Shown: positions 1-64,000 of the stretch, one piece after another
Layout of the letters: each line of letters starts with the position of its first letter
Numbering within the stretch: position 1 is the first letter of the stretch
Source of the DNA: a virus
Length of the DNA: 64,000 nt
Direction: 5' to 3' (one strand)
Virus record (IMG/VR): IMGVR_UViG_3300021602_000003
Coordinates: 102,257 to 166,256 of that record
The notes under the pieces: model-generated
What the model saw: the letters and a program-made list of their open reading frames with translations, nothing else
What the model was told of the DNA's origin: nothing
The model's database searches: none
Translations under genes and position numbers: made by a program

Positions 1-273
1 CTTAGTAAGATTAATCGGATCGTTGAGTACTTTAGTAAGAGGCCGCAAATCCAAGAGCGACTAACTGAGCAGATTTATCATGCACTACAATATATTCTTG
101 AAACAGATAATATCGGAGTAGTTATTCATGCTCAACATTTTTGTGTTAAGAGTCGTGGCGTGGAAGATGTGGGATCGAGTACTGTAACAAGTAAATTGGG
201 CGGGTGTTTTAAAGATGAATCGCACGTTCGTTCTGAATTTATGAGATTAGTGCCGGTAGATTCACGGAGATAA
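1..273 (+). CDS. folE: GTP cyclohydrolase I, C-terminal part (runs off window start)
   Basis: Not in the ORF track. Frame 1 reads LSKINRIVEYFSKRPQIQERLTEQI...AQHFCVKSRGVED...GGCF...RSEF*, the typical FolE C-terminus. Confidence 0.93.
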   Translation, partial: LSKINRIVEYFSKRPQIQERLTEQIYHALQYILETDNIGVVIHAQHFCVKSRGVEDVGSSTVTSKLGGCFKDESHVRSEFMRLVPVDSRR

Positions 274-284
274 GGATATCTTAT

Positions 285-752
285 ATGATCTTTAATAAAA
301 GTAAAGAACTAAAAGGTATGAAGGTAGGGATTGTTTTCTCTACCTTCGATTTACTACATGCTGGACATATAGCAATGTTGAGCGAAGCTAAAAATCATTG
401 CGACTATTTAATAGCAGGATTGCAGACAGATCCGACAATCGACAGGCCAGGAATTAAGAACAAGCCTGTCCAGAGTATTGTAGAAAGACAAATACAACTT
501 GCCACAAATAGAAATGTAGACGAAGTAGTTGTATATGAAACTGAAAAAGATCTAGAAGACTTATTGTTAATTTTACCAGTTAATGTAAGAATACTAGGTG
601 TAGAGTATAAAGATATATCCTTTACTGGAAAAGATATATGTCGTAACCGAAATATTGAAATAGTATATAACGGACGCGATCATAGTTTTAGTTCCAGTAA
701 TCTACGAAAGCGTGTGGCAGATTCTGAAAATTGTAAGGAGAAACTACTATGA
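285..752 (+). CDS. TagD-like cytidylyltransferase (HIGH nucleotidyltransferase)
   Basis: FDLLHAGH motif, VDEVVVY, C-terminal SSSNLRKR. Confidence 0.88.
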   Translation: MIFNKSKELKGMKVGIVFSTFDLLHAGHIAMLSEAKNHCDYLIAGLQTDPTIDRPGIKNKPVQSIVERQIQLATNRNVDEVVVYETEKDLEDLLLILPVNVRILGVEYKDISFTGKDICRNRNIEIVYNGRDHSFSSSNLRKRVADSENCKEKLL

Positions 753-907
753 TTGCATTACTCTTAATAATACTCGCATTAAATCTGTGCATTGTTCTCA
801 GATTAGCAATAGTATATGGAAGAATCATTGAATCGAATTGTACACACGATTGTGATCAAGGCAGGAATTGTACCTGCTGTAATAAAGACGAAAAAGAGGC
901 ATTATGA
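749..907 (+). CDS. small membrane-anchored Cys-rich protein (52 aa)
   Basis: Hand-translated MIALLLIILALNLCIV...CTHDCDQGRNCTCC; overlaps both neighbours by ATGA coupling. Confidence 0.6.
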   Translation: MIALLLIILALNLCIVLRLAIVYGRIIESNCTHDCDQGRNCTCCNKDEKEAL

Positions 908-1380
908 CAAAATATATTTCAACTAAAACATATAAACAAATTGGGCCAGTAGCTTATAGACAATGGCGATCAGATTCCCATTGCAATCTTATTCATGGAT
1001 ATGCACTATCTTTTCATTTAGAATTTGAATCAGACACTCTAGATGCTCGTAATTGGGTATTTGATTTCGGCGGATTAAAACCACTTAAGGGTGTATTGGA
1101 AGATTGGTTTGATCATACATTACTTGTAGCGCAGGATGACCCGATGAAAGAAGAATTGCTTCATCTTGGTCAATTAAGATTGGCAAAGATTACTGTAGTA
1201 GAAAAAACAGGCTGCGAAGGTCTTGCCGATTTTATTTATGAGTACATAAACACAATTTTTCTGCCCAATTGCGGTTCAGCAGAGGCAGAACGAGTTTGGT
1301 GCTGTAAGGTGGAAGTAAGAGAAACAGATGCTAATATGGCTATGAGAGTAGGACACAGGGAAGACAAGGAGTTCGAATAA
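904..1380 (+). CDS. queD: 6-carboxytetrahydropterin synthase (QueD/PTPS)
   Basis: HCNLIHGY, DFGGLK, FDHTLL, EGLA, VRET motifs; next to folE. Confidence 0.9.
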   Translation: MTKYISTKTYKQIGPVAYRQWRSDSHCNLIHGYALSFHLEFESDTLDARNWVFDFGGLKPLKGVLEDWFDHTLLVAQDDPMKEELLHLGQLRLAKITVVEKTGCEGLADFIYEYINTIFLPNCGSAEAERVWCCKVEVRETDANMAMRVGHREDKEFE

Positions 1381-1400
1381 TAATATATGTGATTATTTAG

Positions 1401-1409
1401 TGATAAATA
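1401..1409 (+). promoter_or_regulatory. late-promoter-like TGATAAATA, 4 nt before ATG 1414
   Basis: Resembles the T4 late promoter TATAAATA and recurs in intergenic DNA throughout the window. Confidence 0.55.
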
Positions 1410-1413
1410 TTAG

Positions 1414-2481
1414 ATGATATTTGCACTATTAACTTTATTCTCTGCTTTATCGCTTGCAGCGGTAGCTGGCTGGTTCTCTATAGTAGGTATTATGTCTATT
1501 TATGCAGGTGCGCCAATGCACGCCGCATTTGTAATGGGTGTAGTTTTAGAGTTCGCTAAATTAGTTACAGTAAGTTGGATATATAGGAATTGGCCCGAAG
1601 CTAAATGGAAATTGCGAGGCCCCCTTATATATTCCATCGCTGCACTAATGCTAATAACAAGCATTTCCGTATTTGGCTTTTTAACGAAAAGCCATTTAGA
1701 ACAAGGTGCTGCTACCATAGATAATTCTGCTAAGGTAGAAAGATTAGACCAGCAGATAGCAAGAGAAAAATCTGTTATAGCGGATGATGAAAAAGTTATC
1801 ACACAGTTAGATACAACAGTTAATTCTTATCTAGGTAAAGATAATGCAGATAGGGCGGTAGTAATACGCCGTTCACAAGCTTCGCAGCGTAAACAATTGC
1901 GCGGAGATATAGAATCTGCTCACAAAAAGATAGATGGATATAGTGACGAGAAGTTTAAATTACAATCCGAAGTTAGAGCACTTAAATTAGAAGTTGGCCC
2001 CATTAGGTATATTGCCGAGTTATTTTATAGTAGCAGTGGCGATGAAACTAAAAATATTGAAGCGGCAGTAAAATTATTTACATTACTGATTGTATCGACA
2101 TTAGATCCTTTAGCAGTTATACTATTAATTGCCGCTAACCATACCTTACTGCGACTCCAAAATGAGAAAAGTAAAAAGAAAGAAACGGATCCGGTTGATG
2201 GGCCGCAAATTACTATCCCCGATGACAAAGAGCAAGTTGAAGACTCTCCGCATATCGAAGAAAGCAGGAGCAGCGAACCCGACCAGCGTGTGGATTTTTC
2301 TGGAATACCTCTTCATGCAGTCGAAGAAGAAGCCAAGATACATGATTCAGTACCTGAAGAAATTGTGGAATTATTAGATAATAGAATAGAAAAATCAGAC
2401 GAAGTTAAACATACTCCAAAAAAGTATCCCACCGCGTTGAGTTGGTTGGCAGAATTTAGAAAGTCAAAAAATAATGGATAA
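1414..2481 (+). CDS. membrane protein with coiled coil and acidic tail
   Basis: Three N-terminal hydrophobic helices, long coiled coil, fourth TM segment (DPLAVILLIAA). Confidence 0.75.
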   Translation: MIFALLTLFSALSLAAVAGWFSIVGIMSIYAGAPMHAAFVMGVVLEFAKLVTVSWIYRNWPEAKWKLRGPLIYSIAALMLITSISVFGFLTKSHLEQGAATIDNSAKVERLDQQIAREKSVIADDEKVITQLDTTVNSYLGKDNADRAVVIRRSQASQRKQLRGDIESAHKKIDGYSDEKFKLQSEVRALKLEVGPIRYIAELFYSSSGDETKNIEAAVKLFTLLIVSTLDPLAVILLIAANHTLLRLQNEKSKKKETDPVDGPQITIPDDKEQVEDSPHIEESRSSEPDQRVDFSGIPLHAVEEEAKIHDSVPEEIVELLDNRIEKSDEVKHTPKKYPTALSWLAEFRKSKNNG

Positions 2482-3709
2482 TATCGAAAATAAAATAATT
2501 AGGAAGATCGTCAATTGTTCTTATTGTGGAAAGGGGAGACACGAAGTAGAACAAATGGTAGAAGGACCGGAGTTCGGTGGAAAGATTATTTATATATGCA
2601 ACGAATGCGTAGATGTTACATATAATACAATACATACCGAAGAAGTAGATGTTATAAAGAAGAAAAAAGAAAAAATATTAATTCCTGAAGAAATTAAAAA
2701 ATTCTTGGATGAATATATTATAGGTCAAGATAATGCCAAGATTGCTATATCTGTGGCTGTCTATAATCATTATAAACGAATCAATAATAAATCTAAGACA
2801 GAATTAGAAAAATCCAATCTACTAATGATTGGTGAATCGGGATGCGGGAAGACACTTCTTGTAAAAACAGTAGCCAAATTATTCGACTTACCTTGCGTTA
2901 TAGCAGATGCCACAACATTAACCGAAGCAGGATACGTAGGTGAGGATGTTCAAAATTTAATAAGCCTCCTTATACAAAACGCCGGGGATGATGTAGACAG
3001 GGCTCGTACAGGCATTATATTCATAGACGAAATAGATAAAAAGAGTCGTAAGAGCGAATCTGCTGTAACTGGACGAGATGTATCCGGCGAAGGCGTGCAA
3101 CAGGCATTGTTAAAATTAATAGAAGGCTCAGTTATAAAGATAGAAGATGGGTATGACGAACCTATCGATTTCGATACGAAAGATATATTGTTTGTATGTA
3201 GCGGAGCATTTGTAGGGTTAGACGAAGTTGTTCGAAAGAATAGATCCAAGACAGGAATAGGTATCGGTGCAAACATAAGTACAAGATCATCTTTTTCTGA
3301 AACAATTAAAGATATACGATCCGATGACCTAATTAAATATGGCCTTATTCCTGAATTTGTAGGCAGATGTCCTGTTACTGTTGTTTTTGATGATCTTACC
3401 GCAGATATATTGGTTAAGATATTGAAAGAGCCTAAGAACAGTATAGTTGAACAATTTAAGGCGTTATTCAAATACGAAGGGGTTTCTTTAGACTTCGATG
3501 ATAAATACCTACAGAATGTAGCTGATAATTCTTTGAAGCAAAAGATAGGTGCACGTGGGTTACGAGCAATAATGGAGAAGGATCTTCAGGCTACACAATT
3601 TGTACTTCCGAAATTAGCAAAAAACGGCGTCAACAAAATATTTGTAGATGCGAATGGAACAATTAAACATGTATACAAGGCAGCAAAAAGAGCAAAAAAT
3701 GAGCAGTAA
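2474..3709 (+). CDS. clpX: Clp protease ATPase ClpX
   Basis: C4 zinc domain (CSYC...CNEC), Walker A GESGCGKT, DATTLTEAGYVGED, DEIDK, RDVSGEGVQQALLK, GARGLR. Confidence 0.95.
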   Translation: MDNIENKIIRKIVNCSYCGKGRHEVEQMVEGPEFGGKIIYICNECVDVTYNTIHTEEVDVIKKKKEKILIPEEIKKFLDEYIIGQDNAKIAISVAVYNHYKRINNKSKTELEKSNLLMIGESGCGKTLLVKTVAKLFDLPCVIADATTLTEAGYVGEDVQNLISLLIQNAGDDVDRARTGIIFIDEIDKKSRKSESAVTGRDVSGEGVQQALLKLIEGSVIKIEDGYDEPIDFDTKDILFVCSGAFVGLDEVVRKNRSKTGIGIGANISTRSSFSETIKDIRSDDLIKYGLIPEFVGRCPVTVVFDDLTADILVKILKEPKNSIVEQFKALFKYEGVSLDFDDKYLQNVADNSLKQKIGARGLRAIMEKDLQATQFVLPKLAKNGVNKIFVDANGTIKHVYKAAKRAKNEQ

Positions 3710-3959
3710 ATATAAAGACAGCAAGAGACACAGAGGTATGTTTGTAGAAGTTAGGAACGACGACTTTGGACGAGCATTAAGGACTTTCTCTAAGAAAGTT
3801 CAAGATTCGGGATTAATGCAAGTCCTTAAAGAAAATATGTCTTATGAAAAACCTGCGGTCTTAAGACAGCGAATGAAAAAACAAGCTCGTAAGCGTTGGG
3901 AAAGAACTGTAGAAGAAATGATAACAAACGGTCATTGGCATAAAGACAAAAACTATTAA
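3699..3959 (+). CDS. rpsU: ribosomal protein bS21 homolog
   Basis: VEVRNDDFGRALRTFSKKV..SGL.......YEKP...R..K..ARKR pattern; start taken at ATG 3699. Confidence 0.8.
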   Translation: MSSKYKDSKRHRGMFVEVRNDDFGRALRTFSKKVQDSGLMQVLKENMSYEKPAVLRQRMKKQARKRWERTVEEMITNGHWHKDKNY

Positions 3960-3986
3960 TTAGTATATAATGTCAGTGAGGTAAAT

Positions 3987-4088
3987 AATTTTGCAAGATG
4001 CCCATAATGGGGTTTTGTAAATTAGCAGTATGGTACTGCAACGTGTTTTGATATAGCACGATAAACTTGCTTTAAAGGAGTAATTATG
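3987..4088 (+). promoter_or_regulatory. ROSE-like RNA thermometer 5'UTR
   Basis: Four consecutive hairpins; the last (ACUUGCU-UUAA-AGGAGU) pairs UUGCU, with a bulged G, against the SD of an sHSP gene. Confidence 0.7.
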
Positions 4089-4496
4089 TCAAGAAATGAT
4101 TTCACACGGCTATTCGATCAATTAGATTCTCTTACTGTTGGCTTTGGTCCAGTGTTTAGAGACTTCCAGGTTCCTACAAATAACTATCCTCCGCACAACA
4201 TTGTTAAAATTTCTGACAATGAATTTTATCTTGAATTAGCAGTAGCTGGATTTAAGAAGGATGAAATGAAGATGGAAGAACACCAGGGTCTGTTAACAAT
4301 TACTGGAGACAAGAATGTCGATCCAGATTCGGCCTACCAGTATAGAGGTATTGCAGGTCGTTCATTCTCGAAGAGCTTCCGTATCGCTGAATATTTTGAA
4401 GTAAATGCAGCATCTATGGAAGATGGCATCTTAACAGTTAACTTTGTTAAGAATGCACCAGAAGAAGCCAAACCTAAGTTGATTGCAATCAAATAA
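4086..4496 (+). CDS. ibpA: small heat shock protein (Hsp20/IbpA family)
   Basis: NYPPHNI, LAVAGF, YRGIAGRSF.KSF, A.MEDGIL, PEEAKPKLIAIK. Confidence 0.93.
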   Translation: MSRNDFTRLFDQLDSLTVGFGPVFRDFQVPTNNYPPHNIVKISDNEFYLELAVAGFKKDEMKMEEHQGLLTITGDKNVDPDSAYQYRGIAGRSFSKSFRIAEYFEVNAASMEDGILTVNFVKNAPEEAKPKLIAIK

Positions 4497-4513
4497 GATT
4501 GATTGACTTATTT

Positions 4514-4550
4514 GCCCCGGATATGTAATAATATATTACATATTTGGGGT
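4514..4550 (+). promoter_or_regulatory. 17-bp stem-loop between hsp20 and clpS covering the clpS RBS region
   Basis: GCCCCGGATATGTAATA-ATA-TATTACATATTTGGGGT; TTGACT at 4503. Confidence 0.55.
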
Positions 4551-4555
4551 CACAT

Positions 4556-4861
4556 ATGACAGAAACAGACGTTATTGAAAAAATCGAGGAATCTACCGAT
4601 ATAAAGATTCCTAAGATGTACAAAGTGTTATTGCATAATGACAATACCACTACGGCGGATTTTGTTGTTGCTGTCCTTCTACGTATCTTTCATAGAACGT
4701 TAGAAGATTCTATGCTTGTAACACAAGAAGTTCATGAGAATGGTATAGGTATTGCCGGCTCGCCCTACACACACGAAGTGGCTAATGAGAAGGTTGTAGA
4801 AACTACTAGTTTCTCCAGATTAAATAATTTTCCTCTAGTAACCACATTAGAAGAAATTTAA
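4556..4861 (+). CDS. clpS: N-degron adaptor ClpS
   Basis: PKMYKVLLHNDN.T..DFV..VL, EVHENG, EVA..KV, FPL..TLEE; ATG 4556 preferred. Confidence 0.92.
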   Translation: MTETDVIEKIEESTDIKIPKMYKVLLHNDNTTTADFVVAVLLRIFHRTLEDSMLVTQEVHENGIGIAGSPYTHEVANEKVVETTSFSRLNNFPLVTTLEEI

Positions 4862-4887
4862 AATAAATACAATATTAGAATACATGA

Positions 4888-5925
4888 ATGTTAGACAAAT
4901 TAATTCCCGTTAAATCCTTTCTAGGTAAGTATCACCAGGAATTATTATCTCTGTCAAAACAAGACAAATATAAAAATACTGACCTAGGTAGATTCTTCGA
5001 ACAACGATTTCATATACAGAATAATAAAGTTCGAATGATCGTTGATCCGTTAATTACAGATTTAACATTAGTAATTAGTGGTAATGAAATTTATATAAGT
5101 AAGAAATTGTACGATCATCCAAATGTTATTGTTAATAACTCTTTGGAGTCTAGTCAGCAGGTAGATATAAAAGAATTATATGATTCCGAAATATTTTCTA
5201 CTATCGCCTATCTTCTATGTCAGAACCAAACTACTCTGCAGATTGTAGGAGAGATAGACGAGCCCATTTATATAACATATAAAGCCGATTACGAAACATT
5301 TTATAATTCCTTATTAGTCTTTGATATACTAGACGGTATCGAAGTAGAAGTTATTGAGGAAATAGAAAGTTTCGGTGCTCTTAATGCAGTAACGAATTAT
5401 ATTTTAAGTCCCGAATCTACTTTGAATTTAAGAAGTTTTTATAAGAATCATATATCATCACTGTCATTTTTTTATAGAAATATAATTGTGCGTGATGGCG
5501 CCGCCTTTAACCATATATTATTTGGAAAGGGATCGACCACAGTGATAGACGAAAACAGAATTCAGATCTCTCCAAAAGCCATTGTAGAATTATTCGGTAT
5601 AGTAAATTCTTTAGGTAAGAATTTTCATACTATATTGGGCGTTCAATCCGAAACAAATAATTATTCAGTTTCTGTAGATTATAAAGGCATACTATTTAAG
5701 AATTCTAATGTGTCTTTTTACCCAACTATATTGGGAGAATTACCTACAGAAGATTCAGCAACAATAGATATTTCAAATATTACAACAGATGATATTCCGT
5801 CGGACGAAGTATCGTCAAAGATATCTGAATTTATATCAGGTATAGTTAATGATGCTATTTTGGTAAGAATGAGTGGGGTTAAGAGATTCTATGATAATAA
5901 ATCTAAGTATCTCTTTTCTTTATAA
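4888..5925 (+). CDS. divergent SufD/SufB-like beta-helix protein
   Basis: DEPIYI, repeating beta-strand pattern (EVEVIEEIES, TNYILSPESTL, VDYKGIL...VSFYP) as in SufBD. Confidence 0.55.
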   Translation: MLDKLIPVKSFLGKYHQELLSLSKQDKYKNTDLGRFFEQRFHIQNNKVRMIVDPLITDLTLVISGNEIYISKKLYDHPNVIVNNSLESSQQVDIKELYDSEIFSTIAYLLCQNQTTLQIVGEIDEPIYITYKADYETFYNSLLVFDILDGIEVEVIEEIESFGALNAVTNYILSPESTLNLRSFYKNHISSLSFFYRNIIVRDGAAFNHILFGKGSTTVIDENRIQISPKAIVELFGIVNSLGKNFHTILGVQSETNNYSVSVDYKGILFKNSNVSFYPTILGELPTEDSATIDISNITTDDIPSDEVSSKISEFISGIVNDAILVRMSGVKRFYDNKSKYLFSL

Positions 5926-5961
5926 ATAACAATAGTTCCTTAATAATTTTCAGGAGAAAAC

Positions 5962-6300
5962 ATGTATAAAATAACAGACATTTTATCGTTAGGTACAGAA
6001 TATACAGTAGCAGACCCAAAGGGAGATGTCATAGGTACAATACAAATTATACCTTATGATGATATCTTATCTGCTACACAAGGGTCCTATATATTCGAAT
6101 CTGAAAGCTATCAAGCATATATTGACGAATCGATTTCTATCTTATCGGGATTTGAAGAAATAGATCCTACAAAAGTATTATGGTATGCTACAACAGAAGA
6201 TGAAGTAGTAATAACAGAAATTATAGAGTATGCTTTACTGAATGGATACGACAAAATTATATTAGAACATTTAGAAGAAAAGATAGATGACAAAGTCTAA
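5962..6300 (+). CDS. hypothetical acidic protein
   Basis: AGGAG RBS; TATAAATA upstream. Confidence 0.7.
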   Translation: MYKITDILSLGTEYTVADPKGDVIGTIQIIPYDDILSATQGSYIFESESYQAYIDESISILSGFEEIDPTKVLWYATTEDEVVITEIIEYALLNGYDKIILEHLEEKIDDKV

Positions 6301-6478
6301 TAAAGTGGAACGCAATGTTTGTTCTTGGGTAGGAGAAGGTGAAGGATGCCGCCAACCAACAATATATGGTAAGGCATATTGTGAAACACACCTCGATAGG
6401 ATGTATACAACACTTTCTCCGGAAATAGCGGATTATATTATAGAGAAAGAATTAAAAAATGATACAAAAATCAAATAG
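6287..6478 (+). CDS. small Cys/His protein (resembles GcrA C-terminal domain)
   Basis: CSW..EGEGC.......AYCETH pattern. Confidence 0.5.
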   Translation: MTKSNKVERNVCSWVGEGEGCRQPTIYGKAYCETHLDRMYTTLSPEIADYIIEKELKNDTKIK

Positions 6479-6656
6479 AACTATGTCTACGGGGCATTGG
6501 TTAATGTTAGATGAGAATAAGACACCATCGCTCTCTGTACAAATTTTGAGTATGGTAGTTGTATGCACAGTAACCATACCCTTACTATTATTAGTTACGT
6601 TAGGTGCAGGAGCCACACAAGCCTATACTAAAATAAAACAATCAATTGACTTGTAA
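6459..6656 (+). CDS. small membrane protein
   Basis: One hydrophobic segment; follows the operon direction. Confidence 0.5.
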   Translation: MIQKSNRTMSTGHWLMLDENKTPSLSVQILSMVVVCTVTIPLLLLVTLGAGATQAYTKIKQSIDL

Positions 6657-6664
6657 TTAAATAG

Positions 6665-6687
6665 AAAGATACTTAGGTATCTTTTTT
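6665..6687 (+). terminator. rho-independent terminator
   Basis: AAAGATAC-TTAG-GTATCTTTTTT. Confidence 0.6.
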
Positions 6688-6747
6688 AATCGCCGGAAAC
6701 TCTACCATACATGATAAATAAGTATATTGAGTATAAAGGGGCCAGCA

Positions 6748-9594
6748 ATGGATCAACGAAACGAATTTTCAAAATGGATATCGGCTGTAGAGGAAGCATT
6801 AGCTGACGAAGGTAAGCCACTTGCAGAAGATAAACCTGCTTTAGATGAATGCGGTTGCGGAGAATGGTCCTGTAAGACATGTTTTCCAGATGACACCGAA
6901 GAAAAACCCAAGGCAACACAGGCACTAGGTGCAGGTAAGGGCGTTAAGATTGGAAATATTGTAACAAAAACAGAATTCGAACCAACTGGTGGGGAAGATT
7001 CCCCAATGACACACGCTGAAGATAATTTGGATGAAAATCCACTTAATTTTGATGATGAAGATGATTTCGAAGAGTATGACGATAGAGAATATCAAGATGA
7101 CGACGATCGTTCAATGTTTGCAGATCCGGGTGGCAATAGCGCATTAAGAGCAGCAACAGATGATAACCCACGTATATATCCTTGCCCATCCTGCGGAGCA
7201 GAAGATGCCCTAACATTGCAAGACAAGCGTCGTGGTTATCAATGTGACCGTTGTGCCGATGCAGCCGAGGGTGGTTATGATATTGATGAACAGCCACAAA
7301 ATACATTAGATGTAGAGCAACCACTTTTTGGTGAAGAGCAAAGTCAATTAGGCGCAAGATCCGGCAATCATAATTATTATGCCGATTTTACAAATATGAT
7401 GTTTAATACAGATCAAGATGATGCAATGGATTTGAAAAAATCAATCGAATATATGCAATCCATGGGATTGAGTAATTCCGATAAAGCATATAATGAAGAC
7501 GAATTAAATAGAATGACTCCGGAGCAATTAGAGAAGCACCATTCCGAAGTTATGGGTAATACAACAGGCGGCTCTCCAGACATGGACGAAGCAACGGGCC
7601 CGATGCCTTCGCCAAAGCCCAATAAGCCTAAGACAGATACTAAACAAGAAGATGATCCATTTTGGAATGACATGAACGATTTGTTTAATCCTAAGCCCGA
7701 TCAACCATTAGCTAATATACCCGACGAGCAAGGAAATGAACCTGTAGGTAATGAACCGACAGCATCACTCCCTGTTGCATCTAGACAATCCACACAAGAT
7801 AGATTAAGTAATATGAATCCGTCCGACGGCATGAGACGTTCGATGGACCTTATTAATCGTGCTGCAATAACACCGGATACAGAAGAGCCTGTTATTCCGC
7901 AAAATGAATTAGTTGTTAGAACAGCAAGAGATGTTCCCGCAGTGGTTAGTACAGCAATGCGCGCCGCAGGTGTCCAATCACCCGAATGGCATCATGTACG
8001 AGACTTACCGGGGATGAGTGATGCTCATATAAGAGGCATGGGTAAAGATATATTTGGTATGTTTACATCCACCCCTGTTGGACAAATACAAACAATTGCC
8101 AACGTAGAAGGACAAGGTCCAAATACAGATGCAGAACTAAGAGCAGTCGCCGGATGGTTACGAGACAATGCAGACGATTTAGGTCGAGTAGAAGTAAGTC
8201 ACGGTATAGTAGTGCCCGGATATGAAGTTGATGTAAAAGAATATAAAGCAAATGGTATTAGATTCCATGTGGTAAGAGATGATCACGGACAATACATATA
8301 TGCTTACCCCGATAATACAGCAAGAATACAAGGACCAGCAGCCAGAGACCCAGGCACAAGATTAGGTGGCGGAAATACGCCAAGATTACGTGAATCTAAC
8401 AAAGGAAAAGACATGTCGTTATCACTATTTGAAGAATTAGAATTAGATCAGGCAATTAAGTCTGCGTTGAAACAGCTAATAATTACAGAATCTGAAGAGA
8501 TCGAGGAAAGTACACTAAGCAAGGAGATTGCGTGGAAACCGGGATCTCCAGGAAAGCAAGAAAAGAACCAGGGCGGTTGGAATTTATTGCAATTATTACA
8601 TAGAAATCATAAATTAAGTAATGAAGCAGATATGGAACCATTGCCATTTAATAGAGACGTTCTATACGGTTATTTCAAGAATCATCCGGATCACTTTATT
8701 ATTGTTAAAGGTACACACGGAGTAGCAGCTATTCGTCCGTCCGAAGAATATTTTGCACATGAAAGAAATAAACCGTCGACAAGAAAACGTCCTAATCCAA
8801 AAGGATTTGCATCGGATCCAAATCAGGATTTGAATGCACCATATCTACAATATCAAGTTATTGCTTTCCAAAATGACGGTAAGCAATTAGATTCATCTTT
8901 ATTCAAGGATGTTGAAGCAAAAGATAAAGAAGACGACGATGAGGATAAGTTTACAACGACGGATCCTACAGTGCAAAGACTTAGAATGGGATTATTTCAT
9001 GGTAAAGATACCCAGTCACAGTATAATGTATTTAAATTATTGTCTGATGAAATCGGTAGATTAACAACCATGTATATGAGTGGATTCCATGCGCTCAGAA
9101 AAGGCCAGTTAGGTGACCAGAAGGGTGCAGAAGCAGAAATACAGCCACATAAGGGATCGGTTGAGAGAGAAAAGATAAAAGCCAGATCGGATCTTAAGAA
9201 TCCTGCACCAGCATTAAGTGTATCGGAAGCTAAGACAAGAATATTTGATAGAATTCGGCCTATCCTGCAGCCAATAATTTCTAAAGCATATAGTAAAGTA
9301 TCTTTAGCATTGCAAGATGCTGTACGTGATGATCACCAGGGCGATTTAGAAAGACTGACATCTGTACGTAAAGCGATAAATGAAATTAAGGTCGCAGTTG
9401 ATACAAAGGGTCCGGTTGCTCTATCAGGTACATTGAATAATATCCTGACAAAGGCAATTGAGAAGGCAACAGGCGCTAATTCCTATGATAAGAATTATCA
9501 AACAGCCGTATCGAATTTAGCAAAAGGTCCAGCAATGAAATTAGAACCGCTTATTCAATCTCTAAGAAAGATATTAATCGGGGCTATAAGATGA
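6748..9594 (+). CDS. large acidic multi-domain protein, candidate internal head protein
   Basis: TGATAAATA upstream; two Cys clusters (CGCGEWSCKTC; CPSC...CDRC); repeated hydrophobic-x-E sites in acidic linkers. Confidence 0.7.
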   Translation: MDQRNEFSKWISAVEEALADEGKPLAEDKPALDECGCGEWSCKTCFPDDTEEKPKATQALGAGKGVKIGNIVTKTEFEPTGGEDSPMTHAEDNLDENPLNFDDEDDFEEYDDREYQDDDDRSMFADPGGNSALRAATDDNPRIYPCPSCGAEDALTLQDKRRGYQCDRCADAAEGGYDIDEQPQNTLDVEQPLFGEEQSQLGARSGNHNYYADFTNMMFNTDQDDAMDLKKSIEYMQSMGLSNSDKAYNEDELNRMTPEQLEKHHSEVMGNTTGGSPDMDEATGPMPSPKPNKPKTDTKQEDDPFWNDMNDLFNPKPDQPLANIPDEQGNEPVGNEPTASLPVASRQSTQDRLSNMNPSDGMRRSMDLINRAAITPDTEEPVIPQNELVVRTARDVPAVVSTAMRAAGVQSPEWHHVRDLPGMSDAHIRGMGKDIFGMFTSTPVGQIQTIANVEGQGPNTDAELRAVAGWLRDNADDLGRVEVSHGIVVPGYEVDVKEYKANGIRFHVVRDDHGQYIYAYPDNTARIQGPAARDPGTRLGGGNTPRLRESNKGKDMSLSLFEELELDQAIKSALKQLIITESEEIEESTLSKEIAWKPGSPGKQEKNQGGWNLLQLLHRNHKLSNEADMEPLPFNRDVLYGYFKNHPDHFIIVKGTHGVAAIRPSEEYFAHERNKPSTRKRPNPKGFASDPNQDLNAPYLQYQVIAFQNDGKQLDSSLFKDVEAKDKEDDDEDKFTTTDPTVQRLRMGLFHGKDTQSQYNVFKLLSDEIGRLTTMYMSGFHALRKGQLGDQKGAEAEIQPHKGSVEREKIKARSDLKNPAPALSVSEAKTRIFDRIRPILQPIISKAYSKVSLALQDAVRDDHQGDLERLTSVRKAINEIKVAVDTKGPVALSGTLNNILTKAIEKATGANSYDKNYQTAVSNLAKGPAMKLEPLIQSLRKILIGAIR

Positions 9595-11369
9595 CATTTG
9601 CAAATTATTTGCCAGAAGCATTTCTATTAGAGGACGTTGCACTGACTAAAGGTAGTCAGCGTGTTATGAGCGATAAGACTTTAGTAAGCGGCCTGGCAGC
9701 AAGAGTGAGAAGAGATGCGGATTTTAATCCGTCTGTCTTTCCACCTAATGCAGATAGGAAATTTGAAAAGGCATCCGACGAAGATGTTGCAAAGTGGTTT
9801 CTTGAAAATATCGATAAGATAGAAAAAGAAGGGTATGAAGGTACTATATATTCTAGAGACGGAATGTATAGCGACTGGATTGTTAGACGATATATTGCAG
9901 GTAGTCACAACTGGGAAGATTTGAAGGGTGTGATGAATATGAATCTTAGGGATTGGACAATTCTTAAGAATCGTAACGAATTAGACCCCGCTCACAAAGA
10001 AGTTTCCAAATTTAAGAGTGTGCGCGAAATCGGTGCATACATGGTTCATCACTATCAAGATAAGTTAGAGGATGTTCGCAATGCTGCAAAATTTGCCGCC
10101 AGGGATAAAATGGCTCGGGCTATTCCGCTTATTAATAATGCAGATTATAAAATTACAGTTGCTTTAAACAGAGCAGCAGCATGTAAATTAGGATCCGGAA
10201 CACAGTGGTGTACTGCAAATTCTACATATGGAGATATGTTTAAGAGATATGCTGGTGAGGCAATGTTATATCAGATGTATCCTGCTGTGCCGGAAACAAT
10301 CAGTAAGAAAAGTAGTATGACAGGTAAAGAAATAACAGGTAAAGAAAAATATCAGTTTGGTCCGGATTCAGGATTATCTTTTAAAGATATAGCAGACGAA
10401 AATGTTAAGCCTGAGGATATAAGAACAAAATTTCCTTACTTGTATACAGATCTTGTTGCTGCATTAAAACAGAATAAGGCCAAAATTGTAGAATTAGAAA
10501 AGACATTTTCAGAAGACCCCGCATTGCAAGATCCCGATATGAGTAAGATTAGGACATATAATGTAGATGAAGAAATTACAAAATTAAAGAAGTTTATAAC
10601 TGCCGGATATATGACAGACGAAGTTCGTCCTAAAGAGCACGTAGAGAAGGATGATGCCGGGCAAGAACAACCGCAACTATCACCGCCGGTTGAGACGCTG
10701 CCACAAGCTGCACCTATGGAAAGTATCACAGAATTTGCTCGAAGAATGTTAGAAGGTAAAACTAATAAAGACGAGTTAGACGAAGAAGATTTAGAAGACA
10801 CAGATTCAGATTTAGGATCAATGGGCGCCGGCGCTGGCCCAACGGGAGGCGGAAAATTTCCGCCAGGTACAGCACCAACAATGCCGGAATCATTTAATAA
10901 TAAAGGAACAGAGATCATGGAAAATGTAGATAAAGATGTAGCAGCAATGCTTAAGAATTTAAAGAAATATGACAGGTTGGTAGAATCGTGTGCACCAGTG
11001 TTAATGGCTCGTCCAAAACCATATATAGCAGAGAAGGAAGAGGTTGAGGAAGAAGATATCGAAGAAGGGTGGGACGAAGATCAGGCTAAGAAAGAAAAGC
11101 TTAAGGCTCCTCCAGAAGAAGTAAATCTCGAAGAAGGCAAGCCGTGGGAAGCAGACAAGGAAGAAGATAAGAAAGAAGCCAAGACAGGCGATAAGACTAA
11201 GACACATAAGGGTGGCGAAGTTACTAAGACAAAAGATGGCCTGACCCATAAAGGAACTTATGGTTCTGATAAGGCTAAGGACAAAGTCGACGAAGGCGCT
11301 GATCCAGAGGTGCTAGAATGGATGAGTCGTTTCTCTAAACTCGGTAACATGAAAGGCTACGGTCGTTAA
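9591..11369 (+). CDS. large protein with GTQWCTA domain and acidic tail, candidate internal head protein
   Basis: AACKLGSGTQWCTA..F..Y motif; many L/I/M/V-x-E sites. Confidence 0.7.
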   Translation: MTFANYLPEAFLLEDVALTKGSQRVMSDKTLVSGLAARVRRDADFNPSVFPPNADRKFEKASDEDVAKWFLENIDKIEKEGYEGTIYSRDGMYSDWIVRRYIAGSHNWEDLKGVMNMNLRDWTILKNRNELDPAHKEVSKFKSVREIGAYMVHHYQDKLEDVRNAAKFAARDKMARAIPLINNADYKITVALNRAAACKLGSGTQWCTANSTYGDMFKRYAGEAMLYQMYPAVPETISKKSSMTGKEITGKEKYQFGPDSGLSFKDIADENVKPEDIRTKFPYLYTDLVAALKQNKAKIVELEKTFSEDPALQDPDMSKIRTYNVDEEITKLKKFITAGYMTDEVRPKEHVEKDDAGQEQPQLSPPVETLPQAAPMESITEFARRMLEGKTNKDELDEEDLEDTDSDLGSMGAGAGPTGGGKFPPGTAPTMPESFNNKGTEIMENVDKDVAAMLKNLKKYDRLVESCAPVLMARPKPYIAEKEEVEEEDIEEGWDEDQAKKEKLKAPPEEVNLEEGKPWEADKEEDKKEAKTGDKTKTHKGGEVTKTKDGLTHKGTYGSDKAKDKVDEGADPEVLEWMSRFSKLGNMKGYGR

Positions 11370-11370
11370 T

Positions 11371-11634
11371 ATGAACTTAGATGAATTCTCGAGCGGTAAG
11401 AAAAAACCGATACCAGAAGCAACGGGCGATGCCAAGTTTGACAGTATGCTTGGAAAAATTGCCGGCAATACGGAACCGCAAGGATTCGATAGTGCCAGAG
11501 CAGAAAGAGTTAAGGCTGGATCGGAAAATCCTACAGCCGAAACAATTGATGCGTTAAATGAAATGATGTTCAATATGCATAAATCTATGCAGACTGCTAA
11601 CGCACTATTACAAAAATTGACTCAAGGTAAATAA
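11371..11634 (+). CDS. hypothetical (candidate head protein)
   Basis: Directly follows the previous gene; MNLDEF...IPEA. Confidence 0.65.
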   Translation: MNLDEFSSGKKKPIPEATGDAKFDSMLGKIAGNTEPQGFDSARAERVKAGSENPTAETIDALNEMMFNMHKSMQTANALLQKLTQGK

Positions 11635-11644
11635 TATCTCCCCT

Positions 11645-11670
11645 TAATGGCACTTCTGTGCCATTATTCT
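11645..11670 (+). terminator. probable terminator hairpin
   Basis: TAATGGCAC-TTCT-GTGCCATTA then TTCTT. Confidence 0.5.
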
Positions 11671-11681
11671 TGGGTGAGTTA

Positions 11682-11710
11682 TTGACTTTCGAGTAAGTAA
11701 GTATTATACT
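11682..11710 (+). promoter_or_regulatory. sigma70-type promoter
   Basis: TTGACT-17nt-TATACT. Confidence 0.75.
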
Positions 11711-11732
11711 TATGTTTACTGGAGAGAACTGA

Positions 11733-12509
11733 ATGTCGCAAAAAGAAGATTTTTTACAATCCTGCCTAATCGTAGATACTGAAACCACGAGTAATAATTT
11801 CAATACAGCACAGATTATTGAGCTAGGATTTGTTATTAGGGAAGATGATAGTTGGACTATTTTCCAAGACTTACATAAGCCCGTTACCGGAATTATACCG
11901 CCAAAGATTGAATCCATCTGTTATATAACTAACAAGATGGTTGAAGATAAAACTACATTTGCAGAATCTTCCGAAGTATTCCAGTCAGTAGTAGACGGAT
12001 ATGTAAATGGGTATATGGTTGCACATAATCATTTATATGATATGCGTGTTTTAAACAAACACGGTATTGATACATCTAAACATAATTGGCTATGCACCTT
12101 TAAATTATCTAAAAAGATATTTAATGAGATGCCAGAGATTGAAGAAATGAATCTACCCTACTTAAGATTTGCACTCGAGTTAGATGTGCCCATCGAAATG
12201 CATTGCCATCGTGCAGGCAATGATTGTTTTATGACAGGCAGATTGTTAGAAGCACTTGTCGATTTTATGGAATCTATGAACGTATTAGATTTAGATAAAC
12301 CTTACGGTCCACAGATTCTTAAATGGATGGCCGAACCAACACTTTATAAATTTATGCCTTTTGGAAAACATAAAGGCGTACCAATGAACGAAATTCCTTC
12401 CAGCTACTGGAAGTGGGCGATAGAAAAAACAGACTGGTTCGACGATACGGCAGATAACTATGATGCAGACCTTGCAGCAAGTATTAATGCTGTATTAGAA
12501 AGAGAATAA
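11733..12509 (+). CDS. DEDDh 3'-5' exonuclease (ExoX-like)
   Basis: VDTETT, VAHNHLYD, HRAGNDC; C-terminal MPFGKHKG. Confidence 0.9.
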   Translation: MSQKEDFLQSCLIVDTETTSNNFNTAQIIELGFVIREDDSWTIFQDLHKPVTGIIPPKIESICYITNKMVEDKTTFAESSEVFQSVVDGYVNGYMVAHNHLYDMRVLNKHGIDTSKHNWLCTFKLSKKIFNEMPEIEEMNLPYLRFALELDVPIEMHCHRAGNDCFMTGRLLEALVDFMESMNVLDLDKPYGPQILKWMAEPTLYKFMPFGKHKGVPMNEIPSSYWKWAIEKTDWFDDTADNYDADLAASINAVLERE

Positions 12510-12570
12510 GACTTACAATTTAGTCGGTGTATAAGACACTAAAAATTGAAACACATAATAAGGAAATTGT

Positions 12571-12756
12571 ATGACAACATTGGATCAAATTAGAGAGGCT
12601 ATGGTAGCCTTGGAAAAAGAAGATGCTAAATTTGTGGGTGGAAATGCTTCTGCAGGAACTCGCGCACGTAAGGCATTGGGCGATCTGGCTAAGTTAGCTA
12701 AGACACGCCGCGCTGAAATTACAGACGAAAAGAACGCTCGTAAAGAAGCTAAGTAA
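12571..12756 (+). CDS. histone H1-like (Hc1-type) small basic protein
   Basis: KF..GNASAGTRARKAL..LAK.AK..R.EI. Confidence 0.7.
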   Translation: MTTLDQIREAMVALEKEDAKFVGGNASAGTRARKALGDLAKLAKTRRAEITDEKNARKEAK

Positions 12757-12757
12757 T

Positions 12758-13147
12758 TTATTGCCCGTTATTGTTACGGGCAGCATCCATCGTTTGTGCT
12801 GTAAGCATCTTAGATGGATTAGGTTCATATCTTTGAACCTTATGATTATAAGGCAAACCTGCAGCAGCAAGAGCATATTGCAATCCGCGGTAACCCGGGG
12901 ATTGTAGTTTGCTTTCTTTAGGCACGTTTGTATATTCGGGCTGTGATTTAGTTACAGGTTTCATGAATACAGGAACAACACCTTCGCTGAACCATTCTTT
13001 GAAGTACTCGTCGTAATATTTGGCATTCTTTTTCTGATATTTGACTACTTCGGGATTGTAGAATTTTTCGTAATCTTTACCAGCTTCTTTATAAAAACGG
13101 GCAACAACATCGGTAGGTGATTCTAAGAGTAAGTCTTTAAATTTCAT
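12758..13147 (-). CDS. hypothetical, candidate head-targeted protein
   Basis: Starts MKFKDLLLES, 5 nt after TGATAAATA on the - strand. Confidence 0.7.
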   Translation of the reverse strand: MKFKDLLLESPTDVVARFYKEAGKDYEKFYNPEVVKYQKKNAKYYDEYFKEWFSEGVVPVFMKPVTKSQPEYTNVPKESKLQSPGYRGLQYALAAAGLPYNHKVQRYEPNPSKMLTAQTMDAARNNNGQ

Positions 13148-13167
13148 ATTACTATTTATCAAATAAG

Positions 13168-13386
13168 ATGACACTATACGATGTGCCCATCAATTATACA
13201 GGGATAGTAGACCAACTTGTAGAAACTGGCTACCATCATATCATTCATCGTCTTGGCGAGTTAGGATTCATTACAGGCGAGCCCGTAATGGTTGTCGCTC
13301 GAAATAAAGGCGCTATAGCAGTTCGCATAGGAGATTCTATGTTTGCATTGAATAAAATAGAAGCAAGTTGCATTCGAGTATCTTGA
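13168..13386 (+). CDS. feoA: FeoA domain protein
   Basis: RLGELGFITGE.V.V.....G.IAVRIGDS.FAL...EA..I.V. Confidence 0.8.
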   Translation: MTLYDVPINYTGIVDQLVETGYHHIIHRLGELGFITGEPVMVVARNKGAIAVRIGDSMFALNKIEASCIRVS

Positions 13387-13411
13387 CTTATATAGTTAAG
13401 TTTTATATACT
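13383..13411 (+). promoter_or_regulatory. sigma70-type promoter for clpP-iscA
   Basis: TTGACT-17nt-TATACT. Confidence 0.75.
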
Positions 13412-13451
13412 ACTATACAGATTTATCTAATTACATAAAGGAAAACAAATT

Positions 13452-14042
13452 ATGGCACATTTTTGGCCGACAGTCGTTGAAACATCATCTAAGGGTGAAA
13501 GAGCATATGATCTAGCAAGCAGATTAATGCGAGAACGAGTTATTTTCCTTAACGGAGAAGTGACAGATCAAATGTCTGAGATAGCAGTAGCGCAATTGTT
13601 ATTCTTGGAGGCAGAAAACCCGGAGCAAGATATTCATGTATATATCAATAGCCCCGGAGGAAGTGTTACAGCAGGTTTAGCAATTACGGACCTATTTGAA
13701 TATGTAAAACCTGATATTTGTACCTATGTGACAGGTCAGGCAGCAAGCATGGGTTCTTTGTTTCTTGCAGCCGGCGCCAAAGGTAAACGATACTCATTAC
13801 CTAATGCTACTATTATGATTCATCAAGTATTATCGGGATATAGTGGTCAAGCTTCAGATATCGAACTTCATACAAACGAAACACTGTATCTAAAGCGCAA
13901 ACTCAACAAGATGTTATCAGATTTTACTTACGGTAAAACGGATTATGATACAATGGTTACGTTGACAGATCGAGATAATTTCTTAAGGCCGGAGAAGGCA
14001 TTAGAAATCGGTCTTATCGATCATATTATTTCCAAAAGGTAA
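13452..14042 (+). CDS. clpP: Clp protease proteolytic subunit
   Basis: [19 protein letters not shown] (Ser), IMIHQ (His), RDNF (Asp). Confidence 0.96.
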
Positions 14043-14050
14043 ATATAGTA

Positions 14051-14368
14051 ATGAAAATTACAGACGCAGCAAGATTAAAAATGATTGATGTTTTACGTGG
14101 CGAAACTACACCACTATTACGATTCGGACTTCAGGGTGGAGGATGTGCTGGCATGAACTACTATTTTGCGGTAGAAACCACTAAAGAAGAAGATGACCTC
14201 GAATATATCTTGCAGGATGAATATAAACTTTTGGTAGACGCAGCCAGCAGCATGTATTTAGAAGAAGCAGAGATAGATTACAAAAAGGACCTTATGGGAG
14301 AATCCTTCGTGTTCAACAACCCCACGGTAAAATCCAGTTGTGGATGTGGTCAAAGTGTCTTATTTTGA
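14051..14368 (+). CDS. iscA: A-type Fe-S carrier (IscA/ErpA/HesB)
   Basis: GGGCAGMNY, FVFNNP, SCGCGQS. Confidence 0.9.
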   Translation: MKITDAARLKMIDVLRGETTPLLRFGLQGGGCAGMNYYFAVETTKEEDDLEYILQDEYKLLVDAASSMYLEEAEIDYKKDLMGESFVFNNPTVKSSCGCGQSVLF

Positions 14369-14371
14369 TAG

Positions 14372-14635
14372 GGATCAAAAAATCTAAATAATTCAGGTTG
14401 GATTAGACAGCATATTTTTGTAATACAAGAAGAATTAGGACATATTATACCTGATGGTTATGTAGTTCATCATATAGATGGTGATAAAAGAAACAATAAG
14501 CGGGAAAATTTAGCTCTTCTTACAGTACAAGAACACAATAATGCACATGCTAAATCAGAATTATTAATTTTTGAATTAGTAAAGAAGGGTATTATTAAAT
14601 TTGATACCTTGACAAAACTATATGATTTCCTATAA
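14372..14635 (+). pseudogene. 5'-truncated HNH endonuclease remnant
   Basis: Open frame without start codon after the iscA TGA-TAG: WIRQHIFV...VVHHIDGDKRNNKRENLALLT..EHNNAH. Confidence 0.7.
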
Positions 14636-14658
14636 ATACGTTATTATAAAGGTAACGT

Positions 14659-15381
14659 ATGGCACCATCTAAGGCATTATTGAGTGTAGAGGTATTGAGG
14701 GCAATTTACGAATATGGGTTGGGGTGGTTATTAAATGTACCCCTCCAATTTATTTCGCCCAAAGGTGATAATCACCCTGTAATAATTATACCCGGTCTTG
14801 GCACATCAGATGGTTCGACACACTTTATCAGACATTTTTTAACAAGTTTAGGTTACGACACTCATCCTTGGGGACTAGGTAGAAATCTGGGACCTAAGGA
14901 TGGTATGGATGTACTTCTAGACAAACTAGTTGAAAGAACCGAGTATGTATCAAAGGCATCCGATGGGCAACAAGTCAGTATAATAGGATGGAGTTTGGGT
15001 GGTATATACGCACGAGAGATAGCGAAAGTAATTCCCGATACAGTAAGACAAGTGATCACGCTAGGGACACCGTTCAAAGGTACCGACAGTACAAATGCTA
15101 CCTTGCTATATGAATTGCTGAGCAAAGACACGAGCCACAAAGATCCCGATATATTAAGGAAAATAGCAGAACCGCCACCTGTGCCGTTTACCTCTATATA
15201 TAGCAGAACAGACGGTGTAGTTCATTGGGAATCTTCTATCGAAATATCCGGCGCACAGTACGAAAATATCGAAGTGCCCGGTGCATGCCATCTAGGATTA
15301 GGTCATAATCCCATATCTATGTTTATTATTGCAAATAGATTATCACAGACAAAAGATAACTGGGCGCCATATAAAATCTAG
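14659..15381 (+). CDS. alpha/beta hydrolase (lipase/esterase-like)
   Basis: IPGLG, nucleophile elbow GWSLGG, SRTDGVV, HLGLG. Confidence 0.88.
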   Translation: MAPSKALLSVEVLRAIYEYGLGWLLNVPLQFISPKGDNHPVIIIPGLGTSDGSTHFIRHFLTSLGYDTHPWGLGRNLGPKDGMDVLLDKLVERTEYVSKASDGQQVSIIGWSLGGIYAREIAKVIPDTVRQVITLGTPFKGTDSTNATLLYELLSKDTSHKDPDILRKIAEPPPVPFTSIYSRTDGVVHWESSIEISGAQYENIEVPGACHLGLGHNPISMFIIANRLSQTKDNWAPYKI

Positions 15382-15396
15382 TCCTGTGTCATTAGA

Positions 15397-15425
15397 TTGA
15401 CAAAACTTACAACTGTTGCTATAAT
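15397..15425 (+). promoter_or_regulatory. consensus sigma70 promoter
   Basis: TTGACA-17nt-TATAAT. Confidence 0.85.
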
Positions 15426-15449
15426 ACTACATTAACTAGATAGGATAGC

Positions 15450-15680
15450 ATGGAAAAAGATATGTATGTACCCATGAATGAGATGAACCTACATAAAGAT
15501 ATTGTTTGGACTTGTACACATCTGAATATTCCTTATTATGAAATTGCCAGAAGAGGCATTGTTATGTGGTGCGTTGATAATTTAGAAGCACACTGGACTA
15601 TGTTGGGTGGTAATAAATTTGGATTTGAAGATAGTACAGATGCATTAATGTTTAAGATACAATTCGGTTTAGGAAGTTAA
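15450..15680 (+). CDS. hypothetical protein
   Basis: RBS and promoter; WC..N....W.......F.FE...DA.MF pattern. Confidence 0.7.
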   Translation: MEKDMYVPMNEMNLHKDIVWTCTHLNIPYYEIARRGIVMWCVDNLEAHWTMLGGNKFGFEDSTDALMFKIQFGLGS

Positions 15681-15686
15681 TTCATA

Positions 15687-16853
15687 ATGATAAATGTTGC
15701 AAAGACTATTTATTTCGGATGTGATCCGACAAGTCAGTCACACGAGCTACCAGAAGCAGAAGTAATTCCGTACGGCGATTCTAACGCTGAAAGAAAGAAA
15801 CTCGAAGTAATCAGTAATCGATATTCAGATATCAAAGAATATGAAAATATACCTCTGCCGGGTTTTACACTACATAAAACTAAAAATAAGAATTATTCGA
15901 CTAGTACAAAATGGTTAGTTATTGATCCACGTGGAATATTAGTTAGCATAACTACTCAGAACCTAGAAGAGATATTACATGTAACAGGTATCATCGAAGG
16001 ACTAATACAGCAAAAGTGTGTATGGGCAAGAGAAGATTCTGATACAAAGATGAAATTGGTACCTATAAATTCCGATACATATCTTGAAGCAATTAAAAAT
16101 ACAGAACTACTAGATAGTAAAGTAAATATACAAGACGTATCTATCGGCGATACTGTTCTTTTACAGAATGGTTTACAAGGCAGATATATGGGTGTAGCAT
16201 CGTTATATGGCACACTGAATAATTACACAACACCTGCCGACTATAAAACACAAACATATTTACGTAGGCAGATCCTAGAAGTAGGGCCGGATAAATTTTA
16301 TTATAATGCAGATCTGAAAATACTGAAAATTATTGAAAAAGATACGACAGGAATGACAAGAGCTCAAGCTATAAAACAATTGAACGAATCTATTCAAAGA
16401 AAGAATTCGTATTTTGGTAGCTCATATCAAATGACACTGAATCATGCACATTATTTTTCTGGAGACGGCTTAATTAAATATGTATCTGATATTTCTGTGC
16501 CTAAGGTAGATATAACTCTAGAAGAAATAGATATCGTTGAAGCAGCAGAATTGTTTGCTAGTGCAAGAACATGCGAAGATATAGGTGTGCTAATATTGGA
16601 GAAAACAAATAAAACTAGATATATAATAGATCTGCCATATATCTGGGGATCTGCTGTTCTTCCTTCGGGAAAATTTAAAATATGTAATATAGTAGCTAAT
16701 AAAAATGCAGAAGATATTCATAAGATTACATTAGGGAAGCCTAGACGATCTATATTTGCATCCGCCAAACAAACAAATGATGAATACAGTTTGGCAGATT
16801 TCAAGAAGTTCTATAAAATGATTAAGTACGTAAGAAAAGAAACATACATTTAA
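15687..16853 (+). CDS. hypothetical protein
   Basis: 388-aa ORF (ENIPLPGF, W.VIDPRG, CVWAR). Confidence 0.75.
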   Translation: MINVAKTIYFGCDPTSQSHELPEAEVIPYGDSNAERKKLEVISNRYSDIKEYENIPLPGFTLHKTKNKNYSTSTKWLVIDPRGILVSITTQNLEEILHVTGIIEGLIQQKCVWAREDSDTKMKLVPINSDTYLEAIKNTELLDSKVNIQDVSIGDTVLLQNGLQGRYMGVASLYGTLNNYTTPADYKTQTYLRRQILEVGPDKFYYNADLKILKIIEKDTTGMTRAQAIKQLNESIQRKNSYFGSSYQMTLNHAHYFSGDGLIKYVSDISVPKVDITLEEIDIVEAAELFASARTCEDIGVLILEKTNKTRYIIDLPYIWGSAVLPSGKFKICNIVANKNAEDIHKITLGKPRRSIFASAKQTNDEYSLADFKKFYKMIKYVRKETYI

Positions 16854-16861
16854 GGAAAATA

Positions 16862-17326
16862 ATGACAAAGAAAATTACAAATACAGTAGATTTGAATCTA
16901 TATACCAACTTCGTGGAAGCAATAACTAGTAAGGAGAGTGAAGATCTAACAACTTTTATGAATAGTTTGGATAGACTGGATGCTAACTTCGAAGTGTTTG
17001 AAGGTGGCGCCACTGCTAAACACGGGCCCGATGTAAATGTTTCGTTATTGATTACTGGAGCTATGGGTATGTGCGGTGAATCGGGGGAATTTAGCGAGAT
17101 TGTAAAAAAACTTATATTTCATTCCAAACCGCTAACACCTGAAGTTCACCAACATTTACAGAAAGAATTGGGTGATATTATTTTTTATTGGACGAATACT
17201 TGCCGCAGTCTGGGTGTAGACCCAAATACTATTATCCAGATGAATGTTGATAAATTGTCTTCGAGATACCCCGGCGGAGTATTTTCGGTAGAAAGATCGG
17301 AAAACCGCGAAGCGGGAGATATCTAA
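16862..17326 (+). CDS. MazG-like NTP pyrophosphohydrolase
   Basis: GMCGESGEF.EIVKK, KELGDI.FY, N..KL..RYP. Confidence 0.85.
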   Translation: MTKKITNTVDLNLYTNFVEAITSKESEDLTTFMNSLDRLDANFEVFEGGATAKHGPDVNVSLLITGAMGMCGESGEFSEIVKKLIFHSKPLTPEVHQHLQKELGDIIFYWTNTCRSLGVDPNTIIQMNVDKLSSRYPGGVFSVERSENREAGDI

Positions 17327-17379
17327 CATATAATATCACCTATTTCTTTTATTTATGATAAATAAGTAGGAGGCATATT

Positions 17380-18288
17380 ATGAACAAGACATCTAAATTT
17401 TTAGAAATGATAGCAAGAGTTAGGTTGGACAGGGCAACCGTATATAATTATGACAATGTGAATTATGTAAATAATTCTACTAAAATTAAAATCGGGTGTC
17501 CTGTGCACGGTGAATTCGAACAGCGACCAGCAGATCACAGATCTAATTCCGGTTGTCCCGAGTGTGGAAGACTTAAGGCTATAGAAACTAATTTAATAAA
17601 ATATGGAACAACAAATCCAGCATCATCTAAAATCATTAAAGATAAGATCCGGGCAATATTTATAAAGAAATATGATGGAATAGATAATCCTTCTAAAGTA
17701 GCGTCAGTTAAATTACAGAAAGAAGATACTTGTTTAAAGAACTACGGTGTTAAACACCCGTGGCAGTCATCGGAGATACAGGATCGTAAGAAATTAACAA
17801 ATATCAACAGATATGGGTTTGAAAGCCCGATGAAGAATAAAGATATTTCTGCCAAGGCTGTTGCGACTAAAATTGCCAATGGCGGATTTGACCGATCGAA
17901 TTCGAGTAAAGAAGCAACCGAATATATCAGAAATTATATACGGGAGAAATCTTATATTATAGATCAGTGCGCGTATGCTGATTTCGAAGCCGGTCTATAT
18001 GAATGGGGGATTTATAAGAATGGTAGATGGATATTATACGACCTTGTTGTATTCGAACCAGGATACAGGGGCGATAAGACAAAAATTGTCGAAATACTTG
18101 AATATCACGGCCCATTCCATTATAATACAGAGGAAGTCGAGGTCCGAGGGGAAGATAATGCTTATCCTTGGAAAACAAACAGGACGACAATTAAAGAGAG
18201 TTATGATAGAGATGTCGAAAAAGAAACAATAGGCAGAACAATGACATCAAATTATAATATAGTATGGTCTAAAGAAGGAGATATTTAA
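17380..18288 (+). CDS. putative homing endonuclease (Zn ribbon, KYG repeats, PD-(D/E)xK-like tail)
   Basis: CPVHGEF...GCPECG, T...KYG..NP repeats, YDL...LEYHG; paralog of 54746..55795. Confidence 0.7.
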   Translation: MNKTSKFLEMIARVRLDRATVYNYDNVNYVNNSTKIKIGCPVHGEFEQRPADHRSNSGCPECGRLKAIETNLIKYGTTNPASSKIIKDKIRAIFIKKYDGIDNPSKVASVKLQKEDTCLKNYGVKHPWQSSEIQDRKKLTNINRYGFESPMKNKDISAKAVATKIANGGFDRSNSSKEATEYIRNYIREKSYIIDQCAYADFEAGLYEWGIYKNGRWILYDLVVFEPGYRGDKTKIVEILEYHGPFHYNTEEVEVRGEDNAYPWKTNRTTIKESYDRDVEKETIGRTMTSNYNIVWSKEGDI

Positions 18289-18593
18289 TGAGTTTTAAAA
18301 AACTGTGTAGGAAATTGCTTAACTGGATACACTCCGATGAGGCAAATTTGATAGGATCGGACCCGCGGCCATTAAGAAAACACAACGCAATGCTTTCAAA
18401 CGGTGAATTCGAAGATTCATCTGGTTTGTCGTTTGTTGTATATTCGGCAAAGGGCGGCGGCAAGATAATTCAAACAGTAAGTTATGATCGATTAATGGAT
18501 ACAAGAAAGACAGGCCTGTACATTATTGCTAACGATGATGATTTCGGGGAAGAACTTTCGCAAATTATCACAAGAGAGATGTTGTCAAGATAA
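18288..18593 (+). CDS. hypothetical protein
   Basis: AGGAG RBS; coupled ORF. Confidence 0.7.
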   Translation: MSFKKLCRKLLNWIHSDEANLIGSDPRPLRKHNAMLSNGEFEDSSGLSFVVYSAKGGGKIIQTVSYDRLMDTRKTGLYIIANDDDFGEELSQIITREMLSR

Positions 18594-19054
18594 TGGATGT
18601 ACTAAACCCAAAATGGGCCAGCCGCCTATTAGGAATGGCTAAAGATGTGTCGACTTGGTCCAAAGACGAATCGACCAAAGTAGGTGCAGTTATTACTACA
18701 TTAGATGGTTCTCCAGTTTCTTGGGGGTTTAATGGTATGGCTAAAGGTATAGATGATACTGTAGAGGAACGTAAAGAAAGACCCCTTAAGTATAAATGGA
18801 TGTGCCATGCCGAACGCAATGCTATGGATTTATCTCCACGTGCTGACTTAACTGACTGTGTTATGTTTGTTACATTCTCACCGTGTACTAATTGCGCCCA
18901 GTCTATTATTCAACGTGGCATTAAGACAGTTGTTATTGATGCACAATTCACGGCCGAGAAGTCTCCCGAAAGATGGCAAGAAGATATGCTTGTTGCTTTG
19001 GAAATGATGAAAGAATCCGGAGTAAAAGTTTTTGCATATCCGTCCGAAGGTTGA
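18593..19054 (+). CDS. dCMP deaminase
   Basis: KVGAVI, GFNG, HAERNA, PCTNC. Confidence 0.9.
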   Translation: MDVLNPKWASRLLGMAKDVSTWSKDESTKVGAVITTLDGSPVSWGFNGMAKGIDDTVEERKERPLKYKWMCHAERNAMDLSPRADLTDCVMFVTFSPCTNCAQSIIQRGIKTVVIDAQFTAEKSPERWQEDMLVALEMMKESGVKVFAYPSEG

Positions 19055-19079
19055 CCCATCAGTGTATATATAGTAAAAT
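19051..19079 (+). promoter_or_regulatory. sigma70-type promoter
   Basis: TTGACC-17nt-TAAAAT. Confidence 0.65.
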
Positions 19080-19105
19080 AAACACTTATTTATAGAAAGC
19101 GTAAT

Positions 19106-19372
19106 ATGATCAAGCAAATCACAAAGTTAGAAACAGCTAACCTTAAAGAAAAAAATGCAATTCATTCCTTCCGCGTAACCATCCGTGACCGCGAACATTT
19201 TTATAAAATCGTAAACTGGTTGAATACAAATGTTGGGAAAGGTTCGGATAAGTGGACTATGGAAGGCCGTGTATTGAAAACCATCTCTACAGGCAAGACT
19301 GTTAGTCCGAAAATTTATATTTTCCAAGAAGATTTTGACACAGGATCGGCACTGTATCTTAGTTTAATCTGA
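19106..19372 (+). CDS. hypothetical protein
   Basis: ORF after promoter. Confidence 0.65.
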   Translation: MIKQITKLETANLKEKNAIHSFRVTIRDREHFYKIVNWLNTNVGKGSDKWTMEGRVLKTISTGKTVSPKIYIFQEDFDTGSALYLSLI

Positions 19373-19668
19373 TGGCATTATATACACCGGGTTTCGTCGT
19401 ATCCGACGGCATCATTATAGGTATACCTTTTATCGAAAGTATTGATCTTCGCATTGAAGAAGGCGAAGAAATAATTGATAAATTAAAAGGTGATGTCAAG
19501 TTTAATATAAGAACAACATCTGGAAAAGAATATACGTTGTCGATGTCACAACATTTGGTCACATTGAAAGATTATTCTATTCCTGCCAATGAAAAAGTAT
19601 TGGGTCAGTCTATTTTAGAAAAATGGTGTCATGTTATGGAGAATAAATGTGGTAACCTTACCCGCTGA
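19372..19668 (+). CDS. hypothetical protein
   Basis: Coupled ORF. Confidence 0.6.
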   Translation: MALYTPGFVVSDGIIIGIPFIESIDLRIEEGEEIIDKLKGDVKFNIRTTSGKEYTLSMSQHLVTLKDYSIPANEKVLGQSILEKWCHVMENKCGNLTR

Positions 19669-19897
19669 TTTTGTTGCAACCAAATATACGGGATATTTCT
19701 GGAATTTAAAAGAACAGAAGCTCTACTCTATTAAGGTAGATGGCATTCTTAAGCCAATAAAGAAATATCCGCCCAATCAATGGAATCATTTTGTGGATGC
19801 ATACAGGGTGTCTGTTAAAGGACATCGGCGTGCATTAATGATAGATTATCTAAAGAAACTCGTACCATCGAATTCAGTTATACCATTGGAGAAGTAA
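19631..19897 (+). CDS. hypothetical protein
   Basis: ORF in operon; start may be a downstream GTG. Confidence 0.6.
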   Translation: MLWRINVVTLPADFVATKYTGYFWNLKEQKLYSIKVDGILKPIKKYPPNQWNHFVDAYRVSVKGHRRALMIDYLKKLVPSNSVIPLEK

Positions 19898-20140
19898 ATG
19901 AAGCAAGAAGGCAAATGCATTGTCGGTGACCCAATATCTGTTGATAGCTACACAGCAGATTGGATATCAGTAAAATTACATCCTACCATGTTTTACCGCC
20001 GGCTAAATGAAATCCAAAAAGGATTCAAATCGGTAAAGGGGCTTTATGCCGAACTCGACATGGGACAATATGTTGTCCTACGTTTTTCTGAAAAGGATGA
20101 TGTTACAGCATTCTATAAGCGACATCATATGTATGTATAA
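19898..20140 (+). CDS. hypothetical protein
   Basis: GGAG RBS; coupled. Confidence 0.65.
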   Translation: MKQEGKCIVGDPISVDSYTADWISVKLHPTMFYRRLNEIQKGFKSVKGLYAELDMGQYVVLRFSEKDDVTAFYKRHHMYV

Positions 20141-20748
20141 TGGACAAATCTCTATACACAGACGAATTTAGGACATTTAAATTCTTACAGTTTTCGCCTA
20201 GTGCTGTAGACTATTATAAGAAAACGACAAAAATATTAAATAGTATGCGACCGGAAGATCAGGAAGATAATCCCGATTTTGTATGGAAGTGTCGTGTCGA
20301 GTTTGTAGAGCAATTAATGGATTTTAGAGATAGCTCGCTGCATATAGTCGAGCAACCGAGTCCAAGTAGTAGTCAGGTAACATTTAAGAACGAACTTATA
20401 CTACAATACGAGGATGCACGCATATACACGTTAGATAATCCCGTAATCTTCTATGGCCATCCTTTGATGCCTGCCACAAGAAGATTAGCAGAAGGCAGTG
20501 ATATATCCGAGATAGAGGATGAAGACAGAATACCTAAATATTATTTATGTTCCGAAGAATATATGATTTCTGTCAATTTATTAGATAGTAGGATCTTCCC
20601 AATTTATCACCCTGGGTTGATAAGATCGGCAACAATAGAAAATTCTTTATTTACTGCTATATTTTATGATAAGGAATGGGCTTCTAAGTTTCAGAGAGCC
20701 ATAACGAAATATTTTAAAAAGGATTCTTCTACAAAATCAGCATTATAG
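20140..20748 (+). CDS. hypothetical protein
   Basis: Coupled 202-aa ORF. Confidence 0.65.
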   Translation: MDKSLYTDEFRTFKFLQFSPSAVDYYKKTTKILNSMRPEDQEDNPDFVWKCRVEFVEQLMDFRDSSLHIVEQPSPSSSQVTFKNELILQYEDARIYTLDNPVIFYGHPLMPATRRLAEGSDISEIEDEDRIPKYYLCSEEYMISVNLLDSRIFPIYHPGLIRSATIENSLFTAIFYDKEWASKFQRAITKYFKKDSSTKSAL

Positions 20749-20791
20749 GGGTTGCAGTAATCTTAACATAAATACATCAATAAGGAGTATC

Positions 20792-21040
20792 ATGCACCCT
20801 TTTCTAGATGCAAGTAAATTAACGGACGAAGAAATAATTGAACGATTAGGTCGAGCATATACATATATGAACGCTCAAGTAATGTTAGGACATAATCCTA
20901 CTGTTCATAGTATCAAAGAAGTAATACAGACATTAGAGGATGCTCGTTTAGAGAGGCAACAAAAGAGTTCAGAAGATGAATTTAATAAGAAGTATCCTGA
21001 TAAAAATAAGCCACTCGAATTAGGAAAATTAGATGATTAA
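20792..21040 (+). CDS. hypothetical protein
   Basis: ATAAATA and AAGGAG upstream. Confidence 0.7.
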   Translation: MHPFLDASKLTDEEIIERLGRAYTYMNAQVMLGHNPTVHSIKEVIQTLEDARLERQQKSSEDEFNKKYPDKNKPLELGKLDD

Positions 21041-21746
21041 AAAAGGACGCCATCTTATCAAAAGTCATATGACGTTGGAATATGACTTTACAGGTATTAG
21101 GATACGAGATAGTGATCTAATACCTGTAGACTGGAAATTAACTATTGATCTTGTTGCTACCGGAAAAAAAGGTAAGGCAAAAGAACTCGTAGAATATGAC
21201 GCAAGCATAACGTATCAAAAGATTTATTTTTGGTTAGATACGAATTTACCAAATATTGTAGTAGTGAATGTAAATAATGAAGACGATCTGTATATTGCTA
21301 ATTTATCGAGCAATATAATGATGTATTGCCCAGATATACCTAACGACGATATGCTTATACAGTTGTTACATTCTAAGATATCGGCATTAGCATTTCCTAA
21401 TTTAATGGTGGGAGAGATACATTTAAAAGCAAGTGATACAGCACTCCAATATACATACGATTGCACAGACGGTAATTATATACTTCCTATGACAACATCT
21501 GAATACTATGCAGAAGGCACTACACGCGATAAGATGCCATGGTGGATAAGAGATGACGGGTTTTGTTTTGAATTCGTAAGACCGTTAGATAATAAATTAA
21601 CAGACGAAGAACTATTCAAGGATATAGTTGATCCAATGAGCGAGTTTCATCGTATTGTGACAGAAGTAGCAGAAATACCTATGAGCATACTAAATGAGCC
21701 TGCTAGAATTGTACAGATAGAAAAATGGAAACCAAAGAAAGTTTAA
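21033..21746 (+). CDS. hypothetical protein, possibly degenerate QueD-like T-fold
   Basis: Strand/helix pattern resembles QueD but the Zn-binding His residues are absent. Confidence 0.5.
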   Translation: MIKKGRHLIKSHMTLEYDFTGIRIRDSDLIPVDWKLTIDLVATGKKGKAKELVEYDASITYQKIYFWLDTNLPNIVVVNVNNEDDLYIANLSSNIMMYCPDIPNDDMLIQLLHSKISALAFPNLMVGEIHLKASDTALQYTYDCTDGNYILPMTTSEYYAEGTTRDKMPWWIRDDGFCFEFVRPLDNKLTDEELFKDIVDPMSEFHRIVTEVAEIPMSILNEPARIVQIEKWKPKKV

Positions 21747-22258
21747 GAACTAATCTATACGGACAAGCCATACTCTCTGATACTGACCTCAGAGAGTTGC
21801 TACTCCAGGGAAAGAATATAAGTCATTTAAATGTTATATTCAATGAAGAGATAGATTTATTCAAACAGTATCAATCAATGTTACTGCCCGAAACTATTAC
21901 ATTTTTAGATGCCCCTGAGGAGAAGTTAACATTTGATGAGTTCCATCACAAATGTGCAGACGAATGGATATTTCCAATTATCTATCAGCAAATAGATGTA
22001 CGTGCGTGGTTATATGATAAATGTACGACACAAGAAGAAATAAATAGAGTAGACGAAGAGTATCTACTTTACGAGGAACGAGAATTGATTATGCTATTAA
22101 GACTATTCATCTTTCTCATTGATTATATGAGAAAGAATAAATTTGTTTGGGGTGTTGGCAGAGGTAGTTCTACTAGTTCTTATATATTATATTTGATAGG
22201 TACACATCGTATTAATTCGATAAAATATAATTTAGATATAAGAGATTTTTTAAAATAG
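21725..22258 (+). CDS. short DNA polymerase III alpha (DnaE)-like fragment
   Basis: R..EE........L.......L...MR......GVGRGSS..S..LYLIG.H.I..IKYNL...F matches the DnaE GPGRGS region. Confidence 0.75.
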   Translation: METKESLRTNLYGQAILSDTDLRELLLQGKNISHLNVIFNEEIDLFKQYQSMLLPETITFLDAPEEKLTFDEFHHKCADEWIFPIIYQQIDVRAWLYDKCTTQEEINRVDEEYLLYEERELIMLLRLFIFLIDYMRKNKFVWGVGRGSSTSSYILYLIGTHRINSIKYNLDIRDFLK

Positions 22259-22276
22259 TTTTTATAAGGAAAAGAT

Positions 22277-22621
22277 ATGGCTCGACATGTATCATACAGA
22301 GGTGCGACAATAGATATGGAATCTCTAAGTCGCGAAAATGAGAAGATTCCTGCAATTGGTAATATGAAGGTCAATGCAAGAGGCGACCAAATTAACCGTG
22401 GTGTAATAACAAAAACAGCAGATCAAATAGCCAGAGATAATCACCGGGTTCAAACTGTTATTACAAATACGGGGTTAAAAGGTAAGCAGCCTATTGTACC
22501 CGATATCCAAATGGAAGCACCTAAGGCGCCTAAAGCAGTTAAAGCACCCAAAGTAGTGCCTAAAGAAACCGAGTTACCTTCTGGTGATATTATTGTTGAA
22601 GGGGATAACGATGGAAAATAA
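22277..22621 (+). CDS. hypothetical protein
   Basis: AAGGA RBS; AIGNMKVNARGD motif. Confidence 0.7.
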   Translation: MARHVSYRGATIDMESLSRENEKIPAIGNMKVNARGDQINRGVITKTADQIARDNHRVQTVITNTGLKGKQPIVPDIQMEAPKAPKAVKAPKVVPKETELPSGDIIVEGDNDGK

Positions 22622-22805
22622 TATCACAAAAGTGTGGGAAAAAGACGGAAAACTATATGGCAGGACCGCACCAGGTAGGCCCTTTCAAATTTATAATCTT
22701 CAGTGTACACTTGAATCTATTTTAGAGTATGATTTCAGCAATGTGGTAGAAGGTCGTGAATTAGTTAAACAATATATCAAGTCAGAGGATACAAATGCGA
22801 ATTAA
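22611..22805 (+). CDS. hypothetical protein
   Basis: GGGG RBS before ATG 22611. Confidence 0.55.
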   Translation: MENNITKVWEKDGKLYGRTAPGRPFQIYNLQCTLESILEYDFSNVVEGRELVKQYIKSEDTNAN

Positions 22806-23139
22806 AGCATTAAAAGGTAAAGTACTGGTAACAGATTTAGAACGCGGTTCTAGACTTATAAATGGAATTATTATTCCTGATGATAATGGTAAGAGCGAAG
22901 GCATTCGCCCTCGCTGGGGCCGAGTATATTCGATTGGTGAAGGTATCGATGAAATTTCTGTTGGACAATGGATATTGGTCGAGAATGGTCGCTGGACTCG
23001 CATGTTAAAGATAAGAGAAGACGATGGCACTTATATACAGGTATGGGGTGTAGAATGGCCTAAATCTGTTATGCTTGTATCGGACGAAGATCCTGATATG
23101 AATATATTTTCTGAATTTACTACATCACACGCATTTTAG
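22795..23139 (+). CDS. groES: GroES-like co-chaperonin
   Basis: IKALKGKVLV...GIIIPD...G.V.SIGEG...ISVG. Confidence 0.75.
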   Translation: MRIKALKGKVLVTDLERGSRLINGIIIPDDNGKSEGIRPRWGRVYSIGEGIDEISVGQWILVENGRWTRMLKIREDDGTYIQVWGVEWPKSVMLVSDEDPDMNIFSEFTTSHAF

Positions 23140-23159
23140 GCCTGCATTAGCCGAAAGTC

Positions 23160-23188
23160 TTGCATAGCATGTCTTGCTATGCTATTAT
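23160..23188 (+). promoter_or_regulatory. sigma70-type promoter overlapping an inverted repeat
   Basis: TTGCAT-17nt-TATTAT with TG extension; GCATAGCA-n5-TGCTATGC. Confidence 0.5.
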
Positions 23189-23209
23189 TTGTCAATTAAG
23201 AAAGAACAT

Positions 23210-24148
23210 ATGAAGAATCTGTGGACAGAAGTATATAGACCCAAGACGATAGGAGACTATGTCTTCAAAGATCAAAAACAAAAGAAGCAAATAGAGAAGT
23301 GGATAGAGAGTGGTGCACTTCCACATATCTTGTTGTCAGGGTCTCCGGGTACGGGTAAATCAACCTTAGTGAAAGTTCTGTTAAATGAACTAGGCGTAGA
23401 TCCTTTTGATGTATTAGAAGTAAACGCATCTAGGGATAACGGTGTAGATTTTATTAGAGATACTATTACTCGATTTTCTGAAACAATGGGTGTGGGAGAT
23501 ATAAAGTATATATTTCTAGATGAAGCAGACGGTCTTTCGGCACCAGCACAGGGTATTTTGAGAGGCACATTAGAAAAGTATGCAGGGTCTGTAAGATTCT
23601 TACTTACATGTAATCATCCACACAAGATTATAGATGCGATTAAATCCAGATGTGAAATTGGTCGTATGCATATAGAGAAATTAGATACAAGCGAATTTTA
23701 TATGCGATTGGTTAATGTGCTGGATAAAGAAAACGTCGAAATTGACCCAGATGCATTAGAAGCTATAGTACAGAAGACATATCCCGACCTACGCCGCGGG
23801 ATTAGCATGATTCAGGCTAATTCCTTCAATGGAAAGCTAAATTCTCCCGACGCAGACTCTGAGGTTGTATCCGATTACAAGACTGATATGGTAGTGTTAT
23901 TCAAGGCAGGTAGATATACAGATGCTCGTAAGCTGATATGCGAAAAAATCAGTAAAGACGAATATGATGATGTATATACATTCATGTATAAGAATTTAGA
24001 AATTTGGAGTGAAAATGATATAGAACAGAGTAGACTGATTATTGCAATTAGAAATGGATTAATCAATCATACTATGTGTTCTGATATTGAATTAAATCTT
24101 AGTGCAACTTTATGTGAACTTGAAATGATTTCGAAAGGTATTTTATGA
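23210..24148 (+). CDS. clamp loader ATPase (T4 gp44/RFC-like)
   Basis: LWTEVYRPKT, GSPGTGKST, NAS, LDEADGL, SRC. Confidence 0.92.
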   Translation: MKNLWTEVYRPKTIGDYVFKDQKQKKQIEKWIESGALPHILLSGSPGTGKSTLVKVLLNELGVDPFDVLEVNASRDNGVDFIRDTITRFSETMGVGDIKYIFLDEADGLSAPAQGILRGTLEKYAGSVRFLLTCNHPHKIIDAIKSRCEIGRMHIEKLDTSEFYMRLVNVLDKENVEIDPDALEAIVQKTYPDLRRGISMIQANSFNGKLNSPDADSEVVSDYKTDMVVLFKAGRYTDARKLICEKISKDEYDDVYTFMYKNLEIWSENDIEQSRLIIAIRNGLINHTMCSDIELNLSATLCELEMISKGIL

Positions 24149-24498
24149 GTAAAGAAAAAGTTTTTATTGTGTTGTCGCACAAGCACAGCCTGAAAAAGGG
24201 GTCCAAAACAGAATGGGAAGTCGCTGAATCAGCTGAATTTGTAAATCAACTAAGAAACAGACACATTACTATGTCTAGTGCAATCGGCGATTATCTTAAT
24301 AGGAAGATGATAAGCGGAGAAAGTAAAGGCATGGGCGAATACGCAAGGTTTGAAGAATACGTGTGGAAAAAATATCCAGAGCAAATGAAGTCGCTCGAAG
24401 AGGCATACTTTGATTTGCGTATATCTGCACCAGCGGAAATCCCGTTAGTTACAGATACTTTCGGAAATATACGGCCACGCACAGTGTTTGATGTATGA
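24145..24498 (+). CDS. hypothetical protein
   Basis: Coupled to the clamp loader. Confidence 0.65.
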   Translation: MSKEKVFIVLSHKHSLKKGSKTEWEVAESAEFVNQLRNRHITMSSAIGDYLNRKMISGESKGMGEYARFEEYVWKKYPEQMKSLEEAYFDLRISAPAEIPLVTDTFGNIRPRTVFDV

Positions 24499-25221
24499 TT
24501 AGTTTAGTCTCCAACCGTGATAGCTCTTTTCCGAATATGCGGGATCTATAATTTTTAATAACTCCGAAACTTTTAATTTTTGATCGGGAAAAGTATCTCT
24601 TAACTGTGATCTAGTTCCTTCGAAATACCCGAATATAGTATGAATCCAAGAAAATATATCGATATCAGATTTTCTAAACTTATTTAGTCCGGCAATTGAG
24701 AGATTCTCTTTATGTATTTTAGATTTGGGTGCTGTACTAAATGAACCGGGTCTATCGATTCTTCTCTGTTTTTGAGATTTAGACATTTTGGATTTAGATT
24801 CTTCAGTCCACACCCTTTCTGAATTAGATTTTATTATAGCAGCACTTTGTTTGATTGTTGGTTTTCGTCCAAGCTTATTTGGATTATTATCTTTCATCCT
24901 GAGTGATACAGTAAGAGAATGATTTAACCTAATATATTCATAAATTCTAGAGGATTTTATTTTTATTTTATCAGTATTTGTACATCGATGTAATGCATAA
25001 AACATTTTCTGCCTTGCATCGTTAGTTGTAAATTTTGTAAGTAATAAATGGCAGATATAGTGTTCTCTAATTGTCAAATCTGCTAAATTGTTTCTATCAT
25101 TATTGCCGCCGAGACATTTAGGGAGTATATGGTGAGTCTCGTGTGGTATGGGCGAAAGCCTTGACTTCGCTCTATCTATTATACTATAATAGATTTTGCT
25201 ATATTTGTTTTCTATAAACAT
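24499..25221 (-). CDS. HNH homing endonuclease with NUMOD3-like repeats
   Basis: ETHHILPKCLGG.....NL..LT.REHYICH.LL; TEESKSKMS; TGATAAATA and AAGGA before ATG 25221. Confidence 0.85.
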   Translation of the reverse strand: MFIENKYSKIYYSIIDRAKSRLSPIPHETHHILPKCLGGNNDRNNLADLTIREHYICHLLLTKFTTNDARQKMFYALHRCTNTDKIKIKSSRIYEYIRLNHSLTVSLRMKDNNPNKLGRKPTIKQSAAIIKSNSERVWTEESKSKMSKSQKQRRIDRPGSFSTAPKSKIHKENLSIAGLNKFRKSDIDIFSWIHTIFGYFEGTRSQLRDTFPDQKLKVSELLKIIDPAYSEKSYHGWRLN

Positions 25222-25264
25222 TGTTATCCTTTTAATAATGTATTTATCATGGAGTGCTAGTAAA

Positions 25265-25870
25265 ATGGGGAAAGAAAGAATTATATTAACTGATGCAGAT
25301 GGCGTCCTCGTTAATTGGAACGACGGTTTTAATAAGTTCATGGATGGTAAGGGTATGCCACAATTACCCAATACTGATGATCAATATCTGTTATCGAAAA
25401 GGCACAATATTACTTCTACATATGCTACAGAACTCGTCAGGGAATTTAATGAGGGCCCGAGTATTGCTGATTTGGAACCATTTGCTGATTCCGTAGAATA
25501 TGTAGCCCGACTCTCAGATAAAGGTTTTAGATTTATTGTTGTCACAAGTCTTAGTGATGCGCCACATGCCCATTATTATAGATCAAAGAATCTGCACGGT
25601 ATTTTCGGTGGTCATGTATTTAAAGAAATCAATTGTATTGAAATGGGTGCAAGCAAAGCGCATATTTTAAAAAATTGGCAAGATACGGGATATTTCTGGA
25701 TTGAAGATCACATGCGACAGGCAGAGGCTGGATATGAAGCCGGTCTACAAACAGTATTAATTAGGCACCCATATAACGCACATTACACAACTGATTTATT
25801 TCCAACAGTAAGTTACGAAAGACCGTGGGAAGAGATATATAACATGATATGTAAGGAGTATAAAATATAA
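25265..25870 (+). CDS. HAD-family 5'(3')-deoxynucleotidase-like (T4 30.2-like)
   Basis: ILTDADGVL, VVTS, WIED. Confidence 0.8.
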   Translation: MGKERIILTDADGVLVNWNDGFNKFMDGKGMPQLPNTDDQYLLSKRHNITSTYATELVREFNEGPSIADLEPFADSVEYVARLSDKGFRFIVVTSLSDAPHAHYYRSKNLHGIFGGHVFKEINCIEMGASKAHILKNWQDTGYFWIEDHMRQAEAGYEAGLQTVLIRHPYNAHYTTDLFPTVSYERPWEEIYNMICKEYKI

Positions 25871-26721
25871 TGTCAAAAATTTTAATTATGGGACTGCCAG
25901 GTTCGGGTAAAACATTCCTGGCAACAGCACTTAAAAAGTATCTGGAAGAGAATGGCACAGCAAACAACATGTCGTTGTCTAATGCAATGGTGACCGATTT
26001 TCAATTAGGTGATTATAGAGTATCGGTAGATTGGTTCAACGCCGACGAGATACGCAAACGTTTCAACGACTGGGATTTCAGTCACGATGGCCGAATTCGT
26101 CAATCTTTGCGTATGGCCGAATTTGCATTTAAATCATCAGGTGATTTTGTTATTGCTGACTTCGTTGCACCACTTCCCGAGATGCGTCACAACTTTAAAG
26201 CAGATTGGACAATATGGGTCGACACTATTGATCAAGGTCGATTTGCAGATACAAACAAGGCGTTTATTCCACCAGAACAGTATGATTTCCGTGTGACAGA
26301 ACAAAACGCAGATAAGTGGGCAGAATTTATCGGCAATCATATCTTAGAAAATCGTCGTCGCCCAGTATTTAATTGGCAGAAAGAAACAGTGCAGATGTTA
26401 GGCCGCTGGCAACCGTTTCATGCAGGGCATAAGGCATTATTTGAGAGGCTAATACAAAAAACAGGGCAGGTAGTAATTCAAATTAGAGATTGTCAGGGGT
26501 GGCAAGATTCTAATCCTTTTGAGTTAAAACAGGTTGAAAACTTTATTCGGAGAGAATTAGACCCTCTCTATCAAGGTCAATATGAAATTCAGGCAGTGCC
26601 TAACATTGTTCATATAGGGTATGGTCGGGGTGTGGGTTATACTATTGCACAAGAAACATTTGACGATGTAACACATGAAATCTCTGCTACAAAGATTCGT
26701 AAAGAGTTGGGCCTTAAATAA
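25870..26721 (+). CDS. fusion of APS-kinase-like P-loop kinase and HIGH nucleotidyltransferase
   Basis: GLPGSGKT, ADEIR...D.DFS..GR; then GRWQPFHAGH...ISATKIR. Confidence 0.8.
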   Translation: MSKILIMGLPGSGKTFLATALKKYLEENGTANNMSLSNAMVTDFQLGDYRVSVDWFNADEIRKRFNDWDFSHDGRIRQSLRMAEFAFKSSGDFVIADFVAPLPEMRHNFKADWTIWVDTIDQGRFADTNKAFIPPEQYDFRVTEQNADKWAEFIGNHILENRRRPVFNWQKETVQMLGRWQPFHAGHKALFERLIQKTGQVVIQIRDCQGWQDSNPFELKQVENFIRRELDPLYQGQYEIQAVPNIVHIGYGRGVGYTIAQETFDDVTHEISATKIRKELGLK

Positions 26722-26929
26722 AGGTGAGTCAGGTCTCCGTAGTCTGGTAAAGGCATATAGCTACCGGATGTGCGGTACCTTAACGACTATAACAATTTCG
26801 TATATGATAACAGGTGTAATTACTGTATCATTGGCAATCGGAGCAACCGAAATTATTATCAAGCCATTTATATATTGGTGTCACGAACGGGTATGGAATA
26901 AGATTAAGTGGGGAAAACAATCCCAATAA
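26675..26929 (+). CDS. DUF2061-like small membrane protein
   Basis: RSLVKA.SYR..GT..T...HERVWNKIKWG. Confidence 0.75.
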   Translation: MKSLLQRFVKSWALNKGESGLRSLVKAYSYRMCGTLTTITISYMITGVITVSLAIGATEIIIKPFIYWCHERVWNKIKWGKQSQ

Positions 26930-26961
26930 TGGATAAATAGTATGTTATCGGAGAACATACT

Positions 26962-27321
26962 ATGCCAACAGTAGAAACAGTTAAAAACAATATACTAAAA
27001 GTAGCATTCGGATCTATCGGTTCTATTATTGCTATAGTAGCAGCATTATTTGCAGTGGATGAAAGATATGCTCATGCTGCTGATGTCGGGAAAGATAAAC
27101 TTCAAACACAAGATTTAATTCAAGATACTTCTCAAACATTGCGTAGACAATTATTAGAAGATAAACTGTTTGAGTTAGACGTAAAGAAAGCACAGGCTAA
27201 AGATCAAAAGTTACCTCCAATTGATGCAGCACTAAGAGAAAGATATCAGCGTCAATTAGATAATGTTAATAGATTGCAAACTAAGAGTAGGAACTTAAAT
27301 AGAGCACTACCGAGAGACTAG
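26962..27321 (+). CDS. hypothetical protein, N-terminal TM plus coiled coil
   Basis: GATAAATA and GGAG upstream; terminator downstream. Confidence 0.65.
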   Translation: MPTVETVKNNILKVAFGSIGSIIAIVAALFAVDERYAHAADVGKDKLQTQDLIQDTSQTLRRQLLEDKLFELDVKKAQAKDQKLPPIDAALRERYQRQLDNVNRLQTKSRNLNRALPRD

Positions 27322-27325
27322 TCGT

Positions 27326-27348
27326 AAAAAGCCCCGAAAGGGGCTTTT
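27326..27348 (+). terminator. rho-independent terminator (possibly bidirectional)
   Basis: AAAAAGCCCC-GAAA-GGGGCTTTTT. Confidence 0.85.
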
Positions 27349-27426
27349 TACTTTTTCGAATTTAGCATCGGCATCTTTAGTTTGATCACTGACATTTTGA
27401 TAAATACATTAAGGAGTAAATCAAAA

Positions 27427-28329
27427 ATGCCAACAAGAATCAAATTAGAAAATTTACCTATATCCGAAATAAAAGATCATTTTTACAACGGAATGTCACA
27501 AAAGAATTTAGCAATTAAATATTTTGTTTCTGTTCCGACAATGAGGAACATAATTAAAGAGTTGGGGCTGACAAGGCTCGGCCGCATCCCTCAGAGGAAG
27601 ATTGACGTTGTGTTATTAAACAAGAATTATCATATTGCTAAAATATCGAGGATGTCCGGTTTAGATTCGGCCACTGTATCGAGAATATTACAAATTAATA
27701 ATATACTACCTGCAAAGAGGGATATTAAATCTCCACCTTCGAAAGAGAAAATAAAATCGCGATATGAACAATTTAAAAGTCAGTTTTCTGAGGAGTATGT
27801 ATCACTCCTATTATCGAAATCATTATACCATGCCTGTATATCTACTGGATATAGCGAAATTATATTAAAAAGATACGCACAGGAATATAATATTTCTTTT
27901 AAGAAAGCGTTCACAACAATTCACGATATATCGTCTATTGATATTGAAAAAATAAAAAATCTATATAAAGAAAATTTATACACAAATAAAGAAATACAAG
28001 AAATGTATTCGATAGGAGCAAGAACATTTAAAAAAATAACAAGAGATATAGAAAAAGAATCCGATATTGTAAATACAGAATTTGAGGAATATAAGAAAGT
28101 TACTCGTCGATTAACTACTGTGGTCAAAAATTTATATAACATAAATCCTCCATCGAAGTTTCATATTGACCATAAAATATCGGTTTATGACGGATTTAAA
28201 CTCGGAATACCACCCTATCTTATTGCATCAAAAGAAAATTTAGAAATAATACCATCATTGGATAATCTTAAAAAAGGAAGCTCATCTTCTATTACAAAAG
28301 ACGAGCTTTATAGTTTATTGAAACTTTAA
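27427..28329 (+). CDS. putative HNH homing endonuclease with HTH repeats
   Basis: HIDHKIS...ENL......DNLKKG; TGATAAATA and AAGGAG upstream of ATG 27427. Confidence 0.75.
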   Translation: MPTRIKLENLPISEIKDHFYNGMSQKNLAIKYFVSVPTMRNIIKELGLTRLGRIPQRKIDVVLLNKNYHIAKISRMSGLDSATVSRILQINNILPAKRDIKSPPSKEKIKSRYEQFKSQFSEEYVSLLLSKSLYHACISTGYSEIILKRYAQEYNISFKKAFTTIHDISSIDIEKIKNLYKENLYTNKEIQEMYSIGARTFKKITRDIEKESDIVNTEFEEYKKVTRRLTTVVKNLYNINPPSKFHIDHKISVYDGFKLGIPPYLIASKENLEIIPSLDNLKKGSSSSITKDELYSLLKL

Positions 28330-29168
28330 TCTTGGCCGTAAATCCCTAATACCTTAGATACTAACGGATCTCGTTCGACATGGCATCTTTCGAACTTACA
28401 AATAGCTATATCACTATCAGATTTAGGAAATCTTTTTAGGAAATCTTTTAATCCGTTTTCTTCATACCCCCTATCATGCTGATTTAAGTCCCCTGTCACG
28501 ATTATAGAACTTCCTTCGCCCAAGCGTGTCAACACCATGGTCATCTGGTTTGGTGTGCAATTTTGGGCTTCGTCTAAAATGACATATGCATGTTTGAATG
28601 TACGACCACGCATAAATCCAAGTGGGGCCACTTCAATAATGCCCTCTTCTAACATTCTCTTTGTTTCTTGTAGACCATAGTATTCCTCAAATACATCAAA
28701 TATGGGGCGAGTCCAAGGCTCCATTTTTGCATTTAAATCTCCCGGTAAGAATCCATGTTTTTCGTCAACGCTAACTGCCGGACGAGTTAATATAATTCTT
28801 GTTACTTCTTTCTCTCGTAGTGCTTTAATGGCTCTTAGTACAGCGAGCAATGTTTTACCTGTACCAGCGGGGCCGACAGCAAATACCATTCGTTTTTCAA
28901 GAAGGGCTTCTACATAAGTTTCCTGGGCAGTATTACGCGGTAGCATTTCTACCTTTCTATAATTCCTGTTGCCTAGTTTAACTACATTGGCAATTTGTGG
29001 TTCATTATGTTGATATGCTGTACGAGATTGCGGCACCGACTTAGGTGCCAATTTGCGATTTTTGCTCAAAGTGATTTCTCCTGTAAGGGATTTATGTGAG
29101 TTAAAGGAATTTACTGGCTCTAGAACAGAACCAATATTACGAGATGCATCTTTTAAGAGTGATGTCAT
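28326..29168 (-). CDS. phoH: PhoH family ATPase
   Basis: GPAGTGKT, TRPAV, GFLPG, FMRGRTF, DEAQN, GDL.Q.D; start is either ATG 29168 (leaderless) or TTG 29069 (AGGAG). Confidence 0.93.
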   Translation of the reverse strand: MTSLLKDASRNIGSVLEPVNSFNSHKSLTGEITLSKNRKLAPKSVPQSRTAYQHNEPQIANVVKLGNRNYRKVEMLPRNTAQETYVEALLEKRMVFAVGPAGTGKTLLAVLRAIKALREKEVTRIILTRPAVSVDEKHGFLPGDLNAKMEPWTRPIFDVFEEYYGLQETKRMLEEGIIEVAPLGFMRGRTFKHAYVILDEAQNCTPNQMTMVLTRLGEGSSIIVTGDLNQHDRGYEENGLKDFLKRFPKSDSDIAICKFERCHVERDPLVSKVLGIYGQD

Positions 29169-29276
29169 GTACTATATTTATACATCTTTGAAAATCAGGG
29201 GACATATTCGATACTTTATCATTCGACAATAATTATGATAAATACTCAATATGAACATTAGGGGCTTAGGCAACAT

Positions 29277-29840
29277 ATGACTGATCTTGACTCGATAAAG
29301 AAAACACTTGTAAACATTTCTAAAGGTAATGATATCTTAGACATGCTTATAGAATTCGAACGCACGCTCGATAATGCGGAAATATTTGCCTATAAAAACT
29401 GGATATTAGGTGAATTAGTTGAAGGACCTATTATAAGCCGTTACTGGTTTAAGGTAGTCCTGATGTACCCTTACGCGATGATGCCCGACCCAAATGCTGG
29501 CCTAAGATTAACAAAATTGGGTGCCAAGGTTAATTTTAGAGAAGGTGTATTTAAGAAGCCTGTTAAAGTCACTGGTCCGAAAGATTGGGTAGATCCAGAA
29601 ACAAAACGAGCCAAGATGGCCGAGCATGAGATTTGGTTAGTAACTATTGAATTACCTATAAAGTATATTAATCGAGGGTTAGAGCAGGGCGACGAAATTA
29701 TACAAAAAGATATCGAAGATACAAATGCAGAATTAGCAGATGCATTTGGCGACGAACCAGAAGAAGCGATGCCGACCGAACCTACAGATGCAACCGCTGG
29801 CGGGCAACCGGAAGACATAACTCCAGAGGGGCAGATATGA
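29277..29840 (+). CDS. hypothetical protein
   Basis: TGATAAATA upstream; 187-aa ORF. Confidence 0.7.
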   Translation: MTDLDSIKKTLVNISKGNDILDMLIEFERTLDNAEIFAYKNWILGELVEGPIISRYWFKVVLMYPYAMMPDPNAGLRLTKLGAKVNFREGVFKKPVKVTGPKDWVDPETKRAKMAEHEIWLVTIELPIKYINRGLEQGDEIIQKDIEDTNAELADAFGDEPEEAMPTEPTDATAGGQPEDITPEGQI

Positions 29841-30589
29841 GTTTAAAGAGCGGAGATTTGAGAGGTACTATATTACCCGATGTATCTGTCGACGAATTCG
29901 AACCAAAAGCAGGTAAAGATATAGATGTCATTGTTGTTGCATTCTATCTAAATGATGAAGCACCAGCGGCAGACCTTAATACATTTATACAACGAGGATT
30001 TATAGATACACTAGATGTTGAAGTAAGTCCTAGTACAGACGAAGAAGGCAGATATTTAGTATTTGTAGAAATGTCTCGTGATGATACTTTCCCTAATAAA
30101 TTTCAAGCATTACTGAAGGATGTCGGTAATTTGGTTGGCGACACCGAATGGAGTGTTAAGACATATTTCTCAGATGGAAAATCATTTGCATATAATGACC
30201 CCGAACTATATAAGTATGTCATCATAGAACCGTCCGACTATGTACCTAAGGATAAATTTAATATGAAGAAAATGGAAGAAGCTATAAATGAATTTTTCAG
30301 TGCATCCTTAATCACAGGCTTGACAATAGACGGGAATACTGTTATACTAACAGGGAACAGTAGAAAAATAGTTGCTGAAGTTGTAGACGTCGGCGACTAC
30401 GATACTGTTATTGGAAGAAACTTCTTAAGTGAATCTGCTTTTAGAATAGAAGATCGTTCTTACGAGGCTAAAACTTTAGTAAGCATCTTAGGAAATTGTA
30501 ATGTTATTCCAATTGAAAATTACCTTTGCATTAATTATGATGATAGGGTAATGTTGTTAAAAGATACACAGATAAAGTACGGGAATTAA
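29837..30589 (+). CDS. hypothetical protein
   Basis: Coupled 250-aa ORF. Confidence 0.7.
   Translation: MSLKSGDLRGTILPDVSVDEFEPKAGKDIDVIVVAFYLNDEAPAADLNTFIQRGFIDTLDVEVSPSTDEEGRYLVFVEMSRDDTFPNKFQALLKDVGNLVGDTEWSVKTYFSDGKSFAYNDPELYKYVIIEPSDYVPKDKFNMKKMEEAINEFFSASLITGLTIDGNTVILTGNSRKIVAEVVDVGDYDTVIGRNFLSESAFRIEDRSYEAKTLVSILGNCNVIPIENYLCINYDDRVMLLKDTQIKYGN
30320..30348 (+). promoter_or_regulatory. internal sigma70 promoter upstream of infA-dnaJ-clpA
   Basis: TTGACA-17nt-TATACT inside the preceding CDS. Confidence 0.6.
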
Positions 30590-30593
30590 TAAA

Positions 30594-30815
30594 TTGGCTA
30601 AAGATAGAGACGACATGATTGTCACAAAAGGGCGTATTACAGATGCATCTCCTGGTGCACGATTTAAAGTAACACTAGAAAACGGGCATACACTAAATGC
30701 CGTTATTAGTGGAAAAATTCGTAAGAATAATATTCAAATTTTGTTAGACGATCTTGTAGAAGTCCAAATGTCTCCATATGATTTAAATCTGGGTCGAATT
30801 ACGTATAGATTTTAA
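30594..30815 (+). CDS. infA: translation initiation factor IF-1
   Basis: F.V.LENGH...A.ISGKIRKN.I.IL..D.V.V.MSPYDL..GRITYR; TTG start. Confidence 0.93.
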   Translation: MAKDRDDMIVTKGRITDASPGARFKVTLENGHTLNAVISGKIRKNNIQILLDDLVEVQMSPYDLNLGRITYRF

Positions 30816-30930
30816 TGAAACTATTCTTAGAAATAGTTGCGGTAATATTTTTACCTGTAGAGATAGTTTATTCCTGGATAGAGCACTTTACTTTAAAGAT
30901 CTTCTCTAGAAAAAATAAGAAATATTTAAG

Positions 30931-31755
30931 ATGAGTAAAAGGGATTATTATACAGTCCTAGGGGTCGAGCGTTCTGCAACACCCGAAGATTTAAAAACAA
31001 AATACAGGCAACTGGCAAGTAAGTATCATCCCGATAAAATTACTGGTGCCGATGGTTCGCCCGAAAAACTGACTGCCGAAGCTAACTTCAAGGAAGTTAA
31101 AGAGGCATACGAAATTCTTGCCGATGTCGAGAAGCGTCGACAGTACGATATACACGGTCACGAAGGTCTGTCTGGTGGAAATGCACAGCAATGGGCGCAT
31201 GGCGCAACTAACCACCAAAATGTCGAAGACATGCTCAAATCATTCTTCGGTACTGGTGCATCGTTCGACCCCTATAGTGGTACTCAGCGCCGCCAACAAA
31301 TAACTGTTATAAATATTTCATTAGCAGATGCTTACTCGGGTAAGGTAATTAGGGTTGATTCGTCAGTTACTTTGACTATTCCTAGAGGAGTACGATCCGG
31401 TACACGATTCTTTGCCGATAATAAATTATACCGTATTGATGTTCAGCCTCATTATAAATTTAAGAGGGCGAACGACGACTTATTAGTCGACGTAAATATT
31501 AATTCTGCTGAAGCTGCACTGGGCGTGGCGGCTATACTCGACCACATAGACGGTGCTAAACTACAGTTTACAATACCTGCAGGTATTCAGCCCGGACAAA
31601 TAGTTAAATTAGCAGGTAAGGGTATGAATAATCCAGAGATAGATAGACAGGGCGATATCTTGGTTAGGATCAGTATTAATATTCCTAAAAATTTAAGTGA
31701 TGCAGAGAAGGACATTATGAAGTCTTTGAATCACAGAGAATCTATAAATATTTAA
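30931..31755 (+). CDS. dnaJ: class B J-domain chaperone (no Zn finger)
   Basis: RDYY.VLGV, YHPDK, EAYEIL, C-terminal IPAG.QPG...L.GKGM...GD. Confidence 0.88.
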   Translation: MSKRDYYTVLGVERSATPEDLKTKYRQLASKYHPDKITGADGSPEKLTAEANFKEVKEAYEILADVEKRRQYDIHGHEGLSGGNAQQWAHGATNHQNVEDMLKSFFGTGASFDPYSGTQRRQQITVINISLADAYSGKVIRVDSSVTLTIPRGVRSGTRFFADNKLYRIDVQPHYKFKRANDDLLVDVNINSAEAALGVAAILDHIDGAKLQFTIPAGIQPGQIVKLAGKGMNNPEIDRQGDILVRISINIPKNLSDAEKDIMKSLNHRESINI

Positions 31756-31762
31756 GGTAAAC

Positions 31763-33979
31763 ATGACTAAAAAAGTAGAAAAGATGATCGAGAGAGCAGT
31801 GACTCTCGCTAATGACAATAATCACGAATATGTAACCTTAGAACATATGCTATTATCTCTGTTGCATGAGAAAGAAGTCAACGAACTTATACTTGCAGTA
31901 GGCGGACAACCGGCTAAGATTAAGGCCGAAACTGTCCAATTTTTGGGTGATCCTGCACTAAAGAAACCTGATGCACTCAAAGATGTGCCGGCAAAGCGTA
32001 CATCAGTATTAAATCGCACGTTTCAACGTGCATTAACTCAAGTAATATTTTCGGGTCGCAGAGAGTTGACCAACGAAGGTATTCTACTAAGTATCCTTAG
32101 TGAGGAAACTAGTCATGCATTCTATTACTTAGGTAAACACGGTGTTACCAGAGAAAAGATTATGGGACAACTGCGTAAGTCGGAAGAAAAGCAAGGACCT
32201 AATGAGACTTTCTTAGATCAATATGCACGTAATCTGAATAAGGAAGCTACTGACGGATCTATCGATCCTGTAATCGGTAGAGAAAAAGAAGTTATGGATA
32301 CTATCGAAATTCTTGCTAGACGCAGAAAGAATAACGTAGTTTATGTGGGCGAACCCGGTGTTGGAAAGACAGCACTTGCTGAAGGACTTGCATTAAAAAT
32401 TGTTAATAAAGAAGTGCCTAAAGCATTACAGAACAAAGTAGTATATAGTTTAGATGTTGGCGCATTGATCGCTGGCACAAAATTCCGTGGAGACTTTGAA
32501 GAACGTCTTAAAGGTGTTTTAGAGCAAGTTAAGAAAATGGGCAACTGCATTATGTTCATTGATGAAATTCATATGATCTTAGGTGCGGGCGCCGCAGGTG
32601 GTGGTCAAATGGATGCAGGCAATTTGTTGAAACCTATGCTTGCCAAAGGACAATTAACTTGTGTAGGTGCGACTACGTACGACGAGTTCCATCAACACTT
32701 TGAGAAAGACAAAGCATTGCTTCGTCGCTTCCAAAAATATGATATTGAACAACCGTCCGCACTAGAGACTAAATTAATTCTTAAAGGCATTGCTTACCAA
32801 TACGAAAAGTTCCATGGCGTTACTTTCGAGGAAGGTGCTACAGATATGTGTGTAGATTTAGCTGACCGATATCTGAAGTCGAAGTTCTTTCCTGACAAGG
32901 CAATCGATATTATGGATTCGGCTGGCGCGATAACTAAACTGATGGATCAAACAGTCGTTACCATCGATACCATTGTGCAGCAGGCGGCAAAGATTGCACA
33001 TATGCCTGTTGATATGATTGATATGAAAGAGAATACTTCACTCGAGAATCTTGCTCCACGTATGAAGGACAAGGTATATGAACAAGATGAAGCAATTGAT
33101 AAATTAGTCGAAGCTATTTTTATGTCTAAGGCAGGATTACGAAATCCATCTAAGCCCATCGGTAGTTTCTTGTTTACTGGCCCAACAGGAACTGGTAAGA
33201 CTTATACGGCCAGTAAACTTGCCGAAACATTGGGTGTACATTTTGCTAGATTTGATATGTCCGAGTATATGGAAAAGCATACTGTATCTAAATTTATTGG
33301 AGCGCCTCCCGGGTACGTAGGACACGGCGAAGGTAAGATGGGTGAGGGACAACTAATCCAGACGATTGATACACATCCTAACTGTGTATTACTGTTAGAT
33401 GAAATTGAGAAGGCTAATCCGGACGTTCTTAGTGTATTATTACAAGTTATGGATGCCGGGCGGCTTACTTCGTCTAAAGGTAAGACAATTGATTTTTCAA
33501 ATGTGATAATTATTATGTCGGCCAACCTGGGCGCTGCTGAAGCTGAAAGGCTAAAGATAGGGTTTGGAAGTCAGGACAACGAAGGTGCAGTGGACTCGGA
33601 GATTAAAAAGTTCTTTGCTCCAGAGTTTAGAAACAGACTGGATGCTATTGTAAAGTTTAACAAACTGACCATGGCTGGTATGAACTTGATTGTTAATGCA
33701 GAAGTAGAAAAGGTGGATGCAATGCTCTCCCCTAAAAACATCAGCATTAATGTAACACAACAAGCTCGCGACTGGTTAGCTAAAAATGGATATGATCCTA
33801 AATTTGGTGCAAGACCATTCGAAAGACTGTTCGAAGAGAAAGTTAAGAAACCACTTTCTAAGGAAATATTGTTTGGCAAACTTAAAAACGGTGGCCGAGC
33901 AAATATTGATTATAATATTATTTCCGATGTATTAATTATAGATGTTACATCATCTGTAATGGAAGAAATATTAAACTAA
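31763..33979 (+). CDS. clpA: Clp protease ATPase ClpA
   Basis: [12 protein letters not shown]-domain, two AAA+ modules ([16 protein letters not shown]), no ClpB middle domain, IGF loop. Confidence 0.93.
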
Positions 33980-33991
33980 TATTGCCTATCT

Positions 33992-34019
33992 AAGAAGCCG
34001 CCCCGGAGGCGGCTTTTTT
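33992..34019 (+). terminator. rho-independent terminator
   Basis: AAGCCGCC-CCGGA-GGCGGCTTTTT. Confidence 0.8.
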
Positions 34020-34075
34020 ACGGCCGATACTTCTTATCTATTATGATAAATAATAGAGAACAAGAAGGAACAAGA

Positions 34076-34507
34076 ATGGCTATCAGAAAAAGTATAATGA
34101 TGCTATCTAATACAGGCACAAATTGGAATGTTATCGGGGAACCTATTCGCGGAAATGCCTATTACGGGTACGACAACGGAGTATGCACAGTTCAAGTAAT
34201 ATATCAAAATCTTGTAGGTGGATTTGGCATACAAGGAACTCTTGCCATAAATCCGCAACCTGAAGATTGGTTTTGGATTAAGTTAAATCCAAACGGTGAC
34301 GTTAATACCCCCTTCATTCCATATCCACTCTATGCACCTACAGGAAATAATGGTGGAGATACCGGGTCTATGGCAGTCACATTTATTGGAAATTTTGTAT
34401 TTCTGAGAGCAGTATTAACTCGCGATTATTTACAACCTGTAGTTGTCAATCCACAATGGAGTACATGGCAATATGGACAAATTGATTGTGTTCTGTTGAG
34501 TTTATAA
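34076..34507 (+). CDS. hypothetical late (probably structural) protein
   Basis: TGATAAATA upstream; beta-rich, IQGTL...P...DWF. Confidence 0.6.
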   Translation: MAIRKSIMMLSNTGTNWNVIGEPIRGNAYYGYDNGVCTVQVIYQNLVGGFGIQGTLAINPQPEDWFWIKLNPNGDVNTPFIPYPLYAPTGNNGGDTGSMAVTFIGNFVFLRAVLTRDYLQPVVVNPQWSTWQYGQIDCVLLSL

Positions 34508-34519
34508 AGGATAATATCG

Positions 34520-35485
34520 ATGTCAATTGTAGGACAAAACACCTTACTAAATCAGTATGTACCGACATTCTTCATAAAGAATATACAACAAGGACAAACA
34601 CTTGTATATGATTCGGTAAGTAAGGCATTTATTAATGCCGAACAAAATAGCAATACGACTATACTTGATGTACCGTCGGGAGGTACTGGAAACGATTATT
34701 TCGAACCTAACCAAATTCTTTTTGGCAAAGGTACGTTACCTTTACAAACCGATCCTGCATTAGCATTTATACCGGATGGACTAAATGGTACATTATTCAT
34801 AGGCGGGATAAATGGCGCAAGGCTTGCAACAGATTCGCTTGGTGTAACACTATCATCTATTGCACCTAATTATAGTATAACACTTATACCGAACGGAAAT
34901 GGGTCGGTTATAATAGGCACAACAGGCGGCGGTACATTAGCATCGGCTGCTGCGGAATCCTTAGAAGTAGTCGGTAATACTACACTAACTTTAACTTCTA
35001 TACTCGGCTCACTGTATCTATCATTGCCGGCAGGAATTACTAATAAATTGTCTATTATAGGGCCTACAGCAGTCGACTATGCAACAGGGCTTGCAGAAAA
35101 CGATTTAACAAATAAACTTTATGTAGATAATGCAATAACAACAGGTGCCGCTGCCGGTGCTGTGAAATCTTTACAGACAGAAGTACCATTAAATGTCGAT
35201 GGCACAACTGTGATAGGAACCTTTATTCCTACAAATTCAACTCTTCTATCAGTTAAGGTATTAGTAGATGTACCCGACACTACGGCCACACTTTGCGTAG
35301 GATCTGTTACAGATGGTATAGATGCATTTATGTTAACAACGGAGAATGATTTACAAACTGCAGGTATATATGAGGCAGATATATTCTTCACAATAGGGGC
35401 CTCCGAGCAAGTTATAGCAACTGTTGCAGGATCTTCGGGCAGCGGTTTGTGCCATATTATATACTCTTATCAGGTTCCGCAATAA
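34520..35485 (+). CDS. putative tail/fibre-like structural protein
   Basis: G/T/S-rich; GQTLVYD, GGTG, PNGNGSV, TNKLYVD motifs typical of fibre proteins. Confidence 0.6.
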   Translation: MSIVGQNTLLNQYVPTFFIKNIQQGQTLVYDSVSKAFINAEQNSNTTILDVPSGGTGNDYFEPNQILFGKGTLPLQTDPALAFIPDGLNGTLFIGGINGARLATDSLGVTLSSIAPNYSITLIPNGNGSVIIGTTGGGTLASAAAESLEVVGNTTLTLTSILGSLYLSLPAGITNKLSIIGPTAVDYATGLAENDLTNKLYVDNAITTGAAAGAVKSLQTEVPLNVDGTTVIGTFIPTNSTLLSVKVLVDVPDTTATLCVGSVTDGIDAFMLTTENDLQTAGIYEADIFFTIGASEQVIATVAGSSGSGLCHIIYSYQVPQ

Positions 35486-35497
35486 TAGGAGGTAAAA

Positions 35498-35731
35498 ATG
35501 AATAGAATGATTAAAGATTTACTCACAGGTCCGGACGGCGAGACGCATGATCCGGCAAGATGGTTATGGATCGTTGGTGTAGTTTGTTTCTTAGGATTTT
35601 CAGGATTCCAGATATACAAGAGCGGTGCTTTTGATATGGTAAATTTCGGCCTAGCATACGGATCACTCTTAGGCGCGGGCAGTGCTGGTGTTAAGATTAA
35701 AGAATCAACAGAGCCAAAACCGACATTATAA
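35498..35731 (+). CDS. small two-TM protein (holin-like)
   Basis: GGAGG RBS; two hydrophobic helices and a charged C-terminus. Confidence 0.5.
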   Translation: MNRMIKDLLTGPDGETHDPARWLWIVGVVCFLGFSGFQIYKSGAFDMVNFGLAYGSLLGAGSAGVKIKESTEPKPTL

Positions 35732-35854
35732 ACCGATATTATACAGAATTGTTGCGACCGCACATAAATACTGTTACACTACAAGAACTGTGCTCATGGT
35801 GAGGCAGTAAATTGCAATAGTGGCCAATTATGGCACTTTATAAGGAAATTAAAA

Positions 35855-36220
35855 ATGTTCACATCTATCAAAACCCCCCAAGCCTTCATCAAGTCTATGA
35901 CAGACATGTTTGAATCTATCCCTAAGACACCTCAGGCAGCAAAAGTTGTATTTGAAAAAGTACAATCTGTTATTACTACAGAAGTTACCAATGCTCAAGA
36001 GATGACACGTGTCTATCAAAAAGCTATGTTGGGTGATGCAACACCAAAAGAACTTGCCGCTGCTAACACAAATGCTAAAGAATTAATGAAGGCAACTTCG
36101 TTCGCGGCACTTGTGGCTGTGCCAGGTGCTATTTTCGCTCTTCCTACAATCATTGGAAAAGCTAAGGAATATAGTATCGATTTAGTTCCTAAGTCTGTTG
36201 CTACAGAATTCAATATCTAA
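35855..36220 (+). CDS. helical protein with LETM1-like C-terminus
   Basis: EL..AN....EL.K....AL..VPG....LP.......IDLVP.S; own promoter and terminator. Confidence 0.5.
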   Translation: MFTSIKTPQAFIKSMTDMFESIPKTPQAAKVVFEKVQSVITTEVTNAQEMTRVYQKAMLGDATPKELAAANTNAKELMKATSFAALVAVPGAIFALPTIIGKAKEYSIDLVPKSVATEFNI

Positions 36221-36234
36221 TATTGATAATGTCT

Positions 36235-36261
36235 GAAAGGGGCTCGTGCCCCTTTTCTTTT
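36235..36261 (+). terminator. rho-independent terminator
   Basis: GAAAGGGGC-TCGT-GCCCCTTTTCTTTT. Confidence 0.8.
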
Positions 36262-36290
36262 GACTACGCAATAAATAAGATAAATACAAT

Positions 36291-37214
36291 ATGAGAATTT
36301 TAGAAATCCTACTACCCAAAGGCACTTCCGATAAGAGCCTATCTCCTCAAAAAATCAAAAAAATCGATGCCCTGCAGCAACGTATGACAGGGTATGTAGA
36401 TAAAATTTGTGACCCAAATACATCTAAGACGAAGAAGGAATTTCTACAAGCACATCTGAAGAAGGACTATGATACATTCAAGGCAGCTATTAACGAAATT
36501 GCTGTAGTATCTGAAGCAAGTCTGGGGCATAGTTTACAATGGCCCGAGCTTGTTAATAAACTAAGTAGCGTAATGAGGGCGACCGGGTGGAAGTCGAGCA
36601 GGCACGGCGATAACGGTTACATGTTTAGTATAAAAGGACAAGAAAGTGACGATCAATACTATGCAGTTATAGTAGAATACAATGGCGATGCTAGTTTTAC
36701 ATATGCATTGGGTACTGTCGAAGATGGTCGTCCATACATAGATGATTCTTTTAGGGGTGTATTACCGCTTACTGAAGCAAGCCTTAGCGAATTAATAAAC
36801 ACGATACGCGAGGGATATGGGTTATCAGAAAGTCTATGTCTTCGTTCGCCTAAATTAAATGAAGCAGTTCATAAACTACCATTATCAGATAAAGATTTCG
36901 AAGTAGTTAAGCGAATAATGGAAAATCCTATTCCAGCAGCAGTAGCATCTATCTATCTAATAGAAATTATAGATGATGACGAGTTGAATGACCAAATAAG
37001 AACACTAGAGGATACCGAGCCTAATCGAGATATCCGTCCATTCGTGGTTTCTTGGTTAGATAGAGTAATGCCGGATCAGATGCATCGTTTCGGTCAACCT
37101 AGAGCAGGCGAAAACGAACGCAAAGGACTCTTTTCTCCTATACATGGGTACGATCCCAAAATGTACAAAGGTTCTAACGAATCATTGACTGGCAACGCAT
37201 TTGGTAGATTCTAA
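36291..37214 (+). CDS. hypothetical, candidate head-targeted protein
   Basis: MRILEILL start 4 nt after GATAAATA; internal INE, VSE, LSE and LNE sites. Confidence 0.65.
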   Translation: MRILEILLPKGTSDKSLSPQKIKKIDALQQRMTGYVDKICDPNTSKTKKEFLQAHLKKDYDTFKAAINEIAVVSEASLGHSLQWPELVNKLSSVMRATGWKSSRHGDNGYMFSIKGQESDDQYYAVIVEYNGDASFTYALGTVEDGRPYIDDSFRGVLPLTEASLSELINTIREGYGLSESLCLRSPKLNEAVHKLPLSDKDFEVVKRIMENPIPAAVASIYLIEIIDDDELNDQIRTLEDTEPNRDIRPFVVSWLDRVMPDQMHRFGQPRAGENERKGLFSPIHGYDPKMYKGSNESLTGNAFGRF

Positions 37215-37265
37215 ATTTACTGCCTGTTTATATTTATTTGATAAATATTTACAGGAGGCAATGTT

Positions 37266-38015
37266 ATGTGCGTATGCATTATTTGTAAGAATCAGTTCCA
37301 ACCTAAAAATCCAAAAAGACCGTCCAAAACATGTTCTAAAGATTGCAAGAATCATTTGGCACACGAGATAACAACTAAACAATTTTCCGATTCGGAAGCA
37401 AGAGATATCCATCGTCAGAAAAGTTTAGAGCAAAAGAAATCCCCCGAATACATTAAAAGAAGTGAAGAAGGAATTAAACGCAGGACCGCTCGTTGGAAGA
37501 CTACCGGTTATCCTCGTGTAGGTATGCAGCACAGTATAGAATCTAAGAATGCTATCGGAAGGGCGAATACAGGCAGGTTTAAAGGAAAGACATGGGTAGA
37601 AATATATGGTCCAGAAGTGGCGGAAATACGGCGTAAACAAAACTCGTTGTCAATGAGTAAAAAGAATGAAGTATTGTTAAAAGATAGAAGAAGTAGTTTA
37701 GAAACTAAATTATTGCCATATCTCACAGATTATGAAAACAATATACAAGTAAGCTACTATACCGTTGACTTTATAAATAAGTCAACTAATCATATCATTG
37801 AAATTTACGGGGATTATTGGCATTGTAATCCTAAAATATATAAAGAGGACTACATACATCCATATCTGAAAATATCCGCACAAGAGAAGCAAAAATTAGA
37901 TAGCGAAAGAATTAAATATTTAGAACAGAAAGGATATAGTGTGACTATAGTATGGGAATCCGATTTAGACGAATTCATAAATGAATATTCACTAAGAAAC
38001 TCTATACTTTCGTAA
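37266..38015 (+). CDS. putative homing endonuclease (Zn finger, NUMOD3, Vsr/DUF559-like nuclease)
   Basis: C..C...TCS..C; HSIESK..IG; VDF...IIEIYGDYWH...GY.V..VWE. Confidence 0.8.
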   Translation: MCVCIICKNQFQPKNPKRPSKTCSKDCKNHLAHEITTKQFSDSEARDIHRQKSLEQKKSPEYIKRSEEGIKRRTARWKTTGYPRVGMQHSIESKNAIGRANTGRFKGKTWVEIYGPEVAEIRRKQNSLSMSKKNEVLLKDRRSSLETKLLPYLTDYENNIQVSYYTVDFINKSTNHIIEIYGDYWHCNPKIYKEDYIHPYLKISAQEKQKLDSERIKYLEQKGYSVTIVWESDLDEFINEYSLRNSILS

Positions 38016-38072
38016 AGATCAGTGTTACACTAGCTTAAATGCTAAGTAAAACACTAAGATTCAAGGAGTAAC

Positions 38073-38324
38073 ATGGCGAAACTATCACCAGAAAATATTG
38101 CACGATTGAAACAATTGGTTGCAGACGGAGTTCAGGTATTACAGGAATGTGAGGACTTGAAGGAAGGTTTAAGCGACACGGTTAAAGCAATAGCAGAAGA
38201 GTTAGAAGTAAAACCTGCACAACTAAACAAGTTGATAAAGGCTGTACAAAAAGGCACTATGAATGATCAGCGCGAAGCATTCGACGAGCTAGAAGAACTG
38301 TATAAAGCCGGAGGCTTAGGTTAA
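38073..38324 (+). CDS. dsDNA-binding protein (T4 DsbA-like)
   Basis: EDLKE.L.D.VKAIAEELEVKP..LNKLIK helical pattern; directly before polB. Confidence 0.55.
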   Translation: MAKLSPENIARLKQLVADGVQVLQECEDLKEGLSDTVKAIAEELEVKPAQLNKLIKAVQKGTMNDQREAFDELEELYKAGGLG

Positions 38325-41273
38325 GTGTATATTGATGCCTCCTTCAAGAGATCGGGCGAAGAAGAAACAATCAGGATAGTAGAAAGAATAAACGGGGCTC
38401 GTGTTTATAAAGAGTACCAACCTGATTTCCATTTCTTTGTCACTGATCCGCGTGGTTCACACAAAAGTATTTTTGGCGACGCAGTCAAAAAGGTAACGCC
38501 GCGCTCATTTGGCGAAAAACAAAAACTTGTTAAAACATTATCCAGTAATGTCAAGAGTTGGGAATCTGACGTAGATCCTGTCTTTCGATGTCTCGAACAT
38601 AATTATCACAGTGGCGAAGCACCTAAATTAAACGTAGCATTTTTCGATATAGAAACTAGTTTCGATAAAGAACGTGGTTGGTCTGATCCAGCCGATGCAG
38701 ATAATTACATAACAGCTATATCAGTACACTTACAGTGGCAGGATGAAATTATTTGTTTGGCTATTCCACCAGATACACATACCTGGGAAGAAGCAAATGA
38801 AATTGCTAATCAGGTAGGTAATACTGTATTATTCAAAGATGAAGGCGAGATGTTAAATGCCTTCATGGACATTGTAGAAGATGCCGATGTATTATCTGGA
38901 TGGAATTCGGAAGTATATGATATTCCGTATGTAGTTAATCGTATAAAGAAAGTTTTAGGAAAACAAGCGGCCCGAAAGCTATGTCTCTGGGAACAAATGC
39001 CTAAAGAAAGAAAATACGACAGAGGCGGAAAAGAAGCATTTACATACGATCTGATCGGTAGAATATCTATCGACTATATGCAAATTTATAAGAAGTTCAA
39101 CTATGAAGAACGGCATAGTTATGCGCTTAATGCAATTGCAGAAATTGAACTAGGCGAAACTAAAGTACAATATGAAGGTACTCTGGATGAATTATACAAT
39201 GACGATTTTAAGAAGTTTTTAGAGTATAACATACAAGATACACGACTGCTGGATCAGCTTGATAGAAAATTACAGTTTATTGATTTGGCTAATTCTATTG
39301 CACATTCGAGTTGTGTGTTAATTCAGACAATTATGGGTGTTGTGGCAGTTACTGATCAAAACATTCTTATAGAAGCGCATAATCGTAATATGGTGTGCCC
39401 GGATAAGAAGCACGGCGAAGATAGAGAAACTAGAGCAGCAGGCGGATGGGTAGCAACACCTAAGAAGGGTTTACATAGATGGATCGCTTCTACCGACATG
39501 AAGTCTCTGTATCCATCTGTTATTAGAACTCTTAATATGAGCCCTGAAATGATTATTGGGCAGATTAGATTGGATCGTACTAATCAAGCAATTGCTGACT
39601 GGGAAAAGAAAGGCGCAAAATATACATTTGCATCTTGGTGGAACGACAGATTTAATGTGCTAGAGATGGAAGATTTCTATAATCAAGATATCGGCACATC
39701 TATGATATTAGATATGGAAGATGGTTCCGAATTTGAAGTCACTGGTAAAGAACTTCATGACTTAATATTTGAGAGTGGACAGCCTTGGTGCATTAGCGCA
39801 AATGGCACAATATTCAAAACTGATACAGACGGTGTTATTCCTAGTCTATTAACTCGTTGGTATAACGAGCGTAAGATACTTCAAGGTCTCATGGTAAATT
39901 ATCAGGATATAGAAGATAATGCTAAGATCGACGGCGTAAAGGTTTCTGCAGATTTGTTTACGAACGATGACATAAGTGATGTAGAATCAAAGGCAGATCC
40001 TTTCCTGGATTCCGAAGCATATAAACCAAAGAAACTGAAAGAAATTATTTCCGAAGGTCATAAGAAGCGTGTTGTTCAATATATGAACCAACATAACTTA
40101 ATGGTAAAAGATGGTAAAGCAATTCATCGTGACCAGAAGTCACTGAAATCTATAATTGGTTTCTGGGATAAGAGACAGTTAGTTAAGAAAATTAACCTGA
40201 ACTCCGCATACGGCGCTTTGTTAAATGCTGGAAGCAGATTCTTTGATCAACGCCTCGGACAATCTACTACATTAACTGGCAGAACAATTACTAAACATAT
40301 GGCTGCTAAGACTAATGAGATGATAACAAATGAATATGATCATTATGGTAAGTGCATCGTATATGGCGATACTGACTCGTGTTATTTCTCCGCATATCCT
40401 ATTCTTAAAGAAGAGATTGATAGAGGTGAGATAGAGTGGACAAAGGAAAGCATTGTAGATTTGTACAATTCCTTAGCCAAGGCAGTATCTGCAACATTCC
40501 CGGAGTTCTTATTAGGAAGACTAAATGTGCCCATTAAGCGATCCACTGGTGTAATTGCTAGTTCTCGTGAAACAGTGTCCGAAACAGGATTATGGATTGT
40601 TAAGAAACGTTATGCTTGTCTTATGTATGATAAGGACGGAATTCGACTTGATGCCAGTGGCAAAGTAGGTAAAGTAAAGGCCATGGGTTTGGATTTAAAG
40701 AGGGCTGATACGCCTAAGTTTGTTCAAAAATTCTTATCAGAAATATTAATGGACACATTAACTGGTAAGGGAGAAAATGCTGTCATAGAAAAAATTAAGC
40801 TATTCAAGGAAACATTTGAAAGCATGAAGCCGTGGCAACAAGGTACTCCTCGCGCAGTTAATAGATTAACGCATTATAGAGAAAAGATCGAAGATGCCGG
40901 TGTTAAAAAGTTAAAGGGTATAGAATCCGGGAACTTGCATGTACCGGGTCATGTATCTGCTAGTCTTGCATGGAACAAGCTAAAGGAAATTAATCAAGAC
41001 CAACATGCAATGCGTATCGTCGACGGCCAAAAGATTATTGTTTGTAAGTTAAAAGAAACAACCGAAAATAGATTGTCTAGTATTGCATATCCTGTAGACG
41101 AAACACATTTACCGGAATGGTTCTTAAGTTTGCCATTCGACAGTGACGATATGATGGCAGGCATTGTCGATAAGAAGGTCGAAAATTTATTAGGTGTGCT
41201 TAAATGGGATCTTAGCAGAACCAACAAAGAACATGCACATCTGGAAATGTTGTTTGACTTCAGCAATTGCTGA
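38325..41273 (+). CDS. family B DNA polymerase
   Basis: Exonuclease motifs FDIET, GWN...YD, YN..D; polymerase motifs DMKSLYPS, K...NSAYG, YGDTDS, KKRY; GTG start. Confidence 0.97.
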   Translation: MYIDASFKRSGEEETIRIVERINGARVYKEYQPDFHFFVTDPRGSHKSIFGDAVKKVTPRSFGEKQKLVKTLSSNVKSWESDVDPVFRCLEHNYHSGEAPKLNVAFFDIETSFDKERGWSDPADADNYITAISVHLQWQDEIICLAIPPDTHTWEEANEIANQVGNTVLFKDEGEMLNAFMDIVEDADVLSGWNSEVYDIPYVVNRIKKVLGKQAARKLCLWEQMPKERKYDRGGKEAFTYDLIGRISIDYMQIYKKFNYEERHSYALNAIAEIELGETKVQYEGTLDELYNDDFKKFLEYNIQDTRLLDQLDRKLQFIDLANSIAHSSCVLIQTIMGVVAVTDQNILIEAHNRNMVCPDKKHGEDRETRAAGGWVATPKKGLHRWIASTDMKSLYPSVIRTLNMSPEMIIGQIRLDRTNQAIADWEKKGAKYTFASWWNDRFNVLEMEDFYNQDIGTSMILDMEDGSEFEVTGKELHDLIFESGQPWCISANGTIFKTDTDGVIPSLLTRWYNERKILQGLMVNYQDIEDNAKIDGVKVSADLFTNDDISDVESKADPFLDSEAYKPKKLKEIISEGHKKRVVQYMNQHNLMVKDGKAIHRDQKSLKSIIGFWDKRQLVKKINLNSAYGALLNAGSRFFDQRLGQSTTLTGRTITKHMAAKTNEMITNEYDHYGKCIVYGDTDSCYFSAYPILKEEIDRGEIEWTKESIVDLYNSLAKAVSATFPEFLLGRLNVPIKRSTGVIASSRETVSETGLWIVKKRYACLMYDKDGIRLDASGKVGKVKAMGLDLKRADTPKFVQKFLSEILMDTLTGKGENAVIEKIKLFKETFESMKPWQQGTPRAVNRLTHYREKIEDAGVKKLKGIESGNLHVPGHVSASLAWNKLKEINQDQHAMRIVDGQKIIVCKLKETTENRLSSIAYPVDETHLPEWFLSLPFDSDDMMAGIVDKKVENLLGVLKWDLSRTNKEHAHLEMLFDFSNC

Positions 41274-41278
41274 AACGT

Positions 41279-41307
41279 TTGACAACAGTCATGAAAAGTT
41301 ATACACT
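41279..41307 (+). promoter_or_regulatory. sigma70-type promoter
   Basis: TTGACA-17nt-TACACT. Confidence 0.7.
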
Positions 41308-41327
41308 AAACAAAAGGGAGATCTCAC

Positions 41328-42074
41328 ATGTTATTAGATTCATTTAAGGATATCATTAAGCACACAAATTCGTTAGGCTTTATTGATATGGTAAAAATTG
41401 TAGGTACAGCAACAGATGCAAAGATTGAAGCACTAGATGCAGATAAGACTGTTGTTATTTTTGGAACTATGTATCAGCCTATCGCAGGCATTGATTCTGT
41501 TGTGGGATTATCTCGCATTCCAGTGTTAAAGAGCTTCATCGACTTTCCTCCGTTCTCGGATCCTAAAGCTAAGACAGACATAGTTACGGAATCCCGACCA
41601 GGCGGTGCTACTGTTCCTTCAGGTATTGAATTCGACAGTGGTAAATCTACTGCAAATTATCGTTTCATGGGTGAGGCGATGGTTAACGAACAAATCAAAG
41701 TTCCGCCGTTCAAGGGTGCGACATGGAATGTAGTTATTACGCCGGAAAAGAAGAAGATTACAGAACTGTCTTATATGCAAGGTGCTTTGGGTTCCTTGGA
41801 AAAGAGATTTACAGTTAGTGTTGATAGCAAGAACACACTAGTATTTGCTGTGGGTTCTGGTCCTGCGGATAAGATGGATATTTCTTTCGCTGACAATGTA
41901 ACGGGTACATTGAAGCATCAGTGGTCGTGGCCTTTGTCGCAAGTTCTTAGTATCTTGAAATTAACAGAGACAGCTACAGCAACAATGAGCTTTTCCGATA
42001 TGGGTGTGATGAAGATTGACGTTGACAGCGGTATAGGAAAATATACATATCTTCTGCCAGCTGGTAAGGCTTAA
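41328..42074 (+). CDS. probable sliding clamp
   Basis: 248 aa, two-repeat beta/alpha pattern ending G...Y.YLLP; immediately after polB; clamp loader present. Confidence 0.6.
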   Translation: MLLDSFKDIIKHTNSLGFIDMVKIVGTATDAKIEALDADKTVVIFGTMYQPIAGIDSVVGLSRIPVLKSFIDFPPFSDPKAKTDIVTESRPGGATVPSGIEFDSGKSTANYRFMGEAMVNEQIKVPPFKGATWNVVITPEKKKITELSYMQGALGSLEKRFTVSVDSKNTLVFAVGSGPADKMDISFADNVTGTLKHQWSWPLSQVLSILKLTETATATMSFSDMGVMKIDVDSGIGKYTYLLPAGKA

Positions 42075-42086
42075 GGTCTGCACTAT

Positions 42087-43691
42087 ATGGCAAACAGGAT
42101 AAATTTTACAGAACGTCAAGAAGCAGGTGGCTGGGCAAAATTCTTGCCAGCTATCAGCGGTTTCTATACAACACATTTGGGTAAGGACCTATCGGACGAA
42201 ACCTTTGTTCCTGTAGAACGTCTACCGAAGGGGTTTGAATTTGGGTTGCAAGGTCTTAATTTCTTTGATCCGGATTACAGTTATTTTAACTATAAGTATG
42301 GATTATTTTCCGCAGGCCATGCTGAACGTAAGTTAGATAGGTGCGATGATAGAGAGCCTATGATTCACAGACGTCAGCGTGATAAAACGATTCTGGTAGG
42401 AGATTCGGGCGGTTTTCAGGTTGCTAAGGGTGTTATTAAGCTTGACTGGGCAACTGTGAAGGGTCCGGAAGGGGATAAATTAAGAGAAGAAATTCTTCGA
42501 TATTTAGAACATACATCCGACTGGAGTATGACACTCGATGTACCTGCGTTTGCTGCAACAGAGCCGTTCAGCGCAAAGACAGGACTTACTAAATTTGAAG
42601 ACACATTAGACGTCTCGATACACAATCTTCACTATTTTATTAAAAACAGGGTAATAGGCGCCACAAAATTCCTTAATGTGCTTTCCGGAAGCGATTCGGA
42701 TACATCTAAGAAGTGGTACGAGGGTGTAAAGGCATTTAGCGACAAACATAAAGTAGAACATGATCTGGGATATGATCCTGCAAGGACCTTCGAAGGATAT
42801 GCTTTTGCTGGTGTCAATATGCGTAATATGCAATGCACACTGGAGCGCCTTCTTAATCTTCGTGACGAGGGGTTATTAGAAGGTAAAGATTGGATTCACT
42901 TTCTTGGTGTGGGTAGATTAGATTGGGCATGTTATCTGACATCAATCGAACGGCAGCTTAAGAAACACATTAATCCCAATGTAAATATTAGTTTTGATGC
43001 TGCATCCCCGTTTGTTGCAGCCGGCGGATATGCATTATCATATACTTATAATCACCATACAACTAATAGATTAACTTATTCTATGGATAAGGGATTAGAC
43101 GATAAGCGACTTAAAGGGTCTAAAATGGCAATGCCGTTTGGTGGTCCCATTATGGAGAGAATAACAGCCGGTGATATATGCGTTATGGGTCCCGATGATG
43201 AGAACAAACATGGTAAGATAGGTAAAACGAGCTGGGATACTACTTCATATGCAATTATCATGGCGCACAATGTTCATAATCATCTAGAGGCTGTTCAGGA
43301 AGTCAACCGATTAGCAGATATGGAATATGCGAGAATGAAGCCGGTAGTTAAGAAAATTACTCCGTTGGGAGAATGTAGCTTATTTGATCACGATGCTATA
43401 GATGAAGCCGAATGGGAAAGATTCGATTATAGAAATTGGTACATGTATTTAAACAAGAATACCAAATTAAGCGAGTACATACCGAATTCAATATTATTGT
43501 TCAATGATTTTGCCGAGAAACTGTTTGATCCCGAAACAAAAGACCCATATAAGATGCTCAAAGACTATACGCTATTTCTTAAAGATATTAGTTTTGGAAG
43601 AGATGCAGATAATAATATGAATCTAGAAACTATGGATCCTCCGGAGATGTATCCAGACTACGATAAAGATGCAGCATCTGAAAATGAATGA
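42087..43691 (+). CDS. dpdA: TGT-fold transglycosylase, DpdA-like (7-deazaguanine insertion into DNA)
   Basis: GDSGGFQ, MTLDVP, IHFLG, SFDAASP, late H-N motif; folE, queD and queE in the same window. Confidence 0.72.
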   Translation: MANRINFTERQEAGGWAKFLPAISGFYTTHLGKDLSDETFVPVERLPKGFEFGLQGLNFFDPDYSYFNYKYGLFSAGHAERKLDRCDDREPMIHRRQRDKTILVGDSGGFQVAKGVIKLDWATVKGPEGDKLREEILRYLEHTSDWSMTLDVPAFAATEPFSAKTGLTKFEDTLDVSIHNLHYFIKNRVIGATKFLNVLSGSDSDTSKKWYEGVKAFSDKHKVEHDLGYDPARTFEGYAFAGVNMRNMQCTLERLLNLRDEGLLEGKDWIHFLGVGRLDWACYLTSIERQLKKHINPNVNISFDAASPFVAAGGYALSYTYNHHTTNRLTYSMDKGLDDKRLKGSKMAMPFGGPIMERITAGDICVMGPDDENKHGKIGKTSWDTTSYAIIMAHNVHNHLEAVQEVNRLADMEYARMKPVVKKITPLGECSLFDHDAIDEAEWERFDYRNWYMYLNKNTKLSEYIPNSILLFNDFAEKLFDPETKDPYKMLKDYTLFLKDISFGRDADNNMNLETMDPPEMYPDYDKDAASENE

Positions 43692-43923
43692 ACGATTACA
43701 AAAGGATCTTAGTTCTTTAGAGAACTTGATTGGCATACAAAGTGATTGCGTAATTGCGGGCGACCCTAGTGTACAATACATGCACGGAATGTTGAATGGG
43801 CTTATATGTGCCCATGCAATATTTTCAGACACTGATCCGGACTACCATGACAGGGGGTGTCGGCCTAAGCGCATTAAAATACGGCACAAAAGTAACGGAC
43901 TAAGATTAAGAAGGTTAGGATGA
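43684..43923 (+). CDS. hypothetical protein
   Basis: YMHGMLNGLI motif; overlaps the previous stop. Confidence 0.55.
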   Translation: MNERLQKDLSSLENLIGIQSDCVIAGDPSVQYMHGMLNGLICAHAIFSDTDPDYHDRGCRPKRIKIRHKSNGLRLRRLG

Positions 43924-43927
43924 AAAT

Positions 43928-44224
43928 ATGAAAAAGAAACTATACATTGTGGATACAATCTCTACATTTAGATGCCGTTATGTTATTGAAGCAAACGAGC
44001 TCGAACATGCCTATGACGAAGTAACAATGATTGATTCTGGTAATGAAGCGGATGTGTTTACAGAAGTAACACAACGTCACTTAGGCGAAACTATTATCGA
44101 TGGTAGAGAAATTACTAAGAAAGAATTCGACAATATGCTCAAAGACTTAGCAAAAGATGATAATGAAAATTGTTCTCATTGGATGGGTGATAAGTTGATT
44201 CGTGTTATCGACTATGACAGATAA
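43928..44224 (+). CDS. hypothetical protein
   Basis: ORF with AGGA RBS. Confidence 0.7.
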   Translation: MKKKLYIVDTISTFRCRYVIEANELEHAYDEVTMIDSGNEADVFTEVTQRHLGETIIDGREITKKEFDNMLKDLAKDDNENCSHWMGDKLIRVIDYDR

Positions 44225-44498
44225 GATAAAGCCTATCGGTATATCCGAAAGTATATCGATTAATTACATCCAGGATATCCGTCCTCGGGAGTATTTTAAG
44301 AACGTCAAAGATATGACTGAAGACGAGCGGGCAGACGAGATTGTTCGCCGTCTAAGCCAACCTTATAAAACACTCGACGAGCGTTTAGAAGATGAGATCT
44401 TGGCTGTTATGTCAGCAGAGATAACCAAAGAAATAGATAACGAAATAATAAAACAGATGCAAACAATGTATGGCGGCAAAAAGCATAGTTCATACTGA
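44214..44498 (+). CDS. hypothetical protein
   Basis: Overlapping operon ORF; C-terminal MSAEITKEIDNEII. Confidence 0.55.
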   Translation: MTDKIKPIGISESISINYIQDIRPREYFKNVKDMTEDERADEIVRRLSQPYKTLDERLEDEILAVMSAEITKEIDNEIIKQMQTMYGGKKHSSY

Positions 44499-44715
44499 TT
44501 TATTAGACAATGCGATTTCAGTAGGAAATCACGTCGCCTTTTGTAGAAATAATAATTTAGTATTGGGTGCGGTTATTAAAATAACACCTAAACTAATACG
44601 TGTTATATCTATATCGTCGTATGGTAAAAAGTCTTATCTTATATATCCAAAGCAAGCAATATTATTACAAGAATCAGATATGATAGTATATCTATTAAAA
44701 CATTCGGGAGATTAA
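44470..44715 (+). CDS. small SH3-like hypothetical protein
   Basis: D.L...ISVG..VAF.......G.V.KITPK. Confidence 0.6.
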   Translation: MAAKSIVHTDLLDNAISVGNHVAFCRNNNLVLGAVIKITPKLIRVISISSYGKKSYLIYPKQAILLQESDMIVYLLKHSGD

Positions 44716-45576
44716 ATGAAAGCATTATTGGCAGGGTTCGGCGGAATAGGCGCTAACGTCTATTGGCCCGAATTACAGAAGTTAGGTTACGATGTAGATG
44801 TATTAGATGCAAGAACAGATAATGCTACATATAGAGATGCATCGGAAATTAATAAAGCATACGATATAGCAGTAATCTGCACACCCAATTTTACGCATGG
44901 GCCTATCGCAGAACGATTGGCAGAGACAGGTACAAAACAAATCTTTGTAGAGAAACCGGGCCTTGTAGATTCGTGGGCATGGAGTCAACTTAAATATAAG
45001 TATGCCAACACAACATTCCATTTAGTAAAAAATAACTTGTATAGAGATAGTTATGGCGATATATTTGAATTAGTACGAAGCAAGAAAGTAATTGGTATCG
45101 ATATTAATTGGATAAACGATAATCGTATTCCTAACCCCGGTAGCTGGTTCACTGATAAGGATTCTTCCTTTGGCGGGATCTCGCGTGATTTAATGCCACA
45201 CCTGTATTGTTTTGCTGTAAAATTATTTGGTGAAGATATTATAAAGAAAACATCATTCAAACAATCCAGTTACCAGAGATGGAATCTTTCGTCAATTTCT
45301 TCCACAGATTACGGGACAGTTTATCCTAACGGTGTATATGATGTAGATGATACAGCATTTGCAATAACAACAATAAATGGCATTTCTGTAAAACTATATG
45401 CAGCCTGGAAAGAGGGATACGATAAACAATCTATCACTTTGTACTTTAAAGATGGCACAACATATGAATGGGTGTTTGGATTATGCCCCGCAGAAGCATA
45501 CGGTAAAATGTTAACAAATACATCCGATAGCTATTCACTGGATTTAGAAATTCATAGATTTTTGGAGAGATTTTAA
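44716..45576 (+). CDS. Gfo/Idh/MocA family oxidoreductase
   Basis: GFGGIG, ICTPNFTH, VEKP, GG..RDL..H. Confidence 0.85.
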   Translation: MKALLAGFGGIGANVYWPELQKLGYDVDVLDARTDNATYRDASEINKAYDIAVICTPNFTHGPIAERLAETGTKQIFVEKPGLVDSWAWSQLKYKYANTTFHLVKNNLYRDSYGDIFELVRSKKVIGIDINWINDNRIPNPGSWFTDKDSSFGGISRDLMPHLYCFAVKLFGEDIIKKTSFKQSSYQRWNLSSISSTDYGTVYPNGVYDVDDTAFAITTINGISVKLYAAWKEGYDKQSITLYFKDGTTYEWVFGLCPAEAYGKMLTNTSDSYSLDLEIHRFLERF

Positions 45577-46478
45577 TGAAGACAAGACTTTTTTATACAA
45601 CCGGTAAACAAGACATCGTAGAAGAGGAATGGGATAAACCCGAACCTAAATCGAATGAAATCGAAGTAAAGTCTGTCTATACTGGTGTTTGTCGTTCCGA
45701 CATCGATATGTATTGTGGTACATTTCAGATGCTACCCAAGACTATACAAGGACACGAAAGTCTGGGTGTAGTTACTAAGGTAGGTAAAGATATAACAACC
45801 GTTAAGGAAGGTGACTATGTTGGCACTCGTGGAGAGCCAGCATTTGCAGATTATTATAACTGCCCGGATAAGATGTTTGTTAAGGTCCCCGATTGTAATC
45901 CTAGATTTATTTTAGAACCTATCGCTTGCGGCATTAACATTGCAAAGAGTATAGTGCCGACTACAAATACAGATATTTTATTGTTAGGTACGGGATTTTT
46001 AGCAACAGTTGTTTATACAATACTCGACAGATATTGGGAAAATAAAGTAGTTGTAGTCGGCGAAGCCAACAAAGATTTCTGGTCAAAACAGAATAATGCA
46101 GAAGTGAAACAATTAAAAGATGTCCAGAATAAAGGCTTCGAATATATCATAGACTTATCTGATAAACCAGAGTATCTGAACTTGAATGTTTATAAGGAAC
46201 GTGCTATAATTGTACTTGCTGCAGAAAAGCATCCGCCAGCAGTAACATCGTTCTCACAGTTCCTCTGGAACGCAGTAGATGTGAAGTTTCCAAGTCCGAG
46301 AAACGAATCATTCTACAGTGCAATGGTATTGGCAGAAGAACTGCTAAGATATGGTGATTTGGATGTAAGCGGATTATGGACAAAGTCGTATGATAGGGAG
46401 ACGCAAGTTAAACTAGCATTCGAAGAAGGGCTTAACCGGCCGCAGAATTATTCCAGAGGATATATAGAATGGAAGTAA
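45576..46478 (+). CDS. MDR/zinc-type alcohol dehydrogenase-like protein
   Basis: GVCRSD, GHES.G.V..VG......GD.V, EP.AC, GTGFL. Confidence 0.85.
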   Translation: MKTRLFYTTGKQDIVEEEWDKPEPKSNEIEVKSVYTGVCRSDIDMYCGTFQMLPKTIQGHESLGVVTKVGKDITTVKEGDYVGTRGEPAFADYYNCPDKMFVKVPDCNPRFILEPIACGINIAKSIVPTTNTDILLLGTGFLATVVYTILDRYWENKVVVVGEANKDFWSKQNNAEVKQLKDVQNKGFEYIIDLSDKPEYLNLNVYKERAIIVLAAEKHPPAVTSFSQFLWNAVDVKFPSPRNESFYSAMVLAEELLRYGDLDVSGLWTKSYDRETQVKLAFEEGLNRPQNYSRGYIEWK

Positions 46479-47587
46479 AACCGACAATTTGGATTTTTAG
46501 TATAGAGCCTATAGAGACTAGATATACGGGGCAATGGCATAGTCATGTCCCTGCTATGTTAGAAGAACAATGCGGACATAAATTCAACATAGTTCAAGTA
46601 GATGGAATTCAAAAAAATACACAAGTCACTCCGGGTGCGTTTTTAAACTTCTCGGATACTAATTATTGGAAAAGTTCACAGTTGTGTAACTGGACAGAAT
46701 TCTATAATAGCGGTAAGGTAACACCCGACGATCATTTCTTATTCACAGATGCGTGGAATCCCACAGTTGTTCAACTAAGATACATGAATGACTTGTTGGG
46801 GCATAATTGGACATTTCACGGACTATGGCATGCAGGCAGTTACGATCCCCATGACTTTCTGGGACGCCTTGTAGGTGATAAGCCTTGGGTTAGATACGCT
46901 GAAAAGAGTTTCTATCACGCTTTTGATCACAACTACTTTGCTACTAAATTTCACATCGACATGTTTGTGGACAATTTGTTAGAAAACGGATTAGCTGAGA
47001 ATCCATGGCACGAAGAAGATAAGTTAGGCATGATCGCAGATAAGAAAATCGTACGTACAGGTTGGCCAATGGAATATATGCCCAACCTGTTTAATGGGTA
47101 CGATTTTAGCGAAAAAGAAGATATCATTATATTCCCACATAGACTCGCACCAGAAAAGCAAGTAGAAATATTTAGGGATCTGGCAGCATCACTTCCAGAA
47201 TATAAATTTATTGTGTGCCAGGATAATAAGCTAACTAAGCACGAATATCATAAATTATTAGCTAAGTCGAAAATTATGTGGTCGGCCAATTTACAAGAGA
47301 CATTAGGGATAAGTCCCCTCGAAGGTGCATTATTAGGTGTTATACCAATGTTACCAGATAGATTAAGTTATTCAGAGATGTATGACAAAAGATACTTATA
47401 TCCGGATGAGTGGACAAGTAGCATGGAAGACTATTATAAACATAAAGACGATATTGTGACATTGATAAAGAACACAATGGGACAATACGACATTATTAGC
47501 AAAGATACAAGGGACAGATTAGCCCCCGAATTACTGAAGGAATACTTCACAGCAACCGGTTTAATAAACCAATTATTAAGGATATGA
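46469..47587 (+). CDS. GT-B (GT4-like) glycosyltransferase
   Basis: FPHRLAPEKQ, QETLGISPLEG (Ex7E), P..P...SY.E. Confidence 0.78.
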   Translation: MEVKPTIWIFSIEPIETRYTGQWHSHVPAMLEEQCGHKFNIVQVDGIQKNTQVTPGAFLNFSDTNYWKSSQLCNWTEFYNSGKVTPDDHFLFTDAWNPTVVQLRYMNDLLGHNWTFHGLWHAGSYDPHDFLGRLVGDKPWVRYAEKSFYHAFDHNYFATKFHIDMFVDNLLENGLAENPWHEEDKLGMIADKKIVRTGWPMEYMPNLFNGYDFSEKEDIIIFPHRLAPEKQVEIFRDLAASLPEYKFIVCQDNKLTKHEYHKLLAKSKIMWSANLQETLGISPLEGALLGVIPMLPDRLSYSEMYDKRYLYPDEWTSSMEDYYKHKDDIVTLIKNTMGQYDIISKDTRDRLAPELLKEYFTATGLINQLLRI

Positions 47588-47588
47588 T

Positions 47589-48377
47589 ATGAGCGAATTT
47601 GTAAGAAAAGGTCATGAAGGCGTAACATTTTTTGTAGGCCCCGAAATTGAGCAGACACCGGCATTTAACAAGAAGACATTATTTGTAGTAGGATTACAGG
47701 ATACGCAAACTATCTTGGATCACGCTAAGAAATATGGCGTCAAGCACATCTTCCTTAGTGCTAACAGGTCGTTCGATTCTGTCGACATGGTAAACGGAAA
47801 GTATATGGTCGGTAACACACTAGCTTCTGACTGGGATAAACAAATCTTGTTCTTGCTTAATGCAGGATTCATGGTATCTTTAGATTATCCAGCGCATAAA
47901 CATGGTATGGTACTCAATATCTTAAATCAGGATGTATGGCAATCTAGGAACTTTGTGCCAGTTCTAAGTGTTGCAATTCCTCATGTAAATACATCCAACA
48001 TTAATTTAACAATTAAGATTGATGACATTAATTTTGGTGCAACAAATCCCGGTGTATGGTGTATGAATCATCACGAAGTAACAGATAGCAATCGCTTCAC
48101 AAGTTGGAGTGAATATGTAGATGATGTTATTATTACAACAGAGCAGCCCAAACAGGCGCTAAATAAGCCATTGAGCGATGTAAAGAATCAAGCAGAGTTA
48201 GGACTTGATCCAGACGCTAAATCACAACTGAAACCGGAAGATGAAGAAACGCAAATCCAGACCGTCAAAACGAGTACTATTCAGACTACTAATGATGCAG
48301 TTGAAGCATATACGGCTGGTACTACGAAAGACCCGCTATCTGCGAAAGAACCGAAAACAGTAAAGGCTAAGAAATGA
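47589..48377 (+). CDS. hypothetical protein in modification cluster
   Basis: 262-aa ORF between the glycosyltransferase and the QueD-like gene. Confidence 0.7.
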   Translation: MSEFVRKGHEGVTFFVGPEIEQTPAFNKKTLFVVGLQDTQTILDHAKKYGVKHIFLSANRSFDSVDMVNGKYMVGNTLASDWDKQILFLLNAGFMVSLDYPAHKHGMVLNILNQDVWQSRNFVPVLSVAIPHVNTSNINLTIKIDDINFGATNPGVWCMNHHEVTDSNRFTSWSEYVDDVIITTEQPKQALNKPLSDVKNQAELGLDPDAKSQLKPEDEETQIQTVKTSTIQTTNDAVEAYTAGTTKDPLSAKEPKTVKAKK

Positions 48378-48532
48378 GACAGCCAGACCCAAAATTACAT
48401 CAACGAGTTAGTTTCGTTAAGAGTGCATTACGTATTATCGCAGGGTGCAGCCTTGCTGTAGGGAATCTATTCTTTGCAGGTACAATGATTGTAGTTGCAG
48501 AGATATTGGGTATTATCGAAGAGATTGTATGA
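48374..48532 (+). CDS. small membrane protein (52 aa)
   Basis: Hand-translated MRQPDPKLHQRVSFVKSALRIIAG...AEILGIIEEIV; ATGA-coupled on both sides. Confidence 0.65.
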   Translation: MRQPDPKLHQRVSFVKSALRIIAGCSLAVGNLFFAGTMIVVAEILGIIEEIV

Positions 48533-48903
48533 TTAAGAGATATATAAACGTAAAGTTTACTAAAGAAGGTACACATAGGTATCCGGAAGCATTAACAGAT
48601 CCTACCTTAAAGACGGGTAATTGGGATGATGTATCTTTCTTAGGACACGAACACTTCCACTATTTTTACTTTGTTGTAACTGTTGAAGTATTCCAGAACA
48701 ATCGTGATATAGAATTCATTCAGTTTAGACGATGGCTGGAATCCTTATATCTGGAAGAACTAAAAATGGACTATATGAGCTGTGAGATGTTAGCAGAACA
48801 GCTTATCGATAAAATTCGATACAGATATGAAGGTAGATACATTAAGGTAGAGATTTACGAAGATAACATTAATGGCGGAATATTAGAATATTTTCCTAAC
48901 TAA
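48529..48903 (+). CDS. second QueD/PTPS-like T-fold protein
   Basis: EG.H.Y...HEHFHYF...RDIEF...SCE.LA...V.IYED..NG; start ATG 48529. Confidence 0.6.
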   Translation: MIKRYINVKFTKEGTHRYPEALTDPTLKTGNWDDVSFLGHEHFHYFYFVVTVEVFQNNRDIEFIQFRRWLESLYLEELKMDYMSCEMLAEQLIDKIRYRYEGRYIKVEIYEDNINGGILEYFPN

Positions 48904-49871
48904 TGAAAAGACATAACATTCTGGTTACCGGAGGCTGTGGATTTATAGGCACGCAAGTAGTATATAAGTTACATGAAGAAGGCCACAAAATTACTATTGT
49001 GGATAAGAATACGCAGAACTGGAATGGTCCGGGCGAAGTTATCGAATCAGATTATTGTGACTTCATTAAAACAAATACAACTAAATTTGATACAATAGTA
49101 CATCTAGCAGCGGAGCATATTGTACCGCAAAGCCTGTCAGAGCCGGCTAAATATTACACGAATAATGTGGTAAAAATGCAGGTTATGCTCGATCATATGG
49201 TCGCTATAGGCATAAAAAATATCATCTTTAGTTCTACCGGAAATTTATATGGCCGGCAAGGCAGAGCGCTATATCTAAAAGAAGATATGTATTATGATCC
49301 AGAGAATTCCTATGCATCGTCTAAGACAGCAGGCGAATTAATGATCAGGGATTATGCAAGAGCATATGGCATCAAGTATATAACATTTAGATACTTTAAT
49401 GCCGCCGGGGCCGATCCGGAATGTCGATTCGGATATACACAGCGACCTGCTACTCATGTTATCCCAGTTATATGTAATAAAATAATGAATAACGAAGTGT
49501 TTCAAATATTTGGTAACAACTATGCTACTAAAGACGGAACTTGTGTTAGGGACTACATTCATGTAGCTGACTTAGCAGATGGTCATGTACAGGCGATAGA
49601 ATTCCTTAATGCTGGATATAGTAATGAAATATTTAACTTAGGTGGCGGTACTGGAGGTATAAGTTTAATAGAACTAGTGAAATATGCAAGCGAAGTAGTT
49701 GGCAAAAAGCCCATATATGAATACGCAGGACCTCGTGAAGGAGACCCTGCAATATTAACGGCATGTATAGATAAAGCTAAGAACATATTACACTGGAAAC
49801 CTCAATATAATATAAGAGATATTATTTCACATGCATGGAATTGGGAGAAAAAGTTTGAAACAAGTAAATGA
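48903..49871 (+). CDS. galE: UDP-glucose 4-epimerase
   Basis: TGGCGFIG, YASSK, RYFNAAGA, DGTCVRDYIHV.DLA.GH, R.GDP. Confidence 0.9.
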   Translation: MKRHNILVTGGCGFIGTQVVYKLHEEGHKITIVDKNTQNWNGPGEVIESDYCDFIKTNTTKFDTIVHLAAEHIVPQSLSEPAKYYTNNVVKMQVMLDHMVAIGIKNIIFSSTGNLYGRQGRALYLKEDMYYDPENSYASSKTAGELMIRDYARAYGIKYITFRYFNAAGADPECRFGYTQRPATHVIPVICNKIMNNEVFQIFGNNYATKDGTCVRDYIHVADLADGHVQAIEFLNAGYSNEIFNLGGGTGGISLIELVKYASEVVGKKPIYEYAGPREGDPAILTACIDKAKNILHWKPQYNIRDIISHAWNWEKKFETSK

Positions 49872-50154
49872 TCATCAGGAAGAATGTCTTAATATTCTTC
49901 AGGAAGAATGTGCTGAAGTAATTCAGGCAGCATCTAAAATTAAACGATTTGGTGTAGTAGGTAAGAATCCAGCTTCTACAACAACCAATCTTGAAAATTT
50001 AGAAATGGAATTAGGCGATGTATTAGCGTTGGTAGATATGGTTACTAACGCGAATCTCGGTGTTACCGCTTCTGGAATAGAAAAAGCCCGTGTTAATAAG
50101 ATGATAAGACTATCTAAATATATGCATACGTGGGGCGACTCATCTGGTGTATAA
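49855..50154 (+). CDS. MazG-like protein
   Basis: QEECAEVIQA.SK..RFG....ELGDV; probable TTG start after GGAGA. Confidence 0.7.
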   Translation: MKQVNDHQEECLNILQEECAEVIQAASKIKRFGVVGKNPASTTTNLENLEMELGDVLALVDMVTNANLGVTASGIEKARVNKMIRLSKYMHTWGDSSGV

Positions 50155-50167
50155 TCCGATGGGTGAC

Positions 50168-50196
50168 TTGACTTACATGTCGAAAATCACTATAAT
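50168..50196 (+). promoter_or_regulatory. sigma70 promoter for the queE unit
   Basis: TTGACT-17nt-TATAAT. Confidence 0.8.
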
Positions 50197-50214
50197 ATCA
50201 GATAAGGACTATAT

Positions 50215-50391
50215 ATGAAAAGATACATATTCGAATTTGTGATAGAAGAAACAGATGACGAATTTTGGTCTGATATTAATGCTCGTGGTGTCACTGGCTG
50301 TGAAGAAGTTTCAGGATTTGTATATGATGCATTTAATAATGAATTCGAAGGTGTTAAAGTTAAACTTGTTAAATTCGAGGATAAAGAATAA
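50215..50391 (+). CDS. small acidic protein (58 aa)
   Basis: Hand-translated MKRYIFEFVIEETDDEFW...; AAGGA RBS; TAATG coupling to queE. Confidence 0.7.
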   Translation: MKRYIFEFVIEETDDEFWSDINARGVTGCEEVSGFVYDAFNNEFEGVKVKLVKFEDKE

Positions 50392-51290
50392 TGTTTGGTA
50401 CTAATACTATAATCGGTAAGAAATTTTTTGATAAAGCACCTAAAGATAGCTTGTATGTTACAAGTATGTTCTTTACGTTGCAAGGTGAAGGACCTTATGC
50501 GGGGTTACCTGCACTATTCATCAGACTATCAAAATGTAATTTAGCATGTTCTTTTTGCGATACATTCTTCGATGATGGCACATGGATGACCTATCAAGAA
50601 ATAAATGCTAAAGTTTATCAAACTATTATGAACTATTGGGTTGCCACACGAAAAGAATGTGCACCGCAATGGGTTATACCGTCAACTAAAGACACACTTC
50701 CTGGGATGATGTATCCTAATGTAATCTTGGTAATTACGGGCGGTGAACCTATGCTACAATCTAACCTATTAGGGTTTATGGATAAGGCATTAGAGCGATT
50801 CAAAGCAGTTCAGATTGAAACTAATGGCACCATTAGTAGTCCGTATATTGCTAGTAAGGTAACAGTGGTATGTTCTCCCAAATGTTCGGAAAAGAATGGT
50901 GTTGCAACAAAATATCTGGAACCAACTGATATGATTCTTAAGCGGGCAGATTGCCTTAAGTTTGTTATGAGTGCAGATCCAGCAAGCCCATATAGCACCG
51001 TTCCAGAATGGGCACACGAGTGGAAGAGATTGAATCCGGAAAAGGAAATCTATTGTTCGCCCATGAATGTATATAATGACTTCCCGCAAAAGATTAAACT
51101 CCTCAGAGCAGAGAAAGGCGAGATCACAATGGCAGAACGATCTACGGTAGACGAGGTGATTTCTTTCTGGGAACCCGGGTTATTGAACTTGGCAGAAAAT
51201 CAGCGCAATCACGAATACACAGGTAAATACTGTCTTGATCACGGATTCAGACTGAACCTGCAACAGCATTTATATGTAAGCATGGCATAA
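50391..51290 (+). CDS. queE: 7-carboxy-7-deazaguanine synthase (radical SAM)
   Basis: F.TLQGEG...G.PA.FIRL..CNL.C.FCDT, ITGGEP, IETNGT, SPK, LQQH. Confidence 0.9.
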   Translation: MFGTNTIIGKKFFDKAPKDSLYVTSMFFTLQGEGPYAGLPALFIRLSKCNLACSFCDTFFDDGTWMTYQEINAKVYQTIMNYWVATRKECAPQWVIPSTKDTLPGMMYPNVILVITGGEPMLQSNLLGFMDKALERFKAVQIETNGTISSPYIASKVTVVCSPKCSEKNGVATKYLEPTDMILKRADCLKFVMSADPASPYSTVPEWAHEWKRLNPEKEIYCSPMNVYNDFPQKIKLLRAEKGEITMAERSTVDEVISFWEPGLLNLAENQRNHEYTGKYCLDHGFRLNLQQHLYVSMA

Positions 51291-51303
51291 TGGAATATCA
51301 AAG

Positions 51304-51386
51304 TCAGATTTACATTTCAGATTTGGATTTTAAAATATCATTCTCAGATTAAAATCTGAACCTAGAAAATTTACGTAAATTTTCTA
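51304..51386. repeat. TCAGATT repeats plus two adjacent palindromes
   Basis: TCAGATT at 51304, 51317 and 51344; TCAGATT-AA-AATCTGA; perfect 24-bp TAGAAAATTTACGTAAATTTTCTA at 51363-51386. Confidence 0.7.
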
Positions 51387-51405
51387 CCTATACACAGGAA
51401 TAACG

Positions 51406-52056
51406 ATGTCAAAAAAATTAATACCCTTTTCACTATTGCCATTTACATGGGGAATGGCCGGAAAAACAAGAGAGCGAGCCAGAGCTGAGTATGAATTATC
51501 GGGGTTCGAATTAGAGCGGAAATTACTCGAGTTATCCAAAGACGAGCTCGACGAGGATACTTATTTTAAACGATTTAATGATCTGGAATTAAGAAGAGGC
51601 GTTATAGACAAGGACGAATATGATCACTTACTTCTAACACTCATTAAAGACGACGGGGAAAGAAAACAAGCATTGTTGAACCTTAAAAAGGAACAAGGAA
51701 AGATTACCGAACTCGAACACGGCAAACAAACTGCCACATTAAAAGGTGAGCCATGGGTAACTGTATTAAGCATGGACTTTGGTGGAAAGAAATCGTTAGA
51801 AGGTAGCTTCGAATTAGACTGGAATGAGTTGTTTGTAGAGAATCTTAAGAAAGAAGGTTATGAAGGCCCAACTCCCGATAGCATTGTTAATCAGTGGTTT
51901 ATGGAAGTATGCAGAAATGTAGCATTAGAAGAATTCGATGGTACGGGTGATTTCACTGCAGATTCAGATGCCAACATGGAAGCAATGAGACGCTGGAATG
52001 CAAACGATAATTCGACCCCTAAGGCGTTTGGTGAAGGTAGACGTGGGTACAAATAA
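51406..52056 (+). CDS. hypothetical protein
   Basis: EPWV.V....G.FELDWN..F...L...GY; AGGA RBS. Confidence 0.75.
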   Translation: MSKKLIPFSLLPFTWGMAGKTRERARAEYELSGFELERKLLELSKDELDEDTYFKRFNDLELRRGVIDKDEYDHLLLTLIKDDGERKQALLNLKKEQGKITELEHGKQTATLKGEPWVTVLSMDFGGKKSLEGSFELDWNELFVENLKKEGYEGPTPDSIVNQWFMEVCRNVALEEFDGTGDFTADSDANMEAMRRWNANDNSTPKAFGEGRRGYK

Positions 52057-52328
52057 TGCACTTAAGGACCTACTATGCTATGAAGGCCAGATTAGGTGGC
52101 GAGAAAATGACAAAACATCAGAAACTCTGCTGGAAATATTATCCAGTCCCCGGGTGTCTTCAGCATGAAATCCATCCGAAACGCCAAGAAATCCTATTCG
52201 ATCATTACGTCGAACGCCCCCAGAAATCCTGCGTAGTATATTGGCGTTCACACCCAGCAGAATACCAGGCGCTTCTTGAACGGATCAATGTTGTTAAGCG
52301 TCGACCTAGTGTAAGCGACTCGTTGTAA
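52056..52328 (+). CDS. hypothetical protein
   Basis: TAATG coupled. Confidence 0.55.
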   Translation: MHLRTYYAMKARLGGEKMTKHQKLCWKYYPVPGCLQHEIHPKRQEILFDHYVERPQKSCVVYWRSHPAEYQALLERINVVKRRPSVSDSL

Positions 52329-52345
52329 GTTTACAATCTAGCCAG

Positions 52346-52374
52346 TAGACAGTCACCCTTAAATATAGTATAAT
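52346..52374 (+). promoter_or_regulatory. sigma70 promoter, probably giving a leaderless rnh mRNA
   Basis: TAGACA-17nt-TATAAT; ATG 5 nt later with no SD. Confidence 0.65.
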
Positions 52375-52379
52375 CAGAC

Positions 52380-53417
52380 ATGCACACATTTATCCATACA
52401 GACGGCGCAAATCTATTTCACCGCCAAATTAAAATGACCAATCCTGCATTGGGCATCGATAGTATGATAGGGATGGCATTGCACCTTATTCTTAGCAGTA
52501 TGAAAAAAGAGTACAATAAATTTAATGGTACTCATACTGTATTCTTTATAGAAGGCCACTCGTGGAGAAAACACGTCTACCCCGATTACAAGGGTAATCG
52601 TACAGCGGCCAGAGCATTGCTAACACAAAAAGAACAAGAAGATCATGCCATTCTTACAGAAGCATTCGATGATCTTGTAGAGTACTTAGACACCAAGACT
52701 AATGTAACTGTATTACAGAATAAACATGCAGAAGCAGACGACATGATTGCAATGTTTATCGAGGCACACCCCGACGATAAACACATAGTAATCAGCTCAG
52801 ACTCAGATTTCTTTCAGTTATTAAGATATCCCGGTGTTATGTTGTATGATCCTGTCAAGGACATCCAGATAAAACAAGATGGAGTTTACGACGATAACGG
52901 GAAGAGACTCGAATTCATCTTGTCATCCGATGCTAAGATTAAGCCCGGTAAACGAAATCCCACCTTTGTGTGTGAAGATAAGTGGTATGAATATGCTTTG
53001 TTCTTAAAATGCGTCCGTGGGGATAAGACAGACAATATTTTTAGTGCCTATCCCGGTGTTCGGGAAAAAGGCACAAAGTCGAGTGTGGGTATCCGCGAAG
53101 CATTCGGCGATCAGACAGCCAAAGGATTTAGCTGGCATAATTTTATGTTGCAGAAATGGGTAGACCATAACCAACAAGAACAAATCGTTAGAGAGCGTTA
53201 TGAATTTAATCGTATGCTGATAGACTTAACACAGATACCGGACGATATCAAGATAGAATGTCTACAAATCATTGCAGAGGAGACTGGAAGAAAAGCAGTT
53301 CCAGCAATTGAGATCGGACACCATTTCATGAAATTTTGTGGTAGATGGGAATTAAAGAAGATAGGCGATAACTCTGTAGATTTTATGCCTATGCTTCGTG
53401 CTAAATACATTTCTTAA
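52380..53417 (+). CDS. rnh: 5'-3' exonuclease / T4 RNase H-like flap endonuclease
   Basis: DG.N, SWRK.VYP.YKGNR, EADD.I, ISSDSDF.QL, GDKTDNI. Confidence 0.88.
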   Translation: MHTFIHTDGANLFHRQIKMTNPALGIDSMIGMALHLILSSMKKEYNKFNGTHTVFFIEGHSWRKHVYPDYKGNRTAARALLTQKEQEDHAILTEAFDDLVEYLDTKTNVTVLQNKHAEADDMIAMFIEAHPDDKHIVISSDSDFFQLLRYPGVMLYDPVKDIQIKQDGVYDDNGKRLEFILSSDAKIKPGKRNPTFVCEDKWYEYALFLKCVRGDKTDNIFSAYPGVREKGTKSSVGIREAFGDQTAKGFSWHNFMLQKWVDHNQQEQIVRERYEFNRMLIDLTQIPDDIKIECLQIIAEETGRKAVPAIEIGHHFMKFCGRWELKKIGDNSVDFMPMLRAKYIS

Positions 53418-53428
53418 AAGGAAAAAGA

Positions 53429-53935
53429 ATGTCCGTAAAATTAAAACCTATCACGGAAACCAGCTGGCTGGTGATTAGTGATACAGAAGATAACCGTGTA
53501 GGATTATTAACTGAAATTCGTAACCAGTATGTGTTAATGGTTAAAGGCGTGAAACAACAATTTGTAGATAGAAAAGAAGTCAATAAATTTTTCAACGAAG
53601 ATGTATTTGAAAATGTGGTTGACAAGACAGAGAAAGAATGTATTACCAATTATTTCATAAATGGCTACCCTGTAGATTTCGATAGCCCTACCGAGGTATT
53701 AATAAAAGGCAATAAACTGCCGCTCTTTAGTAAAAAAGCGACCAGCAATGTGTATTATAGTGCAGGTTATTATTGCTTGCATTTTCCTAAGAACTGGATG
53801 CCCGCATTTTGTCCTAAATTTTCTACCTTAGAAACGTATGAATATGCAGGCCCTTTCAAGACAGAATTAGAGATGAGAAGTGCCTTAACAAAGAATCGCA
53901 AACAAAAGAATTCAGACAATGTTGGAAATAAATAA
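53429..53935 (+). CDS. hypothetical protein
   Basis: AAGGA RBS; AGYY...FCPK...L..Y.Y.GPFKT. Confidence 0.75.
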   Translation: MSVKLKPITETSWLVISDTEDNRVGLLTEIRNQYVLMVKGVKQQFVDRKEVNKFFNEDVFENVVDKTEKECITNYFINGYPVDFDSPTEVLIKGNKLPLFSKKATSNVYYSAGYYCLHFPKNWMPAFCPKFSTLETYEYAGPFKTELEMRSALTKNRKQKNSDNVGNK

Positions 53936-54116
53936 ACTCAGATTACGTTTACAGAACGTTAAGAAAGATGTTGTAGAATACAGGATGTCTATAACACAAG
54001 CAAATAGACTGTTGAAAGAAATCGACGATATATTAGTACAAAAAGAAAAACCACTCGAAGTGGTTATCAATGCACCCGCCGAAACAACTCGAATAATAGA
54101 CGGCGGGCACCTATAG
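53919..54116 (+). CDS. hypothetical protein
   Basis: Ends IIDGGHL just before a terminator. Confidence 0.6.
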   Translation: MLEINKLRLRLQNVKKDVVEYRMSITQANRLLKEIDDILVQKEKPLEVVINAPAETTRIIDGGHL

Positions 54117-54140
54117 TAAGACCTTCGGGTCTTACCTTTT
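54116..54140. terminator. UUCG-tetraloop hairpin between convergent genes
   Basis: GTAAGACC-TTCG-GGTCTTAC-CTTTT. Confidence 0.7.
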
Positions 54141-54374
54141 ATACGGTATAATATCCACTCTAAGACGTGGATTCTTATTATGCAGAGAGGTTGCAGATTT
54201 CAGTGCAGCTTCTTCTGATTCAAAATCTTTCCAGTGTTTACCATTTATAAAGACTGAATAAGTAGGTATCATTTTGGGACGGCTAGGTTCCCACTGACCG
54301 TTAGCCTTGTCGAATTCGGCATTATATCGGGTCTGCTCTAATCTGTTTTCTCGGATTAATTCTTGTAATTTCAT
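54132..54374 (-). CDS. hypothetical, candidate head-targeted protein
   Basis: MKLQELIREN start; GATAAATA 8 nt upstream on the - strand. Confidence 0.7.
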   Translation of the reverse strand: MKLQELIRENRLEQTRYNAEFDKANGQWEPSRPKMIPTYSVFINGKHWKDFESEEAALKSATSLHNKNPRLRVDIIPYKR

Positions 54375-54458
54375 AATCTATTATTTATCTGATATTTTAG
54401 AAACTCATTAAAAGTGTATTTTTTGATAAATATATACATATTATTGGAGAATACTCAC

Positions 54459-54749
54459 ATGGCGAGACCAAAACCCACCGTACTTTTAGAGAACGTTAAC
54501 AAACAATATAAGGCAGAGCAAGTACTTGAAGCCGAAGCAATCTACGCTGTATTCTACCAAGAAAAGCCCATAAACTTAAGAACACTTAGCCATCTCATAT
54601 CCTATCCTGGTCCAAAATATAAAAAGTGTGCATTTTCCAACAAGGGACATTGTTTCAATCTTGCTGAAAGATTAAATAAGATGTTTAAGACTTCTGATTT
54701 TAGTGTGGTTGCTCTCACACAAGGCACAATTATTACCGAAAATGATTAA
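54459..54749 (+). CDS. hypothetical protein
   Basis: MARPKPTVLLE...GPKYKK..FSN.GH..NLA..LN; TGATAAATA and GGAG upstream. Confidence 0.75.
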   Translation: MARPKPTVLLENVNKQYKAEQVLEAEAIYAVFYQEKPINLRTLSHLISYPGPKYKKCAFSNKGHCFNLAERLNKMFKTSDFSVVALTQGTIITEND

Positions 54750-55795
54750 GCTCTCCCAGCCCAATACTTTTCTGGTTTAATTTCATTCAATAGAATATTT
54801 CGTTCTTTAAGAAAGTTTCGTTTAGATTCGTCTATTTCGAAACTTTCTTTTATTGTCACCTTACAATTTTTCCAAGGAGTAGAAGGGCGATTTCCTTTTT
54901 CTAATACTTCTTTTTCTGTATAGTGAAACGGGCCATGATATTCCAATACTTCGATGATATGATTTATGTCACCACGAAAGCCTGTCTCGAATACAGTTAA
55001 GTCAAACATATTCCACCTACCATCAAAGTATGTCCCCCATTCATATAGATTTATTTCTTTATCTGTATATGCTACTTGACCGACATTATAATTTTTATCT
55101 TTAATATATTGACGAATATAGAGTGTTGCTTCCATACTACTATTTTTAAATGTTCTATTACCACCTTCTTTAATTCGGGTTGCAACACCTCGTGCTGCAA
55201 CTTCTGGAAGTTGCATCGCATACTCAACACCATATTTTTTCATATTTGTATCTTTCCTACGAATTTCGATGCCTGGTATATTCCACACCTTATCGACACC
55301 ATATGTGGCCTGCAATGTATCTTTCCTCTTCTTTAGAATAACAGCTTGGTCATTCTTTTTGTATGTGGCTAAGGATCTGGCCCTTAGTTCTGTATTCTGT
55401 AAAGGAAATTCAGATCCATATCTTTCTATCATAGTGATTCGTCTCTTATCACGAATTTTTATATTCCCAAGAGTATTTTCGCACCCATATTTTTCTAAAT
55501 TAGTTCCTTTTCTCTTAACTGTTCCGCATCCGTTTTTCACGTAACATTTATGAGAACAATATTCACCGTATCCTGCGGTTCTGTCTGTATATTTTAATTC
55601 TTTAGTGCAGCATTTACAGGCGGGACGGATATCTAATTGGTGTAACAACAAATATAATGCCTCGGCGTAACTATATTTAGACTCTGATAATTGTTTATCA
55701 ATTTCAGGAAACTGATTCTTGATGTGTTTCCTATATGCCATATAGGATGTATTTTCTTCTAATATTTTGTTAATTGATAAAATAATATTCTGCAT
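54746..55795 (-). CDS. putative homing endonuclease, paralog of 17380..18288
   Basis: Zn finger, T...KYG repeats, shared LYEWG.Y..GRW..DL.VFE.G.RGD...LEYHGPFHY. Confidence 0.72.
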   Translation of the reverse strand: MQNIILSINKILEENTSYMAYRKHIKNQFPEIDKQLSESKYSYAEALYLLLHQLDIRPACKCCTKELKYTDRTAGYGEYCSHKCYVKNGCGTVKRKGTNLEKYGCENTLGNIKIRDKRRITMIERYGSEFPLQNTELRARSLATYKKNDQAVILKKRKDTLQATYGVDKVWNIPGIEIRRKDTNMKKYGVEYAMQLPEVAARGVATRIKEGGNRTFKNSSMEATLYIRQYIKDKNYNVGQVAYTDKEINLYEWGTYFDGRWNMFDLTVFETGFRGDINHIIEVLEYHGPFHYTEKEVLEKGNRPSTPWKNCKVTIKESFEIDESKRNFLKERNILLNEIKPEKYWAGRA

Positions 55796-55848
55796 ATACT
55801 ATTTATCATAGATAACAAATAACCTTTAATAATCACGGGCATATAATA

Positions 55849-56223
55849 TTAAGGGATAGAACTCATAAAGCAGTCGGGGTATTTTTCTGCGAATTTACGC
55901 ATAATTATCCCGGCAAGTGCATTAGCTTCATTTTCTACATCGCTACCGTCTTCGCCATCCATCTCGTCACCTGCTAACTGTTGTTTCCAATGTGTTAGTT
56001 CATGAGCAAGTGTTCGCATGACATCCAATGGGTGTCTACCTTTTGTAATTACCTTAACATGGTTTCCATTGAACTCACCGAAAGATTTCTTATCTCCAGA
56101 TTCAATAAAGGATTGATTACTTATGAGATGGATGTGTGGCAATTCATTTATACCTAATTCCTCTTTACAAAGCTGAATTAAGTGAGATATTGCAGGTTCT
56201 AATATAGCTTCTTTAATCTTCAT
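55849..56223 (-). CDS. zincin-like metallopeptidase, candidate head-targeted protein
   Basis: RTLAHELTHWKQ...E.EAN; MKIKEAILE start 5 nt after GATAAATA. Confidence 0.75.
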   Translation of the reverse strand: MKIKEAILEPAISHLIQLCKEELGINELPHIHLISNQSFIESGDKKSFGEFNGNHVKVITKGRHPLDVMRTLAHELTHWKQQLAGDEMDGEDGSDVENEANALAGIIMRKFAEKYPDCFMSSIP

Positions 56224-56258
56224 ATTGCTATTTATCTTATCTTGTGTTATAATGTAAT

Positions 56259-56483
56259 ATGAAATCATTTTTAGATCACACATCATTTTGGGGAGCGGTC
56301 GCAGGCTCGATGCTCATGGCACTGAAAATCTCTGTGTCAGGTTGGGCATTCCTGTTATTTCTTTTATCTAACATAGCAACAATTTATTTATTAAAAGATT
56401 CGGATGCTTCTAAATCTATAATATATCAGAGTTATTTCTTTGTTGTTATAAATCTTGTAGGTATTGTTCGTTGGTTATTATAA
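56259..56483 (+). CDS. small membrane protein (PnuC-like half)
   Basis: Three hydrophobic segments ending INLVGIVRW. Confidence 0.6.
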   Translation: MKSFLDHTSFWGAVAGSMLMALKISVSGWAFLLFLLSNIATIYLLKDSDASKSIIYQSYFFVVINLVGIVRWLL

Positions 56484-56490
56484 ATAGTTT

Positions 56491-56835
56491 ATGTTACCAC
56501 TTAAAGCGGCTATATTTACCGAAGTTAGAAGTAAGTATGAGACGGCAGCATCGTTAGACGATAACCAACTCAACAAACTCTTATTCCATCATCCCGATGG
56601 TGTGAGATTGTCACTGACTGGTTTTATCATTGTTAAGTCTATCTTTACTGTTTATTCATTTGAGCTACCCGATACCATTAAGTCCAGACATCAACGGGCG
56701 ATGTCTAAGATAGATTATCCTTATTTTGTTACAAAAAAGAGATTGATATTATTTTCAGAGAGCGATGCTATTACAATAAAATTATGTGGCGATGTCGAAA
56801 GGTTCTTGGAGACATACTCTACCTTTGACAGATAG
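56491..56835 (+). CDS. hypothetical protein
   Basis: TATAAATA 4 nt before ATG; G.RLS..G...PYF. Confidence 0.7.
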   Translation: MLPLKAAIFTEVRSKYETAASLDDNQLNKLLFHHPDGVRLSLTGFIIVKSIFTVYSFELPDTIKSRHQRAMSKIDYPYFVTKKRLILFSESDAITIKLCGDVERFLETYSTFDR

Positions 56836-56851
56836 TGTAAAATACAATAAT

Positions 56852-57331
56852 ATGACTAAGCACGACGATAGAGAAGGTGATCGGCTAATTGAAGCTCTTA
56901 CCATCGATAAAGAATTTATGAACCCTGTTAGACCGCATTATTATGTGCGTGGTAAGCTGTGGGAAGACTGGTGGGGATCTGGCACAGGTGCCATGGATGT
57001 TATATATCGTAAATCGAGTAGTCCACAACCCGAATCGGCCTTCGCAGAAAAGAAGGTACTTCATAGACTCTTTGGTCCATCACATATTAGTAGAAAGTAT
57101 GATTTCGAAGGTTGGTATAAAGACGGTGAACTTCATCGTGAAGACGGCCCCGCATATAGACATAAGCAGAGTAGGTTTTGGTTTGTAGATGGAAAATTGC
57201 ATCGTCTGGATGGGCCGGCAGTTGATGCTACAGGACATCCAAAAGAATATTGGATCAACGGGCAGCAATGGTCTCCGAAAGAATATAAGAAAGAAATTGA
57301 ACGCAGAAAGCGCAAAGGACTGATAGAATGA
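56852..57331 (+). CDS. LHRxDGPA repeat protein
   Basis: WYKDGELHREDGPA and WFVDGKLHRLDGPA repeats. Confidence 0.75.
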   Translation: MTKHDDREGDRLIEALTIDKEFMNPVRPHYYVRGKLWEDWWGSGTGAMDVIYRKSSSPQPESAFAEKKVLHRLFGPSHISRKYDFEGWYKDGELHREDGPAYRHKQSRFWFVDGKLHRLDGPAVDATGHPKEYWINGQQWSPKEYKKEIERRKRKGLIE

Positions 57332-57519
57332 ATGATTCGAAGGACGAAAGGATATATGAATTACAACAGGAAAATAGCCATCTGCGTGGACAGATAACAT
57401 ATTTGCAGGAACAACTATCTAGCCTCGAGGACGAAAAGGATAAAGTAGTTGAGAGACTGGAAGATAAAATCAGCGAGCTCGAGCAAAGTTTGGGCGATGC
57501 TTTTTTCTGGGACAATTAA
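57328..57519 (+). CDS. coiled-coil hypothetical protein
   Basis: AAGGA RBS; heptad pattern. Confidence 0.6.
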   Translation: MNDSKDERIYELQQENSHLRGQITYLQEQLSSLEDEKDKVVERLEDKISELEQSLGDAFFWDN

Positions 57520-57845
57520 TGCCAAATTATACAGAACCCACCGAAAAAGCCAGCGATATGATGTGGGATGCCGGGCTGGGTGGTGGTGGCTCATGTGTGC
57601 ATTGTAGCTGTGGTAAAGATCATAGCGTTCCAGAAGACAGCAATGATTCTTTCGGTTATATTGAGCTTGGCGGTATGTTATTTGTTTATGAATGTGAAGG
57701 GTGTGCTAAAAGTTTGTTAAAATACGAAAAGTTTATTTGGAGCAATCGCAGACACATACGCGAGTATCTGAAGATTAGAGTTGATCAAGAAAAAGCTTGG
57801 GCAGATCAAGAAAAAGTATTAAATGTATTAGCAGGTATAAAATGA
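57519..57845 (+). CDS. Cys-rich hypothetical protein
   Basis: CSCGK.H...CEGC; coupled. Confidence 0.65.
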   Translation: MPNYTEPTEKASDMMWDAGLGGGGSCVHCSCGKDHSVPEDSNDSFGYIELGGMLFVYECEGCAKSLLKYEKFIWSNRRHIREYLKIRVDQEKAWADQEKVLNVLAGIK

Positions 57846-58054
57846 ATGAACGAATTAAAGAACTATTGATTGAATCTAAATTTCCTTTATACGAATTATA
57901 TGGACGAGAAATGGATAAGTTTGCTGAACTCATTGTCCGCGAATGTTTAGATGTTGTTGCTCTTCGCCTATATCTTGGGACGGAAGAAATTTGCCGACAA
58001 GAATGCAAGGCGTTAGCATCAGACATAAAAGAATATTTCGGAGTTGAAGAATGA
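57842..58054 (+). CDS. hypothetical, MNERIKEL/FAELIVREC family
   Basis: Paralog of 61116 and 63080. Confidence 0.7.
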   Translation: MNERIKELLIESKFPLYELYGREMDKFAELIVRECLDVVALRLYLGTEEICRQECKALASDIKEYFGVEE

Positions 58055-58320
58055 CAAAAATAAAAGAGGAATTTTGTATAATATGCAATGCTCCCACTGT
58101 ATGGATTCGTTCAACTCAGTTTGCGGGCGATCATCCATTTTGCGATAAGTGTGCAAGACAAGAGGAAGATTTCGGTAAAAACGATTCTTACGAATTTTGG
58201 TATGAGATTAGACCGATTCCCGTACTAACACAGGAAGAGGAAGATTTTTTAACTCGCATTACAACGAGTGGTGCATTTACATTAGAAGCTACAAAGAAGG
58301 TATGGGGAATTAAAGAATGA
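58051..58320 (+). CDS. Zn-finger hypothetical protein
   Basis: CIIC...FCDKC. Confidence 0.65.
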   Translation: MTKIKEEFCIICNAPTVWIRSTQFAGDHPFCDKCARQEEDFGKNDSYEFWYEIRPIPVLTQEEEDFLTRITTSGAFTLEATKKVWGIKE

Positions 58321-59243
58321 AGGATGCATTAAAGACATTAGAGACGAATTTATTAGGTCGCGATTTCGTGATCGGAGACCTCCACGGCTGCTACGATGTG
58401 CTTCAGAATTTGCTAAAGAATATTAATTTCGATACTACTATCGACCGTATGATTTCCGTTGGTGACTTGGTCGACCGAGGTCCCGACCATCTCAAATGTT
58501 TGGAACTAATTAGAGAGCCTTGGTTTCATGCTGTGTTAGGTAATCATGAACAGATGATGCTTGAAAAATTCCACTGGCCGCACGGGACTGATAGTATGTG
58601 GTTTAATAATGGTGGACAATGGGGAATAGAAGCAATAAACGATAAAAAGAATCCGGCTCTGATACCTTCCGATCATAGTGTTGCCCTGTTTGATCTACTG
58701 CCACTTGTAGAGGAATTGCCTTACCTTATTACAGTAGATGTAAAGAATGGTAAAAAGTTTCATATCATTCACGCAGAATTCCCGGAGGTCCGGGTACCTC
58801 TTTCGGATGAAATTTTATCTGACCCGGATGACGTAAGAAAAATAGCAACTGTTCCATGTTATGAAGGCGACTCACTTACTTGGCACAGGTGCATATACTA
58901 CGAATTGTATGAACGCGATTTAAGTAATAGAGATAAGATACTTAGAGTAATTAAATATAATGACATGACGGGCATGTTTAATGACGAATTATCTCACATT
59001 ATTTGTGGCCACACTACATTACATCGCCCAATTACTATTGTGGGCCAAACGTGTATCGATACAGGTGCATGGCAATGCCGCTGGTCGATTACAGGCGGAT
59101 ATTCGCAGCATGGTGTGGCGCCGAAGAAATGGGCTGGATTAACTTGTGTCGAATTAAATGAATGGAAATTCTACCAGGCCACTGAAACCGAGTTTAAGGA
59201 AATAGAGCCTTTTGTTGTTAACAAGGTAGATCTAAAAGATTGA
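58317..59243 (+). CDS. Ser/Thr protein phosphatase (metallophosphoesterase, NinI/PphA-like)
   Basis: GDLHG, GDLVDRGP, GNHE, CGHT, IDTG. Confidence 0.9.
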   Translation: MKDALKTLETNLLGRDFVIGDLHGCYDVLQNLLKNINFDTTIDRMISVGDLVDRGPDHLKCLELIREPWFHAVLGNHEQMMLEKFHWPHGTDSMWFNNGGQWGIEAINDKKNPALIPSDHSVALFDLLPLVEELPYLITVDVKNGKKFHIIHAEFPEVRVPLSDEILSDPDDVRKIATVPCYEGDSLTWHRCIYYELYERDLSNRDKILRVIKYNDMTGMFNDELSHIICGHTTLHRPITIVGQTCIDTGAWQCRWSITGGYSQHGVAPKKWAGLTCVELNEWKFYQATETEFKEIEPFVVNKVDLKD

Positions 59244-59268
59244 CTAGTTTTAGACTTTGTACTATAAT
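59240..59268 (+). promoter_or_regulatory. sigma70 promoter
   Basis: TTGACT-17nt-TATAAT. Confidence 0.8.
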
Positions 59269-59285
59269 AGGACAAAGGATCGGAT

Positions 59286-59669
59286 ATGACAACAAATTTT
59301 GAAAAACTTATAGACCACTTGGAAAGTATTAGCATATGGAAGCCCGCCGATGTAACACAGGAACCAAATACAAAATTAACACAATGGAGAATCTATCGTG
59401 CTAAGGCCGATTTTCACGGAACAGGTGATACTATACATTTCGTAGGATATGCAGGCTATGAAGGTCGTGTCAGTTCTGCAATTCAAACATTTGATGCTAA
59501 ATCTCTTAAAGGTGTGTCAGGCAGTGGCCGAATTTACCAATTAACGGGAGACTCGGGATTCAATGGAGATGCAATGTATGTATGGGGTCGTTGGGTAACT
59601 ATGAATGGTAATCCCGAAGTAGAAGATATAACCGAAACATACTCTGGCAATGAAAACAATATTCTATAA
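59286..59669 (+). CDS. hypothetical protein
   Basis: L..WRI....HFVG....GRVSSAI..FD.......SGRIY.L.G. Confidence 0.7.
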   Translation: MTTNFEKLIDHLESISIWKPADVTQEPNTKLTQWRIYRAKADFHGTGDTIHFVGYAGYEGRVSSAIQTFDAKSLKGVSGSGRIYQLTGDSGFNGDAMYVWGRWVTMNGNPEVEDITETYSGNENNIL

Positions 59670-60117
59670 GAAGGAAGGTCGTAAATATATCCCTGTTAGG
59701 GAATATGACGATAGGACCAAGTTCTATAATGCTATGCCGTATGGTAATCACTTAGTGATGAAATATAAGAACGGCGAGCAACGGAATTACGACATTGATC
59801 CTGCATTTGCACCGATGATTGCAGCTGGTAGATATTGCAAAGATGCTATCTCTCGTGTTATAATGCGTGAGTCAGATTTAAGAGCAGCCAAAGGAAATAC
59901 TCTATTGACTGAGGAACAACGGATTGCATGGGATGCATTGGCAGCATCGTTTGGTGAAGAAACACATGCACTTCAGTGGCCATCTGCACAAGAAGCAGCC
60001 GATGCCGCTGTAAAAGCGATGCAGGAGGAAGCTGATAAACTGTTAAATAACCAGGCAGTGAGAAATGCCTATGATGATTTTATGCTAATTTGTAAATTAA
60101 CTAAGGACCCAAAATGA
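59650..60117 (+). CDS. hypothetical protein
   Basis: FYKK.GR.Y.PV.EYD; operon ORF. Confidence 0.7.
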   Translation: MKTIFYKKEGRKYIPVREYDDRTKFYNAMPYGNHLVMKYKNGEQRNYDIDPAFAPMIAAGRYCKDAISRVIMRESDLRAAKGNTLLTEEQRIAWDALAASFGEETHALQWPSAQEAADAAVKAMQEEADKLLNNQAVRNAYDDFMLICKLTKDPK

Positions 60118-60638
60118 CTATTACTCTTAAAGATTTTATGGAATGCACTCAGTATAAAATTACTGAAGGTAGTACCTACGGCTGGGCATGTTATGGTTCG
60201 GATGCCTATAACATGGATTTCTGGAACCAGAAACATGACGACACAGGCTGCTCAATCAGTATCATCTTTGATACAAAGACGCAAGTGGTATATGAAATGC
60301 AAGCGTGGGACTATGCTAACCATCGCGAATATCGTTGGATTCATCCAGACTATCTGGAAGCACACAGGGCTGAGGCAGATCTACGCGGTGTAGATTTCGA
60401 AGCATCGCTGGACGATAGTAAGTTCATCGATCTAGATGTCGAAGAAGATATCTTGAAGAAGGCTACTGCCATTGCTGCTGGTAAAGAATATGATACACGC
60501 ATAACGATAACATTAAATTTGGATGATGAAACCAAATTGTTATTGATGACGCAAGCTCACGAAGCTGATATGACGCTCAACCACTATGTTGAACATATTC
60601 TTAGAGAAGCAATAGCAAAATTTTCAATCGAGAAATAA
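60114..60638 (+). CDS. hypothetical protein with C-terminal ribbon-helix-helix-like segment
   Basis: ITLNL.......L...AHE.D.TLN.YVE.ILR. Confidence 0.65.
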   Translation: MTITLKDFMECTQYKITEGSTYGWACYGSDAYNMDFWNQKHDDTGCSISIIFDTKTQVVYEMQAWDYANHREYRWIHPDYLEAHRAEADLRGVDFEASLDDSKFIDLDVEEDILKKATAIAAGKEYDTRITITLNLDDETKLLLMTQAHEADMTLNHYVEHILREAIAKFSIEK

Positions 60639-60639
60639 T

Positions 60640-60864
60640 ATGACAAGCAAATATACTCTTATATATGAGGATGACGAAGTTACATCCTTTGGCCCGGGTC
60701 GTGAAATAAAGCATACTATCACAGGTGAACAGACTTGGCCGGACTTGCTTAATCATATCCAGGATTGGCTCAAAGGCATTGGCTACAATTTCGACGGCAC
60801 GCTCGAAATTATGAATGGCGATGAAAATGAAGCGAATAAACTACATGATAAATCTACAACTTAG
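60640..60864 (+). CDS. hypothetical protein
   Basis: Operon ORF. Confidence 0.6.
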   Translation: MTSKYTLIYEDDEVTSFGPGREIKHTITGEQTWPDLLNHIQDWLKGIGYNFDGTLEIMNGDENEANKLHDKSTT

Positions 60865-61123
60865 TATTACCAATCCGTGGTACACGGAAAACTTCCAAAA
60901 CTTGTTTTGCCGTTCCGGTAAGATTACCGAGCACAAAGCTTGGGAATTTGAAATTTGTCGCTATTCGTATGATATCGCCAAAATATATTTCCAATGGTCT
61001 GTTAAGTCTGATCATGCTGGCCCGTCGTTAGAGTTATGCTTATTCGGCTACGGCGTAGAAGTGAAGATTTATGATACACGGCACTGGGATTACGACAACA
61101 ACTGTTGGACAGTATATGATTGA
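60845..61123 (+). CDS. hypothetical protein
   Basis: DHAG...L.LFGY......YDTRHWD; start uncertain. Confidence 0.6.
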   Translation: MINLQLSITNPWYTENFQNLFCRSGKITEHKAWEFEICRYSYDIAKIYFQWSVKSDHAGPSLELCLFGYGVEVKIYDTRHWDYDNNCWTVYD

Positions 61124-61364
61124 TATTACGAGAGACCTAGCAAGAAAAGCTGGACTGATTGCCCCTTATGGAAGTGATCACGAAGGTTTGCGTGATTTCG
61201 ATTACAAAAAGTTTGCGGAATTAATCATTCGTGAAAGTATTAGTCAAATCGAAGAAGTAAGAGCGATCAAAGTTAGCACCGGTGACCAAGTGTATAATCA
61301 GGCATTCGACGATGGGTTACTTGTTGCGATAAGAACACTCGAAGGTCATTTTGGAGTTGAATGA
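61116..61364 (+). CDS. hypothetical, FAELI.RE family
   Basis: KFAELIIRE...HFGVE. Confidence 0.65.
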   Translation: MIDITRDLARKAGLIAPYGSDHEGLRDFDYKKFAELIIRESISQIEEVRAIKVSTGDQVYNQAFDDGLLVAIRTLEGHFGVE

Positions 61365-61558
61365 TGGGAACTATTTATTTATTAACAGTATTACTTTCGT
61401 TTGTGTGTATTTTCTACGGCACTCGAAAGCAGCGAGGCTCTATCACTATTGTCGATATTTGCATCATCGCAGTAGTCTCGTTGGTGCCCATGATTAATTT
61501 GGTTATGGCTTTTTATGTACTTTTGGAAGCTAAGGTATTCAGAAAGAAAATACACTGA
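61361..61558 (+). CDS. small membrane protein
   Basis: Two hydrophobic segments; GGAG RBS. Confidence 0.6.
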   Translation: MMGTIYLLTVLLSFVCIFYGTRKQRGSITIVDICIIAVVSLVPMINLVMAFYVLLEAKVFRKKIH

Positions 61559-61615
61559 AGTCAAATAACGTGCTAATATTTCATTTTTTAGCGGCAGATA
61601 ATAAATATCATTATC

Positions 61616-62059
61616 ATGATACATTACATAAAAGACACCCTAAATTCCTTTCTATCCTTTATCAAAGACGATCCTGTCCGCCCGGAAATTCCGACTGAGT
61701 TCCGAGTAAGTGACGGTCGTATAGTTATTGTACTGTCCAACGATTTATCGAATAGTACGCCCGACGCTATGGTATGTGTCAGCTTCCACTCTGCGATTCC
61801 TGAGAACGTTGCTGAACTATCGACTAACACCGATAATCCAACTATGGCGGTGTTTTATACGATATGGAGTTACAGACCGGGTGCAGGCGCTGAACTGTTA
61901 CTAAAGGCTGTCGATAGTATTCGCATACAATATCCAACAGTAACACGATTTGTCACACTAAGTCCTAAAACGCCTATGGCTCGCCGATTCCATTTAAAGA
62001 ATGGTGCTGCGATTTTTAGGGAAAACACGGATACCGTTAATTACGAGTATTCGATCTAA
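61616..62059 (+). CDS. GNAT-like hypothetical protein
   Basis: FYTIWSY.PGAG.ELL...TLSP...ARRFH.KNG resembles GNAT motifs A and B. Confidence 0.55.
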   Translation: MIHYIKDTLNSFLSFIKDDPVRPEIPTEFRVSDGRIVIVLSNDLSNSTPDAMVCVSFHSAIPENVAELSTNTDNPTMAVFYTIWSYRPGAGAELLLKAVDSIRIQYPTVTRFVTLSPKTPMARRFHLKNGAAIFRENTDTVNYEYSI

Positions 62060-62076
62060 TTAATATTCGGAGTTAA

Positions 62077-62271
62077 ATGATGTACATACACAGAGATGAT
62101 TTAAAGAAGATGGTAGAGATTATGGATAAATTTCCTAATATCGAAACCTTCTTAATTGAACAGGATAATTCGAGCGGCATAGGTTCAACCACTTCTATGA
62201 CAATACGGACCACAATCGAAGGTGAAGAGGGCGAATTTAAGATTGAAGTATCCGGCGTAGAAGGTTGGTAA
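62077..62271 (+). CDS. hypothetical protein
   Basis: GGAG RBS; SSGIG motif. Confidence 0.65.
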   Translation: MMYIHRDDLKKMVEIMDKFPNIETFLIEQDNSSGIGSTTSMTIRTTIEGEEGEFKIEVSGVEGW

Positions 62272-62297
62272 TATGAGACTAGATGGATAATTAAAAA

Positions 62298-63083
62298 ATG
62301 AATATTTTACTGACCGGCTATAAAGGATTTATAGGAGGCCACATGTTGACTGCGCTAGAATCCGCAGGACATTCTGTGTCAACTTATGAATGGGGCGAAA
62401 GTAATCTCCCTAGTGTCATGGAACAAGACTGGGTTATACATATTGGTGCAATCAGTAGCACAATCGAAAGAGATATAGAAAAGGTAATGCGACAAAATTT
62501 TGATTTTAGTCGTCAATTGTATAATGCTTGTAAAACATACGGTGTTAATTTTCAATATTCGAGTAGCGCAAGCGTTTATGGCCTAAACAGCACATTCAAA
62601 GAAGATGCCCAATTGGATCCTCGCACCCCGTATGCATGGAGTAAATACTTATTTGAACGATATGTACGCAATCATCCCGGCGGCAATATTATTCAGGGAT
62701 TTAGATATTTTAATGTCTATGGCCCCGAAGGGGAAGAACATAAAGGCGATCAAGCAAGTCCTCATTTTAAATTTACAAAGCAGGCTAAGGAAACTGGCGT
62801 AATTAAGTTATTTAAAAATAGTGAAAATTTTATGAGAGATTTTATTCAAGTTCAGAAAGTAATAAAAACTCATCTAGATTTTTTGAATATTAATAAGAGT
62901 GGATTATGGAATCTGGGAACGGGGCAGGCATCGTCTTTTGAGTTGGTTGCTCGTACAATTGCAGAGAAGTATAATGCAAGAGTCGAGTACATCGATATGC
63001 CGGATATTTTAAAAGATTCCTATCAAGCATATACATGCGCCGATATGCAAAATTTAAACAATACTTGTAATATAAAGATATGA
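62298..63083 (+). CDS. hldD: ADP-L-glycero-D-manno-heptose 6-epimerase-like SDR
   Basis: TG..GFIG, H.GAISST, SSASVYG, YAWSK, RYFNVYGP.E.HKG, YQ.YTCAD. Confidence 0.85.
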   Translation: MNILLTGYKGFIGGHMLTALESAGHSVSTYEWGESNLPSVMEQDWVIHIGAISSTIERDIEKVMRQNFDFSRQLYNACKTYGVNFQYSSSASVYGLNSTFKEDAQLDPRTPYAWSKYLFERYVRNHPGGNIIQGFRYFNVYGPEGEEHKGDQASPHFKFTKQAKETGVIKLFKNSENFMRDFIQVQKVIKTHLDFLNINKSGLWNLGTGQASSFELVARTIAEKYNARVEYIDMPDILKDSYQAYTCADMQNLNNTCNIKI

Positions 63084-63319
63084 TGAACGAACGAATCAAA
63101 GAACTTGCCGAACAGGCCGGTATACCGTTCGCCCGAGTAATATCCGGGTCGGCACCGCCCTATGTGATTTGCCCCGAGGAAGCATTAGAAGAATTTGCTA
63201 GATTAATTGTTAAAGAATGCTCCGATGTTATTATGACCAAAGACCGATATCGTCGAGAATATTTTGCTTCTGTAGTAAACAACCATTTCAAAAGTAACCT
63301 TAATCCACTAGACAATTAA
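63080..63319 (+). CDS. hypothetical, MNERIKEL/FARLIVKEC family
   Basis: Paralog of 57842 and 61116. Confidence 0.7.
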   Translation: MMNERIKELAEQAGIPFARVISGSAPPYVICPEEALEEFARLIVKECSDVIMTKDRYRREYFASVVNNHFKSNLNPLDN

Positions 63320-63337
63320 TAATCAATTACATATAAT
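63309..63337 (+). promoter_or_regulatory. sigma70 promoter
   Basis: TAGACA-17nt-TATAAT. Confidence 0.7.
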
Positions 63338-63360
63338 ACACTACACACAAAGGAGTTTAT

Positions 63361-63520
63361 ATGATCTTTTTAGAATTAGTTAGCAGGGTGGGCCGAAAAT
63401 AAACGTTCTAAAAGAAGATATAAATATAAACCAGACGGTTTTATAAAAAATGCTTATAATAGTTGGAATAAAAAATTCTGTGTTAAGATTAATTTTGTAG
63501 AATCTAAGGGCAAGGTATGA
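63361..63520 (+). pseudogene. probable frameshifted small gene
   Basis: Strong AAGGAG-ATG gives only 13 aa; the +1 frame stays open from 63380 to TGA 63520 and couples to the next gene. Confidence 0.45.
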
Positions 63521-63693
63521 AACTAACAGAAGAAGAAAAGCAACTGGTTCAAGATCACCGCGATAAAGTCGCAATGCGCCGAGAAAAAGAAGCACAACAG
63601 GCAGCATGTGAACACAACTGGCAATATTTTGCTCACGGACACAATGATGATGCGTATCAATGTACCAGATGCGGGTTTATGAAATGGGAATGA
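63517..63693 (+). CDS. small Zn-ribbon protein (58 aa)
   Basis: Hand-translated MKLTEEEK...CEHNW...CTRCG; ATGA coupled. Confidence 0.65.
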   Translation: MKLTEEEKQLVQDHRDKVAMRREKEAQQAACEHNWQYFAHGHNDDAYQCTRCGFMKWE

Positions 63694-63896
63694 AAGACGA
63701 AGCGGAAAGAAAGCGGCTTATAGCCCTGGGGTATTCGGCCGCAGCAATTGCTATGTTTGAAGGGAATCCTGCAGGTACATTAGGCTACTATGAAGTGCTG
63801 AGAGAGATTGAAGGACCACGCCCGATGGGTTGCCCAAAATGCGGTTGCCCCGGTCCTATTATGGGCACCGGTGATTGTAACTGCGGAGAAGATTGA
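63690..63896 (+). CDS. small Cys-rich hypothetical protein
   Basis: CPKCG...CNCG; ATGA coupled. Confidence 0.55.
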   Translation: MKDEAERKRLIALGYSAAAIAMFEGNPAGTLGYYEVLREIEGPRPMGCPKCGCPGPIMGTGDCNCGED

Positions 63897-64000
63897 TGAA
63901 ACTAAGAACTTTTATTACTATGATCGGTGGTATGATTGCCCTGATATTTTTGGTGTTGGTGATAACCTCTTTGATTGTAGGTTAACATGAAACTCTGTCC

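Follow-up and report, generated by a model that had tools for sequence, protein, structure and literature searches.

Can a giant phage run ATP-dependent proteases of its own, or do its Clp genes serve the host machinery or virion assembly, or even belong to a bacterium? This question is raised by the window analysed here, the final 64 kb of an IMG/VR virus contig that measures 166 kb and is about 43% complete, in which clpX, hsp20, clpS, clpP, dnaJ, clpA and a groES-like gene lie dispersed among phage genes. Giant phages with proteases of this kind could decide the survival of host or phage proteins during infection. A preliminary description of the window had named the seven genes and had noted that they are scattered, with clpS apart from clpA. 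This layout is as described, and all seven are present as intact open frames on the + strand with matches to their families, the start given for clpS being an alternative one. We consider it likely that they form an inherited proteostasis block of a PA5oct-related jumbo-phage clade, which would supply phage-owned Clp proteases with a probably shifted choice of substrates, together with three helper chaperones, two of which depend on host partners.

Phage origin and relatives of the gene block

The contig is a genuine phage sequence and not a chimera with bacterial DNA. About 27 genes of the window, all seven proteostasis genes included, have collinear best hits among those of Pseudomonas phage PA5oct (25–57% identity), and each of three complete genomes of 363–385 kb, bounded by direct terminal repeats, encodes one ClpA, ClpX and ClpP plus ClpS in the same relative order. 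This synteny and the recurrence of the layout in complete relatives rule out, for the block as a whole, the bacterial joining against which the preliminary description had cautioned. It could still be argued that the Clp genes are bacterial DNA mis-assembled onto a phage, or a very recent capture from a host, since the scores of ClpX and ClpP suffice for bacterial equivalog or subfamily models, ClpP of the window lineage resembles bacterial ClpPs more than those of its phage relatives, and E. coli-type clpS-clpA genes occur on a few IMG/VR "viral" contigs. We regard this as extremely improbable, because the Clp genes alternate with about 20 phage genes of the PA5oct type, in an order that is conserved, the GC content is even across the window (33–40%), nearly all genes lie on one strand, the three terminal-repeat genomes share the arrangement, and no bacterial ClpA found exceeds 48% identity to that of the window.

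The same block is found in PA5oct (vB_PaeM_PA5oct, MK797984, EST35_0255 to 0298; Arenbergviridae, Wroclawvirus) and its close relatives MIJ3, Paride, Callisto and PAC2. The order common to PA5oct and the window is ClpX, S21, Hsp20, ClpS, DNA polymerase exonuclease, ClpP, a GroES-like "chaperonin", clamp loader, PhoH (on the opposite strand), DnaJ-ClpA and structural genes, and in both the same genes for replication and nucleotide metabolism lie between its members. Between ClpS and the exonuclease PA5oct encodes FtsH and an FtsH-interacting membrane protein, whereas the corresponding slot of the window holds ORFs of 345, 955 and 592 amino acids without a family. The genome of the window phage would be roughly 390 kb, compared with 287 kb for PA5oct, and the low protein identities between the two place the window phage in a different genus or family. 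Its clade consists of uncultured jumbo phages of roughly 360–390 kb that are distant kin of PA5oct. A survey of co-occurrence, as proposed in the preliminary description, covered six uncultured giant-phage genomes at least 90% complete that were chosen for carrying a ClpA relative, and the full set of ClpX, ClpS and ClpP was present in every one of them.

Agrobacterium phage Atu_ph07, Sinorhizobium phage Phosso and Salicola phage SCTP-2 likewise encode ClpA, ClpX and ClpS, while ClpP was not located in Phosso or SCTP-2. The gene list of Atu_ph07 comprises ClpX, ClpA, ClpB, ClpP, ClpS and DnaJ (PMC6102473), of which ClpB has no counterpart in the window. The earlier statement that large phages commonly carry single clpP or hsp20 genes therefore understates the case, as the whole set is annotated in the same order in PA5oct, the Clp set of Atu_ph07 has been described (PMC6102473), and the Clp genes of jumbo phages have been surveyed (PMC7824862). 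The window is thus a fresh example of a phage module for which annotations exist in cultured giant phages, PA5oct among them, and its gene content adds little that is new. The module is old and widespread, and its presence in full in all six near-complete genomes, together with the refilling of the clpP slot after a replacement (see below), argues that it is under selection. Our literature search turned up no experimental study of a Clp system encoded by a phage; since the cultured PA5oct carries the same block, the question is directly testable in a laboratory Pseudomonas system.

The unfoldases ClpX and ClpA

The clpX gene (2474..3709, + strand) encodes an AAA+ unfoldase with an N-terminal C4 zinc finger (NF003745, zf-C4_ClpX and AAA_2). 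The protein scores above the equivalog cut-offs of NF003745 (470 bits, cut-off 359) and TIGR00382 (428 bits, cut-off 371), with residues 12–398 aligned, and is about 48% identical to E. coli ClpX by BLASTP. The Walker A motif GESGCGKT, the GYVG pore-1 loop, Walker B, the arginine finger and sensor-2 all align with the E. coli protein, and the zinc finger has its four cysteines plus a 5-residue insert. In the same alignment the ClpP-docking loop reads IGI in place of IGF; across the clade the tripeptide is IGI or IGL, so that the hydrophobic-glycine-hydrophobic pattern is kept and the phenylalanine is gone. The RKH loop is 6–7 residues shorter and acidic (DGYDEP), the basic RKH being absent clade-wide, and T199 of E. 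coli ClpX aligns with a glycine. PA5oct ClpX differs in having a full-length loop, also without RKH, and an MGF tripeptide. Residues R228, H230 and T199 of ClpX have a role in recognition of the ssrA tag (PMC7652416). They are a trait of proteobacterial ClpX and not of the whole family.

Directly 3' of clpX lies a ribosomal protein S21-like gene (3648..3959, + strand; PF01165, 47 bits), which occupies the same position as in PA5oct and whose product is 57% identical to PA5oct S21 over 42 aligned residues. Its true start probably lies downstream of 3648.

The clpA gene (31763..33979, + strand) encodes a two-ring AAA+ unfoldase that has the Clp_N domain and lacks the ClpB/ClpC-type middle domain. 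It matches TIGR02639 over its full length (residues 1–716 of 738 aligned), and although its 870 bits fall under the equivalog cut-off of 993, ClpA is its best-scoring family, 187 bits ahead of ClpB. The protein aligns continuously to residues 5–733 of E. coli ClpA, with both Walker A/B pairs and the KFR and GYVG pore loops present. The IGF loop to which the preliminary description had pointed is also there, but it is no peculiarity, since this tripeptide is also the usual one in bacteria (57 of 79). ClpX and ClpA were the only AAA_2-type ATPases that a search revealed.

The best bacterial ClpA found is 44–48% identical to that of the window, compared with 50–96% for the phage clades. In the ClpA tree, the window protein groups with the clade at 50% identity, PA5oct and SCTP-2; this group (SH-aLRT 99) contains phage proteins only and is separate from the bacterial clade, while the ClpAs of Atu_ph07 and Phosso branch outside it. 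The identities and the topology indicate that ClpA has long been resident in phage lineages.

ClpP and its replacement

The clpP gene (13452..14042, + strand) is a bacterial-like allele in the slot that clpP usually occupies in the clade. The protein clears the cut-off of NF001368 (259 bits, cut-off 249) and falls below that of TIGR00493 (252 bits, cut-off 309). Its catalytic triad is intact, as had been reported, with the serine in GQAASMGS, the histidine in MIHQ and the aspartate in TDRDNF aligning with those of solved ClpPs; there is no propeptide, and the N-terminus reads FWPTV. It shares 53% identity with its counterpart in the closest large relative, where the flanking genes are 67–80% identical, and 60–62% with ClpP of Gamma- and Betaproteobacteria (about 53% with E. 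coli ClpP by BLASTP). Bacterial ClpPs are closer to ClpP of the window lineage than are the ClpPs of related phages, and clpP was probably exchanged in place for a bacterial-like copy. That the slot was refilled and not lost speaks for selection to keep a ClpP.

The exchange took place without a matching change in the IGI loop of ClpX, which suggests a generic docking interface and would make mixed phage-host complexes possible. On these grounds the phage Clp parts could be thought to plug into the host machinery, docking on host ClpP or ClpA or forming mixed ClpP rings, and so to redirect or boost host proteases. The docking tripeptides and the ClpP pocket residues are indeed close to bacterial ones, and according to a proposal by Iyer et al. 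phage ClpS would deliver to host ClpAP (PMC7824862). We nevertheless judge this unlikely, as a full set in six of six near-complete genomes would be unnecessary if host subunits were enough, and the ClpA that the phages encode alongside ClpS has a conserved N-domain.

ClpS and the choice of substrates

The gene for ClpS, the N-degron adaptor of ClpA, extends over 4544..4861 (+ strand). The preliminary description began it at 4556, which is indeed an in-frame ATG, but the ORF itself opens four codons earlier with TTG at 4544. The product clears the Pfam gathering score of PF02617 (73 bits versus 23), and it aligns with E. coli ClpS more weakly than ClpA does with E. coli ClpA. The core N-degron contacts N34, D35, T38 and H66 are kept in the window and in 16 of 16 viral sequences aligned. 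Around them the pocket of the window protein is altered (D36 to Asn, Y37 to Thr, P39 to Thr and the gatekeeper M40 to Ala), and the clade has D36, T/K/S/R37, T39 and F/V40. Among the bacterial ClpS proteins sampled, D36 and M40 were found in all 66 and P39 in 64, and the window protein lacks this bacterial-type pocket, which also has Y/F37; PA5oct ClpS, unlike that of the window, retains the gatekeeper methionine. E79 and K84, which we take from the E. coli ClpS-ClpA N-domain structures to be the contacts to the ClpA N-domain, are kept in all viral sequences aligned. The gatekeeper has a role in the selectivity of ClpS for N-degrons (PMC7966870).

Both unfoldases, the adaptor and the peptidase are thus encoded, and the claim that the phage has all the parts for its own ClpXP and ClpAP-ClpS holds at the level of sequence. 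The ATPase motifs, pore loops, ClpP-docking loops, catalytic triad and ClpA-contacting residues of ClpS are kept, and domain architecture and the catalytic, pore-loop and docking motifs match those of E. coli ClpXP and ClpAP-ClpS (PDB 8e91, 1ksf, 7uiv, 1mbu). The identity of the genes, their intact motifs, the synteny, the conservation and the long history in phage lineages are what the sequences show; from these we infer the assembly, the autonomy and the altered specificity of the Clp proteins. In the reading that we favour, the phage ClpP barrel would be served by phage ClpX, docking through its IGI loop, and by phage ClpA, docking through its IGF loop, and ClpS would bind the N-domain of ClpA and pass proteins on according to their N-terminal residue. 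The resulting ClpXP and ClpAP-ClpS proteases would be owned by the phage and would not need host Clp subunits.

The choice of substrates, by analogy with work on E. coli and plants, would probably depart from the bacterial norm. ClpX lacks the RKH loop and the T199 that read the Ala-Ala-COO- end of the ssrA tag, and the rebuilt pocket wall and gatekeeper of ClpS would probably shift its specificity as well. The reprogramming of host protein turnover and the removal of defence proteins that the preliminary description suggested would be conjectural. The substrate-reading parts differ from bacterial ones clade-wide, and these altered specificity elements of ClpX and ClpS are the sole pointers to targets that the genes themselves appear to offer.

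Chaperone genes

The small heat-shock protein gene (Hsp20/IbpA-like; 4086..4496, + strand; PF00011 55 bits, cut-off 21; phrog_432 112 bits) is the positional orthologue of the PA5oct "heat shock protein", and its product would hold unfolded proteins. The GroES-like co-chaperonin gene (22795..23139, + strand) is a borderline case, matching Pfam Cpn10 (PF00166) with 21.5 bits against a cut-off of 21.1 and in its N-terminal half only. Compared by sequence with solved structures it gave no significant match, PDB GroES entries reaching E values of only 0.2–0.6. The protein is 41% identical to the PA5oct "chaperonin" and matches phrog_931, annotated "head morphogenesis" (50.5 bits, E 3e-13), which we take to be the T4 gp31 family; our own reading is that it may be of the gp31 type. 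T4 gp31, which works with host GroEL, is likewise a small GroES-like phage protein from a genome in which no GroEL is found.

The preliminary description spoke of a complete chaperone network. This overstates the set, because the contig and the three complete relatives yielded neither GroEL nor DnaK, and the gp31/GroES-like and DnaJ-like proteins must consequently borrow host partners. Any self-sufficiency would be limited to the Clp part of the set. The GroES-like lid would use host GroEL, classically for the folding of capsid protein.

A role in virion morphogenesis has been raised by Iyer et al. (PMC7824862) and Attai et al. (PMC6102473). ClpP would then be, or help, the head-maturation protease, ClpA and ClpX would act as assembly translocases, and the chaperones would fold structural proteins. 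The family of the GroES-like gene fits such a role, ClpP also matches head-maturation protease PHROGs, PA5oct-type structural genes come after clpA, and PA5oct ClpP is marked "ESI-MS/MS" in its record, a mark for proteins from virion preparations. We think this very unlikely, however, since the protein that scores as a true ClpP at 259 bits reaches only 80 bits, against a cut-off of 120, with the model of ClpP-related head-maturation proteases (NF045542), PA5oct has a separate prohead protease (gp152), and the genes are located in a region of replication and nucleotide metabolism. Nor do we know of any assembly role for the N-degron adaptor ClpS.

The dnaJ-clpA pair

The bacterial operons clpP-clpX and clpS-clpA are both split in the window, and dnaJ stands upstream of clpA, where clpS would be. 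The dnaJ gene (30931..31755, + strand; PF00226 79 bits, PF01556 82 bits) is the first of the pair and encodes a DnaJ/CbpA-like co-chaperone with a J domain, its HPD motif and part of the C-terminal domain. As there is no zinc-finger Pfam match and no CXXC in its sequence, and its 188 bits with the DnaJ class A model TIGR02349 fall under the cut-off of 377, it is better named a class B/CbpA-like J-protein. In Atu_ph07 and Phosso, too, the gene for DnaJ lies shortly upstream of that for ClpA, in Phosso with a peptide deformylase between the two, and to judge from gene order dnaJ-clpA is a phage-specific gene pair. In the mechanism proposed here the J-protein would use host DnaK and would be co-transcribed with clpA.

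A more far-reaching version is that the phage has a private degradation code, in which ClpX is blind to the host ssrA tag, ClpS accepts other N-terminal residues, the J-protein is coupled to ClpA through a phage-only dnaJ-clpA operon, and a permuted tmRNA encoded by the phage itself appends a long acidic tag with -MVA at its end. If this version, which we hold to be unlikely, were true, the phage could mark chosen proteins, its own or those of the host, and destroy them without depending on host quality control.

Reading the sequence past the clpA stop, we found after 18 nt a GC-rich hairpin followed by six thymines (GCCGCC-CCGGA-GGCGGC-TTTTTT; 33997..34019, + strand), a probable terminator that would close the dnaJ-clpA unit. 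The consensus terminator scan reported a weaker, overlapping hairpin at 34010–34026.

The Clp and co-chaperone gene block

The window carries a new, divergent member of a Clp/co-chaperone gene block of jumbo phages, of which the cultured Pseudomonas phage vB_PaeM_PA5oct (PA5oct) is the best representative. The gene content of this block is already known: ClpX, ClpA, ClpB, ClpP, ClpS and DnaJ have been reported in Agrobacterium phage Atu_ph07, with discussion of their possible roles (Attai et al. 2018, PMC6102473), and ClpP, ClpS, ClpA, ClpX, DnaJ, Hsp20 and Hsp10 have been surveyed across jumbo phages (Iyer et al. 2021, PMC7824862). Clp is unmentioned in the PA5oct omics paper and in a 2026 jumbo-phage review, and a literature phrase search found no paper on phage-encoded Clp proteins. 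The useful new details are clade-wide changes in ClpX and ClpS, a probable swap of clpP and the pairing of dnaJ with clpA, for all of which PA5oct offers a direct route for testing. Judged from the sequence, the block would most likely provide phage-owned ClpXP and ClpAP-ClpS whose choice of substrates is shifted, together with helper proteins that recruit GroEL and DnaK of the host.

The seven genes named in the preliminary description are all intact open reading frames (ORFs) with clear family matches and lie where it had placed them, the groES-like gene being the weakest. ClpX scores 470 bits against NF003745 (cut-off 359), ClpP 259 bits against NF001368 (cut-off 249), ClpS 73 bits and Hsp20 55 bits, while ClpA matches TIGR02639 over its full length at 870 bits, below the strict cut-off of 993. 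The J-protein has a J domain with an intact HPD motif and C-terminal domains. The GroES-like protein scores 21.5 bits against 21.1 for Pfam Cpn10 and matches PHROG 931 ('head morphogenesis', E 3e-13), which we take to be the T4 gp31 type of co-chaperonin. The clpS ORF opens with a TTG at 4544, the start previously given at 4556 being the next in-frame ATG. Alignment to solved structures shows that ClpX keeps the zinc-finger cysteines, Walker A and B motifs, GYVG pore loop, arginine finger and sensor-2; that ClpA keeps both nucleotide sites, both pore loops and the IGF docking tripeptide and has no ClpB-type middle domain; and that the Ser-His-Asp triad of ClpP and the core N-degron contacts of ClpS are present. 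The IGF loop that had been singled out in ClpA is indeed there; it is what bacteria commonly have (57 of 79 sequences), with the IGL of E. coli as the exception. The docking tripeptide of ClpX is IGI, not IGF.

Phage origin and comparison with PA5oct

The window is the terminal 64 kb of an IMG/VR virus record, linear and 166,256 bp long, whose CheckV completeness of 43% points to a genome of about 390 kb. Its GC content is even (33–40%) and its long ORFs lie nearly all on the plus strand. A megablast search of 25 kb of the window against 50,697 phage records gave no match, and there is therefore no close cultured relative at the DNA level. In a best-hit comparison, about 27 window ORFs had collinear orthologues (25–57% identity) at 160–205 kb of PA5oct, showing that the stretch is phage and not the bacterial chimera that had been considered. 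The common order is ClpX, S21, Hsp20 and ClpS; DNA polymerase exonuclease and ClpP; MazG; GroES-like 'chaperonin' and clamp loader; PhoH on the opposite strand; and DnaJ and ClpA, followed by structural genes. S21 and PhoH in the window are backed by Pfam, and the window also encodes a clamp loader and a T4-like DNA polymerase. The ribosomal protein S21-like gene (3648–3959) lies directly after clpX and overlaps its end as called; PA5oct and the complete relatives have S21 at the same position.

The two phages differ in the stretch that separates ClpS from the exonuclease: PA5oct encodes FtsH and a membrane protein that interacts with FtsH there, and the window has ORFs of 345, 955 and 592 amino acids. 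None of the ORFs of 345, 112, 955 and 592 amino acids in this slot (4888–11369) matched a Pfam or PHROG family. The 345- and 112-amino-acid ORFs follow clpS in all close relatives (46–70% identity), and the 955-amino-acid protein is acidic, poorly modelled (Atlas pLDDT 0.39) and gave no usable Atlas match. The order of the MazG-like gene (16862–17326) and a gene at 18593–19054 is inverted relative to PA5oct, and an HNH/homing-endonuclease-like ORF (17380–18288) lies between them. Two ORFs 3' of clpP, an alpha/beta-hydrolase (serine esterase-like) gene (14659–15381) is found in all close relatives at 63–74% identity.

Distribution and ancestry

By tblastn, ClpA, ClpX and ClpS occur together in the PA5oct group, Atu_ph07, Sinorhizobium phage Phosso and Salicola phage SCTP-2. 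Relatives of the window ClpA are encoded on 218 IMG/VR contigs, about 40 of them at 73–96% identity, and these 40 include three complete terminal-repeat genomes of 363–385 kb. In these three, ClpA, ClpX and ClpP are each encoded exactly once, ClpS is present as well and the relative order is the same; no further ATPase of the AAA_2 type, for instance ClpB or HslU, was found in them. The co-occurrence survey of jumbo phages that had been proposed was carried out on 21 large contigs; in all six genomes at least 90% complete (347–524 kb), ClpX above its equivalog cut-off accompanied ClpS and ClpP. The clade of uncultured jumbo phages near the window is abundant in the environment, with more than 120 metagenomic clusters each for its ClpX (at least 71% identity) and its mainstream ClpP (at least 86%).

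The module has long belonged to phages and is not a recent capture from a host. Among 185,579 species genomes, the best bacterial ClpAs were 44–48% identical to that of the window, below PA5oct (50%) and environmental phage clades (50–96%). In a tree of 63 sequences, the sampled bacterial ClpAs (from 80 best hits, mostly Proteobacteria) formed one clade (SH-aLRT 100) with only one stray 'viral' contig inside, and the window's clade, the 50% clade, PA5oct and SCTP-2 formed a phage-only group (SH-aLRT 99).

The dnaJ-clpA pair is phage-specific. Of 75 viral loci, 54 have a J-protein gene whose end lies no more than 150 bp 5' of clpA, and nine more have one within 1.5 kb; none of the 78 bacterial loci has one, and in at least 38 of these the position is held by clpS. 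The pair is also present in PA5oct and Atu_ph07. In the window 7 nt separate the two genes, and a hairpin-T6 terminator is predicted 18 nt past the clpA stop codon, whereas in Phosso a peptide deformylase gene (L190:951-1469) lies between them, a suggestive position given that N-degrons are created or removed by N-terminal processing. The J-protein evolves much faster than ClpA, one and the same relative being 63% identical to the window in the former and 87% in the latter. A predicted complex of the J-protein with the ClpA N-domain (residues 1–165; 42-row alignments each) reached a best score of 0.20, the mark being 0.32, and so speaks neither for nor against binding.

Several other sequences came up in these searches. 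A second, divergent ClpS-like gene (PF02617, 45 bits) lies far from the main block in the complete 363-kb relative (G003:C1:205165-205371, L215). Four IMG/VR 'viral' contigs of 4–7 kb (L082, L084, L085 and L086) have clpS directly 5' of clpA, the bacterial arrangement, and have the look of bacterial DNA that was classed as viral; in L082 and L086, the two that were aligned, the displayed segments with the ClpS motifs are identical to E. coli. The ClpA of a 115-kb IMG/VR contig (L075) is nested in an alphaproteobacterial clade beside an Aestuariivirga MAG and is either a recent phage capture or bacterial sequence within the viral set.

Probable replacement of clpP

Comparison with relatives suggests that clpP has probably been replaced in place. 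The window ClpP is only 49–53% identical to the ClpPs of its own clade, which are elsewhere at least 86% conserved, while the closest large relative matches the window at 87% in ClpA, 82% in ClpX and 67–80% in the genes flanking clpP. Gamma- and betaproteobacterial ClpPs are nearer (60–62%), and in the ClpP tree a split (SH-aLRT 92) places the window type with the bacterial sequences and every other viral ClpP on the opposite side. Constraining both types to one clade costs 47 log-likelihood units, with a borderline AU p of 0.042 that is not decisive alone. Single-protein and alignment scans of IMG/VR yielded no other copy of the window type above 58% identity and no donor. About 280 bp (13168–13451) with a 72-amino-acid ORF (13168–13386) separate clpP from the conserved minus-strand gene on its 5' side; in the closest large relative this stretch is absent and clpP abuts that gene, so the stretch may be a scar of the replacement. 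A histidine for Y60 in the ClpP pocket is no oddity, since several bacterial ClpPs also have His there.

That the slot was refilled and not emptied is an argument for the phage needing a ClpP. The IGI loop of ClpX is unchanged despite the swap, arguing that docking is generic, and this keeps alive a reading in which phage subunits dock on host Clp machinery to form mixed complexes. Phage-owned machines remain the most likely reading, and on paper the Clp part of the "complete Clp proteolysis and chaperone network" of the preliminary description would be self-sufficient. The chaperone part is incomplete: neither GroEL nor DnaK was found on the 166-kb contig or in the three complete relatives, so that the gp31/GroES-like protein and the J-protein would have to use those of the host. 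FtsH was present in only one of five relatives searched.

Substrate selection by ClpX and ClpS

All ClpXs of the window's clade have an RKH loop that is 6–7 residues shorter and acidic (DGYDEP in the window), IGI or IGL as docking tripeptide and a 5-residue insert in the zinc finger, whereas more distant mega-phage ClpXs retain GGRK and IGF or LGF. The window ClpX also has Gly aligned with T199 of the pore-2 loop. The Ala-Ala-COO- degron of ssrA is contacted by R228, H230 and T199 of ClpX, R228A moves specificity away from ssrA, and ssrA substrates are not degraded by human ClpX, in which these residues are missing (PMC7652416). We infer that the window ClpX would not read a host-type ssrA tag.

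Bacterial ClpSs (n = 66) are invariant at N34, D35, D36, T38, M40, H66 and K84. Those of the phage clade retain N34, D35, T38, H66, E79 and K84 and have Y37 replaced by T, K, S or R, P39 by T and the gatekeeper M40 by F or V; the window ClpS carries D36N and M40A. The PDB entry that it matches best, 3g1b, is the engineered Caulobacter M53A variant and likewise has Ala at the gatekeeper position. N-degron selectivity is set by the ClpS gatekeeper (PMC7966870). The retained and altered residues suggest a ClpS that would still bind ClpA with a changed preference for N-terminal residues.

An Rfam scan of the window at the gathering score gave nothing. About 84 kb upstream, outside the window, the same contig has a permuted tmRNA (G000:C1:17871-18315; L246:902-1225; Rfam RF04321, 68 bits, gathering score 47), for which ARAGORN predicts a long, acidic tag ending in -EMVA, ATAYTNESFVALDMSAFADSDMAVEMVA; eight tRNA genes, one with a CUA anticodon, are also present on this contig. 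Taken together with the RKH-less ClpX, the tmRNA raises the possibility of a private tag-and-destroy circuit.

Promoter-like and terminator-like sites

Sigma-70-like and terminator-like consensus sites are no commoner in the window than in shuffled sequence, and the count of TATAAATA is about that of a rough composition-based expectation. As only a lead, identical sigma-70-like hexamers (TTGACT, 17 nt, TATACT) lie just 5' of the exonuclease gene (11682–11710) and just 5' of clpP (13383–13411), and 5' of clpS (4503–4532) there is a similar one (TTGACT, 18 nt, AATAAT, with TG).

Follow-up and report, generated by a model that had tools for sequence, protein, structure and literature searches.

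The window analysed here, 64,000 nucleotides of IMG/VR record IMGVR_UViG_3300021602_000003 (positions 102,257 to 166,256), comes from an uncultured giant phage that is a relative of Pseudomonas phage PA5oct. It carries a gene set for swapping guanine in DNA for a 7-deazaguanine, and this set includes a built-in sugar-transferring enzyme and sugar-activating genes (Table 1). All module genes listed in a sequence-only reading of the window were recovered at these positions on the plus strand, and the identities of FolE, QueD, QueE, MazG and GalE are confirmed by matches to family models. The folE start lies 411 bases before the window, and over its whole length the gene reaches 211.7 bits on NF006824 (cut-off 202).

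Table 1. Genes of the module and its surroundings, with positions in the window.
Feature	Position	Strand	Evidence
FolE (GTP cyclohydrolase I), C-terminal part	1..273	+	PF01227, E 3e-29
HIGH-family cytidylyl/adenylyltransferase (TagD / ECT / HldE-domain-II-like)	285..752	+	PF01467; between folE and queD
QueD (6-carboxytetrahydropterin synthase), phage type	904..1380	+	PF01242, 56.9 bits
Family B DNA polymerase (polB), conserved left neighbour of module	38325..41273	+	PF00136 and PF03104
248-aa protein between polB and DpdA-like gene	41328..42074	+	phrog_12062
DpdA-like guanine transglycosylase, divergent 534-aa form	42087..43691	+	fold, catalytic residues, profile alignments
Four small ORFs (84, 98, 98, 81 aa)	43669..44715	+	ORF list; no significant family
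Gfo/Idh/MocA-type NAD(P) oxidoreductase	44716..45576	+	PF22725 and PF01408 above cut-off
Zn-dependent MDR (polyol/alcohol) dehydrogenase	45576..46478	+	ADH_N, 45.9 bits
GT-B/GT4-like glycosyltransferase, invariant module member	46469..47587	+	predicted model, motif
Conserved protein, ~175-aa core and low-complexity tail, invariant module member	47589..48377	+	
DpdL-like QueD paralogue (T-fold)	48529..48903	+	phiST DpdL, 28% identity, E 8e-11
GalE (UDP-glucose 4-epimerase)	48903..49871	+	TIGR01179, 305 bits (cut-off 262)
MazG-like nucleoside triphosphate pyrophosphohydrolase	49831..50154	+	PF03819, 30.5 bits; phrog_4856
QueE (7-carboxy-7-deazaguanine synthase, radical SAM)	50391..51290	+	phrog_2076, E 2.9e-49

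Start and stop codons overlap in two chains, Gfo-MDR-glycosyltransferase (the MDR start overlaps the Gfo stop) and DpdL-GalE-MazG (the GalE start codon overlaps the DpdL stop), and the glycosyltransferase and ~175-aa genes are 1 base apart. The genes had been described as tightly packed after the DpdA-like gene; the order was right, but four small ORFs, three of them conserved in clade-1 relatives, precede Gfo. On the left side, polB lies upstream of the DpdA-like gene in 45 related loci, and the place of the 248-aa protein between the two is constant. This protein is possibly a sliding clamp: an Atlas feature search gave gp45/PCNA-like clusters at 0.93-0.95, a lead only. The PA5oct protein compared with it, gp170, carries a virion-protein annotation.

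An HMM and structure search of 42087-43691 found a TGT fold but no family model: the 534-aa protein has no match in Pfam, PHROG or NCBIfam models or among PDB sequences. Its AlphaFold model (pLDDT 90.2) matches tRNA-guanine transglycosylases in Foldseek (E 2.5e-7, prob 1.0), and VIA gives Z 18.9 (range 18-19) with about 300 residues aligned to TGT. The motifs D106-SGGFQ, T149-LDVP, H271-FLG and S302-FD are present, and D106, S107, G109, P153, H271, G274 and D304 are invariant among 69 diverse homologues. In hhalign the protein aligns with E. coli TGT at 88%, with D106, D151 and D304 placed on the catalytic Asp89, Asp143 and Asp264. The values are 95% (E 2.6e-8) for the VH7D DpdA2 profile, 96.7% for gp123, the DpdA of Acidovorax phage ACP17, and 72% for phiST DpdA3; judged by such profiles, the DNA-acting DpdA2 and the ACP17 DpdA are the closest of the references tested. 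The fold, the three catalytic Asp and the profile likeness to the validated DpdA2 bear out the earlier call of a TGT/DpdA-like enzyme.

FolE, QueD and QueE convert GTP to 7-carboxy-7-deazaguanine (CDG). The QueD motif CxxxHGY is identical to that of phiST and ACP17 QueD, while QueE has the motif CNLACSFC (CxxxCxxC) and its top NCBIfam matches are QueE models, each below cut-off. What had been taken for a second QueD-like protein is instead a DpdL homologue, by its similarity to phiST DpdL and its signature. It is 42% identical to ACP17 gp125, the Cys needed by QueD/PTPS chemistry is missing, and its motif L-GHE-H-F-H-Y-F agrees with the DpdL signature LxxxHRHxF (PMC10516641) with R changed to F; translation most probably begins at ATG 48529 rather than GTG 48445. 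DpdL marks a QueC-less route to 7-deazaguanine DNA in Cellulophaga phage phiST, where its predicted reaction is the decarboxylation of CDG to 7-deazaguanine (PMC10516641). Its identity therefore points to a QueC-less pathway of the phiST type, and accounts for why QueC, QueF and ArcS had not been seen in the window. In complete relatives, PA5oct included, QueC was not found; QueF is absent here.

For Gfo, MDR and GalE the family models in Table 1 agree with the first assignments. The Gfo protein weakly matches inositol 2-dehydrogenase (4hkt) and is 30% identical to PA5oct gp123, and the MDR protein matches alcohol, xylitol and ketose reductases in PDB and is 36% identical to PA5oct gp122 (E 7e-60). 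The cytidylyltransferase aligns at full length with PDB 1coz (glycerol-3-P cytidylyltransferase, E 9e-11), its rfaE_dom_II (68 bits) and TagD (53 bits) scores are both below cut-off, and clade-2 relatives have a copy, 66-70% identical, within the DpdA cluster. Gfo and MDR are optional accessories: complete relatives lack them, and the nucleotidyltransferase and GalE (present in 28 related loci) are likewise not universal. Further, Gfo and MDR recur beside the ~175-aa protein, as a trio that is seen in clade 3 as well as in PA5oct (gp123-gp121).

The glycosyltransferase has a sub-threshold Pfam match, and its predicted model (pLDDT 89) has a GT-B/GT4 fold, as first suggested. The motif E277-x7-E285 (ExxxxxxxE) is intact, R225, K230 and E285 are invariant, and the identity is 36% to ACP17 gp124 and 44% to PA5oct gp167. 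The best Foldseek matches are BshA, GlgM, MshA and BGluT; LmbT is also matched, and tetrahydrobiopterin glucosyltransferase appears at ranks 38 and 46. No Pfam or PDB match was found for the ~175-aa-core protein; 26 of its residues are invariant, with many acidic ones among them. It accompanies the module as constantly as the glycosyltransferase does, with homologues in 40/40 loci, ACP17 (gp122) and PA5oct (gp121); none was found in phiST.

Among related metagenomic loci with enough flank, all 40 contain the DpdA-like protein, the glycosyltransferase, the ~175-aa protein and DpdL, in two gene orders. The glycosyltransferase is flanked by DpdA and DpdL or adjoins them in ACP17, PA5oct and two Xanthomonas phages, BUDD and X1, and in Phosso it adjoins DpdL; in a search of relatives based on it, 11 of the 11 loci found carry the module. 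The synteny comes mostly from one phage lineage, and part of the co-occurrence is therefore shared descent. Still, the sugar genes are no chance neighbours: the glycosyltransferase goes with DpdA and DpdL at each of the related loci, and does so in phages of unrelated lineages too. In the sequence-only reading the sugar enzymes were interpreted as part of a deazaguanine DNA-modification system: the DpdA-type transglycosylase and the tie of sugar genes to the module stand, and synteny with dpdA/queE is constant for the glycosyltransferase, but not for Gfo and MDR, which are optional.

At the sequence level, a link between sugar and deazaguanine is thus well supported by gene association. We read the locus as a QueC-less, DpdL-type 7-deazaguanine DNA-modification system with an added glycosylation branch, and give this about an even chance. 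Computation shows the identities, folds, motifs and association of the genes, while all chemistry beyond CDG is our inference. The DpdL-like T-fold protein would process the CDG made by FolE, QueD and QueE, the TGT-fold DpdA-like enzyme would put the deazapurine into phage DNA in place of guanine, and MazG would trim a nucleotide pool. The glycosyltransferase and the ~175-aa protein are invariant here and absent from phiST, and may therefore be the ones that attach a sugar-type group to the deazapurine. Attachment could take place on the free base or a precursor before insertion, or on DNA after it. GalE and the TagD-like nucleotidyltransferase would supply or tailor the activated donor, as would Gfo and MDR in some phages; the donor, the acceptor atom and the presence of the product in DNA are likewise inferred. 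If this is true, the phage DNA may hold a sugar-bearing purine, of a kind for which no description in DNA was found in the searchable literature. Against glycosylation, 7-deazaguanine would offer no C7 hydroxyl, amine or carboxyl for a sugar if DpdL decarboxylates CDG. Against a DNA acceptor, the nearest relatives of the predicted model (BshA, MshA, LmbT, BGluT) glycosylate small molecules, not DNA.

It is rather unlikely that the DNA contains plain dDG or dCDG as in phiST, and that the sugar genes serve other targets, such as glycosylation of virion or host proteins or an LPS or capsule change blocking superinfection, with their adjacency reflecting early/middle gene packing. FolE, QueD, QueE, DpdL, a DpdA-type enzyme and MazG do form the full gene set that gives dDG in phiST (PMC10516641), but phiST has neither the glycosyltransferase nor the ~175-aa protein. 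Jumbo phages often carry NDP-sugar and glycosyltransferase clusters assigned to surface polysaccharide changes (PMC7824862), whereas this glycosyltransferase stays adjacent to DpdA and DpdL across phage lineages that are unrelated and whose genomes otherwise differ. Relatives vary in whether they have Gfo, MDR, GalE and the nucleotidyltransferase; the glycosyltransferase, however, is in every one of the 40 loci under both gene orders, GalE overlaps the DpdL stop codon and the nucleotidyltransferase sits between folE and queD.

A soluble small molecule of the pathway as the acceptor, that is a pterin (compare cyanobacterial biopterin glucosides), CDG or a free deazapurine, we consider quite improbable. 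The sugar could then be a temporary handle, a group for solubility or self-protection, or one part of a larger base for insertion by the enlarged DpdA-like enzyme; in the first two cases the base finally present in DNA may be sugar-free. The top structural matches BshA, MshA and LmbT, and the lower-ranked tetrahydrobiopterin glucosyltransferase, fit such an acceptor, but fold likeness within GT4 leaves the acceptor unfixed. Similarly, FolE and two PTPS/QueD-type proteins are present, but DpdL is without the Cys required for QueD/PTPS chemistry, and the constant partners QueE and the transglycosylase are not pterin-pathway enzymes. That Cui et al. could not obtain dDG from ACP17 DpdA and DpdL alone (PMC10516641) speaks for this alternative, as it would be expected if the adjacent gp122 and gp124 were required too.

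Finally, it is very improbable that the target of the TGT-fold enzyme is phage or host tRNA and that the product of the cluster is a tRNA base resembling queuosine, possibly in glycosylated form. The enzyme does share its fold and catalytic residues with tRNA TGTs, and glycosylated queuosine exists in animal tRNA (PMC12518689), but profile similarity to DNA-acting DpdA2 (95-97%) exceeds the 88% obtained with E. coli TGT, polB and the clamp-like gene always precede the gene, DpdL and MazG are partners in phiST, where DNA carries dDG, and in PA5oct it is the DNA that resists restriction at sites containing G.

The glycosylated deazaguanine system that we favour resembles several known systems in part. 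T-even phages contain glucosylated 5-hydroxymethylcytosine, for which alpha- and beta-glucosyltransferases use host UDP-glucose. The likeness is one of principle, a phage GT-B enzyme decorating a non-canonical DNA base against restriction, but the T-even base is a pyrimidine and T4 beta-glucosyltransferase shows no profile relation to the enzyme found here (0.1%). To our knowledge, mannosyl- and galactosyl-queuosine are the only known sugar-bearing 7-deazaguanines in any nucleic acid. They are made in animal tRNA with QTMAN and QTGAL (PMC12518689), of which no family match was seen among the module genes; they belong to RNA, not DNA, and their sugar is on the queuosine cyclopentenediol, out of reach for a QueC-less pathway.

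DpdA2 of the Vibrio phages VH7D and nt-1 inserts preQ1, preQ0 and CDG into DNA (PMC10516641). Its DSGGxQ, xD-xP, QG, HxLG and SxD motifs align with the DpdA-like protein, with no BLAST-level similarity, but these phages use QueC, QueF or ArcS routes, have low modification levels and lack DpdL and glycosyltransferase partners. The phiST set consists of FolE, QueD, QueE, DpdL, DpdA3 and a MazG-like protein, and its DNA carries plain dDG (Cui, Hutinet et al. 2023, PMC10516641). Shared with phiST are the three precursor genes, a MazG-like gene (adjoining DpdL in phiST), a TGT-superfamily transglycosylase, a DpdL homologue with the LxxxH-x-HxF signature, the lack of QueC and the location next to DNA polymerase. 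In contrast, phiST is without glycosyltransferase, ~175-aa homologue and NDP-sugar genes, and its DpdA3 has 259 aa against 534 and is weakly similar (72%).

In ACP17, gp121-gp126 are consecutively FolE, the ~175-aa protein, DpdA, glycosyltransferase, DpdL and QueE; however, ACP17 is T4-like, its DpdA has 424 aa, and GalE, Gfo and MDR are missing. In PA5oct the DpdA-like protein, glycosyltransferase and DpdL are consecutive, followed by QueE, with the Gfo-MDR-~175-aa trio and the cytidylyltransferase elsewhere, so that the module is split over three places (gp168-gp162, gp123-gp121, gp177). In both of these cultured phages the module proteins are annotated as hypothetical, and no publication on their DNA-base chemistry was found in the searchable literature. 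PA5oct DNA is resistant to five restriction enzymes with G-containing sites and is a target of nucleases sensing hypermodified G (PMC12191111); these published restriction and END-nuclease data suggest that it carries a modified G.

The TGT-like gene of the window stands in a gene module that is widespread yet unannotated and probably extends the deazaguanine modification of phage DNA. Iterated HMM searches covered 49 IMG/VR loci, and in all 40 loci with enough downstream sequence the DpdA-like gene occurs together with the genes of a glycosyltransferase (GT), of DpdL and of a protein with a core of ~175 residues, in two gene orders. With the GT as query, 11 of the 11 retrieved loci carry the module. 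Other genes were counted in the same survey as follows: GalE 28, nucleotidyltransferase 27, FolE 19, QueE 16, MazG 9, and Gfo plus MDR 5.

The sugar enzymes are part of the deazaguanine module. Start/stop codon overlaps join Gfo-MDR-GT and DpdL-GalE-MazG, and a single base separates the GT from the gene that follows it. The synteny of sugar genes with dpdA, which the sequence-only reading proposed to check, is maintained for the GT in all 40 of these loci, and for Gfo plus MDR it is found in five loci. Gfo and MDR were not found in two complete relatives nor in Acidovorax phage ACP17, so they are best seen as optional tailoring genes.

The window covers the terminal 64 kb of an IMG/VR virus contig of 166 kb with an estimated completeness of 43%, and nearly all of its genes lie on the + strand. 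Among cultured phages, its nearest relatives belong to the PA5oct group (Wroclawvirus) of Pseudomonas jumbo phages; their gp168 shares 49% identity with the TGT-like protein. By megablast the region has no match in cultured phages. The ORF list agrees with the gene placement proposed from the sequence, and family searches recover the Gfo/Idh/MocA oxidoreductase, the MDR dehydrogenase, GalE, the MazG-like protein and the QueE-like radical SAM enzyme, as well as folE and queD at the start of the window. Overlooked at that stage were four small ORFs, a HIGH-family nucleotidyltransferase wedged between folE and queD, and the likely ATG start of the second QueD-like gene. A scan for promoters and terminators gave fewer sites than shuffled sequence and is uninformative.

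Locations of the module genes and of further features mentioned in the text
Feature	Location	Remarks
folE	1-273	
Nucleotidyltransferase	285-752	HIGH family
queD	904-1380	
355-aa protein	1414-2481	directly 3' of queD
Clamp-like gene	41328-42074	always after polB
DpdA-like (TGT-like) gene	42087-43691 (+)	534 aa
Four small ORFs	43669-44715	84, 98, 98, 81 aa; between DpdA-like gene and Gfo
Gfo	44716-45576	
MDR	45576-46478	
GT	46469-47587	372 aa
~175-aa core protein	47589-48377	
DpdL	48529-48903	124 aa; likely ATG at 48529
GalE	48903-49871	
MazG	49831-50154	
QueE	50391-51290	
ORF with DHHA1 domain	L018:11760-12587	275 aa; between DpdA-like gene and GT
ORF of equal size	L008:12034-12861	275 aa; between DpdA-like gene and GT
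QueE with intein	L018:18299-20149	616 aa
PA5oct gp164	L001:17392-17910	173 aa; within the PA5oct module
Enzyme cluster of own contig (L004)	G000:C1:300-15000	several PP-loop/QueC-like paralogues

GalE scores 305.1 bits against the equivalog model TIGR01179 (cut-off 262.3). QueE has the CxxxCxxC radical SAM motif and matches the QueE-like phrog_2076 (E 2.9e-49), while the NCBIfam QueE models are all under cut-off (78.8 vs 200). The nucleotidyltransferase most resembles glycerol-3-phosphate and ethanolamine-phosphate cytidylyltransferases and the HldE adenylyltransferase domain.

Several further features were seen around these genes. Three of the four small ORFs are kept in relatives of clade 1, a metagenomic clade, and none belongs to a known family; the 355-aa protein has no Pfam or NCBIfam match. 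The PA5oct counterpart of the clamp-like protein, gp170, is annotated as a virion structural protein from mass spectrometry, which is odd for a sliding clamp. In clade 2 (loci L019-L039) a second nucleotidyltransferase-like ORF of ~250 aa lies upstream of polB, besides the 142-171-aa copy in the module, and a PGDYG-domain protein is located between the nucleotidyltransferase and folE. PA5oct gp164 is matched by the GalE family HMM (E 3.6e-15) and resembles either the truncated remnant of an SDR/epimerase or a shortened version. In one relative (L018) QueE carries an intein, with Intein_splicing and Hint domains, directly after the radical SAM cysteine motif.

The TGT-like protein has no Pfam (including PF01702), NCBIfam or PHROG match at E 0.01; phmmer gave no PDB sequence match, and a PDB profile search reached only E 1.6. 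Its kinship with TGTs emerges from profile-profile and fold comparisons only. Its AlphaFold model has a pLDDT of 90.2, and among the 50 Foldseek PDB matches listed every one is a tRNA-guanine transglycosylase with prob 1.0. Against TGTs from bacteria, archaea and human, VIA-align gives Z 18-19 over ~300 residues; for 2ash the values are Z 18.9 and rmsd 4.4 over 303 residues. Profile-profile comparison (hhalign) with E. coli TGT reaches 88% at E 3e-6 and pairs D106 with Asp89, D151 with Asp143 and D304 with Asp264, the nucleophile. S75, D106, S107, G109, P153, H271, G274 and D304 do not vary across 69 diverse homologues, and at least 90% of these keep D151. The family is unannotated and comprises no fewer than 761 clusters at 50% identity, many of them from contigs of 200-390 kb.

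The family profile further matches DpdA2 of Vibrio phage VH7D at 95% and the ACP17 DpdA at 96.7%, and DpdA3 of Cellulophaga phage phiST at only 72%, in hhalign comparisons that for DpdA2-type proteins and phiST DpdA3 span only 84-177 columns. BLAST found no match of the 534-aa protein to DpdA2 or phiST DpdA3. Experiments have shown that VH7D DpdA2 inserts preQ1, preQ0 and CDG (7-carboxy-7-deazaguanine) into DNA (PMC10516641). Because of the TGT fold, the mapping of the catalytic aspartates and the DpdA2 profile match, we assign the protein to the DpdA type, in agreement with the sequence-only reading; its fold and active site are those of such an enzyme, and DNA is its predicted substrate. The family may form a separate DpdA subfamily.

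With transglycosylases of tRNA filling the list of structural matches, tRNA is the other target to be considered, and its probability is low: the similarity to DpdA2 exceeds that to TGT, the gene is syntenic with polB, and PA5oct DNA is restriction-resistant (PMC12191111), which indirectly favors DNA. All module proteins have acidic isoelectric points, the DpdA-like one included, so this property carries no information on DNA binding. Some relatives, L018 and L008 among them, have an ORF of 275 aa in the interval from the DpdA-like gene to the GT; the L018 copy contains a DHHA1 (phosphoesterase) domain.

The GT scores 18.2 bits against PF00534 (Glycos_transf_1), under the cut-off of 26.4, and its relatives score 20.8-23.1 bits. 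Its model (pLDDT 89.3) has the GT-B fold of two Rossmann domains. Foldseek matches BshA at E 2.5e-10, and GlgM, MshA, PimB' and BGluT also have prob 1.0. The C-terminal E-x7-E motif is kept (E277 and E285, with seven residues between), and across 33 sequences there is no variation at E285 or at R225 and K230, basic residues of the phosphate-binding kind. No sequence-profile relationship was found to T4 b-gt, the DNA beta-glucosyltransferase (hhalign probability 0.1%).

In cultured phages too, GT homologues are neighbors of DpdA and DpdL. The window GT is 36% identical to ACP17 gp124, which lies between DpdA (gp123) and DpdL (gp125), and 44% identical to PA5oct gp167, between gp168 and the DpdL-like gp166. 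Xanthomonas phages BUDD and X1 likewise have a homologue adjacent to DpdA and DpdL; in Sinorhizobium phage Phosso one adjoins DpdL, and in Burkholderia phage BCSR5 one is close to DpdL. The closest structural matches of the GT are GT4 enzymes, LmbT included, and tetrahydrobiopterin glucosyltransferase appears lower in the list. We consider a pterin-glycoside pathway improbable.

The protein encoded after the GT is the fourth constant member of the module. Its conserved core of ~175 residues contains many invariant acidic and aromatic positions; none of 24 members has a Pfam match, and PDB profile matches are spurious only. The Atlas model is of low confidence and vaguely suggests a partial beta/alpha barrel. 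The family HMM detects ACP17 gp122 and PA5oct gp121, and with gp122 the ACP17 row reads FolE, ~175-aa protein, DpdA, GT, DpdL, QueE. In PA5oct, gp121 comes after gp123 and gp122, which match the window Gfo (30%) and MDR (36%, E 7e-60), and the same trio is also found together in a third metagenomic clade. In clade-1 phages residues 186-262 of this protein form a low-complexity tail rich in K/T/Q/E; the forms of 170-190 aa in clades 2 and 3, ACP17 and PA5oct are without it.

By homology and signature, the 124-aa "second QueD-like protein" is DpdL, a QueD paralogue; the original interpretation, which we find partly supported, had missed this. It is 28% identical to phiST CGPG_00067 (E 8e-11) and 42% identical to ACP17 gp125 (E 3e-24), and the family HMM detects both the phiST and the ACP17 DpdL. 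The DpdL signature LxxxHRHxF stands where QueD has CxxxHGH. The window protein reads L-GHE-H-F-H-Y-F, with F in place of R as in PA5oct, and the metagenomic relatives have HRH; the true QueD of the window has CxxxHGY, common to the QueDs of phiST and ACP17.

DpdL was named by Cui, Hutinet and co-workers, who predicted it to be a CDG decarboxylase leading to 2'-deoxy-7-deazaguanosine, an activity that is a prediction for the founding member too; it occurs in phages with FolE, QueD, QueE and a DpdA and without QueC (PMC10516641). The window has the same set, FolE, QueD, QueE and the DpdA-like gene, also without QueC. The sequence-only reading saw neither QueC nor QueF, and a search beyond the window, on its own contig, likewise gave only weak QueC-like PP-loop paralogues, ~100 kb off in an unrelated-looking cluster; QueF is absent here, and QueC was not found in three complete relatives (G002, G003 and PA5oct). 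Given a DpdL-type route as in phiST, the missing QueC, QueF and ArcS need no special explanation. Two of the PP-loop paralogues are over the QueC Pfam cut-off as partial matches. Besides these paralogues, a GNAT, a methyltransferase and a B12-binding radical SAM enzyme are encoded in the cluster, which may represent a pathway of amidation or ligation.

In the deazaguanine pathway FolE converts GTP to dihydroneopterin triphosphate, QueD converts this to CPH4, and QueE makes CDG. DpdL would then convert CDG, possibly to 7-deazaguanine, as others have predicted. The DpdA-like enzyme, to judge by its relatives and by its fold and active site, would exchange G in DNA for the deazapurine. The association of the genes suggests that the GT and the ~175-aa protein add a sugar-type group, with an activated donor that may come from GalE and the nucleotidyltransferase, joined by Gfo and MDR in phages that have them. 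The acceptor is the weak point, since plain 7-deazaguanine has no handle at C7. The product could be a glycosyl ester of CDG, the sugar could be attached at another atom, or the ~175-aa protein could create a handle. Alternatively, a precursor may be glycosylated before insertion; this option would agree with the enlarged size of the transglycosylase and with GT4 relatives that act on small molecules.

We put the chances of a sugar-linked deazapurine pathway of some kind at about even. More tentatively, and with somewhat less than even confidence, we propose that virion DNA of the window phage, PA5oct, ACP17 and hundreds of uncultured phages holds 7-deazaguanine with a sugar or sugar-derived group. 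The enzymes that make such a base would be the DpdA-like protein, DpdL, the GT4 glycosyltransferase and the new ~175-aa enzyme, and its sugar would differ between lineages according to the accessories GalE, Gfo, MDR and nucleotidyltransferase.

In the literature searched we found no glycosylated deazaguanine in DNA, and the glycosylated DNA bases described there are all pyrimidines; glycosylated queuosine is known from animal tRNA (PMC12518689). If our proposal is true, a glycosylated purine would be described from DNA for the first time, and sugar-bearing deazapurines would add a new class to the known DNA bases. Such a base would be relevant to the evasion of restriction, CRISPR and END-type nucleases, to the handling of phage DNA in nanopore and enzymatic work, and to the choice of therapeutic Pseudomonas jumbo phages. 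Since the DpdA-like and ~175-aa families have no Pfam match, the whole system is missed by current annotation pipelines.

For PA5oct, DNA modification has been ascribed to QueE (gp162) and PTPS (gp230), in a paper that names neither the base nor a transglycosylase (PMC12191111). Iyer et al. 2021 list a deazaguanine system for this phage and do not mention sugars, and the MIJ3 and PA5oct genome papers do not mention DNA modification. Genes of the module are candidates for making the modified G of PA5oct. Cui et al. obtained no dDG (deoxy-7-deazaguanosine) in E. coli with the DpdA of ACP17 or phiST plus DpdL, and suggested that additional enzymes may be required (PMC10516641); the conserved neighbors gp122 and gp124 of ACP17 are candidates for the missing parts. 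The DNA of phiST was measured as plain dDG, and this phage lacks both the GT and the ~175-aa protein, which are constant here.
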